DNA from: an uncultured Vampirovibrionales bacterium
Lineage (GTDB): Bacteria > Cyanobacteriota > Vampirovibrionia > Vampirovibrionales > Vampirovibrionaceae
Assembly (NCBI GenBank): GCA_964390635.1
Contig: CAYMIG010000001.1
Span: 203,321 to 267,320, forward strand
Reading direction: 5' to 3'
DNA length: 64,000 bases
In this document: one piece after another, positions 1-64,000 of the stretch
Layout of the letters: each line of letters starts with the position of its first letter
Numbering within the stretch: the first letter of the stretch is position 1
Notes under the pieces: model-generated
Databases searched by the model: none
Told to the model about the DNA's origin: nothing
Seen by the model: only the letters and a program-made list of their open reading frames with translations
Program-made: the position numbers and the translations under genes

Positions 1-676
1 CGACGGCAAAGCAAAAGGTCACCTGCTTGCCGTCCATCACCAGCGAGGCGTTCCCGGTCACGGCAAAGCCCGCCGCCGCCAGTTTTTTCTTTTCTCCCTC
101 GATGGAGGTACTGACCAGGGCCAGGCAGGGGAAGCCGCCGTCATCCAGGCGGGGAGGCCGGGCCGGGGCCTCGTCGGCGGGCTCGATAAGCAGGTACAGG
201 GGCGTGGCCTGCAAGGGGGTTTGCAGGCTCAGCCAGGTGCCCGGAAAATTGGGGTACCTGGGTTCGGTGGGCTGGAAACCCAGCAGCCGCCAAAAGGCCA
301 CGGATTCTTCCGGCTTGGGGCTGGCGCAGGCCAGGGTGTCCAGGCGAAAATCGGGGGCTGTGGCCACAACGCGGCCATGCGCGTTGAGGGGCGCAAAGGC
401 CGGCAAGGCGGCGTCGGTTTCAAAGAGCCCTTGCAGAAATCCCGATTGCGAACCGACGTGGCCATGATCCAGCAGCTCAACGGGGTAGCTGCCCGGCTTT
501 TCCATCAGGCAGGCTGCATGCAAGGGCTGAAAATTCTGCAAAAGCGGCGCTTTCATGGCGGCATTCGCCTTGTCGCGCTCATGGAAAACCTCGCGGTAGC
601 CCAGCGCCCGGAAGTGCTCTTTCTCTGCGTCGATGTCCGTCGCGCTCCAGGCGACGTGATCCGCCTTGATGATCAT
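1..676 (-). CDS. VOC family protein (glyoxalase/bleomycin-resistance/extradiol-dioxygenase fold), 5-prime partial at window edge
   Basis: Manual minus-strand translation from ATG at 676 gives MIIKADHVAWSATDIDAEKEHFRALGYREVFHERDKANAAMKAPLLQNF..., a typical two-module VOC pattern. It stays open to base 2 (no stop), so the C-terminus lies outside the window. Its start overlaps the stop of the upstream ligase gene (ATGA). It is absent from the ORF track because no stop codon is in the window. Confidence 0.5.
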   Translation of the reverse strand, partial: MIIKADHVAWSATDIDAEKEHFRALGYREVFHERDKANAAMKAPLLQNFQPLHAACLMEKPGSYPVELLDHGHVGSQSGFLQGLFETDAALPAFAPLNAHGRVVATAPDFRLDTLACASPKPEESVAFWRLLGFQPTEPRYPNFPGTWLSLQTPLQATPLYLLIEPADEAPARPPRLDDGGFPCLALVSTSIEGEKKKLAAAGFAVTGNASLVMDGKQVTFCFAV

Positions 677-2181
677 GGCAGGGCTGATTGCCGGCTTAGG
701 GCTTGCAAGGCTGGCTTGTCAATCTTCCCGTTGCTGTTCTTGGGCAGGCTTTCCATGGGCATAAAAACATCAATCTTATAGTCGGCGCCCAGTTGCTGGG
801 TCAGGGCCAGGTTCAGCCGCTTCTCGAAATGGCGTGGGTCGTCCAGGCTTCCGCTTACGTAGGCGCAGGCGGTTTTTTCGCCCATCACCTCGTCCGGCAG
901 GCCGTAAACCACCAGTTCATCGCTGAACAGTCCGCTGGAAAGCACGAAGTCCTCAATGCGGCGGGGGCTGAGGTTGACCCCGCCCCGGATGATGAGGTCT
1001 TTCTTGCGCCCGGTGATGAACAGCCGCCCTTGCTCATCCAGCCGTCCCAGGTCGCCTGAGCGGTAGCGGCCCTCCGAGAAGTATGTTTCCGTCTGGTGGT
1101 TCAGGTAGCCCTTGAACATCCAGGGCACGTCCAGCAGGATTTCGCCGTCCTCATCCAGCCTCATGTTCACGCCGGGCAGCAGGCGGCCCACGCTGTTTTC
1201 CGCATGCGGGTGCAGGGGAGCATTGGAGGCGTTGAACAGGGTTTCGGAAAGCCCGTAGCTCTCGTAGAGCGGCAGGTTGTAGCGGGCTTCGAAGCGTTGC
1301 TTCTGGGCTTCGCTAAGGGGGGCGGTGCCCACGCAGCCCACAATCGGGGTTTGGCTGGCGTAATTCACCCCCGCTTCCCCCCGATCCAGCTTCAGCAGCA
1401 ACGAAACGATGGTGGGATTGAACCAGAAGGCGTTGGCCCCGTAGCGAATAGGCTGCTCCCAGAATCGGCTGACCCCACCAATGCTGAACCGCTCGCCCAG
1501 GATGACCTGGCTGCCGGCCAGAAACGGCAGCAGCATCAGGTTGAGGATGCCTGCCATGTAGCTCATGGGCAGGTTGTGGTAGAACCGATGGCTGGGCTGG
1601 AAGTCGAAAAAGGCGTTGAAGGCCAGTGCCGAGCCCGCCAGGTTCGAGAAACTATGACAGACCCCCTTGGGCAGGCCGGTGGAGCCCGACGTGAAGGTGA
1701 TAAGGCTGACCCGATCGAGGTCGGCGGCCAGCCAGGTTTGCCTGAAATCTTGCCAGGGGAGCGTCTGGGCGGGTTCGTCCAGGGCGGCCAGCAGCCGCTG
1801 GGGATTGATGCGGGGCGCATTGCCGCAAACGCCCACGCTTTCCACCATGGCGTCGGCTTCAAACAGCGACATGATGTCGGCAATGCCTTGCTCGCCCTTT
1901 TGGGGATCGATGGGCACGTAGGTCCAGCCGTTCAGCACGCAGGCGAAATACAAAACCGGCATTAGCAGGCTGTTGGGCAGGATGACGGCCAGCCGGGCAT
2001 CCGGTTTCAATCCCGCTTCCCGCAGGATGCGGCTGCACACCTCCACCCGGTGGAAAAATTCAGCCGTGGTCAGTGGTGCCGGGCGGCTCGGGTCAATAAT
2101 AAAGTCGGCATCCCAGCGCCGTTCCAGCAGCCCTTCAAGGCTGGGCGGTGTAAGTGGGTTCTTTGAAGGAGGAGAGGGCAT
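673..2181 (-). CDS. AMP-dependent synthetase/ligase (adenylate-forming enzyme, acyl-CoA synthetase-like)
   Basis: 502-aa ORF with the adenylation core motif TSGSTGLPKGV, plus YGxSE and GDL-like downstream motifs. The start is uncertain; the annotated ATG overlaps the 3-prime end of the upstream aldolase gene by 47 nt. Confidence 0.75.
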   Translation of the reverse strand: MPSPPSKNPLTPPSLEGLLERRWDADFIIDPSRPAPLTTAEFFHRVEVCSRILREAGLKPDARLAVILPNSLLMPVLYFACVLNGWTYVPIDPQKGEQGIADIMSLFEADAMVESVGVCGNAPRINPQRLLAALDEPAQTLPWQDFRQTWLAADLDRVSLITFTSGSTGLPKGVCHSFSNLAGSALAFNAFFDFQPSHRFYHNLPMSYMAGILNLMLLPFLAGSQVILGERFSIGGVSRFWEQPIRYGANAFWFNPTIVSLLLKLDRGEAGVNYASQTPIVGCVGTAPLSEAQKQRFEARYNLPLYESYGLSETLFNASNAPLHPHAENSVGRLLPGVNMRLDEDGEILLDVPWMFKGYLNHQTETYFSEGRYRSGDLGRLDEQGRLFITGRKKDLIIRGGVNLSPRRIEDFVLSSGLFSDELVVYGLPDEVMGEKTACAYVSGSLDDPRHFEKRLNLALTQQLGADYKIDVFMPMESLPKNSNGKIDKPALQALSRQSALP

Positions 2182-3229
2182 CCTGTTCCTTGCCTATGTA
2201 ACTGCCAAAATTGTATTCGCCGAGATACAGGTCGGGATTCTTCTCCAGCCGCTGGGCAATGGCCTCCAGTACATCGGGTTTGACGTCCACCTTGTCCACC
2301 TTGCATAGCTCGATGATGAGCAGCTCCGGGCTGACGCGGTATTTGGCCGAAAATTTCTGGATGTGGTGCATGTAGCTGGAGTGGAAGTCCGCAAAGCCGG
2401 CGACGATATCCAGGGATTCCTTGCCCTTCAGCTTGACCAGGGGCTTGATGAACTTCTTGCCGATTTCCATCACCTTGAGCAGGTTGATGTTCAGGGGAAC
2501 GCCTTTTTTGAGGAGCGCGGCCACCACCAGCTCGGTGGAGGCATTGCCGGCGCTGCGGCCCAGCCCTTGCAGGGAGGTGTCAATCAGCTCGATGCCAAGA
2601 TCTGCGGCGTACAGGGCGTTCGATACGGCAAGCCCTAAGTTGTCATGGCCGTGGAAGCCCACCTTCAGCTCGCTCACCTCGCGGATGGCGTTGAAATAGG
2701 CTTCAATCTGGTGCGGGAACATGCCCCCCGATGAATCCACGATGTACACGCCGTCCACGCCATAAGACTCCGACAGCTTGACCTGCTTGGCAAAGTCCTT
2801 GGGCGCCATGGCATACGACTTCATGTAGTTGGCCATCACGGTCATGCCGTAACCCTTGGCCTTCTCAATGAAGGGGCGCGAGCTTTCCACGCGGGTCACG
2901 TCGGTTCCCACGCGGATGAATTTCATGCCGTATTGCGCGGCCATGTCCAGGTCTTCCAGGCGGGCGATGCCCGGAATGCAGAACATACCCCACTGGGCCT
3001 TCTCTATGGCCCCGGCAGCGGCCATGATGTATTCCTCATCGGTGTGGATGGCCTCGCCATGCCCCATGTTGCTGCCGTTGAAACCGACCCCGTGGCCGAT
3101 TTCGATCCATTCCACGCCCGCAGCCTCCAGCTCCTTGCAGATGACCGCCGTATCAGAGGTGGTAAACGAGAAGTTGACGGCGTAACTGCCGTCACGAAGG
3201 GTGGTATCGAGAATCTGGATGGGAGGCAT
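2135..3229 (-). CDS. HMGL-like (DRE-TIM metallolyase) aldolase, 4-hydroxy-2-oxovalerate aldolase (DmpG/BphI/MhpE)-like
   Basis: 364 aa. N-terminal ILDTTLRDGSYAVNFSF...EIGHGVG matches the pyruvate carboxyltransferase/HMGL-like domain of DmpG-type aldolases. No DmpF-type acetaldehyde dehydrogenase partner is adjacent. Confidence 0.7.
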   Translation of the reverse strand: MPPIQILDTTLRDGSYAVNFSFTTSDTAVICKELEAAGVEWIEIGHGVGFNGSNMGHGEAIHTDEEYIMAAAGAIEKAQWGMFCIPGIARLEDLDMAAQYGMKFIRVGTDVTRVESSRPFIEKAKGYGMTVMANYMKSYAMAPKDFAKQVKLSESYGVDGVYIVDSSGGMFPHQIEAYFNAIREVSELKVGFHGHDNLGLAVSNALYAADLGIELIDTSLQGLGRSAGNASTELVVAALLKKGVPLNINLLKVMEIGKKFIKPLVKLKGKESLDIVAGFADFHSSYMHHIQKFSAKYRVSPELLIIELCKVDKVDVKPDVLEAIAQRLEKNPDLYLGEYNFGSYIGKEQDALSSFKEPTYTAQP

Positions 3230-3382
3230 CGGTTCCGCCTGCTGGTTGCTGGGTCTGGGGAATTCCCCCCAATGGTACTACAAGCCCACCCCGTTTGTCC
3301 CGAAGTGTCCGCAAGCATCCCCGCGGCAAGCCCGAGACCCGCCAGGCGAGAGATTCGGGACGTGTAACGTTTTTAAACGGGG

Positions 3383-4078
3383 CTATTTTTTCCGGCAGAC
3401 CACCAGGTGCCAGTGGTAATCGTAGCCGAAGCACTCGTCATGCACGGAGCCGAAGGTGAACTCCCCAAAGTGGCTGGCGAAGGTGCGCTCAATGTCCGCC
3501 TCGTCCTCGAACATGCGCAGCACTTCGCCGTTGCGCACGTTGAAGGGGTCGTTCTTGATGATCTGGTAGCCGGGCTTCAGCGTTTCGCTGCCCTGGTAGA
3601 TGAAGCAGGTCTTCTTGGGGATGGACATGACCAGGTGGCCGCCCGGCTTGGTGATGCGGGCGAATTCCGCCACGTGGCGATCGAAGTTTCGGTCGGCGCC
3701 CAGGTAGTAGCAGGAATTCCAGGACAGCAGGAAGTCGAAGGTGTTGTCCGCAAAGGGTGTTGTGTCGTTGGTGCCCACTTGCAGGTCGAACTTGGGGGCG
3801 CCCAGCATAGCCAGGTTCTGGCGGGCCTTTTCCACGATGGGCTCGCTTACTTCCACGCCGTAAATATCGAAGCCTAGCGTGCTGAGGAAGTGCAGGTTCA
3901 CCCCGTCGCCGCAGCCGATATCGCAGATCTTCTTGCCCTCGTAGCCCAGATCGCGCAGGTTGAGCCGGGGGTAGGCCCCCTTGAACATGCGAATGACGTA
4001 TTCCGCGGGGTAGGTGAGGTCTTTGTAAGACAGGTACTCCCGGGTCCATTCCTTCTGGAAGTCATAGGTGGTGGTCAT
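3383..4078 (-). CDS. class I SAM-dependent methyltransferase
   Basis: Motif I ICDIGCGDGVNL plus acidic motif II region. The start was chosen at the internal ATG (MTTTYDFQKEW), confirmed as CAT at 4076-4078 on the plus strand. The upstream 50 codons of the ORF look like non-coding read-through. Confidence 0.7.
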   Translation of the reverse strand: MTTTYDFQKEWTREYLSYKDLTYPAEYVIRMFKGAYPRLNLRDLGYEGKKICDIGCGDGVNLHFLSTLGFDIYGVEVSEPIVEKARQNLAMLGAPKFDLQVGTNDTTPFADNTFDFLLSWNSCYYLGADRNFDRHVAEFARITKPGGHLVMSIPKKTCFIYQGSETLKPGYQIIKNDPFNVRNGEVLRMFEDEADIERTFASHFGEFTFGSVHDECFGYDYHWHLVVCRKK

Positions 4079-4305
4079 GCTGTACTCCTTGCCAGTGGCA
4101 CGTGGCCTACTATACTGTGAAGGCGGCATGCAGGCCAGCCTTTTTTTCAGGCGGAATTCCCAGCAGCTTGCTGTCGCCGGCCTTTGGGCGAGCCTTGCCA
4201 CGGACGCGCCCGCTGCCCTCCCCGGTCGCATACGGGACCGTTATACAAACGCCTGTTTTTCAGTTACAATTTCTGGCATTCCCAAAGACCCCGGAGACCC
4301 TTGCA
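4079..4305. promoter_or_regulatory. divergent intergenic/promoter region between the methyltransferase operon (minus) and the pseA-hisHF operon (plus)
   Basis: 227-bp non-coding gap between two divergently transcribed gene sets. GGAGA Shine-Dalgarno 8 nt upstream of the ATG at 4306. Confidence 0.3.
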
Positions 4306-5510
4306 TGCAGGAACTGGAGCGCTGCAGCCGCTGTACCGTCCCACTGACGTGGGAAACCATTTACCTGGACGAGAACGGGGTTTGCAACGTTTGCAACAAC
4401 TGGAGCACCAAGCAGCACAAGATTGACTGGGAGGCTCGCGAGCGTCAGCTTCTGGCCATCTTCGAGGATGTGAAGGCAAAAAAAGCCGATTACGATTGCA
4501 TTCTGCCCTTTAGTGGCGGGAAAGACTCTACTTATACGCTGTATGCCATTGTCAAAAAGTACGGCCTGCGCCCTCTGGTGGTGTCCTTCGACCACGGATT
4601 CTACCGCCCCAAGATGCTGGCCAACCGCACCCGGGTCATCCGCCGCCTGGGCGTGGACATGATCACCATGACGCCCGACTGGCAGGTGGTTAAAAAAATG
4701 ATGGTGGAGGCCCTCATCCGGCGTGGCGACTTCTGTTGGCACTGCCACAACGGTGTGTTTGCCTATCCCATGCAGATGGCCGTCAAGCTGAAGGTGCCGC
4801 TGGTCATCTGGGGCGAAGGTGGCGGCGAGTACGAAGGCTACTTCAAGTTCGAGGACCTGGAAGACACCGACGAGTGGAAGTTCAACCGCCGCATCGTGCA
4901 AGGCATTCGGGCCGTCGATATGGCCGGCTTCATCGGCGAGGACGTCCGCAAGCTGCAGCCTTACATCTATCCCAGCCGCCAGGAGCTGGAGGAGGCCGGC
5001 GTTAAGAGCATCCCGCTGGGCAAGTTCATCCCCTGGGACGTGAAAAAGCAGGTGGAAATCATCCGCCAGGAGCTGGGCTGGGAGCTGGATGAAATCGAAA
5101 GCGGCTTCCCCGGGCCTACTTACGAGAAGATCGAGTGCATGTTCCAGGGCGTGCGCGATTATGCCAAGTACCTCAAGCGGGGTTTCTCCCGCATCACGCA
5201 TCTTACCTCGCTGGATATCCGCCATGGGCGCATGGATCGCGACGAAGCCATGCGCCACATCGAGCAACTGGAGCACCGCAAGCCCAAAAGCCTTTCGGTA
5301 TTCCTGGAATATACCGGCCTGAGCGAGGCGGAGTTCAACGAAATCATCCTGCAGCACGTCATTGCCCCGGCCCAGCCCATCGACCCCGCCACCATCCCCG
5401 AGGGCGAGGCCCTGCCGGATCAGGATCTGTGGTTCCGGGATCCCGCCGATGCCGGTTGCGGTACCTGCCATAGCAACGGCTGCGGCGGCGCGCTCCCGCT
5501 GGAAGTCTGA
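4306..5510 (+). CDS. pseA: N-acetyl sugar amidotransferase (PP-loop ATP pyrophosphatase; PseA/WbuX/LfnA family) for acetamidino-sugar formation
   Basis: PP-loop motif ILPFSGGKDST; N-terminal Cys-rich segment (CSRCTVPLTW...CNVCNNW) typical of this family. Followed immediately by HisH/HisF paralogs as in WbuXYZ-type modules. The start was moved to the ATG at 4306 with an SD. Confidence 0.75.
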
Positions 5511-5539
5511 AACTGAAACCCGTCGATAGAGGAATTTCC

Positions 5540-6907
5540 ATGTCCCCCACCCAAACGCAAGCCAAGTCCGCCACCCGTACCTCCATGCTGGAGCTGCTCC
5601 GGAAGATTTACGGGTTTCGCTGGGCGCCCGTCTCCGAGGAAACCGATTGGGGCAACGCGGTGCTGTGCCAGGAGTTGCCTTTCCAGGTGCATGAATACCC
5701 TTCGGGCTTGGAATTCAACGGCTGGGTGGTTCCGCAGAAGTGGAAACCCGTGAAAGCCGAAATCTGGAAGGACGGCGAGCTGATTTACGACGGCATGCAA
5801 AGCCCCCTGGGCGTGGTGGGCTATGCCGATTCTTTCAACGGCAAAGTCAGTGGCCGGGAGCTGAAAGAGCACCTCTGTTACCATCCCAACTTCCCCAATG
5901 CGCTGATTTACCACTGCGACTACTACTATAAACCCTGGCGGCGTACCTGGGGGATGAGCGTGACCCACAACTTCTTCAAAACCATTGAGGATGACGCGGA
6001 ATACGAGGTCAACCTGCAGACCGTGTTTGAGGACGGCACCCTCAAGGTGCTTGACTACTACCTGCCAGGCGAATCCGAGGAGACCATTATCCTTAACAGC
6101 CACAATTGCCATACCGGCCAGGCCAATGATGATATCGCCGGCGTGGTAGTGGGTGTGGAAGTGCTGCGTCGACTGGCCGAAAAGCCCAAGCGCCGCTACA
6201 GCTACCGGCTTATTGTGACCGCCGAGCACATCGGCACGGTGTTTTACCTGCATAGCCTGACGCCGGAGCAGATTGGCAAGTTCAAATACGGCATGTTCCT
6301 TGAAATGCTGGGCAACAAGAACCGTTTCGCCTTCCAGGAGTCGTTTACCGGCACCAGCGATCTGGATCGGGCCGTGCACAACTACATGCGCTATCACCAC
6401 GCCGACTATCACAGCGATCGCTTCCGCAAGATCATCGGCAACGACGAGACCGTGTGGGAAGCCCCCGGCTACGAGATTCCCTGTATCTCGCTTTCCCGCT
6501 GGCCGTACCTCGAATACCACTCCAGCATGGACACCGACGACATCATCCACGAGGAAATGCTGGAGGAGGCCACCAACGCGGTGCTGGGCTACCTGGAAAT
6601 CCTGGAAACCAACGCCGTGATGCACCGCCACTTTGACGGGCTGGTGTGCCTCAGCAATCCCAAGTACGATTTGTACGTCTCGCCGGGCGATCCCAGCATC
6701 AACCCGATGGTGCCCGAGGAGCAGCACCGCTGGAACTACCTGATGAACTGCATTACCCGCCATTTTGACGGGCGCACCACCATTCTGGACATTGCCGAAA
6801 AATACGACCAAAACTACTTTAACGTGCTGGAGTATGTGCGCAAGTTCGAGGAAAAGGGCCTGGTCACCATCGAACCCGCCCTGCCGCCCCGGGAGGCCAG
6901 CCGATGA
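5540..6907 (+). CDS. M28-peptidase-fold / DUF4910-like domain protein found in polysaccharide loci
   Basis: 455 aa. Central segment NCHTGQANDDIAGVVVGVEVLRRL resembles the M28 aminopeptidase-like metal-site region of DUF4910 proteins. C-terminal ~80 aa look like a winged-helix. Family call is from memory and motif only. Confidence 0.4.
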   Translation: MSPTQTQAKSATRTSMLELLRKIYGFRWAPVSEETDWGNAVLCQELPFQVHEYPSGLEFNGWVVPQKWKPVKAEIWKDGELIYDGMQSPLGVVGYADSFNGKVSGRELKEHLCYHPNFPNALIYHCDYYYKPWRRTWGMSVTHNFFKTIEDDAEYEVNLQTVFEDGTLKVLDYYLPGESEETIILNSHNCHTGQANDDIAGVVVGVEVLRRLAEKPKRRYSYRLIVTAEHIGTVFYLHSLTPEQIGKFKYGMFLEMLGNKNRFAFQESFTGTSDLDRAVHNYMRYHHADYHSDRFRKIIGNDETVWEAPGYEIPCISLSRWPYLEYHSSMDTDDIIHEEMLEEATNAVLGYLEILETNAVMHRHFDGLVCLSNPKYDLYVSPGDPSINPMVPEEQHRWNYLMNCITRHFDGRTTILDIAEKYDQNYFNVLEYVRKFEEKGLVTIEPALPPREASR

Positions 6908-7581
6908 GCGTGACGGTCAACACCGCCGTTTCCGCCCAGGCGGAAATGCCCGGCGCATGTAGTCGCACCCGGGTGGTGGGCATCATCAATTCCGGGCTGG
7001 GCAATGTGGGTTCCGTGGCCAGCGCGTTCGAGTTTTACCGCCATCCGGTGCGGCTGATGAGCGATCCCCGCGAGCTGGCCGAAGCCGACGTGCTGGTGCT
7101 GGCCGGCGTGGGCAACTTTGCCGCCGCCATTAAGCGGCTGGAGGACATGGGCATGGTGGATGCCCTGAAAACCCAGGTGCTGGAACACCATAAGCCCCTC
7201 ATGGGTATTTGCCTCGGCATGCAACTGATGGCCGATCGCAGCCTGGAGGACGGCGAACATGCCGGCCTGGGCTTCATTTCCGGTGATGTGGTCAAAATCG
7301 AGGGCGACAACCTGCGGGTGCCGCACATCGGCTGGAACCAGGCCGTGCCGCGCGAAACGGCCCTGTTTCAGGGTATCCGCTACGGTTCGTTCTATTTTAT
7401 GCACAGCTACCACTTTATCCCGCGCAACCCCGACGATATCCTGGCCATCACGCAGTATGGCCCGCTTCAAGTGGTCTCCGCCGTGCGCCGGGGCAATATC
7501 CTGGGGGTGCAGTTCCACCCGGAAAAAAGCCAGGGCGATGGTTTGCGCATTATCCGCAACTTCATGGAGAGCCTGTCATGA
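6904..7581 (+). CDS. hisH: imidazole glycerol phosphate synthase HisH-like glutamine amidotransferase paralog (WbuY-type)
   Basis: Class-I GATase pattern GIINSGLGNVGSV...LVLAGVGNF...GICLGMQLM...HIGWN..FHPEKS. ATGA overlap with the upstream gene. Sits in a glycan locus next to an amidotransferase, not in a his operon. Confidence 0.8.
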   Translation: MSVTVNTAVSAQAEMPGACSRTRVVGIINSGLGNVGSVASAFEFYRHPVRLMSDPRELAEADVLVLAGVGNFAAAIKRLEDMGMVDALKTQVLEHHKPLMGICLGMQLMADRSLEDGEHAGLGFISGDVVKIEGDNLRVPHIGWNQAVPRETALFQGIRYGSFYFMHSYHFIPRNPDDILAITQYGPLQVVSAVRRGNILGVQFHPEKSQGDGLRIIRNFMESLS

Positions 7582-8357
7582 GCGTGGCCGGCGCGGTACT
7601 GACCAAGCGCATCTTTCCGCTCTTTCTGCTGAAGGGCGCCCGGCTGGTGAAAGGCACCTGTTTTGGCGACTTCAAGGACGTGGGCGATCCCGTTTCGCAA
7701 GGCATGATTTTCGATGCCCAGGGCGCGGACGAAATCGCCATCGTGGATGTCGAGGCGTCCCGCCAGGATCGGCTCATCGATACCGCCCTCATCCAGCGGA
7801 TGATTGACTCCTGCAAACTGCCTATCGCCGTGGGCGGCGGCATTCGCTCGGTAAAGGACGCCCAGGCCTGCTTTAACGCCGGGGCGGACAAGATTATCCT
7901 GAACACCCAGGCGGTGCTCAATCCCGCCCTGGTGAAGGAGCTGGCCGCCGAGTTCGGCGCCCAGGCGGTGCTGGCCTCCGTGGACGTGCGTCGCGCCCCG
8001 GATGGCCGCTACGAGGTCTACGTGCTCTCCGGCACCCGCAAGATTGACCAGCCCTTCGATGCGGTCATCGATACGCTGGTGGCGGCGGGCATCGGCGAGC
8101 TGATGGTGACCGCCATCGACCGCGAAGGCACGCTGCAAGGCTTCGATATCGGTATGTACCGCGCATTGCGTAGCCGGGTGAACGTGCCGCTCATCGCTTC
8201 GGGCGGGGCGGGCAACTACGATCACCTGGTGGAGCTCTTCCGCCAGGCCGATTGCGACGCCTGCGCCCTGGGCAAGATGGTTTCCCTGCGGGATTACGAT
8301 ATTGTCCGCATCAAGTCCTATCTGACAGGAAGAAAGGTCCCGGTACGCGATGCTTGA
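7578..8357 (+). CDS. hisF: imidazole glycerol phosphate synthase HisF-like cyclase paralog (WbuZ-type)
   Basis: TIM-barrel HisF pattern RIFPLFLLKGARLVKG...DEIAIVDVEAS...AVGGGIRS...GADKIILNT...ASGGAG. ATGA overlap with the hisH-like gene. Confidence 0.8.
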   Translation: MSVAGAVLTKRIFPLFLLKGARLVKGTCFGDFKDVGDPVSQGMIFDAQGADEIAIVDVEASRQDRLIDTALIQRMIDSCKLPIAVGGGIRSVKDAQACFNAGADKIILNTQAVLNPALVKELAAEFGAQAVLASVDVRRAPDGRYEVYVLSGTRKIDQPFDAVIDTLVAAGIGELMVTAIDREGTLQGFDIGMYRALRSRVNVPLIASGGAGNYDHLVELFRQADCDACALGKMVSLRDYDIVRIKSYLTGRKVPVRDA

Positions 8358-8907
8358 TCTGAAAACCGGTGGCGACGCCATGGCCGCCTGGCGCACGGAG
8401 CGAATCCACCTGCGGCTGCTCTCCCCGGAGGACGTCACCGAGGCCTACGTGGCCTGGCTGATGAACCCCGTAGTGAACCGATACCTGGAAAACCGTTGGT
8501 CGGCCCAGACCTTGGAAAGTGTCAAGTCTTACGTGGCCGCCATGAACGCCAGCAGCCATGATTACATGTTCGGCATTTTCCTGAACGATACCGGCGAGCA
8601 CATCGGCAACATCAAGGTGGGCGGCGTGAACTGGATTCACCGCTACGGCGATGTGGGCCTGCTGATTGGCGAGCCCAAGGCCTGGGGCCAGGGCTACGGC
8701 ACCGAGGCCATCGCGCTGGCCACCGCGTTCGCTTTCCGCGAGTTGAGCCTCAACAAGCTGATTGCGGGTATCTACGCCAACAACCCCGGCTCGTATAAGG
8801 CATTCATGAAAGCCGGCTATCGCGAGGTAGGGCGCATGGAGAAGCACCGCCTGAGCCAGGGCGAGCTGGTGGACGAGATCCTGGTGGAAAAACTACGGGA
8901 CGCGTAA
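8350..8907 (+). CDS. GNAT family N-acetyltransferase (RimJ/RimL-like)
   Basis: GNAT motif A region IGNIKVGGVNWIHRYGDVGLLIGEPKAWGQGYGTEA and the N-terminal TERIHLRLLSPED pattern. The start could instead be the ATG at 8380. Confidence 0.7.
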   Translation: MLDLKTGGDAMAAWRTERIHLRLLSPEDVTEAYVAWLMNPVVNRYLENRWSAQTLESVKSYVAAMNASSHDYMFGIFLNDTGEHIGNIKVGGVNWIHRYGDVGLLIGEPKAWGQGYGTEAIALATAFAFRELSLNKLIAGIYANNPGSYKAFMKAGYREVGRMEKHRLSQGELVDEILVEKLRDA

Positions 8908-8912
8908 GGCAT

Positions 8913-9728
8913 ATGAGCGAATCCAGCCCGATTGTCGCCGTCCTGCAAGCCCGGTTTTCGTCGCGTCGCCTGCCCGGCAAAGTCATGCGGCCCATCCTGG
9001 GCGAGCCAATGCTCTACCGTCAGATTGAGCGCATTCTGCGGGTTCGGCAAATCGATCGGCTGGTTGTGGCCACCAGTACCGATGCCACCGACGATCCCAT
9101 CGCCCGGATGGCTGAAGCCAAGGGCGTGGCCTGCTTTCGTGGCAGCCTGGACGACGTGCTGGATCGCTTCTACCAGGCCGCCCTGCCGTACCGGCCCATC
9201 CATGTGGTGCGGCTCACCGGGGATTGCCCCCTGGCCGATCCGGCGGTGATTGACGCCGCCATCGCCTTCCACCTGGAAAGTGGCAAAGACTACACCAGCA
9301 ACGCGCTGGAGCCCACTTTTCCCGACGGCCTGGATGTGGAGGTGATGCGCTTTGCGGCTCTCGAAAGTGCATGGCGCGAGGCCAAACTGCCTTCCCAGCG
9401 GGAGCATGTGACCCCCTTCATCTACCAGCACCCGGAAAACTTCGCTATTGGGCATTTCAGCCAGCCGGAAAACCTCTCCCAACTGCGCTGGACGGTGGAC
9501 GAGCCCGAGGATTTCGACCTGGTCACGGCTGTTTTTGAGCACCTGTATCCCCAAAAGCCGGATTTCGGGATGCGGGACGTGCTGGCCTTCCTGGATGCCA
9601 ACCCCGCCCTGGGCAACCGGAACAGCCGCTTCCGCCGCAACGAGGGCTATGACCAATCGCTGGCCGCGGATGCCGCCGCTGCGCAACAGAATTCCACCAT
9701 TCAGACTTCCCTGGAGGCGACCCCATGA
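8913..9728 (+). CDS. pseF: acylneuraminate-type cytidylyltransferase (CMP-nonulosonic acid synthetase, PseF/SpsF-like)
   Basis: N-terminal IVAVLQARFSSRRLPGKVMRPI matches the ARxxSxRLPGK nucleotide-binding signature of CTP_transf_3 enzymes. Located in a Pse locus with ATGA coupling to the next gene. Confidence 0.55.
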   Translation: MSESSPIVAVLQARFSSRRLPGKVMRPILGEPMLYRQIERILRVRQIDRLVVATSTDATDDPIARMAEAKGVACFRGSLDDVLDRFYQAALPYRPIHVVRLTGDCPLADPAVIDAAIAFHLESGKDYTSNALEPTFPDGLDVEVMRFAALESAWREAKLPSQREHVTPFIYQHPENFAIGHFSQPENLSQLRWTVDEPEDFDLVTAVFEHLYPQKPDFGMRDVLAFLDANPALGNRNSRFRRNEGYDQSLAADAAAAQQNSTIQTSLEATP

Positions 9729-10777
9729 CCACCATGACCATCGGCGCGGTTGAGAAAGTGATATTGTTTGGCGGCGGCCCCGCCATGCTGGCCTTTGCCG
9801 AGGAAAGCATCCGCCTGGGCCTTGCCCCTACGGTGTTTGCCGTTCCTCGTCACCTGGAAGAGGCCGTGGATTCCGACGGCAATACCCTGGAGCAGGTTCT
9901 TCTGCAAGCCGGCATTCCGTGTCACCGGGCTAGTGACGTAAACGGAAACCCGCAACTGGCCGCCCTGACCGCTGACGGCAAGGCTATGGGCATTGGCTTG
10001 GGCGAAGCCTACACCTTCAATCGCGACACCATCGAGGCGTTCGACGGCAAGCTGTTTGATTTCATGATCATCCGCCTGCCCCAGTATCGTGGCGGGGCGC
10101 ACTTTACCTGGCAGATCCTGCGAGGGCATCGCATCGGCTGCTGGAATATCCAGCTGATTAACGAGGAAATGGTGCCCGGGGTGTACGATTCCGCCCCCAT
10201 CATCAAGACCCGGGAGTTCATCATTCCGCAATCGGCGCGCATTCCGGCGGATTTCTTCGAGGTCTACCGCGAGGAGCAACTGGTGCTTTACCGGGAATTC
10301 GTGGCCGATATCCGTGCCGGGAAATCCTTTGAGCTGGCGTACTTACAGGAAAACTTTAGCCAGTATTACCCCCGCCTGCATACCAAGTCGCAAGGGCTCA
10401 TCGACTGGCGCTGGAGCGGCCCGGAAATCGAGCGCTTCATCTGCGCTTTCGACAACCCCTACCCCGGCGCCTCCACTTTTCTCGATGGGCAGCGCCTGTT
10501 CCTGAAGGACTGCCAGCTGGATGCCTCCGAAGGGGACTTCCACCCTTTTATGGCGGGCATGATCTACCGCATCCACGGCGATGCGGTCTTTGTGGGCGTC
10601 CGGGGCGGCGGGCTGATCGTCCGGGATATCCGCGATGAAGCGGGCACCGATGTCAGGCCCCGGCTGAAAGTGGGTCAGCGCCTGTACACCTCCTCGGCCC
10701 AGCTGGAGGCGGCCATGCTGTTCTCCGCCGATTACGACGCCGAGGGCCTGAAGCCCGCCCCCGCACCGGTTTCCTGA
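9725..10777 (+). CDS. formyltransferase family protein (Fmt/ArnA-N-like), putative sugar N-formyltransferase
   Basis: 350 aa. N-terminal Rossmann-like formyl_trans_N pattern (KVILFGGG...), then IIRLPQYRGGAHFTWQI resembling the Fmt-family catalytic loop, then a C-terminal domain. Confidence 0.55.
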   Translation: MTTMTIGAVEKVILFGGGPAMLAFAEESIRLGLAPTVFAVPRHLEEAVDSDGNTLEQVLLQAGIPCHRASDVNGNPQLAALTADGKAMGIGLGEAYTFNRDTIEAFDGKLFDFMIIRLPQYRGGAHFTWQILRGHRIGCWNIQLINEEMVPGVYDSAPIIKTREFIIPQSARIPADFFEVYREEQLVLYREFVADIRAGKSFELAYLQENFSQYYPRLHTKSQGLIDWRWSGPEIERFICAFDNPYPGASTFLDGQRLFLKDCQLDASEGDFHPFMAGMIYRIHGDAVFVGVRGGGLIVRDIRDEAGTDVRPRLKVGQRLYTSSAQLEAAMLFSADYDAEGLKPAPAPVS

Positions 10778-10878
10778 ACGGAAACAATTGTATAGATTGT
10801 CTGGGTTTGCTTCCATTACTGTAGTAAAATGCTAGGCAATCCCCGCACGCCGCCAACCGACCCCGGGCCACTGAACCG

Positions 10879-12666
10879 ATGGACTTGAAAAAAGACAAAG
10901 AGCACTATCTCAGGCTCATAGCATACATGAAGCCTCACCGAAAGCGGTTTTTCATCTCGGTGTTGTCTTCCATCCCGGCCTCCTCCCTGAACGGGGTGAT
11001 GGCTTTTGCCGCCGGCCCCTTGCTGGACAGGCTTTTAAAGGAGCAGGACTACATGATCCTGCTGGCCGTGCCGGCCCTGGTGTTTACGGCCATGGTGCTG
11101 CAAGGCGTTTTCGAGTACATCAACGGCTACACCTCCAGCTATCTCAGCTACAGCATCAGCCGGGACATCCAGCAGGACCTGTTCAACAAGCTGATTACGC
11201 TGGATCTGGCCTTCTTCAAGTCCCGCAACACGGGCGAAATCTTCACCCGCTTCTACACCGACTGCAACCGCCTGCAACAGGCCATCGTCTCCAATTTGCA
11301 GGATTTCTCCATCCAGGTGTTCAGCTTCCTGTTCCTGGCCGGGGTGCTGTTTTACCGCAACTGGCAGTTCGCCTTTATTTCCATCGCCATTATCTCGATG
11401 ATCTGCATTCCGCTGTATTTCATCTCGCAGCGCATCCGCCGGCTGGATCACCAGCTGCGCGAGGTGGCCGCCCGCATGGTGAACATCTTCAGCGAGTACA
11501 TCCTGGGAGTGAAAGAAATCAAAAGCTTCCAGCTGAACGGCTACCAGAAGAAGCGTTTCGAGAAGACGCAGGTGGATTACTTCTCCAGCCTGCTGTCCTC
11601 GGCCAAGGCCGGCATGCTGCTGCGCCCGCTGATGCAGCTGATTGCCGCCACCGGCTTCTGCACCATCTTCATCCTGGGCCTGTACCAGGTGCGGGACGGG
11701 CACATGAGCATCGGCGACTTCACCTCCTTCCTGCTGGCGCTGGTGATGCTGTACAAGCCGGTGAAAACCATCGGCGGCATCTTCAGCCAGGTGCAGCGCA
11801 TTATGGCCCCGGCGGAGCGGGTTTTCGAGCTGCTGGACACCGAGCCCGGCATGGTGGAATCCAGCGAAGGCGTTCAGGTGCCGGACTTCGAGTCGCTGGA
11901 ATTCCGCAACGTGTGGTTCGAGTACAAGCCCGGCAAGCCGGTGCTGAAGGACATCAATTTCTCTCTGAAACAGGGCGAGGTGCTGGCCCTGGTGGGCGCC
12001 AGCGGCGGCGGCAAAACCACCCTCGCCGACATGGTCTCCCGCTTTATGGATCCCACGGAAGGCGAAATTTTGCTCAACGGGCTCGATTTGAAAACGGTGT
12101 CCGTCAAGTCGCTGCGCCGCCTGATCGGGTTGGTTTCACAGGAAACCCTGCTGTTTGACGCGACCATCCGCGAAAACATCCGCCTGGGCCGCCTGGATGC
12201 CACCGACGAGGAAATCGAGCAGGCTGCCCGGGACGCCTGCCTGGGCGACTGGATCGATTCGCTGGCCGATGGGCTGGATACCAAGGTGGGCGAGCGGGGC
12301 GGCATGGTCTCCGGCGGGCAGAAGCAGCGGATTGCCCTGGCCCGGGCCTTCCTGAAGCGCAGCCCGGTGCTGGTGCTGGATGAGGCCACCAGCGCACTCG
12401 ACAACGAATCCGAGGCCCTCATCCAGGAGGCCACCAAGCGCCTGATGGAAAACCGCACGGTCATCGTCATCGCCCACCGGCTGTCCACGGTGCGCTATGC
12501 GGACCGCATCATGGTGCTTTCCGACGGGCAGGTCATCGAAACCGGCAGCCACGACGAGCTTCTGGAGAAAAAGGGCATGTACCACAAGCTGTATCACTTG
12601 CAGTTCCGCCACGAGGAGCCGGGCTTTCTGGAGCGCCTGAAAACCTCGGCGGGCCTGGCGGGGTGA
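10879..12666 (+). CDS. ABC transporter, fused permease/ATPase (MsbA/PglK-like lipid or lipid-linked glycan exporter)
   Basis: 595 aa. Six predicted TM helices, then Walker A GASGGGKTT, ABC signature VSGGQKQRIALARA, Walker B VLVLDEATSALD and an H-loop. Confidence 0.85.
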   Translation: MDLKKDKEHYLRLIAYMKPHRKRFFISVLSSIPASSLNGVMAFAAGPLLDRLLKEQDYMILLAVPALVFTAMVLQGVFEYINGYTSSYLSYSISRDIQQDLFNKLITLDLAFFKSRNTGEIFTRFYTDCNRLQQAIVSNLQDFSIQVFSFLFLAGVLFYRNWQFAFISIAIISMICIPLYFISQRIRRLDHQLREVAARMVNIFSEYILGVKEIKSFQLNGYQKKRFEKTQVDYFSSLLSSAKAGMLLRPLMQLIAATGFCTIFILGLYQVRDGHMSIGDFTSFLLALVMLYKPVKTIGGIFSQVQRIMAPAERVFELLDTEPGMVESSEGVQVPDFESLEFRNVWFEYKPGKPVLKDINFSLKQGEVLALVGASGGGKTTLADMVSRFMDPTEGEILLNGLDLKTVSVKSLRRLIGLVSQETLLFDATIRENIRLGRLDATDEEIEQAARDACLGDWIDSLADGLDTKVGERGGMVSGGQKQRIALARAFLKRSPVLVLDEATSALDNESEALIQEATKRLMENRTVIVIAHRLSTVRYADRIMVLSDGQVIETGSHDELLEKKGMYHKLYHLQFRHEEPGFLERLKTSAGLAG

Positions 12667-12676
12667 GGGTGCGGCC

Positions 12677-14020
12677 ATGATCAACACCTTGCTCTGGGGT
12701 TTCACCAAGGAGTATTCGCCCACCGTGCGCTACCTGCGCGAGGGGGGCGTGTGCGACGTGCGGGTGTGGATCGGCTCCGACAAGGAATGCACGCACTCGC
12801 GCAAAGACTTCATGACCATGCGGTTCAAGTACGAATCGCCCGAGCTTTGCGATGAGGCGGTCTACGAGACGGTCTTCCGCAACTACTACGCCTACCTCGA
12901 TCGCACCAACACCTTCAACCGCATGAACCAGCACAACATTTACGAGTACCTGAACCTGTTCAACCGGCAAATCAACTACTTCTACCACCTGCTGAAAAGC
13001 GAGGGCATCCAGCTGGTGGTGCTGAACCGCCCGCCGCACTACGGGCCGGATACCATCCTCTACGAAGTTGCCCGGGCTATGGGGCTCAAGATCCTCATTT
13101 TATGCCCCTCGTTTTTCGAGGACCGCTTCTGGTACTGCTTCGACATGGACGACTATGGCCGCTTCGCCGACGTGCCCGAGGTGCTGCCCTACCCGGAAGT
13201 GACCCTGGAGAAAAAGCATGAAAAATTCATTCCCTACCACCTGAACATCCCGGAGTACCGCTATTCCGTATGGCAGGCCATCCGGGACTTCAGCCAGGGC
13301 AAGCTGACCGCCTTCCAGAAGCTGGCCGAGTACCGCAAGTTCAAGCGCAACCTGAACGCCATGATCGATCCCCACATCGATCTTTCGCAAAAATTCGTCT
13401 ACTTCCCGCTGCACCTGCAACCTGAACTGTCCACCTCCACGCTGGGCGGCCTGTACTGCGACCAGGTACTGGCGCTGGAGCGCCTGTCCCGCCTGCTGCC
13501 GGACGATTTCTACATTTATGCCAAAGACCACCTGCTGCAAACCGAGTTTATGCGGGACGAGAATTATTTCGACCGCCTGCGGGCCATTCCCAACCTCAGG
13601 CTGACCCCCACCACCATGAGCACTTACGAGTTGATCCGGCATTCGCAGTTTGTAGCCACCATTGCCGGCACCGTGGGCTGGGAGGCCATTACTGGCGGCA
13701 AGAACGTGCTGCTGTTTGGCCAGACCTGGTATATGACCCTGCCGGGCGTTTTCCAGTTTAACGACACTTTCCGGCTGGAGCACATCCTGAATTACCAGCT
13801 GGCGCATGACACCCTGGAGCGCGCCGTGGGCAAGCTACAAAGCCGCATGGGCCGGGGTGTGCTTTCGCATGAATATTACCCGCTGAAGGATTTCGATGCC
13901 GAGCGCAACGGCCAGCGCCTTGCGGAGTTCCTGCATCAGGCCGCGGGGCACCTTTTCGGGGCATCCGGCCCGACTTCCCAAAGCGCCCGGCATGATGGCC
14001 GGTTGAGCGTTCCCCGCTAA
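12677..14020 (+). CDS. KpsS/KpsC-like (Capsule_synth, GT107-like) putative CMP-ulosonic acid (pseudaminyl) transferase
   Basis: 447 aa. Segment FVYFPLHLQPELSTSTLGG resembles the conserved PLHxQxDSQ-like region of KpsS/KpsC family retaining transferases. The family assignment is by motif recollection only. Confidence 0.4.
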   Translation: MINTLLWGFTKEYSPTVRYLREGGVCDVRVWIGSDKECTHSRKDFMTMRFKYESPELCDEAVYETVFRNYYAYLDRTNTFNRMNQHNIYEYLNLFNRQINYFYHLLKSEGIQLVVLNRPPHYGPDTILYEVARAMGLKILILCPSFFEDRFWYCFDMDDYGRFADVPEVLPYPEVTLEKKHEKFIPYHLNIPEYRYSVWQAIRDFSQGKLTAFQKLAEYRKFKRNLNAMIDPHIDLSQKFVYFPLHLQPELSTSTLGGLYCDQVLALERLSRLLPDDFYIYAKDHLLQTEFMRDENYFDRLRAIPNLRLTPTTMSTYELIRHSQFVATIAGTVGWEAITGGKNVLLFGQTWYMTLPGVFQFNDTFRLEHILNYQLAHDTLERAVGKLQSRMGRGVLSHEYYPLKDFDAERNGQRLAEFLHQAAGHLFGASGPTSQSARHDGRLSVPR

Positions 14021-15570
14021 AAGTAGTTGGCCAGGCCGGGCACCCGGGATTGCCGGTTGACCGGGCGGGGCCGGATGCCGGACCAGCGACAGTGTTCTTC
14101 ATCCAGCATGAGCTTTTGATTGGAAGTACTGCAGGTATAAAGCGGAACCCAGGGCTCTTTTTCCCAGGGACGCACGTTGCCCTCGTAATCCAGCGGCATG
14201 GGGATGGCGCTGACCAGCACGGTGATTTCGCGCAGCCGCTGTTTTTGCTCCGGGGTCAGGTGGGAGTATTCCAGGTTCACCAGCCCCCGCAGCTGCCGCT
14301 TGTCCCCGGAGGTCAGCATGTAGCCCGGCTTGATGCTCAGCTTGTGGTAAAAGTTGGCCACCCGGTAGGCCACAATGCCGGGGAAGCGTGGATAGTAATG
14401 CATGCCCGGATAGCAGGTTTTGTCCGGTTTGAACATGGCAAACGGTTCCAGGAGGGTGCCGTCGTCCAGCTTGCTTTGCAGCCGGTAGGCCACCCCACCA
14501 ATGATGTGCACTTTGGTGAACAGTTCGCCGCTCAGCTCACGCACGGTGTAAAAGGTCAGCTTTTCCAGCAGCGGGTGATCGGCGGTGTTTTTCCACAGGG
14601 CCGATTCGACCACGCTTGGGGGCAGAACCAGCCGCTTCAGCATGGGCTTGCTGAAAGAATAGAGCGACAACACCATGAAAAACACCAGCAGCGGCGCCAC
14701 CGCTTTTTCCAGGCGGGGGTTGGCCGGAACGGTGACCGGATTGTAGTGCAATTGCGGAGGCAGGCGTTTTTCCAGGAAGCCGGGCAGCTTGGTCATGCTT
14801 AAGAATAGTATTCCGTAGAACTGGCCCACAAAGCCGATAAGCCCCAGGGAGGCCGGAAAGATGAGCCCGCCGAAAAACACGAACGTGGCCAGCGCGGCAA
14901 CCCATCGAAGACGTTCGAACAGGAAGACCAGCAGGCCCACTTCCAGCACGATGGTGGCGTGGTTGATCAGCACCATGAGCCAGCGTTGATCGAGCATGGG
15001 GCTTGTCCAGTCCTGTTTTATCCACGGCTGCATGTAGAAGTAGTAAAATCCGTTGCCTTGCTGCCACAGCGGATCCAGCCATTTGAACACGCCCGCCGAG
15101 AAGAACAGCAAGCCGGCGTTAAAGCCCAGCATGAACACGGGCCAGACGGGCTGTAATGGCACGGGTGCCTCGGGCGATTTGCGCTTGCGCAGCCAGGCTT
15201 CCAGCGACCATACGCCGTCCAGTTTCAGGAACATGGACCAGAAGGAGATGAGCATGAGCAGGTCTTCCTGCGCCGACAGGCCCAGCGTGCGTCCCTTGCC
15301 CAGAGTAAGCATCAGCAGCACGTGCTGGATGACACTGGTGACCCGCCCGCCGATGCCCAGCGTCCAGACGAAAATGGCCACCAGCCAAAGGTGCCGGACC
15401 ACGTTGATAAAGGCCACCGTGCGTTCGGAGTGCCCATACCAGACCAGGGGCATCACTTCGGCGAACTTGATCCAGTAGTAAATCAGGAACAGCCCGAAGC
15501 CGATCCGGTAAATTGCCAGCCAATACGGGTTGGCGCTGGTTTTAATCAGCTTGTCCAGGAATTTGTTCAT
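14017..15570 (-). CDS. HTTM domain (vitamin K-dependent gamma-carboxylase-like) integral membrane protein
   Basis: 517 aa. N-terminal ~300 aa are polytopic membrane with the HTTM-like pattern (PYWLAIYRIGFGLFLIYYW ...). The C-terminal ~200 aa are soluble. Adjacent to a DCC-family gene, the usual HTTM partner. Confidence 0.5.
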   Translation of the reverse strand: MNKFLDKLIKTSANPYWLAIYRIGFGLFLIYYWIKFAEVMPLVWYGHSERTVAFINVVRHLWLVAIFVWTLGIGGRVTSVIQHVLLMLTLGKGRTLGLSAQEDLLMLISFWSMFLKLDGVWSLEAWLRKRKSPEAPVPLQPVWPVFMLGFNAGLLFFSAGVFKWLDPLWQQGNGFYYFYMQPWIKQDWTSPMLDQRWLMVLINHATIVLEVGLLVFLFERLRWVAALATFVFFGGLIFPASLGLIGFVGQFYGILFLSMTKLPGFLEKRLPPQLHYNPVTVPANPRLEKAVAPLLVFFMVLSLYSFSKPMLKRLVLPPSVVESALWKNTADHPLLEKLTFYTVRELSGELFTKVHIIGGVAYRLQSKLDDGTLLEPFAMFKPDKTCYPGMHYYPRFPGIVAYRVANFYHKLSIKPGYMLTSGDKRQLRGLVNLEYSHLTPEQKQRLREITVLVSAIPMPLDYEGNVRPWEKEPWVPLYTCSTSNQKLMLDEEHCRWSGIRPRPVNRQSRVPGLANYF

Positions 15571-15593
15571 AGCGTTCCGTCACTCTGTCGACT

Positions 15594-15977
15594 TTACCGA
15601 ATTTTGCAGGCTGTCAGCCCCAGCCGCTGGGAGATGGCCGCCCGGTTGCGGGCCACCAGGTTGTAAACCAGCACTTCGGCCAGCAGGAAAACGGGAATAA
15701 TATAAAGCAGCCAGATGAAGTACCGGTAGGGGGGAAATTGCAGGAAAAACCGGTTGAAGGCGAGCGCCCCGTGGCTGACCTGGCCGGTTTCGGTATCCAG
15801 AAAGTACATGCCCTTCTCAAAGCTGGCGTCGGACAGTTTATGGGCCTGCTTGAACGCCTCGTCCAACCCCTGGTAGGGCTCCACCTTGACCCGCCTGGTG
15901 GCCCGCAACGGGGCGATGGTGTCCACGAATTTCTGGCAGATGCCGCAGTCTCCGTCGTAAAAAAGGTATCGGGTCAT
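15594..15977 (-). CDS. thiol-disulfide oxidoreductase DCC family (DUF393)
   Basis: 127 aa starting MTRYLFYDGDCGICQKFV; the DGDCxxC motif is diagnostic of DCC/DUF393. The start ATG was confirmed as CAT at 15975-15977 on the plus strand. Confidence 0.7.
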   Translation of the reverse strand: MTRYLFYDGDCGICQKFVDTIAPLRATRRVKVEPYQGLDEAFKQAHKLSDASFEKGMYFLDTETGQVSHGALAFNRFFLQFPPYRYFIWLLYIIPVFLLAEVLVYNLVARNRAAISQRLGLTACKIR

Positions 15978-15982
15978 GGCGT

Positions 15983-16579
15983 TCACACGGTTTCCGCCGC
16001 AGCGGGCTCCTTGCGGTAGTTCAGGATGCGTGCGGGCACCCCGCCCACCACGGCATAGGGGGGAACGTCCTTGTTCACCACGGCGCCGGCAGCAATCACC
16101 GCCCCGTCGCCTACTTTTACGCCGTCCAGAATAGTCACGTGGCTGCCAATCCACACGTCTCGGCCAATTTCCACGCCCAGTTCCGAGAGGCCCTGGTCTT
16201 TGATGGGCCGATCCGGGTCGGCGAAGATGTGGTTGGCGGGGATAATGACCACCCCGTAGGCGATGGCGGTGTTGTCGCCGATGGTCAGGCCACCGTTGCC
16301 ACAGATGACCGAAAAGTGGTGTATCGAAACCCTCCGCCCGATGCGGATGGGGCCGCCCTTGGCAAGCAACTGCACGTAATCGCCAATGTGGGTGTCCTCG
16401 CCAAGCTCGATACTCCCCGGTGAGCGGGCCGACAGCGTGGCCTTGCCGGAAATATAGGTGGTCTTGCCCCAGCGCACGTTGCCATGCTCCTCGAACCACC
16501 AGAGCTTCCAGCGGTGTTTCAGCTTGTACCACCGGGGCAGGAAGCCTTTGAGAAACCATTTGTAGCGGCGAAGCTTCAT
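15983..16579 (-). CDS. left-handed beta-helix (hexapeptide repeat) acetyltransferase, WcaF/maltose O-acetyltransferase-like
   Basis: Repeated [LIV]-G-x-x-x-x hexapeptides, e.g. [49 protein letters not shown]. Confidence 0.8.
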
Positions 16580-16615
16580 GGGACTGGGTGATCCGGTTGG
16601 GGAGGTAACGGATGC

Positions 16616-17458
16616 CTAGGGTTTCAGTTTGCGGAACAGATACCCGGGCATGGGGAAGGTTGTAATCTGCTGGTACTGGGTTTCCAGGAAGCGTTTGCAC
16701 TCCAGCCGCACGTCGGCGGCCTCCTGCAAATGATCGCCCCGGATTTCGTTCTCTTTCATCGGGTAGCAGGAAGTCCAGAAGAAGCCGCCCACCGGCAGCG
16801 CGTCATACATGTTCTGGATAACCCGCATGGGCTCGCGCACGTGCTCCAGTACCTCGCCGGCAATCACGATGTCAGCCTTTTCAAGGCGCGGGTACAGGTT
16901 CGCCTCGGTCACCGGCAGCACATCCACCGCGATGCCGCGCTGGGCAAAGCGCCAGCGGGCAAAGTCCAGGTTGCCGCCTTCAATGTCCACCAGCTTTACC
17001 TGGTAGCCCTGGCTGGCAAAGGACAGGCCATAATCCGCCACCCCGCAGCCGTAGTCAATCACGGTGGTGCGCTTTCTCTCCGCCGGAGGGAACTGGGTGT
17101 TCAGGTATTTAATCAGCCGGAAAGCGGCGGGCACCCGGTTGATGGCCAGCATCAGGCGTCCCACGTACAGGCGCTGGGCGCGCTGGTAGTCCTCCAGCAG
17201 GCCGCTATCGGTGGTGAAGTTCTTGAAAATGTCAATGAGCGCCTGCTTGTTGTCGATGCTCTCGATCCGGCGGCAATCTTCCTCGCTCAGGCCGTAGAAG
17301 TCGGCCAGCTCGCGGCAGCGATCCGCCTGGTGATCCATGTTGGGATTCCGCTGGGTCAGCCGGATAAGCTGCTCTTCGGTCAGCTGGCTGGTCTCCGGGT
17401 CGGTCAGCAGCGTTTTCAGCTTCAGGGCCCGTTTTTGGATGGATTTCACCAGTTTCAC
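16616..17458 (-). CDS. class I SAM-dependent methyltransferase
   Basis: Motif I VIDYGCGVADYGL and motif II-like DIVIAGEVLEHV. The start was set at GTG (17458), preceded by GGAGGTGA; the longer ATG-started ORF lacks an SD. Confidence 0.65.
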   Translation of the reverse strand: MKLVKSIQKRALKLKTLLTDPETSQLTEEQLIRLTQRNPNMDHQADRCRELADFYGLSEEDCRRIESIDNKQALIDIFKNFTTDSGLLEDYQRAQRLYVGRLMLAINRVPAAFRLIKYLNTQFPPAERKRTTVIDYGCGVADYGLSFASQGYQVKLVDIEGGNLDFARWRFAQRGIAVDVLPVTEANLYPRLEKADIVIAGEVLEHVREPMRVIQNMYDALPVGGFFWTSCYPMKENEIRGDHLQEAADVRLECKRFLETQYQQITTFPMPGYLFRKLKP

Positions 17459-17542
17459 GTTCGCTTCACCTCCAGGGTTTTGCAACAGTGTAGTGGAAAA
17501 CCGGGCGTTCGCCAACCGCAATTGGCTTTGCGCAAAGGTTTA

Positions 17543-18514
17543 TTAATTGACCAGTTTGCGGAAGGATGCCCGGGTAAGGTAGCGGAACGCGCGGAAATTG
17601 TTCCGGTTCATGCGGAAGGCGTCGCCAAACAGCTTGATGGCGGCCTCGTTGTCGCCCAGGGTGTAGTATTTCCGGCCCAGCTCAAACAGTTGCAGGCTGT
17701 ACTTCTTGCGGTTGCGGCGGATGTCCTCTTCCATAAAGCGGCTGATGAAAGCCTGCTGCTCTCGTAAGGGGAGTTTTTCCAGGCTGTCGCTGCCGGTTTC
17801 GGCCCGCTGATGGTAGAGCATCTGGGCCAGGCTTTTCATTTGCAGCTGTACCAGCCGCCCTGACGACATGGAATGCCCATGAACGCGGTATTGGTACAGT
17901 ACTTCGGGGATAATGCCCATTTGATACCGATCCAGCACCCGCAGGTACAGCTCGTAGTCCACGGCGGCGGGGAAGGATTCCCGGTAGCCACCCGCTGATT
18001 CCAGCACCGGGCGGCGCATCATGACCGTGCCGTGGCAGATGGGGTTATCCGTGAGCAGCAGATTCTTCAGCGCCGCCGGGTCCGAGGGCAGGCTTTTGAC
18101 GGTTTTCAAGGGCTGGTTGCGGCTGTCCACCTGTGCGTAATAGCTGGCCACCAGCCCCAGCTCGGGATGAGACTCCAGGAAGGCGACCTGTTTTTCCAGC
18201 CGGGTGGGCATGCACAGGTCGTCGGCGTCCATGATGGCCAGCAGCAACCCGGCAGATGCCTGCCAGGCCCGGTTCAGGCTGGCTGCCCGCCCCGCCTGCT
18301 CTTGGTGTAAGGGGCGAATCCGGTTGTCCCGGGCGGCATAGGCGTCGAGTATCGCGCCGGTTCCATCCGTGGAGCCGTCGTTTACCACTACCGCCTCAAA
18401 GTGGGGATAGCTTTGGGCCAGCAGGCTGTCCAGGGCCTGGGGCAGGAAGGCCGCCTCGTTGCGGGCGGTCATCAGGACGGAAACGACGGGTGCCTGGATT
18501 GGCGGAGGGCTCAT
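17543..18514 (-). CDS. glycosyltransferase family 2
   Basis: N-terminal VSVLMTARNEAAFL...VVVNDGSTDGT...DADD fits the GT-A fold with DXD. Confidence 0.8.
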   Translation of the reverse strand: MSPPPIQAPVVSVLMTARNEAAFLPQALDSLLAQSYPHFEAVVVNDGSTDGTGAILDAYAARDNRIRPLHQEQAGRAASLNRAWQASAGLLLAIMDADDLCMPTRLEKQVAFLESHPELGLVASYYAQVDSRNQPLKTVKSLPSDPAALKNLLLTDNPICHGTVMMRRPVLESAGGYRESFPAAVDYELYLRVLDRYQMGIIPEVLYQYRVHGHSMSSGRLVQLQMKSLAQMLYHQRAETGSDSLEKLPLREQQAFISRFMEEDIRRNRKKYSLQLFELGRKYYTLGDNEAAIKLFGDAFRMNRNNFRAFRYLTRASFRKLVN

Positions 18515-18572
18515 GGGGATTCCTGTTGCGGATCACGGATGGGGCTACCAATTTTGTTATAGTACTACTGTT

Positions 18573-19637
18573 ATGTCTCCATTCAAAATCGGATTTGAGG
18601 CCAACCCCACCGGGGGGCCGGGCATTTTTCTCACCCGCCTGCGCACCGCCCTGGAGGAAAGCGGCCATTTCGACGCCGCGCATCCCGACGCCTGGATTCA
18701 GCTGTGCTATGCCCCCATGCCGGAGGCCATCATGCAAAATGCCGCTGTCCGCAAGGTAATTCGGGTGGATGGGGTTTACAGCTACCGGCATCGTCTGCTG
18801 CCCGTGCCGCTGCCGGGGGTGGACGACTGGCTTAGCCGCCGCGGGAACCGCAAGCGCAACCGCCCCATCGTGCGGAACCTGGCCCTGGCCGATGAAATTG
18901 TCTACCAGTCGGAATTCTCCCGGCAGGCCACCTGGAAGTTCATTACCCCTACCCCGCCGGGCGCGGTGATTTTCAACGGGGTGGACACCCGCCAGTTCGC
19001 CCCGCCCTCGCCCCGCATTCGGGATGATCGCCTTGTGAACATCCTGATTTCGCATTCCTACCGACCGCATAAACGCCTGCATGAGGCGATGCGTATTATT
19101 GCCGAGTTGAAACGCCGCGACGCTGCCCGCCGGTGGCACCTGCATGTGGCGGGGGGGGATGACGGCCTGTCCATTCCCTATGCCCAACAGGTGATGCAGG
19201 CTGAAGGGCTTGGGCCGGACGTGGTGACGTTTTACGGAAAGCTGCCCTATGACCACCTGTTCGAGCTTTATGGCCGTTGCGATTTCGTGCTGGGGCTTTC
19301 CTTCTGGGACTTTTGCCCCAACGTCATCGTGGAGGCCCTGGCCTGCGGGTTGCCGGTGCTGGGCGTCGATTTTGGCGGCATCCCCGAACTCACCGGGGAG
19401 GCCGGTCGCCTGGTGAAGGAGGAGATCGCCTTCGACTACCAGGACCTGTACGATTTCAAGGCCCTGCCCAGGGTGAATGCCGGGCAGTATGTCGACGAGG
19501 CGCTTTGCCTGCTCGATCGCCTGGCAGAATATCAGCACCTGGCCCGAGAACGCGCCGTGCGGGAGCTGGATATCCGGGTGACGGCCCGGCGCTACCTGGA
19601 CGCTTGCCAGGCGGCTAGTCAATCAGTTCCCAGTTAA
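18573..19637 (+). CDS. glycosyltransferase family 4 (GT-B, retaining)
   Basis: C-terminal segment ...DFCPNVIVEALACGLPVLGVDFGGIPELTGEAG matches the GT4 E-x7-E region. The start was moved to the internal ATG at 18573. Confidence 0.7.
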   Translation: MSPFKIGFEANPTGGPGIFLTRLRTALEESGHFDAAHPDAWIQLCYAPMPEAIMQNAAVRKVIRVDGVYSYRHRLLPVPLPGVDDWLSRRGNRKRNRPIVRNLALADEIVYQSEFSRQATWKFITPTPPGAVIFNGVDTRQFAPPSPRIRDDRLVNILISHSYRPHKRLHEAMRIIAELKRRDAARRWHLHVAGGDDGLSIPYAQQVMQAEGLGPDVVTFYGKLPYDHLFELYGRCDFVLGLSFWDFCPNVIVEALACGLPVLGVDFGGIPELTGEAGRLVKEEIAFDYQDLYDFKALPRVNAGQYVDEALCLLDRLAEYQHLARERAVRELDIRVTARRYLDACQAASQSVPS

Positions 19638-20667
19638 GGGCGGTGCCGCGAGAGATGGGGCGGCTGGCTTTTTTGCCGATGACATCGGTGTAAAACTTGG
19701 GAGGCAGCCCGTAGCCGGGGCGAATAATCCGCACGTTCCTCTCGGTAAAGGTCTCGCCGGCTTGCATGCTTTCCGTCACGTAGATTGACCGCCGAAAAAC
19801 ACGGTTCTGCCTCTCTTTGCCGGTCAGGCCGTAATGCACCCGTCCCAGGGCGGCATGCGCGGTGCGGGTTGCCTCGACCAGCTGTTTCAGCTCGGCGGGC
19901 TCCAGCGAGAAGGCGGAATCAACCCCGCCATCGGCCCGGCACAGGGTAAAATGCTTTTCAATGGCGACTGCTCCCAGCGCGGTGGCGGCCACGGCGGCAC
20001 CGATGCCCAGGGTATGGTCGGAAAGACCCACCGGCACGTCAAAAAGCTGGGAAAGATGCGGGATGGTACGCAGGTTGCTTTCGGCGGGATCCGCCGGGTA
20101 GCTGCTGGTGCATTTCAGCATTATGAGATGTTCGCAACCCGCTTCCCGGGCGGCCTGGACGGCTTCCTGGATTTCCGCCACCGTGGCCATGCCGGTGGAC
20201 ATAATCAGCGGTTTGCCGGTGGCAGCCACCTTGCGGATGAGGGGGAGATCCACCAGCTCAAACGAGGCGATTTTGTACAGGGGGGCGTCCAGCGATTCCA
20301 GAAAATCCACGGCGGTGGGATCAAAAGGCGAGCTGAAGCCGATCAGGCCTAGTTCCCGGCAGCGCTTGAAGATAGGCTCATGCCAATCCCAAGGGGTGTG
20401 GGCTTTCTGGTACAGTGCATACAGCGATTCGCCCTTCCACAGGCTTTCCGGGTTCTCAATGAAGAATTCGCCCTCGCCCTTGTCAATGGTCATGGTGTCC
20501 GCGGTGTAGGTCTGGATTTTGAGGGCGTCCGCACCCGCGGCGGCGGCGGCTTCCACAATGGCCAGGGCCCGTTCCAGCGACTGGTTGTGGTTGCCGGACA
20601 TCTCGGCAATGATAAAGGGCGGATGCTCTGGCCCGATGGGGCGGTTTTGAATGCTGAAGGGCTTCAT
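19615..20667 (-). CDS. pseI: pseudaminic acid synthase (NeuB-family nonulosonic acid synthase)
   Basis: 350 aa from MKPFSIQNRPIGPEHPPFIIAEMSGNHNQSLERA... The NeuB/PseI N-terminal TIM-barrel signature and a C-terminal antifreeze-like (SAF) domain are present. The start overlaps the pseGH stop (ATGA). Confidence 0.8.
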   Translation of the reverse strand: MKPFSIQNRPIGPEHPPFIIAEMSGNHNQSLERALAIVEAAAAAGADALKIQTYTADTMTIDKGEGEFFIENPESLWKGESLYALYQKAHTPWDWHEPIFKRCRELGLIGFSSPFDPTAVDFLESLDAPLYKIASFELVDLPLIRKVAATGKPLIMSTGMATVAEIQEAVQAAREAGCEHLIMLKCTSSYPADPAESNLRTIPHLSQLFDVPVGLSDHTLGIGAAVAATALGAVAIEKHFTLCRADGGVDSAFSLEPAELKQLVEATRTAHAALGRVHYGLTGKERQNRVFRRSIYVTESMQAGETFTERNVRIIRPGYGLPPKFYTDVIGKKASRPISRGTALNWELID

Positions 20668-22181
20668 CGCGGGCTTTCCGTTGGGGTGGGGCAATACGGT
20701 GGCTCTATTGTAGCGCATGCCGGGGCTGGCGACAGCCACTTGCGGAAAGCGTGCGAATGGGGGCGGTATCCGGCTTTCCGAAAGGCTTTGAGCGAGGCCT
20801 GGTTGCCGTCCAAAATAGTGGCGTCAATGTAACGAATCCCGGGGCAGTTTTTTTGCAGCCAGCGGCTTCCTTCTTCCAGCAAGGCCGTGCCAAAACCCCG
20901 TCCGTGGGTGCCCGGAACCAGATACACCGAGACCACGGCGCCTTCGCCATCCAAGTCGTAGCGCAGCACGCCGACCGGCTCGCCTTTTGACTCCCCGATG
21001 AGCAAGACCCGGTGCGGGTTGGCCAAGGTGCGATTGAACCATGCGGCGTGGGTTTCCCAGTCGATTTCGGCGGGATCCAGGGCGAAGCGACGGTTGCTTT
21101 CATCGTTTCGCCAGGTGAAGACCTGCTCGCAGTCAGAAGGTTCCGCCTGTCGAAGGGTTAATGGCGGCTGGCAAAGTATTCGGGCTACCCGGTTTGCGCC
21201 CTGCCCGTCTACCAGTTCCCTCCCGTGGCGGGACAGAAACGCTCGCAACGCGGGATTGTCCAGCAGGGCCTCGATTTGCCGGGCGATCGTTGCCTCGTTG
21301 ACCTCCTCGTGGCTTCCCAGGTAGAGCAGATAGCCGTCGTGGGCCAGGTTGCGGGTGATTTCCACCTGGTTGTCCGCAATGGTGAGCACGATGGCGGGCA
21401 GGCCCGCGCTGAGCCGCTCCCACGTGGCCGTGCCACCGGCGCCGACCGAGAGGGTGGCCCGGCCCATCAATTCCGCCATGTTGTCAACCTGGCAGTGGAA
21501 GCTGGCCCCCAGTTCCCGGCACAGCGCCTGCACGACTGTCTTTTGGGGATTGCTGTTGCCCACTACCACATCCACGGCCAAGGTGGGTCGCTTCAGCCCG
21601 CGTAGGGCCTCCAGAGCTTTAAGAGTGGCCCCCGCCGGATCGCTTCCACCGAAAAACACCAGCACGCGTTCATTTTCGCGCCGGGTAGTATCCCCGCCCG
21701 CCAGGGCAAAGTCAGGCCGCAATAGCGCATAGCCAGGGCCGGCCAGCAGGCTGCAATGGGCGGGGGTTAAATGGTTATAGCGTCCTACAGGCGAGGGAAA
21801 GTAGTTCTGATCGAGCAGCAGCTCACAATCGTGATGACGATTTGCCAGATCGTCCACTACCAGAACCCTTTGCGCGGATGGGCGCATGGCGCTTTCCCAT
21901 TCTGCATTTAGCCCGTAATGGTCTACCACCAGCCAGTCAAAGCACTTGCCCTCAAGCCGATCGATTGCGCTCGAAGGGCTGAAAGCGCTATCTTCAGCCA
22001 GGGTTAGCACCTCAAAGCCTTTTTCGCCTATCCAGCCGTTCATGTGGCCGGGTAGTTCCGCGCACAGGAACGTACAGGTTGTGCCCCGTGCCCGCAAGGC
22101 TTCCGCCAGCGTGAGGCAGCGCATAACGTGCCCGGTTCCAATGGAAACGGAGGCGTCGACCCGAAAAAGAACCTCAATCAC
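20664..22181 (-). CDS. pseG: bifunctional PseG (UDP-2,4-diacetamido-2,4,6-trideoxy-beta-L-altropyranose hydrolase) - PseH (GNAT N-acetyltransferase) fusion
   Basis: N-terminus VIEVLFRVDASVSIGTGHVMRCLTLAEAL matches the PseG start (MKVLFRSDSSxxIGxGH...) and uses a GTG start codon. The C-terminal ~170 aa carry GNAT motifs (VGVLRYDLDGEGAVVSVYLVPGTHGRGFGTALL). Confidence 0.75.
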   Translation of the reverse strand: MIEVLFRVDASVSIGTGHVMRCLTLAEALRARGTTCTFLCAELPGHMNGWIGEKGFEVLTLAEDSAFSPSSAIDRLEGKCFDWLVVDHYGLNAEWESAMRPSAQRVLVVDDLANRHHDCELLLDQNYFPSPVGRYNHLTPAHCSLLAGPGYALLRPDFALAGGDTTRRENERVLVFFGGSDPAGATLKALEALRGLKRPTLAVDVVVGNSNPQKTVVQALCRELGASFHCQVDNMAELMGRATLSVGAGGTATWERLSAGLPAIVLTIADNQVEITRNLAHDGYLLYLGSHEEVNEATIARQIEALLDNPALRAFLSRHGRELVDGQGANRVARILCQPPLTLRQAEPSDCEQVFTWRNDESNRRFALDPAEIDWETHAAWFNRTLANPHRVLLIGESKGEPVGVLRYDLDGEGAVVSVYLVPGTHGRGFGTALLEEGSRWLQKNCPGIRYIDATILDGNQASLKAFRKAGYRPHSHAFRKWLSPAPACATIEPPYCPTPTESPR

Positions 22182-23348
<1,167 letters not shown>

Positions 23349-23358
23349 GGCCCGCGCG

Positions 23359-24510
23359 GTGATTCCCTACGGAAGGCAGAATATCAGCGAGGCGGATATC
23401 CAGGCGGTTGTCGATGTGCTGCGCTCCGATTTCATCACCCAGGGGCCGGCTATCGAGCGTTTCGAGAAATCGGTGGCTGCCTACTGCGGAGTGAAATACG
23501 CGGTGGCAGTCAGTAATGCCACGGCGGGTTTGCATATTGCCTGTCTGGCTGCCGGGCTGAAAGCCGGGGAGTGGCTTTGGACCGTGCCCAACACGTTTGT
23601 GGCTTCCGCCAACTGCGCCCTGTATTGCGGGGCGAATGTCGATTTCGTGGACATTGACCCTCAAACCTACACTATCAGCCTGGACGCCCTCCACCTCAAG
23701 CTGGAAACTACCCCGCCGCAAAAGCGGCCCCGCGTTGTGGTGCCCGTACACTTTGCCGGGCAGTCCTGCGATATGATCGCAATCCAGGATCTGGCCGAGC
23801 AATACGGCTTTACCGTGTTGGAAGACGCTGCCCATGCCATTGGGGGGCGCTATGATGGTGAACCGATTGGCTGTTGCCGTTACTCCGATATGGCGGTGCT
23901 CAGCTATCACCCGGTTAAAATCATTACCACGGGCGAGGGTGGAATGGTTCTGACCAACCGGGAAGACCTCTATGAGGCCCTAATTCGGCTTCGAACTCAC
24001 GGAATCACGCGAAATGCCCCGCTTTTGCAGCATAAGGATGAAGGCCCCTGGTACTACGAACAGCTGGAGCTGGGCTATAACTACCGCCTGACGGATATTC
24101 AGGCCGCGCTGGGCCATAGCCAGATGGGTCGGCTGGATGCCTTCGTCCTGCGTCGCCGGGAACTGGCCGCCCGTTATGACGATTTGCTCAAGGATTTGCC
24201 GGTGGTTCGCCCCTGGCAGCACCCCAAAACGGAATCCGCCTGGCATTTGTATGTGGTTAAAATCTCCCCCGAGGCAGGCAAGAGCCGCCGGGAGGTTTTT
24301 GAAGCCCTCCGCGCGGCGGGGATTGGCGTTAACGTGCATTACATCCCGGTGCATACCCAGCCCTATTACCGGACCCTTGGATTCAAACCCGGCGATTTCC
24401 CCCAGTCAGAGGCTTATTATGCGCAGGCCATTACCCTGCCCCTATACTACGACCTCACCGAGACGGAGCAGGATGAGGTAGTATCCGCACTGGCCCGGGC
24501 GCTCCAATGA
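23359..24510 (+). CDS. pseC: UDP-4-amino-4,6-dideoxy-N-acetyl-beta-L-altrosamine transaminase (DegT/DnrJ/EryC1 family)
   Basis: VIPYGRQNISEADIQAV... start typical of PseC, with a GTG start. A PLP-lysine region (SYHPVKIITTGEGG) is present. Confidence 0.8.
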   Translation: MIPYGRQNISEADIQAVVDVLRSDFITQGPAIERFEKSVAAYCGVKYAVAVSNATAGLHIACLAAGLKAGEWLWTVPNTFVASANCALYCGANVDFVDIDPQTYTISLDALHLKLETTPPQKRPRVVVPVHFAGQSCDMIAIQDLAEQYGFTVLEDAAHAIGGRYDGEPIGCCRYSDMAVLSYHPVKIITTGEGGMVLTNREDLYEALIRLRTHGITRNAPLLQHKDEGPWYYEQLELGYNYRLTDIQAALGHSQMGRLDAFVLRRRELAARYDDLLKDLPVVRPWQHPKTESAWHLYVVKISPEAGKSRREVFEALRAAGIGVNVHYIPVHTQPYYRTLGFKPGDFPQSEAYYAQAITLPLYYDLTETEQDEVVSALARALQ

Positions 24511-25370
24511 AGCTTGGCCTGGGAACCGTACAGTTCGGCCTGGATTACGGCATTACCAACCCACAAGGCCAGGTTCCACCGGATGAAGTGGGGGAAATTT
24601 TGCGGTTGGCCGCCCAGGCGGGGATCGATCTGCTGGATACCGCCGCGCAATACGGTGAAAGCGAGTCTGTGCTTGGCCAGGCCATCCCTTCGGGCGCACC
24701 GTTCCGGATTGTCACCAAGACGCCTTCCTTCAACACTGCCGCGATTACCTCTGTACAGGTAGAGGCGATGGAAACCACCCTGGCACAATCGCTGCAGCGG
24801 TTGAACCACGCCGCCGTCTATGGCTGGCTACTGCATCAGGTGGATGATCTCTTTTCTGATGGTGGGGACAGGCTGCTGGATGCGCTTTATGGTGCCAGGG
24901 ACAATGGACAGGTGGAGAAAATCGGGGTGTCTGTTTATACCGGAGCCCAGATTGACCGGGTCTTGCAGATTTTCACCCCGGATATCGTCCAGCTTCCCAT
25001 CAACCTGCTGGATCAGCGCCTGATTCACAGCGGTCACCTGGCGCGTCTCAAGTCGCTGGGTGTGGAAATACACGCGCGTTCGTTGTTTCTCCAGGGCGTG
25101 TTGCTGAACCCCTCCGAAGCGCCTGCCTGGATGGGCGACGCCTTGGATGCCTACGCTGCCTGGCTTGCCCGGGAAACGATCCCCCCCCTGCAAGCCGCGC
25201 TAAGCTTTGCCGCCGGACTTCCTGAAATTGATGTGGCCCTGGTGGGTGTTTGCTCCCGGGCCCAGTTGCGGGAGATTCTGGATGCATTTCAGCGGATTGG
25301 GCGGTATGATTTTAGTCGGTTCGCCTGTGCCGACGAGCGGGTTGTGAATCCCGCCCTCTGGCCCCGCTGA
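24507..25370 (+). CDS. aldo/keto reductase family oxidoreductase
   Basis: MKLGLGTVQFGLDYG...IDLLDTAAQYG is an AKR N-terminal signature. ATGA overlap with pseC. Confidence 0.7.
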   Translation: MKLGLGTVQFGLDYGITNPQGQVPPDEVGEILRLAAQAGIDLLDTAAQYGESESVLGQAIPSGAPFRIVTKTPSFNTAAITSVQVEAMETTLAQSLQRLNHAAVYGWLLHQVDDLFSDGGDRLLDALYGARDNGQVEKIGVSVYTGAQIDRVLQIFTPDIVQLPINLLDQRLIHSGHLARLKSLGVEIHARSLFLQGVLLNPSEAPAWMGDALDAYAAWLARETIPPLQAALSFAAGLPEIDVALVGVCSRAQLREILDAFQRIGRYDFSRFACADERVVNPALWPR

Positions 25371-25394
25371 AGCGTCCCCACAAAGGAGGCCCCC

Positions 25395-26717
25395 TTGGAA
25401 TCCACCGCCCAGACCCTTGATGCCGAACTAAGCGCCCGTTACCACGGCTCCGAAGCTTGGCTGGCGCGGGCGCTCCAGACCATCCCGCTGGGTAGCCAGA
25501 CTTTCAGCAAGAGCCTGACGCAGTATCCCCGGGGCGTCTCGCCGTATTTCATCCAGCGCGGCCAGGGCAGCCGGGTGTGGGACGTGGACGGCAACGAGTA
25601 CGTGGATTTTGTCAACAGCCTGCTTTCCATTTCCTTGGGCTACAACGATCCCGACGTCAAAGACGCCGTGCAGCGCCAGCTTGAGGAGGGAACCATCTTC
25701 TCCCTGCCGCATCCCGTGGAGGTGTTGGTGGCCGAAAAAATGACCGCCATGGTGCCTTGTGCGGAGATGGTTCGCTTTGGCAAGAACGGCTCGGACGCCA
25801 CCTCGGGCGCCATTCGGCTGGCCCGCGCCTATACGGGTCGCGACCACGTGGCGGTTTGCGGTTACCATGGATGGCAGGATTGGTATATCGGTTCGACGGC
25901 GCGACATCGAGGGGTGCCGCAGGCGGTGCGGGACTTGACCCACACGTTCATGTACAACGATATTGACTCGCTGCATCGTCTCTTCCGGGAGTATCCCGAC
26001 CAGATTGCCGCCGTAATTCTGGAGCCGATGAATACCACGGAGCCGAAGGACGGCTTTCTGGGGGAAGTACAGACCCTGTGCAGGCAGCATGGCGCGCTGC
26101 TGGTGTTTGATGAAACCATTACTGGCTTCCGTTTTTCCAGGGGCGGCGCGCAACAGTTGTTCGGCATCACGCCGGATTTGGCCACCTTCGGCAAGGGTAT
26201 GGCCAACGGCTACCCCATTGCCGTGATAGCGGGCCGCGCCGACGTGATGCGGCTGATGGAAGAAATCTTTTTCTCGTTCACGTTTGGTGGGGAAACGCTT
26301 TCGCTGGCCGCATCGCTGGCCGTGATGGAGAAGCTGGAGCGCGAGCCGGTGCTGGAAACCATCCATCGCCAGGGCCGCAAACTCATCGACGGGCTGCGGG
26401 CGCTGATTGGCCAACATGGGCTGGAAAGCTTTCTCTCCGTGGCCGGACATCCCAGCTGGTCGTTCTTTCTCATCCAGGATAGCCCGGCTTATACCGCCTG
26501 GCAGCTGAAAACCCTCTACCTGCAAGAAATGTACCGCCGCGGCATTCTGACCATCGGCACCCACAACATCAGCTACGCGCACAGCGATGCCGATATCGAG
26601 CGCCTGCTGGGGGCCTACGGGGAAATCCTGCCGATGCTCCAGGACGTGACCGAAAACCGCTCGCTGTCGAAATACCTGCACACCCAGCCGCTGGAACCCC
26701 TCTTCAAGGTTCGTTAA
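25395..26717 (+). CDS. class-III PLP aminotransferase, glutamate-1-semialdehyde 2,1-aminomutase (HemL)-like
   Basis: GSA-AM-like pattern ...SQTFSKS...GSRVWDVDGNEYVDF...FGKNGSDATSGAIRLAR...LVFDETITGFR...TFGKGMANGYP. TTG start codon preceded by AGGAGG. Confidence 0.7.
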   Translation: MESTAQTLDAELSARYHGSEAWLARALQTIPLGSQTFSKSLTQYPRGVSPYFIQRGQGSRVWDVDGNEYVDFVNSLLSISLGYNDPDVKDAVQRQLEEGTIFSLPHPVEVLVAEKMTAMVPCAEMVRFGKNGSDATSGAIRLARAYTGRDHVAVCGYHGWQDWYIGSTARHRGVPQAVRDLTHTFMYNDIDSLHRLFREYPDQIAAVILEPMNTTEPKDGFLGEVQTLCRQHGALLVFDETITGFRFSRGGAQQLFGITPDLATFGKGMANGYPIAVIAGRADVMRLMEEIFFSFTFGGETLSLAASLAVMEKLEREPVLETIHRQGRKLIDGLRALIGQHGLESFLSVAGHPSWSFFLIQDSPAYTAWQLKTLYLQEMYRRGILTIGTHNISYAHSDADIERLLGAYGEILPMLQDVTENRSLSKYLHTQPLEPLFKVR

Positions 26718-26780
26718 CATCCTCCCGGCCCCCGGCAGGCTTTTGATATACTATCGCCAAGCAAGGCGTGGCTACAGGCA

Positions 26781-28193
26781 ATGCTCTTCAACTCATTTGT
26801 ATTTCTGGTTTTCGCGGCGGTTTTCTACTTGCTGTGGCCGTTGTTTCGGCAGCGGTCGAACCGTCGGTGGGCGTTTCTCAGCATTGCCTCGTTCATTTTC
26901 TACGGCTGGTGGGACTGGCGCTTTCTTTTCCTGCTGATGGCCATCGGCCTGCTCGATTTCCTGGGCGCGCTGGGCATTCAACGCTTCCCTCGCTTCCGCA
27001 AGGGGTTCCTGTTTGGCTCGTTGGGCGCCAACCTGGGGGTACTGTTCCTGTTCAAGTACCTCGGATTTTTCCTGGAAAACACCAGCTCGCTGGCCTCCAT
27101 GCTGGGCCTGGAGGTTCATTTCGAGGTGGCGCCGATGCTTTTGCCCCTGGGCATCAGCTTTTATACCTTCGAATCCATGAGTTACGTCATCGAAGTCTAC
27201 AAAGGGGAACTGAAACCTACCCGTAACCTGCTGCATTATTTCGCTTTCCTGTCGCTGTTCCCGCACCTGATTGCCGGCCCCATCATCCGGGCCGCCGATT
27301 TGCTGCCCCAGCTTGAGACATGGCGAAAGCCTGACGAGGCCGGGCGATGGGAAGCCCTTCGGCTGGTGGCTTTTGGCTTTTTCAAGAAGGTTGCGCTGGC
27401 CGATAACCTGGCCCCGGCGGTGAATACGGCGTTTGGGAGCGCGGGCATAGAGCCCTCCATGCCTTACTGGTGGGTGATTATGGGTATGTTCGCCTTCCAA
27501 ATCTACTGCGACTTCAGCGGCTACAGCGATATTGCGCGCGGCCTGGCGCGGTGGATGGGTTATCAGCTCCCCCTGAATTTCGATCACCCCTATACCGCCA
27601 CCAGTTTCCGGGATTTCTGGCGGCGCTGGCATATCTCGCTCTCCACCTGGTTTCGCGACTACGTTTACATTCCCCTGGGCGGATCGCGGGGCGGCTTGTA
27701 CGCGGGCATCCTGGCTATGTCGGCCACCATGCTCATTTCCGGCTTCTGGCACGGGGCGGCATGGACGTTTGTGGCCTGGGGCGGCCTGCATGCCCTCTAT
27801 TTGGCAGTGGAGCGCCTGACTGACTGGCCCAGGCGCCTTGCGGCCATTCCGGGCGGGGTACATCTGGGGGCCTTGCTGGTTCTGGGGCAGGTGTGGATTG
27901 CCTGGGTATTTTTCAGGGCGACCTCCTGGGCGCAGGCGACGGGCATTGTGGGGGAAATGCTCAATTTCTCCCACGGGTCGCTGGAACCCCTGATGGCTTA
28001 CCGCAAGACGGCCATCCCCTTCCTCCTGCTGGCCATTGGTATTGAACTGTTCTTTTATCTGGGGCTCCATCGCCTGGACTGGAGCCGAACCCGCTGGCTG
28101 GCCTATGCCGAAGCTGCCGCTGTGGTGCTGATGCTGGTGTTATCCGTTTACTCGCGCGGCCCCGGCGGGGCTTTCATCTACTTTCAATTCTGA
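26781..28193 (+). CDS. MBOAT family membrane O-acyltransferase (AlgI/DltB-like)
   Basis: 470 aa, polytopic. The conserved-His region FWRRWHISLSTWFRDYVYIPLGG matches the MBOAT signature. Confidence 0.85.
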   Translation: MLFNSFVFLVFAAVFYLLWPLFRQRSNRRWAFLSIASFIFYGWWDWRFLFLLMAIGLLDFLGALGIQRFPRFRKGFLFGSLGANLGVLFLFKYLGFFLENTSSLASMLGLEVHFEVAPMLLPLGISFYTFESMSYVIEVYKGELKPTRNLLHYFAFLSLFPHLIAGPIIRAADLLPQLETWRKPDEAGRWEALRLVAFGFFKKVALADNLAPAVNTAFGSAGIEPSMPYWWVIMGMFAFQIYCDFSGYSDIARGLARWMGYQLPLNFDHPYTATSFRDFWRRWHISLSTWFRDYVYIPLGGSRGGLYAGILAMSATMLISGFWHGAAWTFVAWGGLHALYLAVERLTDWPRRLAAIPGGVHLGALLVLGQVWIAWVFFRATSWAQATGIVGEMLNFSHGSLEPLMAYRKTAIPFLLLAIGIELFFYLGLHRLDWSRTRWLAYAEAAAVVLMLVLSVYSRGPGGAFIYFQF

Positions 28194-28199
28194 GGTTTT

Positions 28200-29117
28200 A
28201 TGAGCCGTTCCCACCTGACCCTGCTCATTGCCCTTTTGCTGATTGGCTTGCTGGCCTGGGTGCGGCCTTCTTCCCCTGAAACGGGGCTCTCTCCGGCCAG
28301 CTTCTGGACCCGCAAAATGCTGTGGGAAAAAGAATTCGACGTGGTCCTGGCGGGCGATTCCCGGACTTATCGTGGCCTCTCTCCGGGGGAAATGCGCCGT
28401 GTCTTTGGGGGGTATCGTATCGCCAACTTCGGTTTCAGCGCCTGCGGTTTTGGCAAGCATTACCTGGAGCGCCTGCCCCGGCTTTTTGATCCGGACAGCC
28501 CACAAAAAATCCTGGTGATGGGCATTACGCCCAATTCCCTGACCGAAAAATCGGCGGAACGCGACAACAGCTTTCTGGCCCGCCTGCATGACAACCGCCT
28601 GGAGCAGTATGCCAACCTGTGGTTCGGCGATATTTTAAAGCCCTTTGAGCCTTACAACTACCGTGAGCTTCGCAACGCGCTTAAAAATCGCCGCCAGGGA
28701 TACTTTCAGCACTATCACGAAGACGGCTGGGTGGCCTCTTACAAGCTACCCGAAGATCCCAATGACGCCCTGGATGAATATCGCAAAAACTGGAGCGAGC
28801 AGAAAGTCTCGCGGCGGGTGGAGGACGAGCTTCTCGCCTTCGTGCGAAAGCTCACGGCTTCCGGCATCCGGGTTTACGGCTTCCAGCCTCCCACTACCCG
28901 GGCCATGCATCAGCTGGAATCGGCCATGAGCGGGTTTGACCAGCCGGCATTTCGCCGCCGGTTTGAAGCGGCTGGCGGTACCTGGCTTGACTTCCCACTG
29001 GAGCGCTATCCCTCTTACGACGGCAGCCACTTGCGCCGGGATGGGGCGGTGCTGCTGTCGCGCGATCTGGCCAACGCCATCCTGAAAGAGCGTTCGGTGC
29101 AGGTGTCCAGTCGTTAA
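28200..29117 (+). CDS. SGNH/GDSL-type partner of MBOAT (AlgJ/AlgX/DltD-like), membrane-anchored
   Basis: N-terminal signal anchor LTLLIALLLIGLLAW, then VLAGDSRTY (a GDS-like block), directly downstream of the MBOAT gene. Confidence 0.55.
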   Translation: MSRSHLTLLIALLLIGLLAWVRPSSPETGLSPASFWTRKMLWEKEFDVVLAGDSRTYRGLSPGEMRRVFGGYRIANFGFSACGFGKHYLERLPRLFDPDSPQKILVMGITPNSLTEKSAERDNSFLARLHDNRLEQYANLWFGDILKPFEPYNYRELRNALKNRRQGYFQHYHEDGWVASYKLPEDPNDALDEYRKNWSEQKVSRRVEDELLAFVRKLTASGIRVYGFQPPTTRAMHQLESAMSGFDQPAFRRRFEAAGGTWLDFPLERYPSYDGSHLRRDGAVLLSRDLANAILKERSVQVSSR

Positions 29118-29174
29118 ACCCGGAAGGTAAGGCACCCACCCGGTTGCAATACTGGTGCCGGTGCTCTGGTCGTT

Positions 29175-30887
29175 TTAATCGGCGCGTTCCAGAAGCAGCA
29201 TTAACGGCCCCGGATACCGACGCTTGCCGGCCTCATGTCCCTTGATGCTTTCCGTCAGGGCGGCAAAACCCTGCGTCTGCTGGATGGCCATCAGGCTGTC
29301 CTCGTTCAGCGACAATGGATGGGTGGCAAACAGCTTGCGCCAGCGGTAGTGTTGCTGCACATAGTCGTAATAGTCCTGGCCATACTGCATTTTATAGATC
29401 CCATTCCGGCGTTTGCCTTTCAGTTCCATTAAAATATACCGGGGGCGGATGTCGGCAATCTGAATGGTGTCCATTTGCCCGCCTGCATGGGGCACAATGC
29501 GGAAATGATCCCCTTGCCAGTCCCCGGTGGTGACGGATGAGCGGTAGTGGTGCGGATCGAGCGGCACGGTGTCCGGTTCCGAAAAAAAGCGGTCACCGGG
29601 ACGGGCCGTTTCCCGGAGGGCTTCCCAGGCGATATTGCGGGTGTCCGGCTGGGTGAAAACCTGGACATGTTCTAGGCTCTCGGCCATGGTGGGGAAGGCC
29701 GTCCCTGCCACCAGGGCGAAAAAAATCCAGCCGGCGGCGGAGTCCTTCCAGCAAAAGCGCCCAGCCAGCCTGAAGGCCAGCATTTCCAGAAAAGCGGCGG
29801 CTGCAAGATACAGAAATGGGTACACCGGCAGCAGATACTTGGCGTTGACCAGTTGAAACTGGCAGACCACCAGCAGAAACAAAAGGGGAAAGCTGAAAAG
29901 AATGCATGCTGCTGCCCGCCGGCGGCGGATTTCCAGGGCCAGGCCGGTTAGGCCGAGCGCATAGAGGGGCCATCCCACGGCCCGGGGAGCGATTTTCCCA
30001 AAAATTTTGCCAAAAGAGGCCATCAGTTGAACCCCTTCCCTGGTAGCGCCCGTGTTTCGGTACAGCATGTGGCGGCGCTCCACGTCCAGGTGTTGGTAAA
30101 ACGTCAGGAAATTCTTAAAAATCATCGGGTTCAGGGCTAAAAAGACGACGGGCACCAGCGGAAGAGATAACCACAGCCTGGAATCCTTCAGGGCCAATTT
30201 CCACGGGTAGTCCTTGAGCGGTTTTCCCTGGCCGTGCCTGAAAAAATGGGCAACGGGCAGAAAAACACCCGTAAACACGTTGTACTTAAACGAAACGGTC
30301 AGCGCAATGGCCGCCGCACACAGAAAATAATCCCTTCTTGAGCCCCGCTCGTACACGTCCAGTGCCAGCCACGCGCTCAGCAAAATGCAGAACAGCGAGG
30401 GGATATCCGAAATGACAATGGCCGAGATGCGTAGGTGGGTGGTGTCCACGGCTAGGAAAAAGGCGGCTGCCAGTCCCACGGCGGGCGAAAACACCCGTGC
30501 GCCCAGCCGGTACAGCAAACCGATGCTGCCCATGGCCAGAACCACGCTGACGGTTCGCCCCACGATGGCTACCAGGGTAGGATCCTGCCAGAAGGCATCC
30601 ACATAACCCTTCCAGCTTAAAAACGGGCTGAAAAGATAAGCAAGCCAGTAGAACGCGGCATAAAAATACAGGAAAAAGCTGGGCTTCTTGAAGTAATCCA
30701 GGGCCCATTCCCCCAGCCCAAAGCGCAGGGCGTGGTCGTAGTATATGGGTTCATCCTCATGTAGCAGCAGGGGCAGGCCATATGGAATCAGCATAAGCCT
30801 CAGAAACACTCCCAGAAGCAAAATTGCCAGGAGTACGATCCGTATCCCGGCGGCTGGCTTGCGAAATTGGGGAAGAATGGGGGGCAT
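29175..30887 (-). CDS. GT-C fold glycosyltransferase, family 39/83-like (PMT/ArnT-like)
   Basis: 570 aa. ~11 predicted TM helices, with N-terminal ...LLHEDEPIYYDHALRFGLG... resembling the DE-containing first periplasmic loop of PMT/ArnT enzymes, and a large C-terminal soluble domain. The start was set at the internal ATG 30887 (CAT on plus). Confidence 0.55.
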   Translation of the reverse strand: MPPILPQFRKPAAGIRIVLLAILLLGVFLRLMLIPYGLPLLLHEDEPIYYDHALRFGLGEWALDYFKKPSFFLYFYAAFYWLAYLFSPFLSWKGYVDAFWQDPTLVAIVGRTVSVVLAMGSIGLLYRLGARVFSPAVGLAAAFFLAVDTTHLRISAIVISDIPSLFCILLSAWLALDVYERGSRRDYFLCAAAIALTVSFKYNVFTGVFLPVAHFFRHGQGKPLKDYPWKLALKDSRLWLSLPLVPVVFLALNPMIFKNFLTFYQHLDVERRHMLYRNTGATREGVQLMASFGKIFGKIAPRAVGWPLYALGLTGLALEIRRRRAAACILFSFPLLFLLVVCQFQLVNAKYLLPVYPFLYLAAAAFLEMLAFRLAGRFCWKDSAAGWIFFALVAGTAFPTMAESLEHVQVFTQPDTRNIAWEALRETARPGDRFFSEPDTVPLDPHHYRSSVTTGDWQGDHFRIVPHAGGQMDTIQIADIRPRYILMELKGKRRNGIYKMQYGQDYYDYVQQHYRWRKLFATHPLSLNEDSLMAIQQTQGFAALTESIKGHEAGKRRYPGPLMLLLERAD

Positions 30888-31129
30888 CTGGTATTTCCGG
30901 GGATTTTGATCCACTATTCTTTGGGCAGTGTACCACGCCCGCCCGGGGCGTGGATCCGCCCCTTCTCGCGGGAAACCCTCACCTGTCAAGCTTGCCGTAA
31001 GCGGCTGGCACCCGGTATTGATATTGGTACGCAAACATTGACCTTTATTTTCCTTGCTGATACGCTAACCTACGATAGACTGGATTCCCCGCTGTCTTGT
31101 GTAATGGAACCTCACCATCGAGCGGAACA

Positions 31130-31963
31130 ATGACCCAAATCAACGATATTTACGTCCTGATCAAGCAAGTCCCCGACCAGTCCGCAAAGGCAGGCATCAA
31201 TCCCGACGGAACCATTGACCGGGCGAAAGCCAAGCGGATGCTGAACCCCTTTGACCGCTATGCATTGCAGGCGGCGCTGCACACCAAGGAAAAATACGGT
31301 GGCCGTGTGACCGCCATCTCCATGGGCCCCCCGCCCGCCGTTGAAATCCTGATGGAAGCCATTGAGCATGGGGCCGATGCCGGCTACCTGCTTTCCGATC
31401 GGCGCCTTGCGGCCTCCGATACGCTGGCGACGGCCTACGCCCTGCATAAGGTGGTGCAAAGCCTGGGCCAGCCGCAGCTGATTTTCTGTGGCTTGCAAAC
31501 CACCGATGGCGATACCGCGCAGGTGGGCCCGCAGATTGCCGAGCGCCTGAACCTGCCCCAAACCACCTATTGCGAGGATTTCCGCGTTGAGGACGGCAAG
31601 GTGGTCGCTCGTCGCGTGATTGAGGGCGGCTATCAGTGGGTGCGCATGGAAATGCCCGCCCTCATTACCGTGGCCAACTCCTATCACCCCCTGAAGTACA
31701 AGAGCATCCGCGGCGCCCGCCGCGTGCAGGAGCTTCTTCGCAATGAGGAAGAGAAGAACAAGGTCATTAAAACCGTGACCCTGGATGATGTCGGCGCGGA
31801 TCCGGTGCTGTGCGGCCTGAAAGGCTCTCCCACCATCGTGGCCAAGACCGACAAGGTGGCCGAGATTGGCGGTAGCTGCGTGGTTCGCCAGGGCGCGCCC
31901 ATCGATGACATGGTTAAAGACGTGTTGCAGAATACCAACCTCAAGGAATTCGCAAGGGTATGA
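31130..31963 (+). CDS. etfB: electron transfer flavoprotein beta subunit
   Basis: MTQINDIYVLIKQVPD...NPFDRYALQAALH...GADAGYLLSD is the EtfB/FixA signature. Confidence 0.85.
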   Translation: MTQINDIYVLIKQVPDQSAKAGINPDGTIDRAKAKRMLNPFDRYALQAALHTKEKYGGRVTAISMGPPPAVEILMEAIEHGADAGYLLSDRRLAASDTLATAYALHKVVQSLGQPQLIFCGLQTTDGDTAQVGPQIAERLNLPQTTYCEDFRVEDGKVVARRVIEGGYQWVRMEMPALITVANSYHPLKYKSIRGARRVQELLRNEEEKNKVIKTVTLDDVGADPVLCGLKGSPTIVAKTDKVAEIGGSCVVRQGAPIDDMVKDVLQNTNLKEFARV

Positions 31964-33168
31964 GCGAAGAGAAAGACGCAAAGGCCGGCCAGCCCCAGGC
32001 CGCCGATAATCCCCAGCCTGCGGCCAATGCCGCGCCCCAAGCCCCGGCGGTCGATCTCGACGCGCTGGCCAAGCGGGAAATCTCCACCCCCAGCAACAAA
32101 GAAGTCATGGTGGTTGCCGAGCAGGCCAACGGCAAGGTGCAGCCGGTTACCCTGGAGCTTCTGGGCGCCGGTCGCCAGCTGGCCGACAAGCTGGGAGGCC
32201 GCCTCTCCTGCATTCTGCTGGGCCACAAGCTGGGCGACGAGCCCCAGCGCATGATTGAATACGGCGCGGAAATCGTCTACGTGGCCGATCACCCCGAGCT
32301 GGAAAACTACCGCACCCTGCCCTATCGCCGGGTCATCACCGACCTGCTGGATACCTTCGACCCGCCGCCGCACATTATGCTGCTGGGCTCCACCACCACG
32401 GGCCGGGATTTGGCCCCGCGCATCGCGGCGCACTTTGAAACCGGCCTGACCGCCGACTGCACCGAACTCGACATTGGCCCCTACGAGCATACCAACAAGG
32501 CCGACCCGGACAAGCTGGGCATCTACCCCGGCTGCCTTTATGCCATCCGCCCCAGCTTTGGCGAGAGCCTGAAGGCCCGCATCCTGGGCCCCTGGAACAA
32601 CCCGCAGATGGCCACCACCCGTCCCGGCGTGATGGTGCCGCTGGAGGCCGACAAGAACCGCAAGGGCGAGATTCGCGAGATTCCGGTGAACCTGCGCCCC
32701 GAGGACCAGCGCCTGCAAATCATGGAAATCGTCCGCGAAATGCAGTCCGGCGTGAGTCTTTCCGATGCCGACGTGGTTGTGGCCGGCGGCTACGGCCTGG
32801 GCGGCCCGGAAGGCTTCGAGATGCTGAAAGAGCTGGCCGCCTGCTTCGATAACGGCGTGGTTGGCGCTTCGCGCAAGTGCGTGGACGCGGGCTGGATTCC
32901 CTACCAGCACCAGGTGGGCCAGACCGGCAAAACCGTGCGCCCCAAGGTGTACATTGCCTGCGGCATTTCCGGGGCCATCCAGCATCGGGTGGGCATGAAC
33001 AAGTCCGGGCTGATTATCGCCATCAACAAGGATGCCGACGCCCCCATCTTCACCGTGGCGCACCACGGCATCGTGGGCGACGTGTACCAGGTGGTGCCCG
33101 AGATGATCCGCCAGCTGAAGGCCAGCGGCGCGGGCAAGAGCGACAGGGCGGAAGAGTCCCTGGTTTAA
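31960..33168 (+). CDS. etfA: electron transfer flavoprotein alpha subunit
   Basis: Ala/Pro-rich N-terminal linker, then an EtfA FAD-binding C-terminal region ([37 protein letters not shown]). ATGA overlap with etfB. Confidence 0.85.
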
Positions 33169-33213
33169 CACACTGTCAAGGTAGTATTGAGATAAGAATG
33201 GAGGCGGTGCCTC

Positions 33214-34947
33214 TTGGCTGAGCGAATCGAATATGACGTAATCCTGGTGGGCGGCAGCCCCTCCAACCTGGCCCTGGCCCACCACCTGGTGGATCTGGCC
33301 AAGGCCAGCGGCCTGAAATTCACCATGGCCATCCTGGAAAAAGGCAAGGAATTTGGCGCGCACGTGGTGAGCGGCGCGGTTTCCAACCCCCGGGTAATTA
33401 AAAAGCTGTTTCCCGACTACGAAAGCACCGGCTTCCCCATCGAGGCCGTCTGCAACGAGAGCCATTTCTCCGTGCTGGGCAACAAGCACAAATGGGACGT
33501 GCCCGCCGCCCTGGTGCCGCCGGGGATGAAAAAGGAGGGCTATTTCGTCCTGACCCTCAGCCACGTGGTTTACTGGATGGTGAACCGCCTGAAGGAGAAG
33601 CTGAAAGAGACCCCCGAGATTGTTGTGGACTTCTTCCCGGGCTTTTCCGCGCACGAGATTGTCTATGACGGCGACCGGGTGACGGGTGTGCAAGTGCTGG
33701 AGAAGCCCTCCGGCGACCCCAACGAGGACAACATCTACGCCAAGGTGGTTTGCTTTGGCGACAAGGGCTTTGTTTCCCGCCAGCACATCGACAGGTTCAA
33801 CCTGCGTGAAAACCCCCAAATATGGTCGGTGGGCGTCAAAGAGGTATGGGAACTGGCCGAAGGCCAGGATGTGGCTGGAAAAGTATGGCACACCATGGGT
33901 TTTCCGCTGCTGGATGGCACCTTTGGCGGCGCCTTCGTGTACGGCATGAAAGACCGCAAGCTGACCATCGGCATGGTCATCTCGCTGGATTCCCCCAACC
34001 CCAACATCAACCCGCAACAAAAGCTCCAGGATCTCAAAAAGCATCCCTGGCTGCAGGCGCTCATCAAGGACGGCAAGCTGGTGAAATACGGCGCGGCCCT
34101 GCTGCCGGAGGGCGGCTATTACAGCCTGCCCAAAAAATTCGCCACCGATGGGGCCATGCTGCTGGGTGATGCCCTGGGCGTGCTGGACATCAGCCAGCTT
34201 TCCGGGGTGGACAAGGCTATGGAGTGCGGCTGGCAGGCAGCCGAGGTGCTGCATGCCGCCCTGCAAGCCAACGACTTTACCGAAGCCCGCCTGCAACCCT
34301 ACCAGGAACGGGTGATGAAGTCGTTCGTGGGCAAAGAGCTCCATTCAGGCCGTTACTTCCGTCAGGCCTGGCAGGAAAACCCCCGCCTGCTCAACAACTA
34401 CCTGCCGGTGGTCATTGAAGGCATCGATGCCGGCAATCCCATCGGCGGCCTCATCAACGTGGGCCTCAAGAACAACCCCTTCACCGCCATGGCGGACGCC
34501 CTGCGCCTGAAGTCCCTGATGGACGGCACCCAGGATATCGGGCCGGTCAAATACAAGCCCGATTATCAGCATATCGTGCCCAACTTCAAGGCCCCGCGCG
34601 ATATCTCGGTGAATGGGGCGGCGAAAAATACCATTTACAGCCGGGCGGACGCGGTGTTCTACGCCCATACGCACTATCACGAGCACAACGAGCACATCGA
34701 CGAATTCAACGCCGATGTCTGCGTGAAGTGCATCTCCACCTATGACGCCCTTGGCAAGGAAACCCCCTGCGTTTCCGACTGTACCGCCGAAGTGCACCGC
34801 GTGGATGTGAAGCAAGGCGTGCGCCACCACGGCATGTCGCTTGAAAACTGCGTGCAGTGCCGCACTTGCGAGATGGTCTGCCCCGAGGTGAACCTGAAGG
34901 TGCGCCCCACCGAGCAAGGCTCCGGCCCCGACTTCATGGGGTTGTAG
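33214..34947 (+). CDS. electron transfer flavoprotein-ubiquinone oxidoreductase (ETF-QO; FixC-FixX-like fusion)
   Basis: 577 aa. N-terminal FAD-binding YDVILVGGSPSNLALAHHL and a C-terminal 4Fe-4S ferredoxin motif CVQCRTCEMVCPE. Confidence 0.8.
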   Translation: MAERIEYDVILVGGSPSNLALAHHLVDLAKASGLKFTMAILEKGKEFGAHVVSGAVSNPRVIKKLFPDYESTGFPIEAVCNESHFSVLGNKHKWDVPAALVPPGMKKEGYFVLTLSHVVYWMVNRLKEKLKETPEIVVDFFPGFSAHEIVYDGDRVTGVQVLEKPSGDPNEDNIYAKVVCFGDKGFVSRQHIDRFNLRENPQIWSVGVKEVWELAEGQDVAGKVWHTMGFPLLDGTFGGAFVYGMKDRKLTIGMVISLDSPNPNINPQQKLQDLKKHPWLQALIKDGKLVKYGAALLPEGGYYSLPKKFATDGAMLLGDALGVLDISQLSGVDKAMECGWQAAEVLHAALQANDFTEARLQPYQERVMKSFVGKELHSGRYFRQAWQENPRLLNNYLPVVIEGIDAGNPIGGLINVGLKNNPFTAMADALRLKSLMDGTQDIGPVKYKPDYQHIVPNFKAPRDISVNGAAKNTIYSRADAVFYAHTHYHEHNEHIDEFNADVCVKCISTYDALGKETPCVSDCTAEVHRVDVKQGVRHHGMSLENCVQCRTCEMVCPEVNLKVRPTEQGSGPDFMGL

Positions 34948-34953
34948 GCCGGG

Positions 34954-35787
34954 CTATTCGTCCTCGCCTCCCAGTTGGCACGCCCAGCACACAATGCGGC
35001 GTCCATGCCGATCCCGCATGCATTGGCAATGCTTTTGCGCCCTGGCTCCCTTGGCGCGCGCCTGGGGTTTTAGCCAAGGCAGGTTGGCCATCAGGATGAG
35101 CGCGGCCATCCGCTCATACAGGGGCGCCAGGTGCTGGAGGATTTCCTGCAACTTGGCGGGCAGCAGGTTTTGCAGGCGCTCGGGATCCAGCCGGGATGCC
35201 ACCTCCTGGGCCACGCGGCGATCCAGCTCCTGGTAGCGGGCCTGGGCTTTCATTAACAGTGATTCGGCTTTTTCCAGGGTGACACTCAGTGGCATGAGCA
35301 AATCCTCCCGGCGATCGCCTGCCTCCGGTGCCGGTTTTTTTGCGCCTGTTCGTTCTTCCGTTGGGGCTTCCTCCTGTGGGGAGCGCCGATTTTCCGAGGC
35401 TGCGGGCAGGGCCACCTTCACCTGGACAGCGCGGGTTTTGCTCCCCGGCAACCCGTTTGGGCCCGGCGCGTTGCCATGTCCCGGGGCCTTCTCCTGCTGG
35501 AACCGGGCCAAGAGCCGTGCCAGCAGGCGGGGGGTGGCTGGTTTTTGGCCGGGCGTCTCCGCCGGCAAAGACGGCTGTCCCGGTTGGAGCCACAGCCGGA
35601 TGCGCGCCAGCAACAGCCGAACCCGAAATCCGATCAGCCCGGGCAGCGGCGAACGGAATCGTCCGGCGGGAGGTGCTTCCGCTGGCCGGGCCTTCGAAGG
35701 CGGCTTGGGCGGGCATTCCTCCCCCGGCTGGGCCGCGGCGCGTTTATGGGCGGCGCGCAGGAGCTTTTCCTGCAAGGTGATATTCAT
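34954..35787 (-). CDS. hypothetical protein: Pro/Ala/Arg-rich N-terminal half and a helical C-terminal half ending in a Cys4 knuckle (HCQCMRDRHGRRIVCWACQ)
   Basis: 277-aa ORF convergent with ETF-QO. The composition of the N-terminal half is suspicious for a high-GC artefact, but the C-terminal half is non-repetitive. No family recognised. Confidence 0.3.
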   Translation of the reverse strand: MNITLQEKLLRAAHKRAAAQPGEECPPKPPSKARPAEAPPAGRFRSPLPGLIGFRVRLLLARIRLWLQPGQPSLPAETPGQKPATPRLLARLLARFQQEKAPGHGNAPGPNGLPGSKTRAVQVKVALPAASENRRSPQEEAPTEERTGAKKPAPEAGDRREDLLMPLSVTLEKAESLLMKAQARYQELDRRVAQEVASRLDPERLQNLLPAKLQEILQHLAPLYERMAALILMANLPWLKPQARAKGARAQKHCQCMRDRHGRRIVCWACQLGGEDE

Positions 35788-35860
35788 GAACCAACCTCTC
35801 CGGGATGCCGGTGATGATGCATCTATTCTATATAAAAACCATATTTTGGGCGGGATTGCC

Positions 35861-36211
35861 TTACAGCGTCACGCCCAGTTTTTTCAGCAGCGGAACCATC
35901 AGGGCATAGGCCAGGATGGTGAGCAGGCAGGAGAGGCCCAGCGCCGCGTAGAAGGGCAGTTTTCTCTCCAGCAGCCAGGGAAGGGCGGCAAACAGTACCA
36001 GGGAGGGCAGCACCAGCCAGAAAATTCCCCTCGACAGCGCGGCTACCCGGGCACTGTCCCCGGTTTCCACTTGCAGCCATACCATGGCCACCAGCGAAAC
36101 CAGTGGAAGGGAGGCTAGCAGGCTGCCGGCCAGGGTGCTGCGCTTTGCCAGTTCCGAAACCGCAACGATAATGGCCGCCGAAAGCAAGGTTTTGATTGCA
36201 TAAAGGCCCAT
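35861..36211 (-). CDS. small integral membrane protein (DUF3147-like)
   Basis: 116 aa from MGLYAIKTLLSAAIIVAVSELAK..., four hydrophobic segments. The ATG overlaps the SSS transporter stop by 1 nt (CAT at 36209-36211). Confidence 0.5.
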   Translation of the reverse strand: MGLYAIKTLLSAAIIVAVSELAKRSTLAGSLLASLPLVSLVAMVWLQVETGDSARVAALSRGIFWLVLPSLVLFAALPWLLERKLPFYAALGLSCLLTILAYALMVPLLKKLGVTL

Positions 36212-38172
36212 CAGGAGGCCTCGGGGGCAATCTCGCCACGGTGCACCGCGGTTTCCTCGGCCAGATCCGCCAGGTGCAGCCCGAAGCCGAAGCGCCACCA
36301 CACCGGGATGAGCGACATGCTCAGCGCCAGCAGGAGGGCGATCCAGGCCCAGCGCGCCAGCGGGAACCAGTGCGGGGCCGGGCTGCCCAACAGCCATGTG
36401 CCCACGCCCACCAGCGCGCAGAAGACCGAAACGGCGGCCAGCAGCGTGGCGGAAATACCATAACCGAAGCGGCGACGGGTATCGGCGGGGTCGTCCCCGG
36501 CCTCGCGGGCAATGGGCCCCCAGAAGCCCGGCGGGCGGGCGCGCAGGTAGAACGACTTTAGCCGCTCCCGATCCTCGGGGCCGCCCAGAACCGAGACCAC
36601 GATGCCCGCCGTGGCGCCGATGGCGGCCATCCACAACATTTTGTGCTCCACCGGCATGTCGGCGAACACGGTCATAAATACGGGAATCATCACCAGCGTG
36701 GCGCCGATGGAGGCGATTTCGCCCCAGGCGCTGAAGCGCCACCACAGCCAGCGCAAGATTAGCACCACGCCCAGGCCGGCGCCCAGCAGCAGGCTGGTTT
36801 TCCAGGCCACCTGAATGGAGGAGAGCCGGGTCATGATGAACAGCGCCATGAACAGTATCAGCAGGTTGCAGCCCCGGGCCACCCACACCAGGGTTTTTGG
36901 GTTGGGCTCGGTTTTGAGGATGCTCTGGCAGATGAGGCGCTTGTAGATGTCGTTGGTCCAGTACGAAGAGCCCCAGTTCACATGGGTATCCACCGTGGAA
37001 CCCAGCGCCGTGAGCATGGCCGTCACCATCAGTCCCTTCACCCCGATGGGCAGCAGGCTGGCCATGCCGGTCACGTAGGTGGCCTCGCGGGCGGCCTTGA
37101 AGGCCTCACCGCCCATGCCCGCTTCCGGCGGGAAGAGAATCAACAGCCCCAGGCCGATGGGCAGCCACAGCAGCGTGCGCAGGATGACCTGCACCACGGT
37201 GAAAATCACCGCGGCCTGCTTGGCGTCCTTGTCGGAGCGGCAAGCCATGGTGCGCTGGGCCAGGTAGCCCGAGCCGTCGGCGTTGATCTGGGCAATCCAC
37301 TGCACCATGTACACCATCAGGATGGCCAGCGAGGCGTTTCGGGCCTCCGACGGCGTAAAGGCCAGAATCTGCCCCACCGTCATACCGGTGGGGTTGCCGT
37401 GCGAGAGCACTTCCGTCAGCTTTTCCGGGAACAGCCCGATGCCGCCCACCGCCTGCACCACGATGAAGGCGTACACCGCCGTGGCCAGCATCTTGACGAA
37501 AAACTGGAAGATGTCCATCATCACCACGTTGCGCAGCCCGCCGGTGGTGGAATAAAACGTGGTGACCGCCGAAATGGACAGGATGGAGATAAGGTTGTTG
37601 GTGGATTTTATCCAGATGTCGCCGTCTGCGGTGTTCATGGTCACGGGAATGTGAATCCAGTCCACCAGGGACAGGATGGGCTGGTAGATCAAGCCCGGCA
37701 GCCAGAGGTTCCAGGTGAGGAAGGGCTCCGAAATGCGTGTGGCGGCCAGCAACACCATGGCCAGCACCGTGCAGTTGAAGATGGTACCCAGGTAAATGGC
37801 CTTGAACACCCGCAGGGTGAGGGCCGGCTTTTGCCCGTAGCGCACCTCGGTCAGCTCGGCGTCGGTAATGACGCCCACCTTGCGCCAGCTGGGCCCCAGC
37901 ACAAAGCCCAGCATCAGGAATGCCAGGGCGTAAACCCACAACTGCCACAGCGAAAAGATGCCCGCCGTGGCAATCAGGCCGGTTACCAGCAGCGGGGTGT
38001 CGGCGGCAAACTGGGCGGCGGCCATGCTGAGCCCGGCTTGCCAGCCCTTCAGGCTGCGTCCGGCCAGGAAGTATTCCTCCAGGTTGGTGCCGGCCTCTTC
38101 TTTGGAATGCAGGCCCACGAAAATGGAGTAGATCAAATAGCTGCTGACGATTGCCAGATCGATCGGATGCAT
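36211..38172 (-). CDS. sodium:solute symporter (SSS) family transporter
   Basis: 13+ TM helices with SSS-type segments (...GRSLKGWQAGLSMAAAQFAADTPL..., ...YSTTGGLRNVVMMD...). The start was set at MHPIDLAIVSS (CAT at 38170-38172). Confidence 0.8.
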   Translation of the reverse strand: MHPIDLAIVSSYLIYSIFVGLHSKEEAGTNLEEYFLAGRSLKGWQAGLSMAAAQFAADTPLLVTGLIATAGIFSLWQLWVYALAFLMLGFVLGPSWRKVGVITDAELTEVRYGQKPALTLRVFKAIYLGTIFNCTVLAMVLLAATRISEPFLTWNLWLPGLIYQPILSLVDWIHIPVTMNTADGDIWIKSTNNLISILSISAVTTFYSTTGGLRNVVMMDIFQFFVKMLATAVYAFIVVQAVGGIGLFPEKLTEVLSHGNPTGMTVGQILAFTPSEARNASLAILMVYMVQWIAQINADGSGYLAQRTMACRSDKDAKQAAVIFTVVQVILRTLLWLPIGLGLLILFPPEAGMGGEAFKAAREATYVTGMASLLPIGVKGLMVTAMLTALGSTVDTHVNWGSSYWTNDIYKRLICQSILKTEPNPKTLVWVARGCNLLILFMALFIMTRLSSIQVAWKTSLLLGAGLGVVLILRWLWWRFSAWGEIASIGATLVMIPVFMTVFADMPVEHKMLWMAAIGATAGIVVSVLGGPEDRERLKSFYLRARPPGFWGPIAREAGDDPADTRRRFGYGISATLLAAVSVFCALVGVGTWLLGSPAPHWFPLARWAWIALLLALSMSLIPVWWRFGFGLHLADLAEETAVHRGEIAPEAS

Positions 38173-38313
38173 GGGGTCACTCCAGGGCTTGCGGGGAAAA
38201 GGGCCGAAGGGCGGCATTTTCCAGTAGAGGTTACCGGAAACAGGCTAGGGAAACAACCATCGGGATTATGTTATGATTCCTTTCCCCACATGAAAACGAG
38301 AGGAGCCGTAAAA

Positions 38314-38994
38314 ATGCAAAAGCTGGTGCGTGGCGTCCATCACTTCAAGTCCACGGTATACGAGCAGCAAAAGGAGCTGTTTGAGAAGTTGACCCACGGT
38401 CAAACCCCGGAAGTGCTTTTTATTACCTGCTCCGATTCCCGGATCAATCCCAACCTGATTACCCAGACCGATCCCGGGGAACTGTTCATCATCCGCAACG
38501 CCGGAAACTTCGTGCCTCCGTATGTGGCTGGACTGCCGGCGGGCGGCGAGGCGGCCACCATCGAATATGCGGTCAGCGTGCTGGGCGTGAAGGAAATTAT
38601 TATTTGCGGCCATACGCTTTGTGGCGCGCTGGGCGCCATGCTGAAGCCCGAATGCCTGAAAGAGCTGCCCGCCGTTTCCTCCTGGCTGTCCCACGCCGAG
38701 GTGACCCGCCGCATCATGAAGGAAAACTATAGCCACCTGCACGACGATGAGCTGTTTGCCGCCGCCGTGGAAGAAAACGTGCTGAACCAACTGGAAAGTC
38801 TGCGCACCCACCCGGCCGTTGCCGTTAAGCTGGCCAGGCAGGAAATTCACCTGCATGGCTGGGTGTACAAGATTGAAACCGGTGAAGTGTTTGCCTACCG
38901 GCCCGAGAACGAAGAGTTCGTCCCGCTGGAGCAGGCTTACCCGCTCGGCGCCCGGCGGGGCTCCGTCCGTCACGCGGTGGAAGTGGGCGATTAA
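38314..38994 (+). CDS. can: beta-class carbonic anhydrase
   Basis: ITCSDSRINPNL...IIRNAGN...IIICGHTLCGA are beta-CA zinc-ligand motifs (Cys, Asp-x-Arg, His-x-x-Cys). GAGGAG SD 8 nt upstream of the ATG at 38314. Confidence 0.85.
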   Translation: MQKLVRGVHHFKSTVYEQQKELFEKLTHGQTPEVLFITCSDSRINPNLITQTDPGELFIIRNAGNFVPPYVAGLPAGGEAATIEYAVSVLGVKEIIICGHTLCGALGAMLKPECLKELPAVSSWLSHAEVTRRIMKENYSHLHDDELFAAAVEENVLNQLESLRTHPAVAVKLARQEIHLHGWVYKIETGEVFAYRPENEEFVPLEQAYPLGARRGSVRHAVEVGD

Positions 38995-38997
38995 TCC

Positions 38998-39552
38998 CTA
39001 CCGCTGTCGGCTGTAGGTGCCCATCAGAACGGCAGTGTCCAGCACGTGCCCCTGCATGGCCTCGCCCAGGCGGTGTTTGTCGGTGCCGGCAGGCAGATCC
39101 AGCCGGGTATTAAGCGCGTAAAGCGTAAAGAAGTAACGGTGCATGCCGGAAGGCGGGCAAGGGCCTCCGTAGGTTTGCCTGTGGAAGCTGTTGGTGCCGG
39201 CCCGGGCCTGTTCCGGCCAATCGTTCTCGGCGATGACCTGGGTTTCCGGCGGGATGTTCCATAACACCCAGTGGTCAAAGGTGCCCCGGGGCGCGTCGGG
39301 ATCCTCCATAATCAGTGCCAGGGACTTGGCATTGGCCGGTACGCCGTCGATGTGCAGGGGCGGGTTGGATTCCTCGCCGTCGCAGGTGTAGCGCAGCGGG
39401 ATGGCTCCCTTGTGCTGGAAGGCGGGGCTGGTGAGTCTCAGGGTTTTGGTGACGGGCATGGCGGTGTCTCCTTCTCTATCCGTTGCGGCATGGCACCCGC
39501 TCAGCCAGGGGGCGCCCATCAACAGCGCGCCTGCCAGGCCCAGGCTGAGCAT
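38998..39552 (-). CDS. YbhB/YbcL family PEBP (Raf kinase inhibitor-like) lipoprotein
   Basis: Signal peptide with lipobox LSGC, then PEBP motifs LIMEDPDAPRGTFDHWVLWNIP...YGGPCPPSGMHRYFFTLYAL. Confidence 0.8.
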   Translation of the reverse strand: MLSLGLAGALLMGAPWLSGCHAATDREGDTAMPVTKTLRLTSPAFQHKGAIPLRYTCDGEESNPPLHIDGVPANAKSLALIMEDPDAPRGTFDHWVLWNIPPETQVIAENDWPEQARAGTNSFHRQTYGGPCPPSGMHRYFFTLYALNTRLDLPAGTDKHRLGEAMQGHVLDTAVLMGTYSRQR

Positions 39553-39720
39553 GGTGCTTGCGGGTCTCAATATGGGACTCCCTCTTTTTTTACAGAGGTT
39601 TTTATACCGCATGGGCAAGCCGCCGACAAGCGCGAGTATACGCTGCCTGGCGCAAATAAAACCCCCGCAGGCACGTACGGGGGAGTGATGCTTTGCTTGG
39701 AAAGAATGGGTTAAGTCAAG

Positions 39721-40524
39721 TCAGCCGGCAAACAGCGCCAGCATTTCGTTTGCCTGTCCCCGCCCGCTGCCTTTGCAGCTGATGAAGCGCTGCACCTTGA
39801 ACGAAATGATTTTTGCCGACTCGTAGGCGGTTTGGGTAAAAACCGTATCGTGGTTGGAAATAACCACCACAATGCCTTTTTTGGCCAGGTAGCGGGCAAG
39901 ATCGGCCAGCTCCCGCTGCTCGGCTTCGCCAAAGCCGTCGGCGCTGTAGCTGGTAAAATTGGCCGTCTGGCTGAGCGGCACGTAAGGCGGATCGCAATAC
40001 ACCACGTCTCCCGGGCGGGCGGATTTCATGGTGGTTGCGAAATCCTGGATTTTCAGTTCGGCACCCTGTAATTTCTCGTGAAAAGCCATCATCTCGATTT
40101 CGGGGAAATAGGGCCGGGTGTACTTGCCGAACGGCACGTTGAAACCGCCGCTGGCGTTGAACCGGCACAACCCGTTATAGCCGTGCTTGTTGAAGTACAC
40201 AAACAACGCCGCCCGCAGCCGCAAATCGGTGGTGGTGTTGAAAATACCGCGGAACAGGTAATAGGTTTGCGCGTTGTTGGTTTCCGGGGTGAACAGCCCC
40301 TTGCAGTAGCTGATGAATTTTTTGCCGTCTTTTTGCAGATATTCGTAAAGGTGGATGAGGTCGGTATTAATGTCGCTGAGCAAATAAGCGGGGTAGTCGG
40401 TATTCAGGAACACCGCGCCCGAACCGGTAAAGGGCTCGATGAGCCGGTTGCCAGCGGGAAGCACCTCGCGGATCCGGTCAATAATTGCGTACTTATTCCC
40501 AGCCCACTTTAAGAAAGGCTTCAT
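39721..40524 (-). CDS. dam: DNA adenine methyltransferase (Dam, GATC N6-adenine MTase, alpha group)
   Basis: MKPFLKWAGNKYAIIDRI...PFTGSGAVFLN (motif I/X region), the DPPY catalytic motif (VYCDPPYVPLS) and a D12-class layout. Local GC is visibly lower (~53%) than the flanks. Confidence 0.85.
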   Translation of the reverse strand: MKPFLKWAGNKYAIIDRIREVLPAGNRLIEPFTGSGAVFLNTDYPAYLLSDINTDLIHLYEYLQKDGKKFISYCKGLFTPETNNAQTYYLFRGIFNTTTDLRLRAALFVYFNKHGYNGLCRFNASGGFNVPFGKYTRPYFPEIEMMAFHEKLQGAELKIQDFATTMKSARPGDVVYCDPPYVPLSQTANFTSYSADGFGEAEQRELADLARYLAKKGIVVVISNHDTVFTQTAYESAKIISFKVQRFISCKGSGRGQANEMLALFAG

Positions 40525-40755
40525 ACGTACTCCACTGCCACACTTTGTACCACCAGGTTGAACTCATCATAAAGCTATATGCGGAAAAGGGGAAGTGCCG
40601 CCTGTTTAATCACAAGTGCCCGAAAGCCGCATGGCAAAAGATCGCCCGGATCATCAAGCGGCGGAAACCGATCCACGATCCGGGCGATGCATGTTGGAAG
40701 GGTCAAAACATGGCTCGCTCTAGGCGAAAATTCGTTGAAAAAATTTTTTGCCGCG

Positions 40756-42210
40756 CTAAATGTAGCCCCGCGCCTTGGCGGCTTCCACAACCCGTTGCAC
40801 GGCAAGCATAAAGGCGGCATCGCGCAGCGGCACTTTTTTCTCGTCGGACAGGGTTTTAATTTCGCGGTAGGCGGTGGTCATTTTCTTTTCCAGTTTCTGA
40901 TCCACCTCGTCCTCGTCCCATTGCTGGTGCTCCATGTTCTGCACCCATTCGAAGTACGAGACGGTCACCCCGCCCGCGTTGGCCAGGATGTCGGGAATGA
41001 CCCGCACGCCCTTGCGGTTGAGAATCTGGTCGGCGCCCGGCGTGGTGGGGCCGTTGGCGCATTCCAGCACCACTTTGGCTTTGACCCGGTCGGCGTTTTT
41101 CTCGGTCAGCACCATTTCCTTGGCGGCGGGCACCAACACGTCCACCGGCAGTTCCATCAGTTCCGCCGGGTTGGCCAGGGAGGTGGCCCCCTTGAAGCCC
41201 AGCACGGAGCCGTGCTGCTTTTCATACTCTTTCAGGGCCTTCACATCAATGCCGTCCTTGTTGTACATGGCCCCGTCCACGGTGCTGATGGCCACTACTT
41301 TGACGCCCGCCTTTTGCAGGTTTTCGGCAATGAAATAGCCCACGTTGCCAAAGCCCTGCACGGCGGCGGTGGCGGTTTTCAGGTTGATGTTGGCATCCTT
41401 CAGCGCCTCGCGCAGCACAAAAAATGCGCCCCGCCCGGTGGCGGATTCCCGGCCCTTCGATCCCCCCAGCGACAAGGGTTTTCCGGTCACCACGGCGGTT
41501 TCGTTGTTGCCGCCGTTGCCCCGGATGCGCCCGAACTCATCCATCATCCAGGCCATGGTCTGGGCGTTGGTGTTCATGTCGGGGGCGGGAATGTCCGTTT
41601 CCGGGCCGATGATGCGGGAAATCTTGCGGGTATAGTCCCGGGTCACGCGTTCCAGCTCGGCCTGGGAATACTTACGGGGATCAATCTGGATGCCGCCCTT
41701 GGCGCCGCCATAGGGAATGTTCATTACCGCGCACTTCCAGGTCATCAGCGAGGCCAGCGCCAGCACCTCATCCTCGCTGACATGTTCGTCATAGCGCACC
41801 CCGCCCTTGTAGGGCCCGCGGGCCCCGTTGTGCTGCACCCGGTAGCCGGTAAAGCTGTCCAGGCTGCCGTCGTCGCGGCGCAGCATCACCTGCACCTCCA
41901 GCTTGCGGTAGGGGGTGGTCAGCACTTTCCGCACCTGGGGATCGAGTTGCAGCATATCCGCCACCCGGTTGAACTGGTAAACCTGCGCAAGATGCGGGTT
42001 GTTCTCCGCCTCGGCCAGGGTAGGCGCCGCTTTTCCGGCAAAGCGCACCCGGCTGGCCAGTTGGGCCAGCATTTGGCTGGTGGGCAGGTAGGTGCCGAAG
42101 TGGCGGGATTCCGTTTGCGCCGGTGTCGGCGGGGTGGCTGGTTGCCCGGCACCGAACCGCGTCGGATGCGGGGCTAGCGACATCAGGTGATTGACAGCAT
42201 GGCTGATCAT
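40756..42210 (-). CDS. gdhA: Glu/Leu/Phe/Val-family glutamate dehydrogenase
   Basis: GYRVQHNGARGPYKGGVRY, the catalytic-Lys region MNIPYGGAKGGI, and the NAD(P) fold GFGNVG. The start was kept at the ATG with strong SD (GAGGGGAGA). This leaves a ~46-aa low-complexity N-terminal extension; the alternative start is the ATG at 42072. Confidence 0.8.
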   Translation of the reverse strand: MISHAVNHLMSLAPHPTRFGAGQPATPPTPAQTESRHFGTYLPTSQMLAQLASRVRFAGKAAPTLAEAENNPHLAQVYQFNRVADMLQLDPQVRKVLTTPYRKLEVQVMLRRDDGSLDSFTGYRVQHNGARGPYKGGVRYDEHVSEDEVLALASLMTWKCAVMNIPYGGAKGGIQIDPRKYSQAELERVTRDYTRKISRIIGPETDIPAPDMNTNAQTMAWMMDEFGRIRGNGGNNETAVVTGKPLSLGGSKGRESATGRGAFFVLREALKDANINLKTATAAVQGFGNVGYFIAENLQKAGVKVVAISTVDGAMYNKDGIDVKALKEYEKQHGSVLGFKGATSLANPAELMELPVDVLVPAAKEMVLTEKNADRVKAKVVLECANGPTTPGADQILNRKGVRVIPDILANAGGVTVSYFEWVQNMEHQQWDEDEVDQKLEKKMTTAYREIKTLSDEKKVPLRDAAFMLAVQRVVEAAKARGYI

Positions 42211-42461
42211 GGCAGGTTCTCCCCTCGTTAAATTCAGATGGCGGCGCCATCTTCCCCCTATGGCATCGTGATGATGTAAAAGCTTAGAAACAGGAAATTT
42301 TTACCATAAACACGCAGGCATGCCTATGGTCGCTCCCCTGCTTTCCATGCTAAACCCGGGCCCGCGATACAATTGCGGGCGGCGGCATGCGGTGTTGGTT
42401 GTCGAATGGCCGTTTAATACTTATAATGGTCTTTTCACGGGGGATCTGAGGAGGAAGCATC

Positions 42462-43769
42462 ATGCTGAACGGCGTTCGAATGGCCGGTGCGCCAATCCGG
42501 GCCATACAGGGCGGGGCGGTTACCTTGCCAATGGTCTATCCGGGCTTGCTTTTCGGACAGGATGCCTTCCAGCCCTCGCCTAAAACCGGGATCGTGGCCA
42601 GCATCGGCCCGGCCAGCAACAACCCGGAAACCATCGAAAAGCTGATTCTTGCCGGGGTGGGCGTTTTCCGCATTAATTTTGCCACCGGCACCCATGGGCA
42701 GCACGGCGAAACCGTGGATCGCATTCGCGAGGTCGCGGCAAAACTGAAAGAAGCAGGCGCCCTGAGCAGGCCGGTGCGCATTATGGCCGATCTGGAAGGC
42801 CCCCGCATCGCGGTGGGCACCATGCCATTTAGCCAGGGCGTGGCCAAGGGAGATACGGTAAAGCTGAGCCCGGCCCGCCTTGCCGATGCGCAGGGCGTGG
42901 TGCCCACCACCTACCCGGAGCTGGTGGCTAGCCTGCAACCCGGAAACCGGGTGATTGTGGCCGACGGCCAGGTGATTTTGCAGGTCACCGAACCCGCCTC
43001 CGACGCCAGTGGTGGCATGGCAACCTGCAAAGTGGTGAAAGGAGGCATGTTGTCTTCCAACCAGATGATCAACGCCCCGGATGCCCCGCTCAAAACGCCG
43101 CCCCTCACCGAAAAAGACATTGCCGACCTGGAATTCGCCCTGTCGAAAGACATTGAGATTATTACCCAGAGCTACCCCGGTTCCGCCGATGACGTGCGGG
43201 AATGCCGCCGCCGCATCCAGGCCAGCGGCAAGCCGGCGGAGCTGATTGCCAAAATCGAGCGTCCCCAGACCGTGGAGCCGGCCATGCTGAAGGCCATCGC
43301 CGAGGCGGCGGACGGTATTATGGTGGCCCGGGGGGATCTCGCCACCGAAACCGGCATTAACCACCTGCCCCGCTTGCAGCAACGCATTATCGACGCCGCC
43401 AAGGCCCAGGGCAAGTTCGTGGTGGTGGCCAACAAGCTGCTGGGATCGATGGTGGACAGCGATCAGCCCAGCCGCTCCGATGTGTTCGACGTAACCCGCG
43501 CCGTGGAGAGCGGGGCCGACTGGCTGATGCTGACCGCCGAGACGGCTTCGGGTAAATACCCGGTGGAAGCGGTGGAAACCGCCGCCGAGCTTATTCGTAT
43601 CTACTCGCCCCAAGCGGCACCGCCTTTGCCACCGCCCAAAACGCTCTCTAAAACTGAAAGCCTGCTGGAAAACATCCGCCAGGCGCTGCACAAACTGCTG
43701 GATCAACTCTTTGAGCAGTTCAGCGGATGGCTCAGGGCAACGCTTGGGCGCTTTGGCAAGCCGGCATAA
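42462..43769 (+). CDS. pyruvate kinase-like protein (PK barrel domain only; C-terminal alpha/beta domain absent)
   Basis: KTGIVASIGPASNNPETIEKLILAGVGVFRINFATGTHGQH and MVARGDLATETG match PK signatures. The protein ends ~50 aa after the barrel with an unrelated helical tail. GAGGAGGA SD. Confidence 0.6.
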   Translation: MLNGVRMAGAPIRAIQGGAVTLPMVYPGLLFGQDAFQPSPKTGIVASIGPASNNPETIEKLILAGVGVFRINFATGTHGQHGETVDRIREVAAKLKEAGALSRPVRIMADLEGPRIAVGTMPFSQGVAKGDTVKLSPARLADAQGVVPTTYPELVASLQPGNRVIVADGQVILQVTEPASDASGGMATCKVVKGGMLSSNQMINAPDAPLKTPPLTEKDIADLEFALSKDIEIITQSYPGSADDVRECRRRIQASGKPAELIAKIERPQTVEPAMLKAIAEAADGIMVARGDLATETGINHLPRLQQRIIDAAKAQGKFVVVANKLLGSMVDSDQPSRSDVFDVTRAVESGADWLMLTAETASGKYPVEAVETAAELIRIYSPQAAPPLPPPKTLSKTESLLENIRQALHKLLDQLFEQFSGWLRATLGRFGKPA

Positions 43770-44218
43770 GCCCGTCAGATGATATCCTTTGCGCTTGGAT
43801 AAAGAAATATAAAATATTTTCGGTGGCGCTAAGCAAACTTTTCCATGTTTCGACTTTATTTTGTCAAGAAGTGGGTGCGCGGTCGATTTGACCGGCAGAT
43901 AGTTTAAATATCTCCGATTAAATTTATACCGATCCCATATGTATTCTTGATGGAAAAGGTTACTTAACAAATGATTACAAGGTCTTTACTTAGACAGTTG
44001 ATGAGTGAAAATGATATCAACATCAGCAAACTTAGGTTTGTTTGAGACTGTCTGAGTCCTGGCAACGATGGGGCCACCCGGTGAACCCGGAACCCCGCTG
44101 GCCAAAAGACCAAATCAAGTGGGTAATAACAGCATAAAGGCTTTTTTCGTGGCGGAAGCGCGGCTTCTGTCACACAACACACGAATCTAAAGGCTAAAAA
44201 TAGAAGGTGATGAACATT

Positions 44219-44246
44219 AGGTTTCCGCAAGGAAACCTTTTTTTTA
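44219..44246 (+). terminator. rho-independent terminator (AGGTTTCCGCAAGGAAACCT + T8)
   Basis: Perfect 8-bp stem with a GCAA tetraloop, followed by TTTTTTTTA on the plus strand. It lies ~450 nt downstream of the nearest plus-strand CDS, inside an AT-rich gap. Confidence 0.6.
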
Positions 44247-44291
44247 TCCTTTTGCGGGGGGCGGGCCTGGGCATACCGGCCAGCGATAGGG

Positions 44292-44975
44292 CTAGTGCCC
44301 GGCTGCGGTTTCCCCGGTAAAGGCCCGTACCAGGATGGGGAAAATGCCGTTGACGATGAATTGCACGCCCACGCACAGCAGGATAAAGCCCATAATGCGG
44401 GTGAATGCCTTCACAATGGTGGCGCCCAGCCGCTGCATGATGCTGTCGGACACGCGCATGGTGAAATAACTGCTCAGGCATACCGCGGCGATGGCCAGCA
44501 GGATCATGGCATAATCCAGCACGCCCTTGGCGTTGGTGGTCATCCCGATAATCACGGCGATGGCCCCCGGCCCGCTCAGCAGGGGCATGGCCAGCGGGGA
44601 AAAGGCGATATCCTCGTGCTCCTCAGCCCGGTGGGTGGCTTCCTTCTGCTCGTCGGCTTCCAGGGATTCTTTTTTGCCAAGCATCCCGTAGGCGGAAGCC
44701 AGAATCATCAGGCCGCCGGCAATCCGCAGGGCGTCAATGGAGATCTGGAAAAAGTTCAGAATCAGGCTGCCCGTGGCAAAGAACACGGACAGGATGGCGA
44801 AGGCGTAGATGGATGCCTTCCAGGCCAGGGCGTTGCGCTGCTGGGGCGTCTGGTGCTCGGTGAGCGTGACGAAGATGGGGGCCGCCATCAGCGGATCGAC
44901 GATGGAAAACAGCGAGACGAAAGTCCCGACAAAAAACAATGCCAGCGCCGAAAGGGAATCAAAGGTGAGGTTCAT
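44292..44975 (-). CDS. marC: MarC family (UPF0056) integral membrane protein
   Basis: MNLTFDSLSALALFFVGTFVSLFSIVDPLMAAPIFVTL... is a typical MarC N-terminus with 6 TM segments. Start at CAT 44973-44975. Confidence 0.75.
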   Translation of the reverse strand: MNLTFDSLSALALFFVGTFVSLFSIVDPLMAAPIFVTLTEHQTPQQRNALAWKASIYAFAILSVFFATGSLILNFFQISIDALRIAGGLMILASAYGMLGKKESLEADEQKEATHRAEEHEDIAFSPLAMPLLSGPGAIAVIIGMTTNAKGVLDYAMILLAIAAVCLSSYFTMRVSDSIMQRLGATIVKAFTRIMGFILLCVGVQFIVNGIFPILVRAFTGETAAGH

Positions 44976-45281
44976 ACCGGGACTGTATAACAACGGCAGT
45001 CAAAGCACAACCCCACTCCGTATTCCGCCTGGAATGCCGGCCCGGCTTTTACTGAAAGCCGACCGGCTAATGGCCATAAGCCATCTGGGGAATTGCGGGG
45101 CCATGCGGCGGCTTGCTAATCTAGGCCTGAGGGTTTTTTATGGCGGTTTGTCGCCGTGCGGCCCAGCATCCCGTTTGACGGTCTGCCGGTTTTGGGGATG
45201 CTCGGACCCATTAAAGCCCCGTCGCCGGTTCCGTCCCGAGAGCCCGCAACTACTCCCCAAACCACTGGAAAGGATAAGACC

Positions 45282-46133
45282 ATGGACAGGTTTGAACAGA
45301 GCATCAAAGTCGAGGCCCCGGTGGCGGCCTGTTATGCGCGCTGGCACCGTTTCGAGGACTTGCCCGAATTCATGGACAACGTGGCCTCGGTCAGCCCGAT
45401 TGAGAAAGGCCGCTGGCACTGGGTGGTGAGTGGTCCCCTGGGGCAGAACCTGGAGTGGGATGCCGTGATTGACGAGGATGTCGAAAACGAGCGGATTGCC
45501 TGGCACAGCAAGTCGGAGGATCCCGAGATGAGCGTGCGGGGCGACGTTCGCTTTGAGCCCATCGGCCCCAACGCAACCCGGGTGACGGCATCGTTGCAGC
45601 TCGAGGCGCCGCTGGGCATGGTGGCCGATATCCCGCCGGGTGTATTCAGTCATCCGCAGGAGATAGTAAGCTCTGGCCTGGAAAATTTCAAACGCCTGGT
45701 GGAAGAGGGCTTGTCCGGTTACACCGGGCCTTATGACGAGGAGCCGGCCCTGCCCGATGACGTGGCGCCCTCAATTAACCTGGCCTCCGATGATCCGCTG
45801 GATCGGGTGGGCACCCCCTACCTGGGGGCGGACGGGGCCCTAGGCATCGGGGATGAGCTGGATATGCGGCAGGATTTGGCCCGTCGTCCCGCAGGCGAGG
45901 AGGAAGACATCTACGGCCCGGAATTCATGGAGGTGGATATATTTACGAGCAGCATGGATGTGTACACCGAGGACCTGGAAAGCTTTGTGGAAGACATTGA
46001 CGAGGACATCGACTCAGGCTTCGTGCAGGCGGGGGACATTGATGCCTACCTGCGCCGCATGCGGGAAGATCGGGAAGATGCTGCCGGCATCGAGCCTCCC
46101 GGCGGGGGCCCCGATGATCGGCAGGTTTCCTGA
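45282..46133 (+). CDS. SRPBCC (START/polyketide cyclase-like) domain protein with a long acidic disordered C-terminal tail
   Basis: MDRFEQSIKVEAPVAACYARWHRFEDLPEFM... is an SRPBCC N-terminal pattern. The C-terminal ~140 aa are Asp/Glu-rich low complexity. SD GGAAAGGA. Confidence 0.55.
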   Translation: MDRFEQSIKVEAPVAACYARWHRFEDLPEFMDNVASVSPIEKGRWHWVVSGPLGQNLEWDAVIDEDVENERIAWHSKSEDPEMSVRGDVRFEPIGPNATRVTASLQLEAPLGMVADIPPGVFSHPQEIVSSGLENFKRLVEEGLSGYTGPYDEEPALPDDVAPSINLASDDPLDRVGTPYLGADGALGIGDELDMRQDLARRPAGEEEDIYGPEFMEVDIFTSSMDVYTEDLESFVEDIDEDIDSGFVQAGDIDAYLRRMREDREDAAGIEPPGGGPDDRQVS

Positions 46134-46141
46134 AGGGCTGG

Positions 46142-46549
46142 TCAGGCAATCAGGTTCAACACGCTGTTCATTTGCTTGTCGCCGGTAATAATCTTGTTTA
46201 CCGGGCACTTTTCGGCCACGCGTTTCAGGTCGTCCAGTTCCTGCTGGCTGAGTTGCCCCTTCACCTCGATGGTCTTGCTGATGCTGGGCACCGTGCCGGT
46301 GGCGGTCTGCGCCTTGCCCTCGTCCAGCTTGACCGAAACCGCGTCCAGTTGATAACCCTTGCGCTTGGCGTACATTTGCAGCGTCATCGAGGTGCAGGCG
46401 CCCAGGGCTCCCAGCAGCAGGTCATGCGGGTTGGGGGCGCTATCCTGCCCGCCGCTGGCGACGGTGGCGTCGGCATAAAACGTGTGGTTTCCGGCGGTGA
46501 TCAACTGGCGGTAAGGCTGCCCCTTCAGGGCCGTTACAGTGACGGTCAT
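46142..46549 (-). CDS. OsmC/Ohr family peroxiredoxin-like protein
   Basis: 135 aa with ...GGQDSAPNPHDLLLGALGACTSMTL...VAEKCPV, i.e. the OsmC two-cysteine pattern. Confidence 0.75.
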   Translation of the reverse strand: MTVTVTALKGQPYRQLITAGNHTFYADATVASGGQDSAPNPHDLLLGALGACTSMTLQMYAKRKGYQLDAVSVKLDEGKAQTATGTVPSISKTIEVKGQLSQQELDDLKRVAEKCPVNKIITGDKQMNSVLNLIA

Positions 46550-46690
46550 GCGTGTCTCCCCCTTGCGAATTGAATCTTCCCTATCTTATCTTCCCGTTCG
46601 TCATGGCGTCAATGTGGATGATTCTTTTATGCGCCGGCATGCTTGTAGTAGCGTGTGGGGCATAATGGCAACCGGCGGAAGGAGCGGGTA

Positions 46691-47731
46691 ATGCAAACAA
46701 GGCAACTGGGACGCACGGGACTGGAAGTCAGCGTCATCTGCTTGGGCACCATGACCTGGGGCGAGCAGAACAGCGAGGCCGAGGCCTTTGAGCAAATGGA
46801 CTACGCCGTGGCGCAGGGCGTCAACTTTTTCGATACCGCCGAGCTTTACGCGGTGCCCGCCCGGGCCGAAACCTACGGGCTCACCGAAAGCTACATCGGC
46901 AACTGGCTGAAATCCCGAAAGGCGCGGGATCAAATTATTCTTGCCACCAAGGTGGCCGGCCTTTCCGGGCGCTTTACCTGGATTCGGGAGGGCAACGCCC
47001 GGCTGGATCGCCGGAACATCCGGCAGGCGCTGGAAGGCAGCCTGCGGCGCCTGCAAACCGACTACATCGATCTTTACCAGCTGCACTGGCCGGATCGCAA
47101 GACCAACTTTTTCGGTCAGGCCAACTACGTGCACGATCCCACCGATGTGTTCACCCCGCTGGAAGATACCCTGGAAGCCTTGGATGAACTGGTAATCGAA
47201 GGCAAGGTGCGCCACATCGGGGTTTCCAACGAAACGCCATGGGGCCTGATGCGTTACCTGGCCCTGGCCGAGAAAAAGGGCTATCCCCGCATGGCCAGCA
47301 TCCAGAACCCCTATAGCCTGCTGAACCGGCTATTTGAAATCGGCCTGGCCGAGGTTGCCATGCGCGAGGATGTGGGCCTGCTGGCCTACTCGCCCCTGGG
47401 ATGCGGCGTTTTAAGCGGCAAATACCTGGAAGGCAACCCGCCCGGGGCCCGCCTGACGTTGTGGGGAGAGTATTTCGATCGCTATTCCAACCCTCAGGCC
47501 ACGGCAGCCACCCGGGAATACGTGGCCCTGGCCCGCCGGCATGGCCTAACGCCCGCCCAGCTGGCCCTGGCCTTTGTCAATCAGCGCGACTTTGTGGCCA
47601 GCAACATTATTGGGGCGACCCGCATGGCGCAGTTGAAGGAAAACATCGCCAGCGTTCAGCTGCGGCTTTCGCCCGAAATCCTGGCTGAAATCGAGGCCAT
47701 CCACGAACGCCATCCCAACCCGTCCAGCTAG
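46691..47731 (+). CDS. NADP(H)-dependent aldo-keto reductase (Tas/YdjG-like)
   Basis: MQTRQLGRTGLEVSVICLGTMTWG...VNFFDTAELYA...IGVSNETPWG. Confidence 0.8.
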   Translation: MQTRQLGRTGLEVSVICLGTMTWGEQNSEAEAFEQMDYAVAQGVNFFDTAELYAVPARAETYGLTESYIGNWLKSRKARDQIILATKVAGLSGRFTWIREGNARLDRRNIRQALEGSLRRLQTDYIDLYQLHWPDRKTNFFGQANYVHDPTDVFTPLEDTLEALDELVIEGKVRHIGVSNETPWGLMRYLALAEKKGYPRMASIQNPYSLLNRLFEIGLAEVAMREDVGLLAYSPLGCGVLSGKYLEGNPPGARLTLWGEYFDRYSNPQATAATREYVALARRHGLTPAQLALAFVNQRDFVASNIIGATRMAQLKENIASVQLRLSPEILAEIEAIHERHPNPSS

Positions 47732-47743
47732 CCAAAAAAATAA

Positions 47744-47769
47744 GCTGGCAGGCGGTTTGGTCTGCCAGC
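47744..47769. terminator. bidirectional terminator hairpin (GCTGGCAGGCGGTTTGGTCTGCCAGC) between convergent AKR and ilvE genes
   Basis: 8-bp GC-rich stem, preceded by an A8 run (a T-run for the minus-strand transcript) and followed by a TT-rich stretch. A second smaller hairpin lies directly after the ilvE stop at 47953-47973. Confidence 0.45.
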
Positions 47770-47973
47770 ATTAAGGTTTTCGATCAAATTTATCCTCTCA
47801 CCTGAGGATGGTGTTGATCTTACGGAAAATTCCGCCAAGCTGAACCGGCTAGATCTTCGTTTTTCTGAAAAGCCCGGTTTCATTGCCTGGGAGGCTCGCA
47901 CGCAATGTTAACCCGGCTTAACATTCATCAAATCAGCCTTGAAAGTATAAAACCTTACCGAAAGGTAGATTTA

Positions 47974-64000: not shown

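Follow-up and report, generated by a model that had tools for sequence, protein, structure and literature searches.

For the O-antigen cluster of Legionella pneumophila Sg6/Sg12, a published list gives a gene set nearly identical to that of the locus described here, namely a GNAT, PseG, a GSA-aminomutase, a cytidylyltransferase, an acetyltransferase, HisF, HisH and an LPS protein, together with an AKR, DegT, CapD, a 'capsule polysaccharide biosynthesis protein', NeuB, a methyltransferase and an aminopeptidase (PMC3694923). The flagellin glycosylation locus of Campylobacter jejuni contains the aminopeptidase-like gene Cj1295, whose family description we adopt for its counterpart here (PMC3068675). 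In Acinetobacter, pseudaminic acid (Pse) is transferred by KpsS1 (PMC12887879), which is tied to nonulosonic-acid modules and known from capsule and O-antigen units (PMC4487303).

Gene content of the locus

Gene content was assigned with Pfam and NCBIfam HMMs across the whole stretch of DNA analysed (the window, 64 kb), with scores expressed in bits against the curated cut-off (Table 1). Positions 1-31034 of this DNA, which comes from an uncultured bacterium, comprise 28 intact, tightly packed genes, three of which the first-pass annotation had missed: the Cj1295-type aminopeptidase-like gene, the DCC1-like oxidoreductase gene and the gene of a membrane protein of 517 aa. All core-pathway HMM alignments were full length; the locus is therefore not a pseudogene mosaic, a case that had been raised beforehand. 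Portions of the locus recur with identical proteins in two independent metagenome runs. The left window edge cuts the locus, which continues in contig L086; there the VOC gene, whose 3' end is lost here, encodes 242 aa and is followed by a cyclase/formamidase-like gene. The right boundary can reasonably be placed near 31 kb, where ETF and other housekeeping genes come next. Three gene runs are closely spaced: WbuX to the KpsS-like gene (4305-14020; gaps of -8 to 29 nt, with a single exception of 101 nt), PseB to the SGNH-like gene (-4 to 63 nt) and GT2 to the GGCX-like gene (5 to 84 nt).

Table 1 Genes of the Pse locus, with window coordinates and supporting matches
Feature	Position	Strand	Evidence
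VOC/glyoxalase-fold protein	1..718	-	Pfam Glyoxalase_4, 27 bits, at cut-off
AMP-dependent (adenylate-forming) ligase	673..2181	-	PF00501, 172 bits; under every NCBIfam equivalog cut-off
DmpG/HMGL-like aldolase, subfamily tied to glycan loci	2135..3229	-	NF006049, 304 bits (cut-off 229)
SAM methyltransferase 1	3383..4129	-	Methyltransf_11/25
WbuX/PseA-type N-acetyl sugar amidotransferase	4305..5510	+	TIGR03573, 339 bits (cut-off 203)
Aminopeptidase-like, Cj1295 type (DUF4910/DUF2172/M28-like)	5540..6907	+	Pfam, 176/56/33 bits
HisH paralog (glutaminase subunit)	6904..7581	+	TIGR01855, 200 bits (cut-off 105)
HisF/WbuZ-like cyclase-subunit paralog	7578..8357	+	PF00977, 187 bits
GNAT N-acetyltransferase, second PseH candidate	8350..8907	+	Acetyltransf_3, 91 bits
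SpsF-type cytidylyltransferase, presumed CMP-Pse synthetase	8913..9728	+	PF02348, 108 bits
Formyltransferase-fold protein, degenerate active site	9725..10777	+	Formyl_trans_C alone, 50 bits
Fused TMD-NBD ABC exporter (MsbA/PglK/HepA-like)	10879..12666	+	ABC_membrane + ABC_tran; TIGR02203, 528 bits (cut-off 602)
KpsS1-like (GT118/GT107/GT99 superfamily) putative pseudaminyltransferase	12677..14020	+	PF05159 (Capsule_synth), 31 bits
Vitamin-K-dependent γ-carboxylase-like (GGCX/HTTM) membrane protein, C-terminal extracytoplasmic domain	14017..15570	-	517 aa
DCC1-like thiol-disulfide oxidoreductase	15594..15977	-	PF04134, 54 bits; DxxCxxC at residues 8-14
Hexapeptide-repeat acetyltransferase	15983..16579	-	WbbJ/WcaF/Vat-type NCBIfam matches, 60-74 bits; gene call in L001
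SAM methyltransferase 2	16616..17458	-	Methyltransf_11/12/25
GT2 glycosyltransferase, soluble	17543..18514	-	PF00535, 118 bits
GT4 glycosyltransferase	18573..19637	+	Glycos_transf_1 / Glyco_trans_1_4
PseI pseudaminic acid synthase	19615..20667	-	TIGR03586, 506 bits (cut-off 340)
PseG hydrolase fused to PseH-like GNAT domain	20664..22181	-	TIGR03590, 286 bits (cut-off 154)
PseB inverting 4,6-dehydratase	22359..23348	+	TIGR03589, 533 bits (cut-off 408)
PseC aminotransferase	23359..24510	+	TIGR03588, 558 bits (cut-off 424)
Aldo/keto reductase (AKR), cassette member	24507..25370	+	PF00248, 105 bits; KidO model 177 (cut-off 244)
Class-III (GSA-aminomutase-like) aminotransferase, cassette member	25395..26717	+	PF00202, 192 bits; PRK06209 440 (cut-off 486)
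MBOAT membrane O-acyltransferase (DltB/AlgI-like)	26781..28193	+	PF03062, 115 bits; DltB model 143 (cut-off 375)
Membrane-anchored SGNH-like partner of MBOAT	28200..29117	+	motifs only
GT-C glycosyltransferase (PMT_2/ArnT-like)	29175..31034	-	PF13231, 40 bits (cut-off 26)

Pseudaminic acid synthesis and tailoring

PseB, PseC, PseG and PseI all exceeded their NCBIfam equivalog cut-offs, in agreement with the earlier assignment of a Pse-type locus. NeuB accompanied by NeuC, the case that would have pointed elsewhere, was checked: the NeuB model scored PseI at 301 bits, under its cut-off of 400, and HMM searches of the 64 kb found no NeuC gene. The profile matches thus support a nonulosonic-acid glycan locus of the pseudaminic-acid type, as opposed to Neu or Leg, in which genes for tailoring, transfer and export are numerous. 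The complete CMP-Pse core claimed at first pass stood for these four enzymes, whereas its 'PseF' is an SpsF-type cytidylyltransferase that scored 27 bits on the PseF model (cut-off 206) and best matched 6oew 'Cytidylyltransferase' in the PDB (E 1e-35); the same type takes the PseF slot in a recurrent cassette. The PseG half of the proposed PseG-PseH fusion was likewise secure, but the C-terminal GNAT domain (residues 343-474) reached only 42 bits on the PseH model against a cut-off of 93, and the separate GNAT reached 34; the fused domain matches A. baumannii PsaE/PseH at E 1e-8. That the cytidylyltransferase and both GNATs fall under the PseF and PseH equivalog cut-offs counts against the function proposed below. 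The AKR keeps its place beside PseC in 9 related loci, and the class-III aminotransferase is 65% identical to its homologue in a Veillonellaceae locus (L014).

Among tailoring genes, the WbuX/PseA amidotransferase with HisH and HisF paralogs was recovered as annotated, the TIGR03573 alignment beginning at residue 85 of the long ORF and the HisF-like paralog scoring 234 bits on the WbuZ model (cut-off 300) and 220 on AglZ/HisF2. HMMs also identified the hexapeptide acetyltransferase, extra GNAT, AKR, GSA-aminomutase-like aminotransferase and AMP-ligase/DmpG-aldolase/VOC genes. The DmpG-like aldolase is 46-48% identical to HMGL-like genes of L080, L092 and L113, glycan loci in each case; in L080, a Grimontia hollisae Pse locus, an AMP-ligase homologue (32% identity) adjoins the DmpG-like gene. 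Instead of the three SAM methyltransferases claimed we found two, the first in an ORF that reaches 4231 with a likely start at 4129 or 4078, and the second with a 48% identical homologue adjoining the ABC gene in a Melainabacteria locus (L007). The 'formyltransferase' identity is doubtful: the C-terminal domain alone was detected, and alignment places D112 and M114 where Fmt 3tqq has its catalytic Asn and His. Of the MBOAT-SGNH pair, MBOAT was identified by HMM, while its partner, encoded 6 nt downstream, had no Pfam or NCBIfam match and was recognized by an N-terminal hydrophobic anchor, GDS (52-54) and DxxH (274-277).

Transfer and export

The transfer and export set described earlier (KpsS-like, MsbA-like ABC, GT2, GT4 and GT-C) was present in full. 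The 'KpsS-like' label holds for the Capsule_synth match, but the protein is better read as a putative nonulosonic-acid transferase of KpsS1 type. The profile of its family hits the retaining ulosonic-acid transferases KpsC (E 2e-8) and WbbB, and hhalign pairs it with the A. baumannii K-locus KpsS1-type protein at 99.15% probability; by profile comparison, it is distantly related to KpsS1, the Pse transferase of Acinetobacter. At the position aligned with Glu132 (YE motif), the proposed general base of KpsS1, the residue is not conserved, which counts against the proposed function. KpsS-like homologues were found in 82 loci from many phyla, with PseI within 10 kb in 48/82 and PseB and PseC in 43/82 each.

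Homologues of the fused ABC exporter (48-53% identical) adjoin KpsS-like genes in Vampirovibrionales MAGs, on a Mariluticola plasmid a fused ABC gene immediately precedes pseB, and in Rhizobium sp. WL3 it is Wzm/Wzt that accompany KpsS-like and nonulosonic-acid genes. The exporter here is of MsbA/PglK type, not Wzm/Wzt, a further point against the proposed function; MsbA is its closest model by score, and a role in flipping a lipid A-core glycoform would suit it just as well. It also counts against the proposed function that no initiating enzyme of the phosphoglycosyltransferase class (WecA/WbaP/PglC type) was found in the window. A hydropathy scan predicted no TM segment in GT2. In GT-C, whose tie to the Pse glycan is tentative, an HEDEP motif begins the list of features at residue 92, followed by 7 or more TM-like segments in the hydropathy scan.

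Proposed function and alternatives

Our best explanation, held with moderate confidence, is that the locus makes a Pse-containing surface glycan, O-antigen-like or capsule-like, that is built in the cytoplasm and exported by the ABC transporter. We favour it because four Pse-specific enzymes exceed equivalog cut-offs without NeuC; because the operons are tight; because KpsS-like homologues co-locate with PseI, PseB and PseC across phyla and their family is homologous to KpsC, WbbB and the A. baumannii KpsS1-type Pse transferase; because ABC exporters accompany KpsS-like and nonulosonic-acid genes elsewhere (Vampirovibrionales, Mariluticola, Rhizobium, Legionella); and because HMM searches found no Wzx, Wzy, Wzz, Maf, flagellin or KpsMTED genes within 64 kb, as the first-pass annotation had stated for Wzx/Wzy/Wzz and flagellin.

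With enzyme identities taken from HMMs and chemistry from the established Pse pathway, PseB and PseC would convert UDP-GlcNAc to a 4-amino sugar, which either the PseG-fused domain or the separate GNAT could acetylate; PseG would release the free sugar, PseI condense it with PEP and the SpsF-type enzyme activate it to CMP-pseudaminic acid. WbuX with HisH/HisF may turn an acetamido into an acetamidino group, and an N-acetyl group may be cleaved off by the Cj1295-type protein. An unusual acyl or amino-acyl group could then be synthesized and attached by the DmpG-like aldolase, the VOC protein and the AMP-ligase, perhaps with help from the class-III aminotransferase and the AKR; the methyltransferases and hexapeptide acetyltransferase would contribute further groups. 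GT4 and GT2 would make a glycan to which the KpsS1-like enzyme adds the Pse derivative, and the lipid-linked product would cross the inner membrane via the fused ABC exporter. On the outer face, MBOAT and its SGNH-like partner would O-acylate it, and the pair of GGCX-like and DCC1-like proteins may work on the same exported product.

An unlikely alternative, though the leading one, is that a lipid A-core glycolipid of LOS type receives its Pse on the cytoplasmic side and is then flipped by the locus MsbA paralog, with no undecaprenyl-linked polymer. In sialylated LOS, the decorated glycolipid is flipped in like manner. Among NCBIfam models MsbA_lipidA matches the ABC best, the window holds neither the initiating enzyme nor a polymerase or chain-length regulator, and there are just two ordinary GTs and one KpsS-like gene. 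However, the ABC score lies under the MsbA cut-off, lipid A or core genes are absent nearby, and related KpsS-like loci use Wzm/Wzt with WecA or hold several KpsS-like paralogs, which suggests polymers.

Somewhat less probable still is that the 31 kb comprise two or three neighbours: a Pse cassette with transferase and exporter, an unrelated MBOAT/SGNH/GT-C envelope unit and an unrelated HTTM/DCC1 pair. The 82 KpsS-like loci contain no homologues of GT-C, SGNH-like, formyltransferase-like, HTTM or DCC1 proteins and include MBOAT in only 2, and GT-C lies at the locus edge on the opposite strand. The rarity or absence of MBOAT, SGNH-like and GT-C genes in related loci counts against our best explanation, and their link to the glycan is therefore drawn from operon position only. 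Against separate units, MBOAT and the SGNH-like gene trail PseB-PseC-AKR-aminotransferase at distances of 63 and 6 nt, DCC1 and HTTM come after GT2, methyltransferase and acetyltransferase with gaps of 5-84 nt, and HTTM homologues elsewhere also lie within glycan loci, of which L113 also has MBOAT and HMGL-like genes and L103 PseI-like and DCC1-like genes.

It is improbable that the locus serves O-glycosylation of flagellin, pilin or proteins in general, in an island like those of Campylobacter, Aeromonas or Tannerella: the PseA-type amidotransferase, HisH/HisF and Cj1295-type gene do characterize the flagellin locus of C. jejuni, and the PMT_2-family GT-C could be a protein O-glycosyltransferase, but Maf-type transferase, flagellin and pilin genes are absent from the 64 kb, and the ABC exporter, MBOAT/SGNH pair and KpsS1-like GT, of a type known from capsule and O-antigen units (PMC4487303), are features of exported glycans.

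Comparison with known loci

The first-pass annotation credited the locus with far more tailoring capacity than is described for other Pse loci, and regarded several of its enzyme combinations as lacking a described counterpart. Both statements proved too strong: Campylobacter, Legionella Sg6/Sg12 (by annotation) and a cross-phylum cassette hold most of the parts. The present locus and the C. jejuni flagellin locus share the PseA-type amidotransferase, HisH/HisF and the Cj1295-type gene; in C. jejuni, the amidotransferase and the HisH/HisF paralogs are the neighbouring genes Cj1314c-Cj1316c. Several phyla have the cassette PseB-PseC-AKR-cytidylyltransferase-aminotransferase-PseG-PseI-KpsS-like, in which PseC and PseG flank the AKR, the class-III aminotransferase and the SpsF-type cytidylyltransferase; it is seen in Veillonellaceae, Selenomonas, Desulfatibacillum, Flavobacteriaceae and Verrucomicrobia. 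By annotation the cassette also occurs in L. pneumophila Sg6/12, which has Wzm/Wzt plus WecA (PMC3694923).

The 517-aa GGCX-like protein is a structural homologue of vitamin-K γ-carboxylase over its full length and retains the catalytic lysine. Its relatives lie inside polysaccharide loci of other bacteria in every informative context examined, with the DCC1-like pairing also present in L103, and we found no paper describing such proteins in polysaccharide loci. The cluster as a whole is intact and predicted to make, decorate and export a Pse-containing sugar coat, and the bulk of it agrees with known clusters; its truly unusual genes are the GGCX-like and DCC1-like pair, and the GGCX-like protein, which shares the architecture of the human vitamin-K-dependent carboxylase, is the real surprise.

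Core enzymes of the pseudaminic acid pathway

Four enzymes of the pseudaminic acid (Pse) pathway aligned over their full length to NCBIfam equivalog models and exceeded the respective cut-offs: the inverting UDP-GlcNAc 4,6-dehydratase PseB (TIGR03589, 533 bits vs 408, profile positions 2–324 of 324), the aminotransferase PseC (TIGR03588, 558 bits vs 424), the UDP-sugar hydrolase PseG (TIGR03590, 286 bits vs 154) and the synthase PseI (TIGR03586, 506 bits vs 340). The LegC model gave PseC 241 bits (vs 420), the NeuB_NnaB model gave PseI 301 bits (vs 400), and no scanned ORF of the window matched Epimerase_2 or a NeuC-type 2-epimerase. The first-pass annotation had read this region as a Pse-type nonulosonic acid (NulO) glycan locus, and that reading stands, because the synthase scores as PseI and not as a NeuB accompanied by NeuC, and the full-length alignments of the core enzymes do not describe a mosaic of pseudogenes.

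The same annotation had considered the CMP-Pse core complete; the family models bear this out for these four enzymes, and the PseH and PseF candidates score below their cut-offs. Against the PseH model (cut-off 93 bits), the GNAT fused to PseG scored 42 bits and a separate GNAT 34 bits; the fused domain was 27% identical to Acinetobacter baumannii PseH (E = 1e-8). The cytidylyltransferase described as PseF-like scored 27 bits against TIGR03584 (PseF, cut-off 206 bits), with 64 residues alone aligning to A. baumannii PseF, and was instead an SpsF-type CTP_transf_3 protein (108 bits; best solved relative PDB 6oew, E = 1e-35). Enzymes of this type fill the PseF slot of a cassette that recurs in other taxa, and the CMP-Pse activation step is probably covered by this non-orthologous relative. 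Two gene fusions in related loci, one of a cytidylyltransferase with an aldo/keto reductase (AKR) and one of a cytidylyltransferase with a NeuB-like synthase, support functional links, and the former connects the cassette's AKR with activation.

Organisation and extent of the locus

Using third-position G+C to choose among overlapping ORFs, we obtained 28 genes in positions 1–31034, all of which were scanned against Pfam and NCBIfam. On the forward strand, an operon of overlapping or nearly overlapping genes encodes WbuX, an aminopeptidase-like protein, HisH, HisF, a GNAT, the cytidylyltransferase and a formyltransferase-like protein, with the ABC and KpsS-like genes following 101 nt beyond the last of these; a further forward operon comprises PseB, PseC, AKR, aminotransferase, MBOAT and SGNH-like genes. 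The reverse strand carries one operon of GT2, the methyltransferase MT2, acetyltransferase, DCC1-like and 517-aa protein genes, another of the PseG–GNAT fusion and PseI, and at the left edge a third of the methyltransferase MT1, DmpG-like, AMP-ligase and VOC genes with further genes past the window. The GT4 and GT-C genes are solitary, outside operons.

On the left side the Pse locus continues past the window edge. In the related contig L086 the VOC gene encodes 242 aa and a cyclase/formamidase-like gene comes next, so the window does not hold the whole locus. Beyond 31 kb on the right, the window encodes ETF, ETF-QO, a solute symporter, Dam, glutamate dehydrogenase and pyruvate kinase as well as catabolic enzymes; one set of the catabolic genes is reminiscent of meta-cleavage of the 2-aminophenol or protocatechuate type, and the cluster at the right end is probably one of reductive pyrimidine catabolism. 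Neither tRNA genes nor Rfam families were found in the window.

Identical proteins for stretches of the Pse locus were present in two independent metagenome runs (Logan), which argues against a chimeric assembly. We rejected a foreign island, as G+C was ~60% throughout the window and a search for a compositional island across it revealed none. Phase variation was likewise rejected, since the homopolymer tracts of the locus amounted to one G8 and one C8, fewer than the number predicted from base composition.

Coordinates of features in the window and in related loci (window positions unless another locus is named)
Feature	Positions	Strand	Observation
Aminopeptidase-like DUF4910/DUF2172 gene	5540–6907	+	
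Fused ABC exporter	10879–12666	+	
KpsS-like protein	12677–14020	+	One copy in the window
517-aa GGCX-like/HTTM membrane protein	14017–15570	−	
DCC1-like protein	15594–15977	−	
D12-class (Dam-type) N6-adenine DNA methyltransferase	39721–40563	−	Restriction partner not visible
Gly/Ser/Leu-rich low-complexity protein	50110–50868	−	(AP)n repeat at end; no Pfam match
421-aa protein	50906–52171	+	No Pfam match
Meta-cleavage-like genes	52698–58440		Two adjacent LigB-family (class III extradiol dioxygenase) genes, RidA/L-PSP protein, aldehyde dehydrogenase
Two or three ORFs among the meta-cleavage-like genes	54307–56401		No Pfam match
Right-end cluster	58448–64000		PreA/PreT-like dihydropyrimidine dehydrogenase subunits, cytosine/uracil/allantoin-family permease, class-III aminotransferase
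Cyclase/kynurenine-formamidase family gene	L086, 3925–4188		Next gene of the left-edge operon, just left of window position 1; HxGTHxDxPxH motif
CTP_transf_3 cytidylyltransferase–AKR fusion	L090/L091, 3562–5208		548 aa
NeuB-like synthase–cytidylyltransferase fusion	L103, 11101–12876		591 aa
Tandem KpsS-like paralogs	L089 (Rhizobium sp. WL3 plasmid), 11548–17397		2–4 copies beside NulO genes and Wzm/Wzt; also in L018, L027 and L038

Tailoring enzymes

The proposed WbuX/PseA amidotransferase with its own HisH and HisF paralogs was borne out: WbuX (339 bits vs a cut-off of 203) and HisH (200 bits vs 105) exceeded their thresholds, the HisF-family protein scored 187 bits in Pfam and 234 bits against the WbuZ model (cut-off 300), and the three genes share one operon, a predicted acetamidino-forming system with adjacent glutaminase and cyclase subunits. 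Two SAM methyltransferases (MTs) were found where three had been listed. In the protein listed as a formyltransferase, Pfam finds Formyl_trans_C only, the N-terminal domain going undetected. An Asn-His-Asp triad is catalytic in this family, and HMMER alignment to Fmt (3tqq) placed D112 and M114 in the columns of the catalytic Asn and His; with only the C-terminal domain detected and these residues replaced, formyl transfer is unsupported. For the suggested MBOAT and SGNH pair, the MBOAT protein was recovered (115 bits), and its partner, which had no HMM match, shows a membrane anchor and GDS and DxxH motifs alone.

Three genes had escaped the first-pass list, namely those for the aminopeptidase-like, DCC1-like and 517-aa membrane proteins. 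The first of these matches, by family description, Cj1295, an aminopeptidase-like protein linked to N-acyl exchange on the Pse of Campylobacter flagellin (PMC3068675). In Grimontia hollisae the genes next to PseG/PseI and a KpsS-like gene include a DmpG-like gene and, after it, one for an AMP-ligase.

The KpsS-like putative transferase and the proposed export route

The KpsS-like protein has hundreds of homologues, the nearest of which (41–44% identity) occur in Vampirovibrionales/Melainabacteria MAGs. Among 82 sampled KpsS-like loci, examined with flanks of at most 10 kb per side, homologues of the window's PseI were present in 48, of PseB and PseC in 43 each and of PseG in 27, a co-occurrence far above chance for a once-per-genome pathway. 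By profile, the family is related to KpsC (E = 2e-8) and WbbB, which are retaining Kdo transferases; as for a true KpsS/KpsC of a group 2 capsule, the KpsS-like protein gave 31 bits to PF05159 alone and no NCBIfam match. GT118 was founded on A. baumannii KpsS1, whose retaining transfer of Pse5Ac7Ac has been characterised (PMC12887879), and KpsS1/Gtr59-type genes are known to adjoin NulO modules (PMC4487303).

We took a KpsS1-type comparison sequence from the K locus of an A. baumannii chromosome that PLSDB wrongly labels a plasmid; the gene order there is psaA–F, wzx, KpsS1-type gene, and the product has the motif described for KpsS1 (Y131-E132). The PLSDB 'plasmids' NZ_CP077849.1 and NZ_CP104448.1 of A. 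baumannii, 3.7 and 4.1 Mb in size, are evidently chromosomes, one with a complete K locus. The KpsS-like family profile aligned to this protein with an hhalign probability of 99.15 (E = 4e-19, 314 columns), and BLASTP gave 30% identity over 141 aa. The Y131-E132 pair of KpsS1 aligns to L116-N117 in the window protein, and the Glu is not kept at that position in the window's family. On this homology we treat the window protein as a putative Pse transferase, and the locus supports the view of KpsS1-like enzymes as general NulO transferases of exported glycans. Elsewhere, tandem KpsS-like paralogs suggest several linkage-specific or polymerising NulO transferases in the loci that carry them.

A fused TMD–NBD ABC gene precedes the KpsS-like gene by 10 nt, sharing an operon with the glycosyltransferase, and three of the five Vampirovibrionales loci have the same neighbours (ABC at 48–53% identity). 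On a Mariluticola plasmid a fused ABC gene is directly upstream of pseB, and Rhizobium sp. WL3 has Wzm/Wzt instead of the fused ABC. In line with the first-pass annotation, Wzx, Wzy and Wzz had no Pfam or NCBIfam match in any ORF of the 64 kb, and flagellin was absent as well, together with flagellar genes and Maf-type transferases. The window also contained no ABC-2 permease, KpsM/T, KpsE or KpsD, and no initiating transferase. The main rival for the product, an LOS-type molecule flipped by an MsbA paralog, strikes us as rather unlikely. Because of the ABC/KpsS-like pairing, and because Wzx/Wzy/Wzz, Maf, flagellin and KpsMTED are all missing from the window, we lean towards a Pse glycan that is assembled in the cytoplasm and exported by the ABC transporter.

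A γ-carboxylase-like membrane protein

The 517-aa protein had no Pfam match, and a word-index homology search returned itself alone. An exhaustive HMMER search found 247 relatives, and half of those sampled (18 of 36) match Pfam HTTM. A single-sequence AF2 model was unusable (pLDDT 43) and we used a model based on the HMMER alignment of relatives instead (pLDDT 92, pTM 0.91). The top 16 Foldseek matches to this model in the PDB were all human vitamin-K-dependent γ-carboxylase (GGCX; probability 1.0, ~520 columns), and the family profile also matches GGCX by sequence (E = 4e-11). In GGCX the catalytic base is K218, and the invariant K163 in the AG..K.LDP.W motif of the 517-aa protein aligns with it. 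The protein has the HTTM membrane domain, the GGCX fold and the K218-equivalent Lys of the HTTM/γ-carboxylase family. The gene beside it encodes a DCC1-like protein with a DxxCxxC motif. To our knowledge, no function has been established for HTTM proteins of bacteria.

Scanning metagenomes with a degenerate DNA pattern built on AG..K..DP.W..G.G.Y located HTTM relatives at 19 loci. The HTTM/DCC1 pair is absent from all 82 KpsS-like loci, and for that reason we initially took it for an unrelated insertion, a reading that we rejected in view of the glycan-locus contexts of HTTM homologues. In this small, non-random sample, which is no census, every informative context examined was a polysaccharide or NulO locus. 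HTTM genes often occur with HMGL-like, ATP-grasp, Amidohydro_2 and MT genes, and the genes accompanying HTTM in L092, L112 and L113 are of the HMGL-like, ATP-grasp or AMP-ligase, amidohydrolase and MT kinds; the HMGL-like protein of L092 is 48% identical to the DmpG-like protein of the window. The pairing of HTTM with a DCC1-like protein was seen in the window (14017–15977) and in L103, there also with NulO genes, and HTTM accompanies a KpsS-like gene in L090. A full-text literature search found no paper linking HTTM proteins to polysaccharide loci.

Gene contexts of HTTM relatives in related loci
Locus	Genes
L090/L091	DegT, PIG-L, PseB (58%), cytidylyltransferase–AKR fusion, SDR, HTTM, KpsS-like
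L092	Dehydratases, DegT, AsnB-like, HTTM, amidohydrolase, MT, HMGL-like, ATP-grasp, WbmS-like, formyltransferase
L112	HTTM, ATP-grasp, MT, amidohydrolase, PseB-like
L113	MBOAT, GT2, MT, GT4, DegT, ATP-grasp, HMGL-like (47%), HTTM, MTs, amidohydrolase, Wzt, Wzm
L114/L115	DegT, hexapeptide transferase, Wzz-kinase, dehydratases, HTTM, Wzm, Wzt
L103	Single-strand operon: NeuB–cytidylyltransferase fusion, GNATs, PIG-L, PseI-like (48%), two GT2s, DegT, HTTM, DCC1-like (76 bits)
L100	HTTM, then seven GT2 genes

By analogy with GGCX, the HTTM membrane domain would use reduced quinone and O2 to form a strong base, with the extramembrane domain holding the substrate and the DCC1-like protein restoring the cofactor. 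The reaction might be carboxylation of an amino-acyl or hydroxy-acyl substituent arising from the DmpG-like aldolase, ligase and aminotransferase set, or alternatively some other strong-base-dependent change of the exported Pse glycan. The recurrent partners, which are HMGL-like aldolases, ATP-dependent ligases, amidohydrolases and MTs, hint at an acyl or amino-acyl decoration on an amino sugar as the substrate. We offer as a long shot the full proposal that the GGCX-like HTTM protein, recycled by its DCC1-like partner, could be a quinone-dependent enzyme modifying the exported Pse glycan, and not a protein, at the outer face of the membrane. If true, HTTM/DCC1 would be an accessory module that has so far gone unrecognised in the surface-polysaccharide loci of bacteria, and such a glycan-linked role would give bacterial HTTM proteins a testable function and point to a new kind of post-export glycan modification. 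The wider value of the locus lies in the recurrence, in polysaccharide loci, of a vitamin-K-carboxylase homologue with its catalytic Lys conserved.

Comparison with known systems

A cassette of PseB, PseC, AKR, SpsF-type cytidylyltransferase, class III aminotransferase, PseG(H), PseI and KpsS-like genes recurs in the same order, at 32–69% identity, in Veillonellaceae, Selenomonas, Desulfatibacillum, Flavobacteriaceae and Verrucomicrobia (the last without the aminotransferase), and Vampirovibrionales/Melainabacteria MAGs also keep the ABC and KpsS-like pair. The window differs in that its cassette is split, with the cytidylyltransferase placed in the WbuX operon, and in its HTTM/DCC1 pair, which none of the recurrent-cassette loci has. 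We know of no recurrent-cassette locus that has been characterised.

By published annotation alone, the Legionella pneumophila Sg6/12 O-antigen cluster (lp6_749–lp6_782) has almost the same gene set as the window (PMC3694923). Its listed products include a GNAT, PseG, a GSA-aminomutase-like aminotransferase, a cytidylyltransferase, an acetyltransferase, HisF, HisH and an 'LPS biosynthesis protein', together with an aldo/keto reductase, DegT, CapD, a 'capsule polysaccharide biosynthesis protein', NeuB, a methyltransferase, an aminopeptidase and an ABC exporter (PMC3694923). Legionella has Wzm/Wzt and WecA, whereas in the window the exporter is a fused MsbA-type ABC and an initiating transferase is missing, and the window's HTTM/DCC1, DmpG/AMP-ligase/VOC, MBOAT/SGNH and GT-C genes are unlisted for Sg6/12.

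The earlier description of the locus as exceptionally elaborate, with enzyme combinations lacking described counterparts, was thus overstated, because nearly every tailoring combination has counterparts: the cassette recurs across taxa and Legionella Sg6/12 has nearly the same functions. As a Pse locus it adds little, extending a widespread cassette variant (SpsF-type cytidylyltransferase, AKR, class-III aminotransferase) to an uncultured lineage; for the locus genes, the closest relatives are Vampirovibrionales/Melainabacteria. The Vampirovibrionales affinity is suggested by proteins specific to the locus only, the glutamate dehydrogenase of the window having just metagenomic relatives, at no more than 67% identity. 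The locus is set apart by the carboxylase-like module and by this uncharacterised but widespread cassette variant.

The A. baumannii KL2-type capsule locus (psaA–F and KpsS1, GT118) has PseB/C/G/I like the window, with 54–58% identity for B, C and I, and a PseH for which the window has a candidate counterpart in its fused GNAT; in both a KpsS-family protein follows the Pse genes, KpsS1 adding Pse to the repeat unit (PMC4487303, PMC12887879). In KL2-type loci, however, PseF is canonical, PseG and PseH are separate and export runs through Wzx/Wzy, and the KpsS1-type protein is 22–30% identical to the window protein, in which the proposed catalytic YE motif is not kept.

In the Campylobacter flagellin locus the PseA amidotransferase adjoins HisH/HisF paralogs, as in the window. 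Unlike the window, Campylobacter targets flagellin via Maf proteins, has no ABC exporter, KpsS-like glycosyltransferase or MBOAT, and carries phase-variable homopolymer tracts, which are not evident in the window locus. Both have the Pse pathway and a Cj1295-type aminopeptidase-like gene (PMC3068675).

The 517-aa protein shares ~15% identity with vitamin-K-dependent γ-glutamyl carboxylase. Whereas GGCX modifies protein and is partnered by VKOR, its window counterpart lies in a bacterial glycan operon and is partnered by a DCC1-like oxidoreductase.

What the first reader, a model, noticed from the sequence alone, without database searches (positions are those of the whole stretch)
1..4078. Operon of methyltransferase, DmpG-like aldolase lacking DmpF, adenylating ligase and VOC protein at the locus edge
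A 4-hydroxy-2-oxovalerate-aldolase-like enzyme without its obligatory acetaldehyde dehydrogenase partner is overlapped with an AMP-forming ligase and a VOC-fold protein. This looks like a pathway for making and activating a small hydroxy/keto-acid substituent (for example hydroxybutanoyl-, glyceroyl- or lactoyl-type). Such a substituent would then be N- or O-acylated onto the nonulosonic acid. This would be a new route to such decorations.
Basis: inference. Interest (0 to 1): 0.5.

Follow-up and report, generated by a model that had tools for sequence, protein, structure and literature searches.

The report
Aldolase-based acyl-decoration cassette for nonulosonic acids
The four genes are real and form the start of an eight-gene operon, found in very diverse bacteria and archaea, that most likely builds a small hydroxy/keto acid, loads it on a carrier protein and attaches it to a pseudaminic-acid-type surface sugar; this route has not been described.

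Summary
Observation confirmed. On the minus strand lie a SAM methyltransferase (3383-4078), a DmpG-like aldolase (2135-3229), an AMP-forming ligase (673-2181, overlapping the aldolase by 47 nt) and a VOC-fold protein (676 to past the window edge, ATGA overlap).

The operon does not stop at the edge. A contig identical to the window over 262 nt continues with a cyclase-family metal hydrolase, a 93-aa carrier protein, an AAC(3)-like N-acyltransferase and a second DUF4910 (Cj1295-like) protein. No dmpF or hydratase gene is present.

The same cassette recurs in 80 loci from more than 15 bacterial phyla and several archaeal lineages. It usually sits beside pseudaminic or legionaminic acid genes, sometimes with an AcpS-type phosphopantetheinyl transferase or with fused carrier domains.

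The aldolase clade keeps the DmpG metal and pyruvate site. DmpG's His21 and Tyr291 are swapped (Tyr16/His283) in all 310 members checked.

The identity of the acid, and the roles of the VOC protein and the cyclase, remain unresolved. I found no paper describing this cassette. I rate it a new variant of a known kind, interest about 0.6.

The parts
3383..4078 (-). SAM-dependent methyltransferase (231 aa), first gene of the operon. In related loci it usually sits after the VOC gene.
   Evidence: Pfam Methyltransf_11/25/31. The exact 231-aa protein is in the public collection. Orthologues at 35-60% identity lie inside the cassette in 25-27 of 80 loci.
3230..3382 (-). 153-nt spacer between the methyltransferase and the aldolase.
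   Evidence: No terminator-like site falls in the spacer. The one hit in the scanned region lies inside the aldolase gene, and the number of hits is not above the shuffle expectation.
2135..3229 (-). DmpG-like class II pyruvate aldolase (364 aa) of a distinct clade. Asp13/His193/His195 and Arg12 are kept. DmpG His21 is Tyr16 here and DmpG Tyr291 is His283.
   Evidence: PDB 8ih7 and 1nvm, about 190-200 bits. These residues are near-invariant in 310 family members and invariant in alignment A1.
673..2181 (-). AMP-forming adenylating ligase (502 aa). It overlaps the aldolase by 47 nt.
   Evidence: AMP-binding 172 bits. No NCBIfam model reaches its cut-off. The nearest solved relatives are oxalate-CoA ligase, malonyl-CoA synthetase and an NRPS A domain. 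It is adjacent to the aldolase in 65-66 of 80 loci. One in-frame aldolase~ligase fusion ORF exists, P0267.
1..676 (-). Two-module VOC-fold protein. 225 of its 242 codons are in the window; the stop lies 52 nt beyond the edge. ATGA overlap with the ligase stop.
   Evidence: Family invariants are His7, Lys42, Glu67 and Glu233. AlphaFold pLDDT 95.2. Foldseek matches GLOD4 and glyoxalase I with TM 0.6-0.69 at 13% identity or less. 395 clusters at 50% identity in 1.84 billion representatives.
4079..4304 (.). Divergent intergenic region between the methyltransferase start and the likely true start (ATG at 4305) of the WbuX-type amidotransferase gene.
   Evidence: The WbuX model matches from residue 85 of the 4068-5510 ORF. 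Two sigma-70-like sites lie on the + strand at 4089-4116 and 4242-4270.
5540..6907 (+). DUF4910/DUF2172/M28-like protein, a Cj1295-family paralogue. It belongs to the divergent WbuX-HisH-HisF-GNAT block, and a second copy ends the acyl operon outside the window.
   Evidence: Pfam. PDB 3k9t 'putative peptidase'. Conserved His/Asp/Glu positions across 41 members. Second copy shown.
19615..24510 (.). Pseudaminic acid core genes of the same locus: NeuB/PseI (19615-20739, -), PseG~GNAT fusion (20664-22181, -), PseB (22299-23348, +), PseC (23359-24510, +).
   Evidence: Pfam.

Best explanation
The four genes are the first half of an eight-gene, tightly packed minus-strand operon: methyltransferase, aldolase, ligase, VOC protein, cyclase-family metal hydrolase, 93-aa carrier protein, AAC(3)-like acyltransferase, DUF4910 protein. 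I read it as a self-contained cassette that replaces an N-acetyl group of the locus's pseudaminic acid with a different short oxygenated acyl group.

Proposed steps:
1. The DmpG-like aldolase runs in the synthetic direction. It condenses pyruvate with a small aldehyde or hydroxy-aldehyde to give a 4-hydroxy-2-oxo acid (a 3-deoxy-2-ulosonic acid).
2. The ligase adenylates this acid and loads it onto the phosphopantetheine arm of the carrier protein.
3. The VOC protein, the methyltransferase and possibly the cyclase-family hydrolase tailor the acid or the tethered acyl group.
4. A metal amidohydrolase (DUF4910 and/or the cyclase-family protein) frees an amino group on the sugar.
5. The AAC(3)-like enzyme transfers the acyl group to that amine.

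Shown here: the domain identities, the operon structure, the intact aldolase metal/pyruvate site, the carrier Ser motif, and the conserved synteny with NulO genes. Inferred: the direction of the aldolase reaction, the substrates, the order of steps, the acceptor nitrogen and the roles of the VOC and cyclase proteins.
For: Operon anatomy:
- The overlaps or gaps between genes are 47 nt, an ATGA overlap, 22 nt, 11 nt, a 4-nt overlap and 3 nt.
- The extension contig L083 matches window 1-262 with 0 mismatches. It carries Cyclase, PP-binding, Antibiotic_NAT and DUF4910/DUF2172 genes.

Conservation in 80 loci from bacteria and archaea:
- Ligase in 65-66 loci, cyclase in 55-63, VOC in 47, DUF4910 in 42-43, NAT in 37, methyltransferase in 25-27, free carrier protein in 11, AcpS-type PPTase in 10.
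- 43 of 78 loci have NulO genes within 10 kb and 65 of 78 have NulO or transfer-module genes. Both Pse-type and Leg-type loci occur.
- Fusions link the parts physically: cyclase~carrier (P0128), carrier~NAT (L013), aldolase~ligase (P0267).

Aldolase:
- It belongs to the DmpG clade.
- Arg12, Asp13, His193 and His195 are kept. Tyr16, His283 and Phe83 are near-invariant in 310 members.

Other parts:
- The ligase's nearest solved relatives activate small oxo- or dicarboxylic acids.
- The cyclase keeps the HxGTHxDxPxH metal motif of kynurenine formamidase and isatin hydrolase.
- DUF4910 keeps His/Asp/Glu positions of M28 type.
- The carrier protein has an invariant Asp-Ser motif.
- Cj1295, a DUF4910 protein, is required for the 5-N-(2,3-di-O-methylglyceroyl) pseudaminic acid of C. 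jejuni (PMC3068675).
Against: - There are no biochemical or mass-spectrometric data for any member.
- The operon has no obvious reductase or decarboxylase, so a 2-hydroxy or chain-shortened acyl product needs help from elsewhere. An aldo-keto reductase lies at 24507-25370 in the same locus.
- Two candidate amidohydrolases are present and their division of labour is unknown.
- The ligase's closest solved relatives are CoA ligases, so the activated form could be acyl-CoA.
- 13 of 78 related loci show no NulO or transfer gene within the sequence held.
- The Pfam match of the free carrier family is just under threshold, 20.1 against 20.8 bits.
- The aldolase~ligase fusion ORF degenerates at its end and may be an assembly artefact.
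Confidence: 0.62

Rival explanations
1. The same kind of acyl-supply and transfer cassette, but the acceptor is not the nonulosonic acid. It could be another amino sugar of the glycan, or the acyl group could be O-linked.
For: 13 of 78 related loci have no NulO gene in the sequence held. The window locus also encodes an MBOAT O-acyltransferase and several glycosyltransferases. AAC(3) enzymes acylate amino sugars in general.
Against: Pse or Leg genes are the commonest neighbours across unrelated phyla. The DUF4910 partner has a genetic link to an N5-acyl pseudaminic acid in C. jejuni. Many of the loci without NulO genes are short or truncated contigs.
Confidence: 0.13
2. The aldolase does not build the acyl skeleton. 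It might act as a retro-aldolase or oxaloacetate-type decarboxylase, or on a sugar aldehyde. The ligase would then activate an acid taken from general metabolism, such as a hydroxy acid or an amino acid.
For: The His/Tyr swap and the Leu-to-Phe pocket change show that the active site differs from DmpG. Ten loci add a class I/II aminotransferase, which suggests amino-acid-like acyl groups in some variants. No aldehyde-supplying gene is evident.
Against: The aldolase and ligase are adjacent in about 65 of 80 loci, overlap here by 47 nt, and are once fused. That is best explained by the product of one being the substrate of the other. An aminotransferase next to a 2-oxo-acid-forming aldolase also fits the skeleton-building model.
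Confidence: 0.15
3. A fragment of a catabolic meta-cleavage (dmpFG/bphIJ-type) operon that happens to lie beside a glycan locus.
For: The NCBIfam subfamily model PRK08195 is passed, and public annotations name the protein 4-hydroxy-2-oxovalerate aldolase.
Against: No dmpF or hydratase gene lies in the window, in the 2.47-kb extension, or near the aldolase in 80 loci. The equivalog cut-off is missed. The catalytic His/Tyr pair is swapped in all 310 members. The family occurs in methanogens, CPR bacteria and DPANN archaea, always in glycan loci.
Confidence: 0.02
4. A small carrier-protein-dependent secondary-metabolite pathway unrelated to surface glycans, giving for example a butenolide or isotetronic-acid type product released by the cyclase-family enzyme.
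For: 4-Hydroxy-2-oxo acids lactonise readily (general chemistry, inference). A 'cyclase'-family protein is fused to the carrier domain in P0128.
Against: An N-acyltransferase and a DUF4910 protein follow in the same operon. Synteny with NulO genes is pervasive. All solved relatives of the cyclase are hydrolases.
Confidence: 0.05

Closest known systems
DmpG/BphI 4-hydroxy-2-oxovalerate aldolase with its DmpF/BphJ acylating aldehyde dehydrogenase (PDB 1nvm, 8ih7)
   Same: HMGL-like TIM barrel with a weak DmpG communication domain. Asp/His/His metal site and the pyruvate-binding Arg. Scores about 190-200 bits to the solved enzymes.
   Different: No DmpF partner and no catabolic context. DmpG His21 and Tyr291 are exchanged (Tyr16/His283), and BphI Leu87 is Phe83, in all 310 members. 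The neighbour, and possibly the physical partner, is an adenylating ligase. The presumed direction is synthesis, not cleavage.
Campylobacter jejuni NCTC 11168 Cj1295 region, which gives the 5-N-(2,3-di-O-methylglyceroyl) pseudaminic acid on flagellin
   Same: A DUF4910/DUF2172 aminopeptidase-like protein in a Pse locus, genetically required for swapping an N-acetyl for an oxygenated, O-methylated short acyl group (PMC3068675). An adjacent gene is annotated as an N-acetyltransferase (Cj1296/7, Table 1 of that paper). My recollection that the neighbouring genes include acyl carrier proteins and a methyltransferase, and that Cj1296/7 is of the AAC(3) type, is from memory and was not tested.
   Different: That locus has no DmpG-like aldolase, AMP-ligase, VOC or cyclase-family genes. 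A search for papers naming both this aldolase and pseudaminic acid returned none. The acyl-supply half is therefore different.
Treponema denticola FlaB glycan, a nonulosonic acid bearing a 2-methoxy-4,5,6-trihydroxy-hexanoyl group
   Same: The acyl group has the 2-oxy, 3-deoxy, 4-hydroxy pattern expected from pyruvate plus glyceraldehyde aldol addition, followed by C2 reduction and O-methylation. That would use an aldolase, a methyltransferase and an activating ligase (structure from PMC13439194; the chemistry is my inference).
   Different: I could not show that T. denticola carries this cassette. No Treponema protein appeared among the top 120 relatives of a spirochaete aldolase, and the original paper is not held. 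The operon here encodes no ketoreductase.
Vibrio cholerae O1 rfbKLMNO pathway, in which 3-deoxy-L-glycero-tetronic acid is N-acylated onto perosamine (recalled from the literature, not tested here)
   Same: A short 3-deoxy-aldonic acid is activated by an AMP-ligase on a dedicated carrier protein and transferred to a sugar amine.
   Different: A different sugar (perosamine). As I recall it, the acid there is proposed to arise by reduction of a carrier-bound dicarboxylic acid, not by an aldolase. It has no VOC, cyclase-family or DUF4910 proteins.
AAC(3) aminoglycoside N-acetyltransferases, FrbF and YokD (PF02522)
   Same: The transferase just outside the window matches PF02522 and the solved AAC(3) enzymes. 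Thr156, His159 and Glu162 are conserved in 38 members.
   Different: The matches are weak (E of about 6e-9 to 5e-5). In other genomes it is fused or adjacent to a carrier protein. This implies an acyl-carrier or unusual acyl donor rather than acetyl-CoA, and a NulO-type acceptor.
Kynurenine formamidase, isatin hydrolase and other 'cyclase' family proteins (PF04199)
   Same: The HxGTHxDxPxH metal motif and further conserved His/Asp/Glu residues.
   Different: It sits in a glycan-tailoring operon and is sometimes fused to a carrier domain. The substrate is unknown: a sugar N-acyl group, an alpha-keto-amide or a lactone.

Membership tests
DmpG/BphI 4-hydroxy-2-oxovalerate aldolase (TIGR03217 equivalog) | Score at or above the curated equivalog cut-off | tested here: not met
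   282.5 bits against a cut-off of 286. The broader subfamily model PRK08195 is passed, 304 against 229.
DmpG/BphI 4-hydroxy-2-oxovalerate aldolase (TIGR03217 equivalog) | Divalent-metal ligands (Asp18, His200, His202) and pyruvate-binding Arg17, in DmpG numbering | tested here: met
   Asp13, His193, His195 and Arg12 align to them. They are present in 309-310 of 310 relatives.
DmpG/BphI 4-hydroxy-2-oxovalerate aldolase (TIGR03217 equivalog) | Catalytic His21 and Tyr291 at their canonical positions | tested here: not met
   Position 21 is Tyr16 and position 291 is His283. The swap is found in 309-310 of 310 members.
DmpG/BphI 4-hydroxy-2-oxovalerate aldolase (TIGR03217 equivalog) | Adjacent DmpF/BphJ acylating aldehyde dehydrogenase and a meta-cleavage operon context | tested here: not met
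   None in the window, in the 2.47-kb extension or in 80 loci. All recurrent neighbour families were identified and none is DmpF or a hydratase.
DmpG/BphI 4-hydroxy-2-oxovalerate aldolase (TIGR03217 equivalog) | C-terminal DmpG communication domain | tested here: inconclusive
   PF07836 scores 24.8 bits, below the 27-bit cut-off. It is precomputed as present in only some relatives.
ANL superfamily adenylate-forming enzymes | AMP-binding N-domain, C-terminal subdomain and the catalytic Lys of motif A10 | tested here: met
   PF00501 scores 171.8 bits. PF13193 scores 23.1 bits, just under its 24.5 cut-off. The conserved T164-S-G...K172 loop and G485-K486 are found in 62-64 of 64 members.
ANL superfamily adenylate-forming enzymes | Membership of a named equivalog (substrate-defined subfamily) | tested here: not met
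   All 107 NCBIfam hits are far below their cut-offs. The best is 190 bits against 476.
VOC (glyoxalase/bleomycin-resistance/dioxygenase) superfamily | Paired beta-alpha-beta-beta-beta modules | tested here: met
   AlphaFold model with pLDDT 95.2 and pTM 0.92. Foldseek probability is 1.0 to GLOD4, glyoxalase I and other VOC proteins, with TM 0.6-0.69. Pfam scores sit at the threshold.
VOC (glyoxalase/bleomycin-resistance/dioxygenase) superfamily | Metal-binding residues on the first and last strands of the modules | tested here: inconclusive
   His7, Glu67 and Glu233 are invariant and align with the first His and last Glu of glyoxalase I. The fourth canonical ligand is not conserved. Lys42 and Asp178 are conserved in addition. 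The geometry could not be inspected.
Carrier-protein-dependent N-acyl tailoring of nonulosonic acids (Cj1295-type) | A DUF4910/DUF2172 protein within a NulO biosynthesis locus | tested here: met
   Two copies: window 5540-6907 and the last gene of the operon on L083. PseB, PseC, PseG and PseI are in the window.
Carrier-protein-dependent N-acyl tailoring of nonulosonic acids (Cj1295-type) | A dedicated carrier protein with a Ser attachment site, and an N-acyltransferase | tested here: met
   A 93-aa PP-binding protein with the WIDSF motif and a PF02522 protein on L083. Asp48-Ser49 are invariant in 12 members. AcpS-type PPTases occur in 10 loci.
Carrier-protein-dependent N-acyl tailoring of nonulosonic acids (Cj1295-type) | A modified N-acyl nonulosonic acid demonstrated as the product | not testable with these tools
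   This needs mass spectrometry or NMR of the glycan or the CMP-sugar pool.

The most novel reading that the evidence does not exclude
In this clade an adenylating ligase has taken the place of DmpF as the obligate partner of a DmpG-type aldolase. It would then be a synthetic aldolase-adenylase pair (adjacent, overlapping, occasionally fused) that hands a 3-deoxy-2-ulosonic acid straight to a carrier protein.

The cassette would also be the missing genetic basis of the '3-deoxy-aldonoyl' N-acyl decorations of bacterial and archaeal nonulosonic acids. The orphan 2-methoxy-4,5,6-trihydroxy-hexanoyl group of Treponema denticola flagellin would be one of these.
Probability: 0.25. Interest if true: 0.75.

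Novelty: new variant of a known kind. Interest (0 to 1): 0.6.

Why it matters
Nonulosonic acids (pseudaminic, legionaminic) coat flagella, capsules, S-layers and archaeal surfaces. Their N-acyl groups decide recognition by the immune system and by phages. The genes that install anything other than acetyl or acetimidoyl are largely unknown, as stated for example in PMC5378307 and, for cj1295, still in 2026.

This cassette is common: more than 3000 aldolase relatives were scored in each of two searches, spread over more than 15 bacterial phyla and several archaeal lineages. It is uniformly mis-named as a catabolic 4-hydroxy-2-oxovalerate aldolase. One Leptospira pan-genome paper lists an aldolase of that name among pathogen-clade genes and explains it as pollutant degradation; I did not check whether it belongs to this clade.

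Recognising the cassette gives:
- a testable gene-to-structure hypothesis for a new class of NulO decorations;
- a better annotation for thousands of genes;
- an example of a catabolic aldolase scaffold rebuilt, with swapped catalytic residues, for biosynthesis.

Tried and rejected
- **Catabolic dmpFG-type operon.** Rejected. No dmpF or hydratase gene lies beyond the edge or in 80 loci.
- **Methyltransferase as the N-methyl-acetimidoyl enzyme of the divergent WbuX/HisH/HisF block.** This was my first guess. Rejected, because its orthologues sit inside the aldolase cassette in 25-27 loci.
- **Link to Treponema denticola.** The original paper is not held. A homologue search seeded with a spirochaete aldolase listed no Treponema protein among its top 120 hits. 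The link remains untested and is not refuted.
- **Retrieving the 518-kb NCBI contig that holds the window.** It is not in the DNA index; only short Logan contigs were returned.
- **Literature searches** for aldolase, ligase, VOC or cyclase genes in nonulosonic acid loci returned nothing relevant. The library holds open-access papers only, so absence is not proof.
- **O2-dependent oxidative decarboxylation by the VOC protein** (HPPD-like, giving 3-hydroxybutanoyl). Considered and judged unlikely, because the cassette is common in strict anaerobes such as methanogens and Lachnospiraceae. Hydroxymandelate synthase and HPPD matches are poor, with TM of about 0.3.
- **Terminator in the methyltransferase-aldolase gap.** None found.

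Full report
**1. What is in the sequence**

The left end of the window carries four co-directional minus-strand genes.

- A class I SAM methyltransferase lies at 3383-4078 (231 aa; Methyltransf_11 62 bits). This exact 231-aa sequence is in the public protein collection, which fixes the start at 4078 rather than at the longer 4231 ORF.
- After a 153-nt spacer with no terminator-like site comes an HMGL-like/DmpG-like aldolase at 2135-3229 (364 aa).
- An AMP-binding ligase follows at 673-2181 (502 aa) and overlaps the aldolase by 47 nt.
- Last is a protein whose ATG (676-674) overlaps the ligase stop as ATGA and which runs off the window.

**2. The operon continues beyond the window**

Exact-protein look-ups returned short Logan contigs of the same or a near-identical strain.

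- L001 and L002 show that the VOC protein is 242 aa and is followed 22 nt later by a Cyclase (PF04199) gene.
- The full-length cyclase (P0127) led to contig L083, which overlaps window 1-262 with 0 mismatches and extends 2466 nt further.
- L083 encodes the 236-aa cyclase-family protein, a 93-aa PP-binding carrier protein (motif GWIDSFSF), a 262-aa Antibiotic_NAT (AAC(3)-like) protein overlapping it by 4 nt, and, 3 nt later, a DUF4910/DUF2172 protein.

The unit is thus methyltransferase, aldolase, ligase, VOC, cyclase-family hydrolase, carrier protein, N-acyltransferase, DUF4910. The dmpF and hydratase genes that would have refuted the idea do not.

**3. Genomic setting**

- Divergently transcribed from the methyltransferase is a WbuX-type amidotransferase. 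Its true start is probably the ATG at 4305, because the model matches from residue 85.
- That gene is followed by a first DUF4910 paralogue, HisH, a HisF/WbuZ protein, a GNAT, a CTP_transf_3 cytidylyltransferase and a formyltransferase-C-like protein.
- Further on lie an ABC exporter, a Capsule_synth protein, a GT2, NeuB/PseI, a PseG~GNAT fusion, PseB, PseC, an aldo-keto reductase, a class III aminotransferase, an MBOAT and a PMT_2 protein.
- The locus is therefore a pseudaminic-acid glycan locus spanning from at least -2.5 kb to about 31 kb. It also has an acetimidoyl-type amidotransferase module.
- The rest of the window (35-64 kb) is ordinary metabolism.

**4. The cassette is conserved across life**

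- The aldolase has more than 3000 scored relatives, many at about 60% identity in Methanoregula, Methanobacterium, Woesearchaeota, Micrarchaeota, CPR bacteria, Babeliales, Ignavibacteriales and Gammaproteobacteria.
- A scan of one genome per species returned 291 confirmed loci, of which I kept 80.
- tblastn with the window's proteins and de novo clustering of all ORFs give the same picture. There is a same-strand cassette in this order: [AcpS-type PPTase], aldolase, ligase, VOC, [methyltransferase], [class I/II aminotransferase], cyclase family, [carrier protein], AAC(3)-like NAT, DUF4910.
- Counts out of about 80 loci, many of them truncated: ligase 65-66, cyclase 55-63, VOC 47, DUF4910 42-43, NAT 37, methyltransferase 25-27, free carrier 11, PPTase 10, aminotransferase 10.
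- Carrier domains are also found fused to the NAT (L013) or to the cyclase-family protein (P0128 on L084).
- One ORF reads through from the aldolase into the ligase (P0267). This is weak evidence.
- PseB, PseC, PseG, NeuB or the cytidylyltransferase lie within 10 kb in 43 of 78 loci, and 30 loci have two or more of them.
- Some loci are of the legionaminic type, with a NeuC-like epimerase, a PtmE-like nucleotidyltransferase and GFO/IDH/MocA oxidoreductases.
- No recurrent neighbour family is a DmpF or a hydratase. The others I identified are ABC transporters, GT2, PIG-L and polysaccharide deacetylases, radical-SAM enzymes and methyltransferases.

**5. The aldolase**

- It falls in the DmpG clade. 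PRK08195 scores 304 bits (cut-off 229) and TIGR03217 scores 282.5 bits (cut-off 286). Isopropylmalate, homocitrate and citramalate synthases and HMG-CoA lyase all score about 100 bits or less.
- The best solved relatives are 8ih7 and DmpG 1nvm.
- The ungapped alignment to 1nvm maps DmpG Arg17, Asp18, His200 and His202 to Arg12, Asp13, His193 and His195.
- DmpG His21 maps to Tyr16 and DmpG Tyr291 maps to His283.
- BphI Leu87 and Leu89 (DmpG Leu88 and Leu90) map to Phe83 and Ile85.
- In 310 family members these residues are present in 309-310 sequences.
- From published work on BphI (recalled, not tested here), His20 is the base for the C4 hydroxyl, Tyr290 controls C4 stereochemistry, and Leu87/Leu89 shape the aldehyde and donor pockets.
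- My inference is that the class II pyruvate-aldolase chemistry is retained while the catalytic pair and pocket are rebuilt. That is consistent with a different aldehyde and/or the opposite stereochemistry, and with no need for a tunnel to DmpF.

**6. The other proteins**

- **Ligase.** It reaches no NCBIfam cut-off. Its nearest solved relatives are oxalate-CoA ligases, malonyl-CoA synthetases and a gramicidin A domain. That is compatible with a small acid bearing a carbonyl next to the carboxylate. The core motifs, including the A10 Lys, are conserved.
- **VOC protein.** Sequence alone is borderline. A model built on 82 homologues is confident (pLDDT 95.2). It matches two-module VOC proteins (GLOD4, maize glyoxalase I, a B. 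cereus metalloprotein) with TM 0.6-0.69 at 13% identity or less. His7, Lys42, Glu67 and Glu233 are invariant. The family is small and dedicated: 395 clusters at 50% identity among 1.84 billion representatives, all 200-290 aa among the 150 listed. Its reaction is unknown. By analogy with glyoxalase I and methylmalonyl-CoA epimerase I suggest an isomerisation or epimerisation next to a thioester, but this is speculation.
- **Cyclase-family protein.** It keeps the HxGTHxDxPxH motif and other metal-site residues. Its solved relatives are metal-dependent hydrolases, kynurenine formamidases and isatin hydrolases. An amide or lactone hydrolase is therefore more likely than a cyclase.
- **DUF4910.** It matches only the uncharacterised 3k9t but conserves M28-like His/Asp/Glu positions.
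- **NAT.** It matches AAC(3) enzymes, FrbF and YokD.

**7. Mechanism proposed**

1. Aldol addition of pyruvate to a small aldehyde or hydroxy-aldehyde gives a 4-hydroxy-2-oxo acid.
2. The ligase adenylates it and loads it on the carrier protein.
3. The VOC protein and methyltransferase tailor it. In some genomes an aminotransferase, a second methyltransferase or a B12-radical-SAM enzyme does so as well.
4. An amidohydrolase de-N-acylates the sugar. Candidates are DUF4910, as proposed for Cj1295 (PMC3068675), and/or the cyclase-family protein. Loci without DUF4910 often have PIG-L or polysaccharide-deacetylase genes.
5. The AAC(3)-like enzyme performs the N-acyl transfer.

With the neighbouring WbuX/HisH/HisF module, the end product could be a Pse carrying an acetimidoyl group on one nitrogen and the new acyl group on the other. 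That is the same pattern as Pse5Am7Gra of Tannerella forsythia (PMC5378307).

Candidate acyl groups are the 3-deoxy-aldonoyl or -ulosonoyl series. The 2-methoxy-4,5,6-trihydroxy-hexanoyl group on the T. denticola flagellin NulO (PMC13439194) has exactly the substitution pattern expected from pyruvate plus glyceraldehyde followed by reduction and O-methylation. I could not test whether T. denticola has the cassette, and the operon has no reductase of its own.

**8. Novelty and limits**

- None of seven full-text searches I ran for it turned up a description of this cassette (with follow-up). NulO-modifying enzymes are described as poorly known.
- The logic of acid, adenylation, carrier and N-acyl transfer to an amino sugar is known in principle. 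Examples are the C. jejuni Cj1295 region and, as I recall it, the V. cholerae O1 tetronate pathway.
- The acyl-supply half is new: a DmpF-less, residue-swapped DmpG-type aldolase coupled to a ligase, a dedicated VOC family and a formamidase-like hydrolase. So is its very wide distribution.
- Everything about function is inferred from sequence, predicted structure and synteny.
- The source organism of the window is unidentified.

Noticed in passing
window 4068-5510 (+): The WbuX-type N-acetyl-sugar amidotransferase ORF has about 79 extra N-terminal codons that overlap the methyltransferase start. The family model matches only from residue 85, and an ATG at 4305 (MQELERC...) is the likely start. 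With HisH (6904-7581) and HisF/WbuZ (7578-8357) it forms an acetimidoyl-type amidation module next to the acyl cassette.
   Followed up: partly
window 5540-6907 (+) and L083:2130-2729: The locus has two DUF4910/DUF2172 paralogues. The window copy is only about 25-30% identical to the cassette-type copies in other loci, but 50% identical to a copy in L013 that sits near GNAT and formyltransferase-C-like genes, as here. This suggests two subfamilies with different partners.
   Followed up: partly
window 8913-9728, 24507-25370, 25395-26717 (+): A CTP_transf_3 cytidylyltransferase, an aldo-keto reductase and a class III (GSA-type) aminotransferase recur together in other Pse loci (L013, L042, L047; aminotransferase and cytidylyltransferase also in L004 and L026). 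Their joint role is unknown. The reductase is a candidate for the missing 2-keto reduction.
   Followed up: no
window 20664-22181 (-): A fusion of a PseG-like Glyco_tran_28_C domain with a C-terminal GNAT (PseH-like) domain. Its ORF overlaps the NeuB/PseI ORF by about 75 nt.
   Followed up: no
window 26781-29117 (+) and 29175-31034 (-): An MBOAT O-acyltransferase, followed by a 305-aa protein with no Pfam match, and a PMT_2 (ArnT/PMT-like) glycosyltransferase. These hint at additional O-acylation and at a lipid- or protein-linked acceptor for the glycan.
   Followed up: no
window 15594-16700 (-): A 368-aa ORF whose C-terminal third is a DCC1-like thiol-disulfide oxidoreductase domain, inside the glycan locus. 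The neighbouring ORFs 14017-15570 (-), 16730-17767 (+) and 18396-19622 (-) have no Pfam match.
   Followed up: no
P0128 / L084:7741-8775, L013:14556-15587, P0267: Domain fusions occur in relatives: cyclase-family~carrier, carrier~AAC(3)-like NAT, and an aldolase~ligase read-through ORF whose end degenerates and may be an assembly artefact.
   Followed up: partly
P0239, P0240: Cyclase-family proteins about 52% identical to the one here are present in Nitrosopumilus maritimus and Nitrosopumilus sp. S6. The cassette may therefore exist in cultured ammonia-oxidising archaea.
   Followed up: no
literature, PMC12032809: A Leptospira pan-genome study lists '4-hydroxy-2-oxovalerate aldolase' among pathogenic-clade genes, alongside UDP-GlcNAc 2-epimerase and WcaG, and explains it as pollutant degradation. 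It may instead be a member of this glycan-tailoring clade.
   Followed up: no
window 56941-62697: An aldehyde dehydrogenase, a PreA/PreT-like dihydropyrimidine dehydrogenase pair (58448-59710 and 59703-61175, -) and a cytosine/purine/uracil permease (61111-62697, -). This is an ordinary pyrimidine-catabolism cluster unrelated to the finding.
   Followed up: no

Follow-up and report, generated by a model that had tools for sequence, protein, structure and literature searches.

The plus-strand operon at 4305-10777 is part of a surface-glycan cluster for pseudaminic acid (Pse), and it is an ordinary bacterial operon for converting N-acetyl into acetamidino on this surface sugar. The analysed window was the whole stretch of DNA, 64,000 nt in length. 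On balance, we favor a reading in which the acetamidino module of this cluster works without the DUF4910 protein encoded inside it, the protein likely edits another N-acyl group, and its gene came to its present position by a local rearrangement. In particular, the most likely role of DUF4910 is to edit another N-acyl group, not to aid amidotransfer.

Among the sugars on flagella, capsules and O-antigens are nonulosonic acids with uncommon N-acyl groups, which influence recognition by phages and by the immune system. The locus bears on how the GlcNAc-derived 5-N-acetyl is exchanged and on the biochemical role of Cj1295/DUF4910. Alone it adds little, but the comparative data supply testable partners of DUF4910 and argue against annotating it in the ammonia-channelling step. 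The concrete leads are that it is strictly paired with a formyltransferase-like protein lacking the catalytic His (FmtL), that it occurs fused to GNAT domains and that the amidotransferase module is independent of it.

Organization of the operon

The genes for the amidotransferase, DUF4910, HisH and the HisF paralog were all confirmed on the plus strand (Table 1). The amidotransferase gene stands as previously called, except for its start: the ATG is at 4305, and the earlier position 4306 misses the frame by one base. Upstream, promoter-like sites were found at 4089-4116 (10/12) and 4242-4270 (9/12), and the number of such sites in 4079..4304 was not higher than the shuffled expectation. Long antisense ORFs (e.g. 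5420-6811 on the minus strand) were rejected as GC-rich shadow ORFs; the plus-strand genes had GC3 values of 0.77-0.81 and GC2 values of 0.36-0.42.

The ATGA overlap of the DUF4910 gene and hisH (6904-6907), with GGGAGG 8 nt upstream, is real. The initial annotation had also taken it as a sign of a common step, and that part was not supported. The same kind of overlap was found for hisH/hisF (7578-7581), hisF/GNAT (8350-8357) and cytidylyltransferase/FmtL (9725-9728). Because overlaps join genes throughout the operon, the coupling is not special to the DUF4910-hisH pair and only shows that the two share an operon.

Table 1. Features of the window discussed in the text
Feature	Coordinates	Strand	Basis or remark
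AMP-dependent ligase	673-2181	-	Pfam/NCBIfam
HMGL-type aldolase	2135-3229	-	Pfam/NCBIfam
SAM methyltransferase	3383-4078	-	Pfam/NCBIfam
Divergent intergenic region with two promoter-like sites for the plus-strand operon	4079..4304	.	
NASAT, WbuX/PseA/WbpG type	4305..5510	+	401 aa; TIGR03573, PDB 8WEX match, motifs
DUF4910/DUF2172 M28-like mono-zinc protein, CA_C2195/Cj1295 family	5540..6907	+	455 aa; Pfam, PDB 3K9T
HisH-type glutaminase (WbuY equivalent)	6904..7581	+	TIGR01855; triad
HisF paralog (WbuZ/HisF2 type), ammonia-channel barrel	7578..8357	+	Best model TIGR03572 WbuZ
GNAT N-acyltransferase (PseH-like)	8350..8907	+	Acetyltransf_3; weak PseH match
SpsF-like cytidylyltransferase	8913..9728	+	CTP_transf_3
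FmtL, formyltransferase-fold protein without catalytic Asn/His (D112-F-M114)	9725..10777	+	
Pseudaminic acid core gene block, whole	19615..26717		
PseI	19615-20739	-	NCBIfam equivalog, 505.8 bits, above cut-off
PseG::GNAT	20664-22181	-	NCBIfam equivalog PseG, 285.6 bits, above cut-off
PseB	22299-23348	+	NCBIfam equivalog, 533.5 bits, above cut-off
PseC	23359-24510	+	NCBIfam equivalog, 557.6 bits, above cut-off
Aldo-keto reductase	24507-25370	+	Pfam
Class-III aminotransferase	25395-26717	+	Pfam

The acetamidino module

An acetamidino module of WbuX, HisH and HisF had been proposed for this locus, and its PP-loop, tetracysteine, glutaminase triad and ammonia-gate residues were all found. The amidotransferase scored 339.7 bits on TIGR03573 'WbuX' (cut-off 203.2) over profile positions 3-343 of 344, and matched PDB 8WEX (LpNASAT) with E=2e-30. 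Its residues 70-75, SGGKDS, fit the PP-loop SGGxDS of the NASAT signature (PMC10607449). The zinc-binding tetracysteine, C7-S-R-C10 ... G25-V-C27-N-V-C30, fits the pattern CxxC...[GN]xCxxC, and its residues were invariant in the homolog alignment. These features mark WbuX as an ATP-dependent PP-loop amidotransferase, predicted to convert N-acetyl into acetamidino. HisH, with 200.4 bits on TIGR01855 (cut-off 105.4) and the triad C103/H205/E207 conserved in 37 linked homologs, is by the same kind of evidence an intact glutaminase.

For the HisF-like protein, the top-scoring model was TIGR03572 WbuZ (234.3 bits, below the equivalog cut-off of 299.7). It scored 222.4 bits on the housekeeping HisF model TIGR00735 and 220.5 bits on AglZ/HisF2 (NF038364), below the cut-offs of 294.55 and 310, respectively. 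Compared with T. maritima HisF, Asp11 is replaced by Leu17 and Asp130 is kept as D136; the ammonia-gate residues R11, E52, K105 and E174 are also kept. The Asp11 position was non-acidic in 39 of 39 linked HisF homologs, which kept the ammonia gate too. Judged by these residues, the paralog has kept its ammonia channel and lost one cyclase catalytic Asp, and it is linked to NASAT and HisH, as is characteristic of WbuZ/HisF2. Because Asp11 is replaced by Leu while the gate residues stay, this hisF is not the housekeeping gene, which agrees with the earlier view of hisH and hisF as dedicated paralogs.

The module resembles WbuX-WbuY-WbuZ of E. coli O145, WbpG-HisH2-HisF2 of P. aeruginosa O5 and PseA with Cj1314c/Cj1315c of C. 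jejuni. In each, a PP-loop/tetracysteine amidotransferase is accompanied by dedicated HisH and HisF, and the HisF lacks a cyclase Asp, with an acetamidino sugar as predicted product. Unlike these systems, the window module is part of a Pse cluster in a GC-rich, uncultured organism, its gene order is broken by DUF4910, and its HisF does not reach the curated equivalog cut-offs for WbuZ and HisF2. The enzyme from Legionella pneumophila, LpNASAT (PDB 8WEX; PMC10607449), is of the same NASAT family and has the same two signature motifs, although it is a distant match, serves legionaminic acid O-antigen synthesis and carries an extra N-terminal segment. By analogy with the characterised WbpG/WbuX/PseA systems, HisH would make ammonia from glutamine, the HisF barrel would channel it to WbuX, and WbuX would turn one N-acetyl of Pse, or of a nucleotide-sugar precursor, into acetamidino.

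Pseudaminic acid context

Because PseB, PseC, PseG and PseI share the window, the substrate of the operon is very likely pseudaminic acid. The WbuX-HisH-HisF module also sits inside Pse operons in related loci, and the nonulosonic acid substrate suggested before is supported. Scores for canonical PseF and PseH stayed under the cut-offs; the locus instead encodes an SpsF-like cytidylyltransferase and GNATs. The cytidylyltransferase (107.8 bits on CTP_transf_3) has no second copy within the window and probably serves the pathway as CMP-sugar synthetase. In one locus (L083), the cytidylyltransferase was fused to a class-III aminotransferase. The GNAT at 8350..8907 scored 91.4 bits on Acetyltransf_3 and shared 35% identity with the GNAT domain of the DUF4910 fusion protein P0116.

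FmtL shows the complete Fmt/ArnA fold with its C-terminal domain, and its closest known relatives are sugar N-formyltransferases (ArnA N-domain, PseJ, FdtF) and Fmt. In place of the N10-formyl-THF formyltransferase triad (Asn-x-His ... Asp), only Asp155 is kept, and the motif loss is common to 40 orthologs. FmtL is doubtful as a re-acylating enzyme because the canonical Asn/His are missing. The divergent set at 673..4078 (methyltransferase, aldolase and ligase) recurred beside WbuX or DUF4910 in five loci (L034, L047, L059, L061 and L106).

The DUF4910 protein

The DUF4910 protein scored 175.6 bits on PF16254 (gathering 26.6) and 55.8 bits on DUF2172 (PF09940; gathering 27), with a weak match to Peptidase_M28 (32.9 bits). 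It aligned with PDB 3K9T (CA_C2195) at E=3e-37 and about 30% identity. The zinc ligands H191, D197 and H327 are kept and were invariant in 22 homologs, whereas G193 and A228 occupy the M28 catalytic Asp/Glu positions. Two co-catalytic zincs and a catalytic Glu/Asp define peptidase M28; here only the ligands of one zinc remain. Clan MH takes in small-molecule N-deacylases, such as ArgE and DapE. The single-zinc site (His189/Asp195/His324) with replaced M28 catalytic residues is the mark of the DUF4910/CA_C2195 family (PMC4000134), and the window protein shows both traits.

Like CA_C2195 of Clostridium acetobutylicum (PDB 3K9T; PMC4000134), the protein combines DUF4910, a DUF2172 insert and a C-terminal region, with the His/Asp/His site kept and the M28 catalytic residues replaced. 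Unlike the window locus, the CA_C2195 neighbourhood has no amidotransferase or HisH/HisF listed (PMC4000134). Some homologs carry PF16221 (HTH_47), a permuted winged-helix domain at the C-terminus. Pfam did not report it for the window protein, although the alignment with 3K9T extends as far as residue 424 of that protein and 414 of the PDB chain. The link of DUF4910 to modified-sugar clusters has been published (PMC4000134).

Cj1295 of C. jejuni NCTC 11168 (PIRSF015244; PMC3068675), likened to the window protein by family membership, also lies in a Pse locus with an amidotransferase, hisH, hisF and N-acetyltransferases. Unlike the window gene, it is far from pseA/hisHF and phase-variable, and its partner acyl group is dimethylglyceroyl, with ACP/FabH-type genes that were not seen at the window locus. 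The cj1295 mutant loses 5-N-(di-O-methylglyceroyl)-Pse, and its authors proposed that Cj1295 cleaves the 5-acetamido group (PMC3068675, PMC7099621).

Neighbourhoods of DUF4910 across loci

The initial annotation suggested that DUF4910 acts in the same step as amidotransfer. In a set of 20 metagenome loci anchored on WbuX (42-69% identity) and flanked by 5 kb or more on each side, HisH was found in 17, HisF in 18 and DUF4910 in only three; with flanks of at least 8 kb, DUF4910 was found in one of 12. Because of these frequencies, the amidotransfer module does not seem to need DUF4910. Most WbuX loci of this kind thus lack the gene, an outcome that the initial annotation had itself named as counting against its reading. 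The order WbuX-HisH-HisF-GNAT occurred in 15 metagenome loci, and the GNAT usually follows hisF in related loci.

Viewed from DUF4910, the picture was different. In its own clade (clade A; 23 loci with flanks of at least 6 kb), it was accompanied by FmtL in 23, GNAT in 22 and WbuX in 21; HisH was present in 20, as was HisF, and about 90% of own-clade loci also had WbuX-HisH-HisF. His-less FmtL occurred only with DUF4910 (42/42 copies), and DUF4910::GNAT fusions were found in P0116 and P0120. Thus the tightest partners are the His-less formyltransferase-like protein and N-acyltransferases, which speaks against a part in amidotransfer. A second, distant clade showed the recurrent order DUF4910-hisH-hisF-WbuX, and there an AAC(3)-type N-acetyltransferase lay within 200 nt of DUF4910 in nine loci, seven of them without WbuX. 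Because of the own-clade co-occurrence and this distant-clade order, some functional dependence of DUF4910 on the acetamidino sugar is possible.

The order WbuX-DUF4910-hisH was rightly called unusual: WbuX was directly upstream of DUF4910 in none of 160 related loci. Because DUF4910 was not found between WbuX and hisH in any sampled locus, its position would reflect a local rearrangement inside a co-transcribed, translationally coupled block.

Alternative explanations

It is hardly credible that hisH and hisF are the organism's housekeeping histidine genes, placed by chance in a glycan cluster. The matches to his models are strong (HisH 200 bits, hisF 222 bits), but Asp11 is lost here and in all linked homologs, WbuZ outscores the other models for HisF, no further his genes lie nearby, and the trio of WbuX, HisH and HisF travels together across many phyla. 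HisF::WbuX fusions also exist. We also regard it as very improbable that DUF4910 is a genuine peptidase processing a glycoprotein target of the pathway. Its M28-like fold and weak Peptidase_M28 match would fit, but the M28 catalytic Asp/Glu and second-zinc ligands are absent (PMC4000134), it is always set among sugar-nucleotide enzymes, and mutation of Cj1295 alters the glycan, not the polypeptide (PMC3068675). Another possibility, in line with the initial annotation, is that DUF4910 assists amidotransfer as a helper or fourth subunit, for example in substrate presentation or in ammonia handling between HisF and WbuX. The shared operon with its ATGA overlap, the frequency of WbuX in well-flanked clade-A loci and the distant clade, where DUF4910 directly precedes hisH-hisF-WbuX (junctions of 0-48 nt in seven loci, with a 4-nt overlap in L052), would agree with it. 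However, 17 of the 20 close WbuX loci lack DUF4910, overlapping junctions link all genes of the operon, and some DUF4910 loci are entirely without WbuX (L011, L038, L016, L032, L062, many clade-B loci and plasmid pDCAR1). Fusions joined DUF4910 to GNAT and HisF to WbuX; none joined DUF4910 to WbuX, HisH or HisF. Neither of the characterised systems, WbuXYZ and WbpG-HisH2F2, is known to include a DUF4910-type gene. Moreover, Cj1295 is needed for the 5-N-acyl variant of Pse, not for acetamidino, and the cj1295 mutant retains Pse5Ac7Ac and Pse5Ac7Am (PMC3068675, PMC7099621). A helper role is therefore rather improbable.

We prefer to see DUF4910 as a putative cytoplasmic mono-zinc clan-MH (M28-like) enzyme outside the amidotransfer step. 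It would most likely remove or exchange the other N-acyl, i.e. the GlcNAc-derived 5-N-acetyl, and, paired with His-less FmtL alongside an N-acyltransferase, might allow a different acyl group to be installed. Against deacylation, the usual general-base Glu is absent from the family. This absence, the single zinc and the presence of glutaminyl cyclase in the clan would also suit a transacylase rather than a hydrolase, as suggested by Das et al. (PMC4000134), which would transfer an amino acid, peptide or other acyl group to the sugar amine, with the donor possibly bound by the Fmt-like protein. The strict pairing with a protein of complete Fmt/ArnA fold and the adjoining acyl-activating genes, here and in five other loci, point the same way. 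Nevertheless, we consider a transacylase unlikely, given that minimal loci such as L003-L005 lack donor-forming genes, the family offers no precedent for such chemistry, and an N-acyltransferase is already encoded alongside DUF4910. More tentatively than our main reading, DUF4910 and His-less FmtL could form an obligate two-protein N-acyl editor specific to an acetamidino-Pse intermediate, stripping its GlcNAc-derived 5-N-acetyl so that the amine either takes up a new small acyl group or closes with the adjacent amidine to give a cyclic amidine. Such an obligate pair would explain why the two are nearly always nested in WbuX-HisH-HisF clusters, and not the reverse.

Gene organization of the cluster

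Positions 4305-10777 of the forward strand were occupied by seven closely packed genes, and gene calling done independently on two Logan contigs with identical proteins gave the same boundaries. The initial annotation was correct in describing an acetamidino module with an intervening DUF4910 gene here, except that its WbuX start at 4306 was one base out of frame; the true start is 4305. The ATGA overlap that it described between the DUF4910 gene and hisH is genuine; a GGGAGG Shine-Dalgarno sequence precedes it by 8 nt. Overlaps of the same kind were also found at the hisH/hisF, hisF/GNAT and cytidylyltransferase/FmtL junctions. Thus, the coupling is a mark of one operon and not of a special DUF4910-hisH pair. 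In a scan for promoters and terminators, counts were at or below the shuffled expectation and none exceeded it. Three antisense ORFs of 323-463 aa, at 4260-5471, 5420-6811 and 7467-8438 of the reverse strand, overlie real genes and were rejected as genes; judging from codon-position GC, they are shadow ORFs of GC-rich DNA.

Features of the cluster and coordinates of the gene fusions (window positions unless a sampled related locus, L, is named)
Feature	Location	Strand	Remark
AMP-dependent ligase, HMGL-type aldolase and SAM methyltransferase	673-4078	-	divergent from WbuX
WbuX, N-acetyl sugar amidotransferase	4305-5510	+	339.7 bits on TIGR03573, cut-off 203.2
DUF4910/DUF2172 protein	5540-6907	+	
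HisH	6904-7581	+	
HisF paralog	7578-8357	+	
GNAT	8350-8907	+	
SpsF-like cytidylyltransferase	8913-9728	+	
FmtL, formyltransferase-like protein	9725-10777	+	
MsbA-like ABC exporter, Capsule_synth (KpsS/C-like) protein and 517-aa membrane protein	10879-15570		
Fusion gene	20664-22181	-	
Aldo-keto reductase	24507-25370		
GSA-aminomutase-like aminotransferase	25395-26717		
Fusion genes	L083 10001-11839 and 12808-14874		
Fusion gene	L052 12013-14082		

The amidotransfer module and its product

Two signature motifs of the N-acetyl sugar amidotransferase family were established from 8WEX, a Legionella structure (PMC10607449). Both were present in WbuX: residues 70-75 form the PP-loop SGGKDS, and C7, C10, C27 and C30 the tetracysteine. 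Its C-terminal tail (CGTCHSNGCGG, residues about 385-401, positions 5457-5507), past the end of the TIGR03573 model, is also Cys-rich. The HisH triad Cys103-His205-Glu207 was intact. When the HisF paralog was aligned with Thermotoga maritima HisF, the gate residues R11, E52, K105 and E174 were all retained and Asp130 was kept as D136, while Asp11 was replaced by Leu17. This position was non-acidic in all 39 WbuX-linked HisF copies of the related loci. Asp11 of HisF is essential for the cyclase reaction, so the paralog cannot be the housekeeping hisF. WbuZ (the HisF-type model TIGR03572) was its top-scoring model, yet the score was below the equivalog cut-off. WbuX, HisH and HisF together would make the acetamidino group. 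By analogy, we infer that the module channels ammonia, and a HisF::WbuX fusion found in Leptolyngbya (L052) supports direct hand-over.

The window also encodes PseI, a PseG::GNAT fusion, PseB and PseC, each scoring above its NCBIfam equivalog cut-off, together with an aldo-keto reductase (AKR) and a class-III aminotransferase (AT3). In related loci, the WbuX-HisH-HisF block lies inside pseudaminic acid (Pse) operons, whose usual gene order is PseB PseC AKR WbuX HisH HisF GNAT CTPtr AT3 PseG PseI. The earlier proposal of an acetamidino-nonulosonate is therefore well supported, and from these sequences the product is most likely acetamidino-pseudaminic acid. PseG was without a fused GNAT in 14 of 19 DUF4910-anchored loci, and the GNAT normally found 3′ of hisF thus probably serves these clusters as their PseH-type acetyltransferase. 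The SpsF-like cytidylyltransferase, the AKR and the GSA-aminomutase-like AT3 are conserved in the clusters. A canonical PseF was absent (only 27 bits on TIGR03584).

Association of DUF4910 with the amidotransferase

The initial annotation had proposed that DUF4910 joins the amidotransfer step. We surveyed this association in two samples, one of 80 genome loci anchored on DUF4910 and one of 80 metagenome loci anchored on WbuX (42-69% identity). Among the WbuX-anchored loci flanked by 5 kb or more on each side, HisH was present in 17 of 20 and HisF in 18 of 20, and DUF4910 in only three; with at least 8 kb, DUF4910 was present in one of 12. As 17 of the 20 homologous loci were without DUF4910, the outcome that the initial annotation had itself set as a refutation, the amidotransferase module works without it in most close relatives, and its sharing of the amidotransfer step was not supported. 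In no sampled locus did DUF4910 lie between WbuX and hisH. A pattern count of seven WbuX-DUF4910-HisH loci proved to be an artefact of clade B, the distant DUF4910 relatives (35-41% identity), where WbuX lay 3.6-8.2 kb upstream with unrecognised genes between. The window order is one of a number of local rearrangements, others being a shifted cytidylyltransferase gene and a Pse core at a distance of 9-14 kb.

The window protein's own clade (clade A, relatives 48-64% identical) comprised 23 loci with at least 6 kb on each side. All 23 encoded FmtL, 22 GNAT and 21 WbuX; for both HisH and HisF the count was 20. The immediate neighbor of DUF4910 was mostly FmtL or GNAT, and neither WbuX nor HisH was ever within 300 nt. 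The idea that DUF4910 is tied to GNAT only, and not to WbuX, is weakened by the presence of WbuX in nearly all of these well-flanked loci. A link to the amidotransferase is favoured by a sole observation: in seven clade-B loci, DUF4910 is directly followed by hisH-hisF-WbuX, with a gap of 0-48 nt, or a 4-nt overlap in L052.

The clade-B loci represent a different, more heavily methylated nonulosonate pathway. In L052 (1157-9993), and similarly in L058, L060 and L063-L065, the setting includes NeuB, an AsnB-type amidotransferase and a second WbuX paralog, together with three to four methyltransferases, a DnaJ-domain protein and an AAC(3)-like acetyltransferase. In nine clade-B loci, seven of them without WbuX, an AAC(3)-type N-acetyltransferase was encoded within 200 nt of DUF4910. 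Plasmid relatives, which are more distant again (27-32% identical), were located in unrelated sugar loci.

DUF4910, FmtL and N-acyl chemistry

In FmtL of the window and of L003-L046, L112 and L161, the catalytic Asn-x-His of the formyltransferase fold is changed to Asp-Phe-Met, and a new invariant His occurs within RGGAH. All 42 of these His-less copies were confined to loci that also encode DUF4910, and the sole difference between L003-type and L089-type clusters was FmtL plus DUF4910. In addition, DUF4910 was fused to GNAT in two homologs (P0116 and P0120), whose GNAT domain was 35% identical to the window GNAT (E = 8e-34). DUF4910 and FmtL would form a self-contained optional add-on to the cluster.

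In the crystal structure of the DUF4910-family protein CA_C2195 (3K9T), the M28-like domain binds one zinc through His189, Asp195 and His324, and the M28 catalytic Asp and Glu are substituted; from gene neighborhoods, the authors of the structure suggested that the protein helps to make a modified surface carbohydrate, perhaps by transacylation or deacylation (PMC4000134). The window protein matched 3K9T with E = 3e-37 and retained the zinc ligands as H191, D197 and H327. Like CA_C2195, it is without the M28 catalytic residues, having Gly193 and Ala228 at those positions. The small-molecule N-deacylases ArgE and DapE are also members of clan MH. Since UDP-GlcNAc is the source of the 5-N-acetyl group of Pse, a different 5-N-acyl group can be installed only after deacetylation. 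In Campylobacter jejuni NCTC 11168, the DUF4910-family member Cj1295 is needed for 5-N-(2,3-di-O-methylglyceroyl) Pse (PMC3068675; confirmed in use by PMC7099621). The cj1295 mutant still produced Pse5Ac7Ac and the acetamidino form, and cleavage of the 5-acetamido group was proposed (PMC3068675). DUF4910 and FmtL would most likely strip or swap the N-acyl group other than the acetamidino one. When a Campylobacterales homolog (L035) was used to seed a protein search, all hits were clade-A metagenome proteins and Cj1295 was not reached; the context of L035, PRPP synthetase and flagellar rod genes, was uninformative on sugar chemistry.

The link of DUF4910 to modified-sugar clusters was previously published, and this locus is one more cluster of a known type. 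Two findings offer useful leads on Cj1295-family chemistry: the strict pairing of DUF4910 with His-less FmtL, and its fusions to GNAT.

Flanking genes and fusions

The divergent ligase/aldolase/methyltransferase set was found again beside WbuX or DUF4910 in L034, L047, L059, L061 and L106. The set may generate or alter an uncommon N-acyl group, and may provide an alternative acyl group or modify one. The genes scanned in the cluster (673-34947) included no Maf-type flagellin glycosyltransferase, a hint that the glycan is capsule-like or lipid-linked and not attached to flagellin. Downstream of FmtL are an MsbA-like ABC exporter, a Capsule_synth (KpsS/C-like) protein and a 517-aa membrane protein without a family match. 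Four fusions link pathway steps in these loci: DUF4910::GNAT, CTP_transf_3::class-III aminotransferase, HisF::WbuX and PseG::GNAT.

What the first reader, a model, noticed from the sequence alone, without database searches (positions are those of the whole stretch)
14017..15977. DCC thiol-disulfide oxidoreductase + HTTM (gamma-carboxylase-like) membrane protein pair inside a glycan locus
DUF393/DCC proteins and HTTM-domain proteins form a conserved two-gene module of unknown function in bacteria. Finding it in the same minus-strand operon as a GT2, a methyltransferase and a hexapeptide acetyltransferase suggests a redox-dependent membrane modification step. This could be, for example, carboxylation- or epoxidation-like chemistry on a lipid-linked glycan. 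Nothing comparable has been described.
Basis: inference. Interest (0 to 1): 0.55.

Follow-up and report, generated by a model that had tools for sequence, protein, structure and literature searches.

The report
GGCX-like membrane enzyme in glycan locus
A small thiol-redox protein and a very divergent bacterial relative of the human vitamin K-dependent carboxylase sit at the end of a sugar-modification operon, and relatives of the carboxylase-like protein turn up in surface-sugar gene clusters of unrelated bacteria, which suggests an undescribed quinone- and oxygen-driven step in surface-sugar synthesis.

Summary

The quinol-activating residues are kept: K163 aligns with GGCX K218, E210 with D263, W169 with W223. 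The Glu- and CO2-pocket residues (N159/H160, F299) are not kept.

The pair ends a tightly packed operon (GT2, methyltransferase, acetyltransferase, DCC, HTTM) inside a verified pseudaminic acid locus.

Ten of 12 informative loci with family members are glycan loci. They often carry orthologous ATP-grasp, methyltransferase, Amidohydro_2 and HMGL-like genes. DCC is an optional partner: adjacent in one other locus and fused into the protein in two family members.

Best reading: a periplasm-facing, quinol- and O2-dependent, epoxidase-type enzyme that acts on an exported glycan or its lipid carrier, with DCC as a cytoplasm-side quinone recycler. Its substrate and chemistry are unknown. I rate it a new variant of a known kind, moderately to highly interesting.

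The parts
14017..15570 (-). 517-aa two-domain membrane protein. Residues ~1-260 are a divergent HTTM/GGCX-like transmembrane core, ~261-289 a positively charged linker, ~290-312 a last TM helix, and ~330-517 a conserved C-terminal domain with no Pfam family. Candidate catalytic residues are K163, E210 and W169.
15594..15977 (-). 127-aa DCC1-like (DUF393) thiol-disulfide oxidoreductase with C11-x-x-C14 and a C-terminal hydrophobic helix (86-104).
15983..16579 (-). Hexapeptide-repeat (left-handed beta-helix) acyltransferase. Its stop codon lies 5 nt before the DCC start.
16616..17521 (-). Class I SAM-dependent methyltransferase. The ORF from the first start codon is 301 aa; a public gene call on the identical contig gives 280 aa.
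17543..18514 (-). GT2 family glycosyltransferase, the first gene of the minus-strand operon.
18515..18572 (.). 58-bp AT-richer divergent intergenic region between GT2(-) and GT4(+, called start 18573). It is the only gap in the five-gene run large enough for the operon promoter. That role is inferred, not shown.
12677..14020 (+). 447-aa Capsule_synth (PF05159, KpsS/KpsC-like) protein. It is convergent with the HTTM gene and overlaps its end by 4 nt. A Capsule_synth gene also lies directly next to the HTTM homolog in L006/L007.
10879..12666 (+). MsbA/PglK-like half-ABC exporter, the candidate flippase that brings the lipid-linked glycan to the periplasmic face.
2135..3229 (-). HMGL-like/DmpG-type aldolase. 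Close orthologs accompany the HTTM family in L005 (4e-106), L009 (2e-97) and L018 (5.8e-72).
19615..24510 (.). Pseudaminic acid core genes: PseI 19615-20739(-), PseG fused to a GNAT/PseH-like domain 20664-22181(-), PseB 22299-23348(+), PseC 23359-24510(+).

Best explanation
The two genes are the last cistrons of a five-gene glycan-modification operon inside a pseudaminic acid locus.

The 517-aa protein is a highly divergent member of the HTTM/vitamin K-dependent carboxylase superfamily. It belongs to a distinct subfamily that carries its own C-terminal domain, predicted to be periplasmic. It most likely binds a membrane quinol, probably menaquinol, and uses the K163-E210 pair (equivalent to GGCX K218-D263) to deprotonate it and react it with O2 at the outer face of the cytoplasmic membrane. 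The resulting oxygenated quinone base or oxidant would then modify a substrate held by the C-terminal domain. The likeliest substrate is the glycan, or a substituent on it, after export or flipping by the neighbouring MsbA/PglK-like transporter. Because the Glu-binding and CO2-trapping residues of GGCX are not conserved, an epoxidase-coupled deprotonation or oxidation is more likely than a GGCX-type carboxylation.

The DCC protein is a membrane-anchored CxxC oxidoreductase. Fusion proteins place it on the cytoplasmic side, where it would re-reduce the oxidised quinone or quinone epoxide. That role is analogous to VKOR, without homology to it.

Shown: gene identity, fold, conserved residues, operon packing and the conserved glycan context. 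Inferred: quinol and O2 use, topology, substrate, and the role of DCC.
For: - Homology and fold.
- Catalytic residues across 150 representatives: K163/K218 in 147 of 150; W169/W223 in 148 of 150; at the E210/D263 position E in 126, Q in 18 and D in 2; R222/R276 in 131 of 150. The roles of K218, D263 and W223 in GGCX come from PMC12589487 and PMC13486548; the latter also reports that D263E keeps 25% activity.
- Topology: the positively charged segments (N-terminus, 113-143, 261-289) all fall on one side, so K163 and the C-terminal domain face the other side, as in GGCX.
- Operon: gaps of 5 and 23 nt, no signals above chance, uniform GC3 and codon use.
- Conserved glycan context: L003, L004, L005, L006/7, L008, L009, L010, L012, L016, L018.
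- DCC link: adjacent directly upstream of the HTTM gene in L010, a 29% GC contig. In P0045 the DCC domain is inserted in the Arg-rich linker between the HTTM core and the last TM helix of a protein with the same C-terminal domain, and that protein sits in a comparable sugar locus.
- No cysteine is conserved in the HTTM family, so DCC is unlikely to work by disulfide exchange with it.
Against: - No biochemical data exist for any member of this subfamily.
- Neither Pfam nor NCBIfam recognises the window protein.
- N290, which hydrogen-bonds the hydroquinone in GGCX, is Leu here. H160/N159 and F299 are not conserved, so the second half-reaction cannot be read from the sequence.
- DCC is absent from 10 of 12 informative related loci, so it cannot be obligatory.
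- The topology of the window's DCC is ambiguous. Its C-terminal tail is more positively charged than the segment before its hydrophobic helix.
- The ATP-grasp, methyltransferase and Amidohydro_2 genes that most often accompany the family are missing from the window. The window locus may therefore use the enzyme differently.
- The organism, its quinone type and its oxygen lifestyle are unknown.
Confidence: 0.5

Rival explanations
1. The HTTM-fold protein does not use a quinol. It serves as a non-redox membrane component of glycan assembly, for example a transferase, a chain-processing or coupling enzyme, or a scaffold for the exported glycan. The invariant Lys, Glu and Trp would then serve another chemistry, and DCC would be an unrelated redox accessory.
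For: - The family sits where polytopic glycan-processing proteins are usually encoded, next to Wzy_C, Wzx, Wzm/Wzt and Capsule_synth genes.
- The aromatic-rich periplasmic cap (G172, G174, Y176, Y177, W183 conserved) could equally be a sugar-binding surface.
- N290 and the Glu and CO2 pockets are lost.
Against: - The only structural relative is GGCX.
- The best-conserved residues are those that GGCX uses for hydroquinone deprotonation and naphthoquinone binding: K218, D263 (as Glu), W223 and A214/G215.
- Repeated coupling to a CxxC oxidoreductase, including a fusion, points to redox chemistry.
Confidence: 0.2
2. The enzyme is a quinol epoxidase, but its target is a lipid rather than the sugar: the polyprenyl carrier, a membrane lipid, or the quinone pool itself. 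This would parallel the lipid-remodelling role proposed for giant-virus VKOR plus GGCX-like epoxidase modules.
For: - The best viral structural match is the Yasminevirus epoxidase-desaturase.
- Like the viral proteins, this family keeps K218, has Glu at D263 and a hydrophobic residue at N290, and lacks the carboxylase segment.
- The active site lies within the membrane interface.
Against: - Two thirds of the family (100 of 150) carry a conserved soluble C-terminal domain with invariant or near-invariant polar and aromatic residues (F351, H355, E375, D383, W474). That suggests a non-lipid ligand.
- The neighbours are sugar-nucleotide and glycan enzymes, not lipid enzymes.
Confidence: 0.15
3. 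It is a genuine vitamin K-dependent carboxylase that carboxylates a Glu or Asp residue. The residue could belong to a peptide or protein (GGCX-, MloH- or SdpB-like) or to an amino acid attached to the glycan.
For: - It belongs to the GGCX superfamily.
- A bacterial orthologue, MloH, carboxylates an aspartyl residue.
- Related loci encode L-amino-acid-ligase-type ATP-grasp enzymes that could attach an amino acid to a sugar.
Against: - GGCX N159/H160 are A100/Q101 here and are variable in the family.
- F299, which stacks on CO2, is I245 here and is Phe in only 12 of 150 (residue roles).
- No sequence match to the GGCX 374-418 segment or the luminal domain.
- No SdpB or other NCBIfam hit.
- The window has no ortholog of the ATP-grasp cassette gene.
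Confidence: 0.1
4. The pair is a chance passenger, a recent insertion or a fortuitous neighbour with no role in the glycan pathway.
For: The window lacks the ATP-grasp, methyltransferase and Amidohydro_2 partners common elsewhere. Two related loci, L002 and L014, show no clear glycan context.
Against: - GC, GC3 and codon usage are indistinguishable from neighbours.
- Gaps of 5 and 23 nt leave no room for independent signals.
- Ten of 12 informative related loci are glycan loci from phylogenetically distant genomes.
Confidence: 0.04

Closest known systems
[quoted passage not shown]
   Same: - Profile-level sequence homology (E=1.8e-11).
- Conserved equivalents of K218, D263 (as Glu), W223, A214/G215 and R276.
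- Same inferred topology: N-terminus inside, catalytic Lys at the outer face, and an extra-cytoplasmic C-terminal domain after a last TM helix.
   Different: - About 15% identity, and not detected by PF05090.
- The Glu pocket (N159/H160), N290 and CO2-stacking F299 are replaced.
- The C-terminal domain has no detectable sequence similarity to the GGCX luminal or propeptide-binding domain.
- The context is bacterial glycan biosynthesis, not Gla-protein maturation.
Giant-virus VKOR plus gamma-carboxylase-like epoxidase(-desaturase) modules (PMC13486548)
   Same: - A thiol oxidoreductase gene sits next to a GGCX-like protein that keeps the catalytic Lys, has Glu at the D263 position and a hydrophobic residue at N290, and lacks the carboxylase segment.
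- That module is proposed to couple quinol epoxidation to modification of a non-protein membrane-associated substrate.
- The Yasminevirus protein is the best viral structural match (E=3.5e-6).
   Different: - The redox partner here is a DCC1-like thioredoxin-fold protein, not VKOR.
- The partner enzymes are glycan enzymes, not a desaturase.
- This family has its own C-terminal domain.
- Both systems are hypotheses without demonstrated epoxidase chemistry.
Bacterial HTTM-DCC1 fusion proteins, e.g. Melghirimyces A0A1G6IBF2 with its DUF5819 partner (bioRxiv 10.64898/2026.08.19.745780)
   Same: HTTM and DCC1-like domains are functionally linked. The same linkage appears in this family as the fusions P0045 and P0109.
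   Different: - In the window they are separate genes.
- The window protein has a fused C-terminal domain instead of a separate DUF5819 partner.
- That work does not place the proteins in glycan loci.
MloH, the vitamin K-dependent carboxylase orthologue of malonomycin biosynthesis (Law et al. 2018, as cited)
   Same: A bacterial HTTM-superfamily enzyme recruited to a biosynthetic gene cluster for a non-protein product.
   Different: MloH is reported to carboxylate an aspartyl residue of a PKS-NRPS intermediate. No such substrate or carboxylase signature is evident here. I did not compare the sequences directly.

Membership tests
HTTM / vitamin K-dependent carboxylase superfamily (PF05090; GGCX) | Match to the Pfam HTTM model above the gathering score | tested here: not met
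   No Pfam hit for the window protein even at E<=10. Of 61 aligned homologs, 30 do match PF05090 (best E=3.3e-16).
HTTM / vitamin K-dependent carboxylase superfamily (PF05090; GGCX) | Significant profile-level sequence homology to GGCX over the transmembrane core | tested here: met
   The profile of 61 family members matches GGCX chains at E=1.8e-11, profile positions 16-279 against GGCX ~52-346.
HTTM / vitamin K-dependent carboxylase superfamily (PF05090; GGCX) | GGCX-type transmembrane fold | tested here: met
   [not shown]
HTTM / vitamin K-dependent carboxylase superfamily (PF05090; GGCX) | Catalytic lysine (K218) with its acidic partner (D263) and the quinone-pocket Trp (W223) | tested here: met
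   K163 is Lys in 147 of 150. The E210 position is E in 126, Q in 18 and D in 2. W169 is Trp in 148 of 150.
Gamma-glutamyl carboxylase proper (GGCX function) | Glu-binding pocket (N159, H160, Y395) and CO2-trapping F299; conserved 374-418 segment | tested here: not met
   A100/Q101 replace N159/H160. I245 replaces F299 (Phe in 12 of 150). There is no alignment beyond GGCX residue ~346 (residue roles).
Gamma-glutamyl carboxylase proper (GGCX function) | Quinol- and O2-dependent epoxidase and carboxylase activity | not testable with these tools
   This requires biochemistry.
DCC1-like thiol-disulfide oxidoreductase (PF04134/DUF393) | Pfam match above the gathering score, with the D-x-x-C-x-x-C motif near the N-terminus | tested here: met
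   54 bits against a cut-off of 27.8, covering 112 of 113 profile positions. The motif is D8-G-D-C11-G-I-C14.
DCC1-like thiol-disulfide oxidoreductase (PF04134/DUF393) | Thiol-disulfide oxidoreductase activity | not testable with these tools
Conserved DCC+HTTM two-gene module | The pair recurs, adjacent or fused, in related loci | tested here: inconclusive
   The pair is adjacent in the same order in L010 (DCC Pfam E=1e-4, below the gathering score; motif YYDGECPFC). It is fused in P0045 (locus L018) and in P0109. It is absent from 10 of 12 informative related loci.
Single operon with GT2, methyltransferase and acetyltransferase | Same strand, short gaps, no internal promoter or terminator signals | tested here: met
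   Gaps are 5 nt (AT-DCC), 23 nt (DCC-HTTM) and 36 nt (MT-AT). Consensus scans are at chance level, with no site in an intergenic gap. Transcription itself was not tested.
Pseudaminic acid biosynthesis locus | PseB, PseC, PseG, PseI (plus PseH, PseF) present | tested here: met
   Scores against cut-offs: PseB 533.5 against 407.75, PseC 557.6 against 423.5, PseG 285.6 against 153.55, PseI 505.8 against 340.25. The PseH-like GNAT domain is below its cut-off (42.3 against 93.1). The cytidylyltransferase is identified only at Pfam CTP_transf_3 level.

The most novel reading that the evidence does not exclude
A bacterial 'vitamin K cycle' is dedicated to surface-glycan tailoring. A GGCX-like enzyme would use menaquinol and O2 at the periplasmic face to generate a strong base or oxidant that chemically alters an exported polysaccharide or glycolipid, for example by C-H deprotonation leading to epimerisation, carboxylation or oxidation of a sugar or its substituent. 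A cytoplasm-facing DCC protein, analogous to VKOR but not homologous to it, would regenerate the quinol. This would be the first carbohydrate-directed member of the vitamin K-dependent enzyme class and the first function for DCC/DUF393 proteins in bacteria.
Probability: 0.3. Interest if true: 0.85.

Novelty: new variant of a known kind. Interest (0 to 1): 0.62.

Why it matters
Vitamin K-dependent oxygenation chemistry is known mainly from one animal enzyme that modifies proteins, plus one antibiotic pathway. Bacterial HTTM and DCC/DUF393 proteins are numerous, and almost all lack an assigned function.

This work shows that a distinct HTTM subfamily keeps the quinol-activating residues, carries its own extra-cytoplasmic domain, and is embedded again and again in surface-glycan loci of distant bacteria. 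That gives the family a testable biological setting. It points to an unrecognised, oxygen- and quinone-dependent type of glycan tailoring. It also offers a concrete hypothesis for DCC proteins as quinone or epoxide reductases.

It matters for annotation too: Pfam and NCBIfam miss the window protein entirely, and half of the 61 aligned homologs (31) get no Pfam HTTM hit.

Tried and rejected
- Direct Pfam and NCBIfam scans of the 517-aa protein found nothing, even at E<=10.
- All three word-indexed homolog searches returned only the query itself. The third, run with the 61-sequence alignment, was wasted.
- Single-sequence AlphaFold2 gave an unusable model (pLDDT 43.5).
The 4-sequence alignment found only 3 genome loci and 2 metagenome loci.
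- The AFDB50 fold library was unavailable.
- I could not identify the organism. The window has no rRNA, tRNA or Rfam hit, the cluster look-up gave no names or accessions, and the window's own genome was not among the three loci returned by the genome collection scan.
- I tested whether the acetyltransferase and methyltransferase beside DCC-HTTM in L010 are orthologs of the window's. They are related only at superfamily level, so I do not claim a conserved four-gene block.
- I tested whether the window holds the ATP-grasp, methyltransferase and Amidohydro_2 cassette. It does not, at E<=1e-3.
- I considered that DCC might reduce a disulfide in the HTTM protein and rejected it, because no cysteine is conserved in the family.
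- An SdpB-like assignment is not supported, because there is no NCBIfam hit.
- Literature searches for HTTM or GGCX-like proteins in polysaccharide or O-antigen contexts found nothing relevant. The library covers only open-access papers and bioRxiv.


Full report
**1. What is at the coordinates**

The interval 14017-15977 holds exactly two minus-strand ORFs.

The upstream ORF, 15594-15977, is 127 aa. It matches Pfam PF04134 (DCC1-like thiol-disulfide oxidoreductase) over 112 of 113 profile positions, at E=4.8e-14 and 54 bits against a cut-off of 27.8. It has the family motif YDGDCGIC at residues 7-14 and a single strongly hydrophobic helix at 86-104.

The downstream ORF, 14017-15570, is 517 aa. 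It is a polytopic membrane protein over its first ~310 residues, followed by a ~200-residue soluble part. There is no Pfam hit even at E<=10 and no NCBIfam hit.

**2. Is the 517-aa protein an HTTM/GGCX relative? Yes, a very divergent one**

Word-indexed searches found only the protein itself. An exhaustive phmmer search of 1.84 billion cluster representatives found 247 proteins at E<=1e-3 and 24 at E<=1e-30. Most are 480-620 aa and align over both domains, at 21-36% identity.

- Of 61 aligned homologs, 30 hit PF05090 HTTM (best E=3.3e-16). No other Pfam family recurs.
- A profile of the 61 sequences matches human vitamin K-dependent gamma-carboxylase (GGCX) chains at E=1.8e-11, profile positions 16-279 against GGCX ~52-346. 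The next PDB hit is at E=0.21.
- AlphaFold2 with that alignment gave a confident model, pLDDT 90.6 and pTM 0.91. Single-sequence prediction was useless at pLDDT 43.5.
- Foldseek against the PDB returns GGCX and nothing else: 15 chains at E from 1.8e-8 to 1.3e-6, then a jump to E>0.2.
- Among viral models, the best hit is the Yasminevirus 'desaturase' A0A5K0UBG6 (E=3.5e-6), the epoxidase-desaturase fusion discussed in PMC13486548.

The aligned part is the transmembrane core. The C-terminal domain shows no sequence match to the GGCX luminal domain. No Pfam family covers the C-terminal domain in any of the 61 homologs.

**3. Active-site comparison**

I aligned 150 family representatives and the GGCX segment to the family HMM. 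GGCX residue roles come from PMC12589487, PMC13486548 and PMC12647623.

| GGCX residue | Role in GGCX | Window residue | Conservation in 150 representatives |
|---|---|---|---|
| K218 | Base that deprotonates the hydroquinone | K163 | Lys in 147 |
| D263 | Acidic partner of K218 (D263E keeps 25% activity; viral proteins have Glu) | E210 | E 126, Q 18, D 2 |
| W223 | Naphthoquinone pocket | W169 | Trp in 148 |
| A214/G215 | Isoprenyl tunnel | A159/G160 | conserved |
| R276 | role not stated in the papers read | R222 | Arg in 131 |
| N159/H160 | Coordinate the substrate Glu | A100/Q101 | variable |
| N290 | Hydrogen bond to the hydroquinone | L236 | Leu in 101 |
| F299 | Stacks on CO2 | I245 | Phe in 12 |

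The half-site that starts quinol oxygenation is preserved. The half-site that defines Glu carboxylation is not. The giant-virus proteins interpreted as 'epoxidase but not carboxylase' show the same pattern.

No cysteine is conserved anywhere in the family; the maximum is 21 of 150 in any column.

The C-terminal domain is present in 100 of 150 representatives. Its own conserved residues include F351 (103 of 103), H355 (87 of 103), F380, E375, D383 and W474.

**4. Topology (inferred)**

Net-positive segments lie at the N-terminus, at 113-143 and at 261-289. In the model's helix order they all fall on one side of the membrane. That puts K163, the aromatic-rich cap (166-195) and the C-terminal domain on the opposite side, the periplasm. 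This is the GGCX arrangement.

**5. Operon and locus**

The minus-strand run is GT2 (17543-18514), class I methyltransferase (16616-17521), hexapeptide acyltransferase (15983-16579), DCC and HTTM.

- Gaps are 36 nt (MT-AT), 5 nt (AT-DCC) and 23 nt (DCC-HTTM).
- The consensus scan found one promoter-like site, inside the methyltransferase gene, against 2.0 expected by chance. It found 9 terminator-like sites against 7.6 expected, all inside coding sequence.
- The only sizeable gap is the 58-bp AT-richer divergent region between GT2 and the plus-strand GT4 gene.
- GC, GC3 (0.80) and codon usage of the two genes match their neighbours. Nothing suggests recent insertion.
- The HTTM gene ends in a 4-nt convergent overlap with a Capsule_synth (PF05159) gene.

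The surrounding ~30 kb is a glycan locus:

- PseB, PseC, PseG (fused to a GNAT domain) and PseI pass NCBIfam equivalog cut-offs.
- Also present are a CMP-sugar-type cytidylyltransferase; a WbuX, HisH and WbuZ-like trio of the kind associated with acetamidino or amidation modification; and an MsbA/PglK-like ABC exporter.
- Further genes encode a DltB-like MBOAT, a PMT_2 (GT-C) protein, an acyl-CoA ligase and an HMGL/DmpG-type aldolase.

**6. Related loci: the decisive comparative evidence**

I retrieved loci for family members from genomes and metagenomes whose GC ranges from 29% to 72%. Twelve besides the window are informative.

Ten of the twelve are sugar or glycan loci:

| Locus | Source | Neighbouring genes |
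|---|---|---|
| L005 | P0003, the closest homolog (36% identity) | two epimerases/dehydratases, DegT, Asn-synthase-type amidotransferase, HTTM, Amidohydro_2, methyltransferase, HMGL/DmpG, ATP-grasp, WbmS-like, formyltransferases |
| L006/7 | P0004 | PseB ortholog (2e-117), CTP_transf_3+AKR, SDR, HTTM, then Capsule_synth directly downstream |
| L008 | P0005 | |
| L009 | P0006 | |
| L012 | P0007 | with Wzz and Wzm/Wzt |
| L016 | P0011 | Wzx, GT4, Wzy_C, HTTM |
| L003 | Bremerella sp. | |
| L004 | Chitinophagaceae MAG | epimerase, DegT, AsnS, Amidohydro_2, MT, HTTM, ATP-grasp |
| L010 | metagenome contig, 29% GC | see below |
| L018 | P0045 | see below |

L002 and L014 show no clear glycan context.

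Orthologous ATP-grasp, ~205-aa methyltransferase and Amidohydro_2 genes accompany the HTTM gene in six independent loci. The methyltransferase is also in L010 and in the short contig L011. The window has none of the three. The window's HMGL-like aldolase has close orthologs in L005, L009 and L018.

The glycan association therefore belongs to the family and is not an accident of this window.

**7. The DCC partner**

DCC is not a constant partner. A motif search, phmmer and a small DCC profile found it in only two other loci.

In L010 the order is DegT, AsnS, FemAB-like, hexapeptide transferase, methyltransferase, DCC, HTTM, GH130-like, FkbM, PhyH. There the DCC ORF has the motif YYDGECPFC and a PF04134 match at E=1e-4, below the gathering score. 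Its pairwise E-value to the window DCC is 5e-5. It lies directly upstream of the HTTM gene, as in the window. The hexapeptide transferase and methyltransferase there are not clear orthologs of the window's.

P0045 is a fusion protein. The DCC domain is inserted into the Arg-rich linker between the HTTM core and the last TM helix, and the protein has the same C-terminal domain. Its locus, L018, reads Amidohydro_2, HMGL ortholog, MT, GNAT, PIG-L, HTTM::DCC, MT, surface-carbohydrate glycosyltransferase. P0109 is an HTTM core with a C-terminal DCC domain.

A similar HTTM-DCC1 fusion in Melghirimyces is described in a 2026 preprint.

These are three independent couplings in unrelated genomes, and one of them is a domain fusion in the same kind of locus. 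That argues for a real functional link. The fusions also place the DCC domain on the cytoplasmic side. For the free-standing window DCC the charge distribution around its helix is ambiguous.

**8. Most likely mechanism**

Shown: the fold, the conserved K/E/W site, operon packing, the recurrent glycan context and the recurrent DCC coupling.

Inferred:
- The protein binds a membrane quinol. The two relatives with a named taxon belong to Planctomycetes and Bacteroidota, which to my knowledge make menaquinones.
- K163-E210 deprotonates the quinol, and O2 converts it to a strongly basic or oxidising intermediate at the periplasmic face.
- That intermediate acts on a substrate held by the C-terminal domain. 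The likeliest substrate is the glycan or one of its substituents after flipping by the MsbA/PglK-like exporter.
- The missing Glu and CO2 pockets favour deprotonation or oxidation over GGCX-type carboxylation.
- DCC, tapping cytoplasmic reductant, re-reduces the oxidised quinone or epoxide. It would be a functional analogue of VKOR without homology to it.
- Where DCC is absent, the respiratory quinol pool or an unlinked reductase would serve.

I put about 0.5 on this overall picture. Confidence is much higher for the identity and the glycan link, and lower for the chemistry.

The rivals, detailed in the structured fields, are a non-redox glycan-processing role (0.2), a lipid or carrier target (0.15), a true Glu/Asp carboxylase (0.1) and a chance passenger (0.04).

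**9. Comparison with what is known, and novelty**

The protein belongs to the HTTM/GGCX superfamily by profile, fold and catalytic dyad. It is not a gamma-glutamyl carboxylase, because the carboxylase-defining residues were tested and not met.

The closest functional parallels:
- The giant-virus VKOR plus epoxidase modules proposed to modify lipids (PMC13486548).
- HTTM-DCC fusion proteins (bioRxiv 10.64898/2026.08.19.745780).
- MloH in malonomycin biosynthesis (cited).

I found no publication that places an HTTM-family protein in a polysaccharide or glycoconjugate pathway. The searchable library is limited to open-access papers and bioRxiv.

I classify the finding as a new variant of a known kind: a GGCX-like quinol-activating enzyme subfamily with a new C-terminal domain, recruited to glycan loci and sometimes paired or fused with DCC.

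**10. Verdict**

The glycan link and the redox or epoxidase-like character hold up. The 'conserved two-gene module' and 'nothing comparable' statements need qualification, and carboxylation is the less likely chemistry. Interest is 0.62.

Noticed in passing
Related loci L003 17045-19701(-), L004 5682-9948, L005 9794-14746, L006/L007 29-2480, L008 1981-4555(-), L009 4955-6145 and 10511-12126(-): A conserved cassette of orthologous genes accompanies this HTTM family in six independent glycan loci: an L-amino-acid-ligase-type ATP-grasp, a ~205-aa class I methyltransferase and an Amidohydro_2 (decarboxylase/lactonase-type) gene. The methyltransferase is also in L010 and L011. Its product is unknown, and the window lacks all three.
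   Followed up: partly
window 2135-3229(-): An HMGL-like/DmpG-type aldolase (4-hydroxy-2-oxovalerate aldolase subfamily, 304 bits) has close orthologs next to HTTM-family genes in L005, L009 and L018. It may be a second marker of the same pathway, about 11 kb from the HTTM gene in the window. It sits beside an acyl-CoA ligase gene (673-2181) that overlaps it.
   Followed up: partly
window 4068-5510(+), 6823-7581(+), 7578-8357(+): The trio is a WbuX-type N-acetyl sugar amidotransferase (338.9 bits against a cut-off of 203.2), HisH, and a WbuZ/HisF-like protein. It is the trio associated with acetamidino or amidation modification of sugars. The opposite-strand ORF 4260-5471(-) listed mechanically is spurious (GC3 0.60, codon correlation 0.46).
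   Followed up: yes
window 14017-14020: The HTTM gene and the convergent Capsule_synth (PF05159) gene overlap by 4 nt at their 3' ends, with no room for a terminator. In L006/L007 a Capsule_synth gene lies directly downstream of the HTTM homolog on the same strand.
   Followed up: partly
window 26781-31034: A DltB-like MBOAT (26781-28193), an unassigned 305-aa ORF (28200-29117) and a PMT_2/GT-C-type 619-aa membrane protein (29175-31034, minus strand) lie at the edge of the locus. They are further candidates for periplasm-side glycan modification. An MBOAT also occurs in L009.
   Followed up: no
L003 9215-11566(+): The Bremerella HTTM homolog is 783 aa. Its ~260-residue N-terminal extension has no Pfam match, and it is followed by a 1052-aa ORF with no Pfam match.
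   Followed up: no
window 5540-6907(+): A DUF4910/DUF2172/peptidase M28-like protein sits between the amidotransferase genes. Its role in the Pse locus is unexplained.
   Followed up: no
window 36982-38994(+): A 670-aa ORF has a C-terminal beta-class carbonic anhydrase-like region (residues 446-638), about 21 kb from the GGCX-like gene. I did not check whether it is linked to CO2/bicarbonate supply.
   Followed up: no
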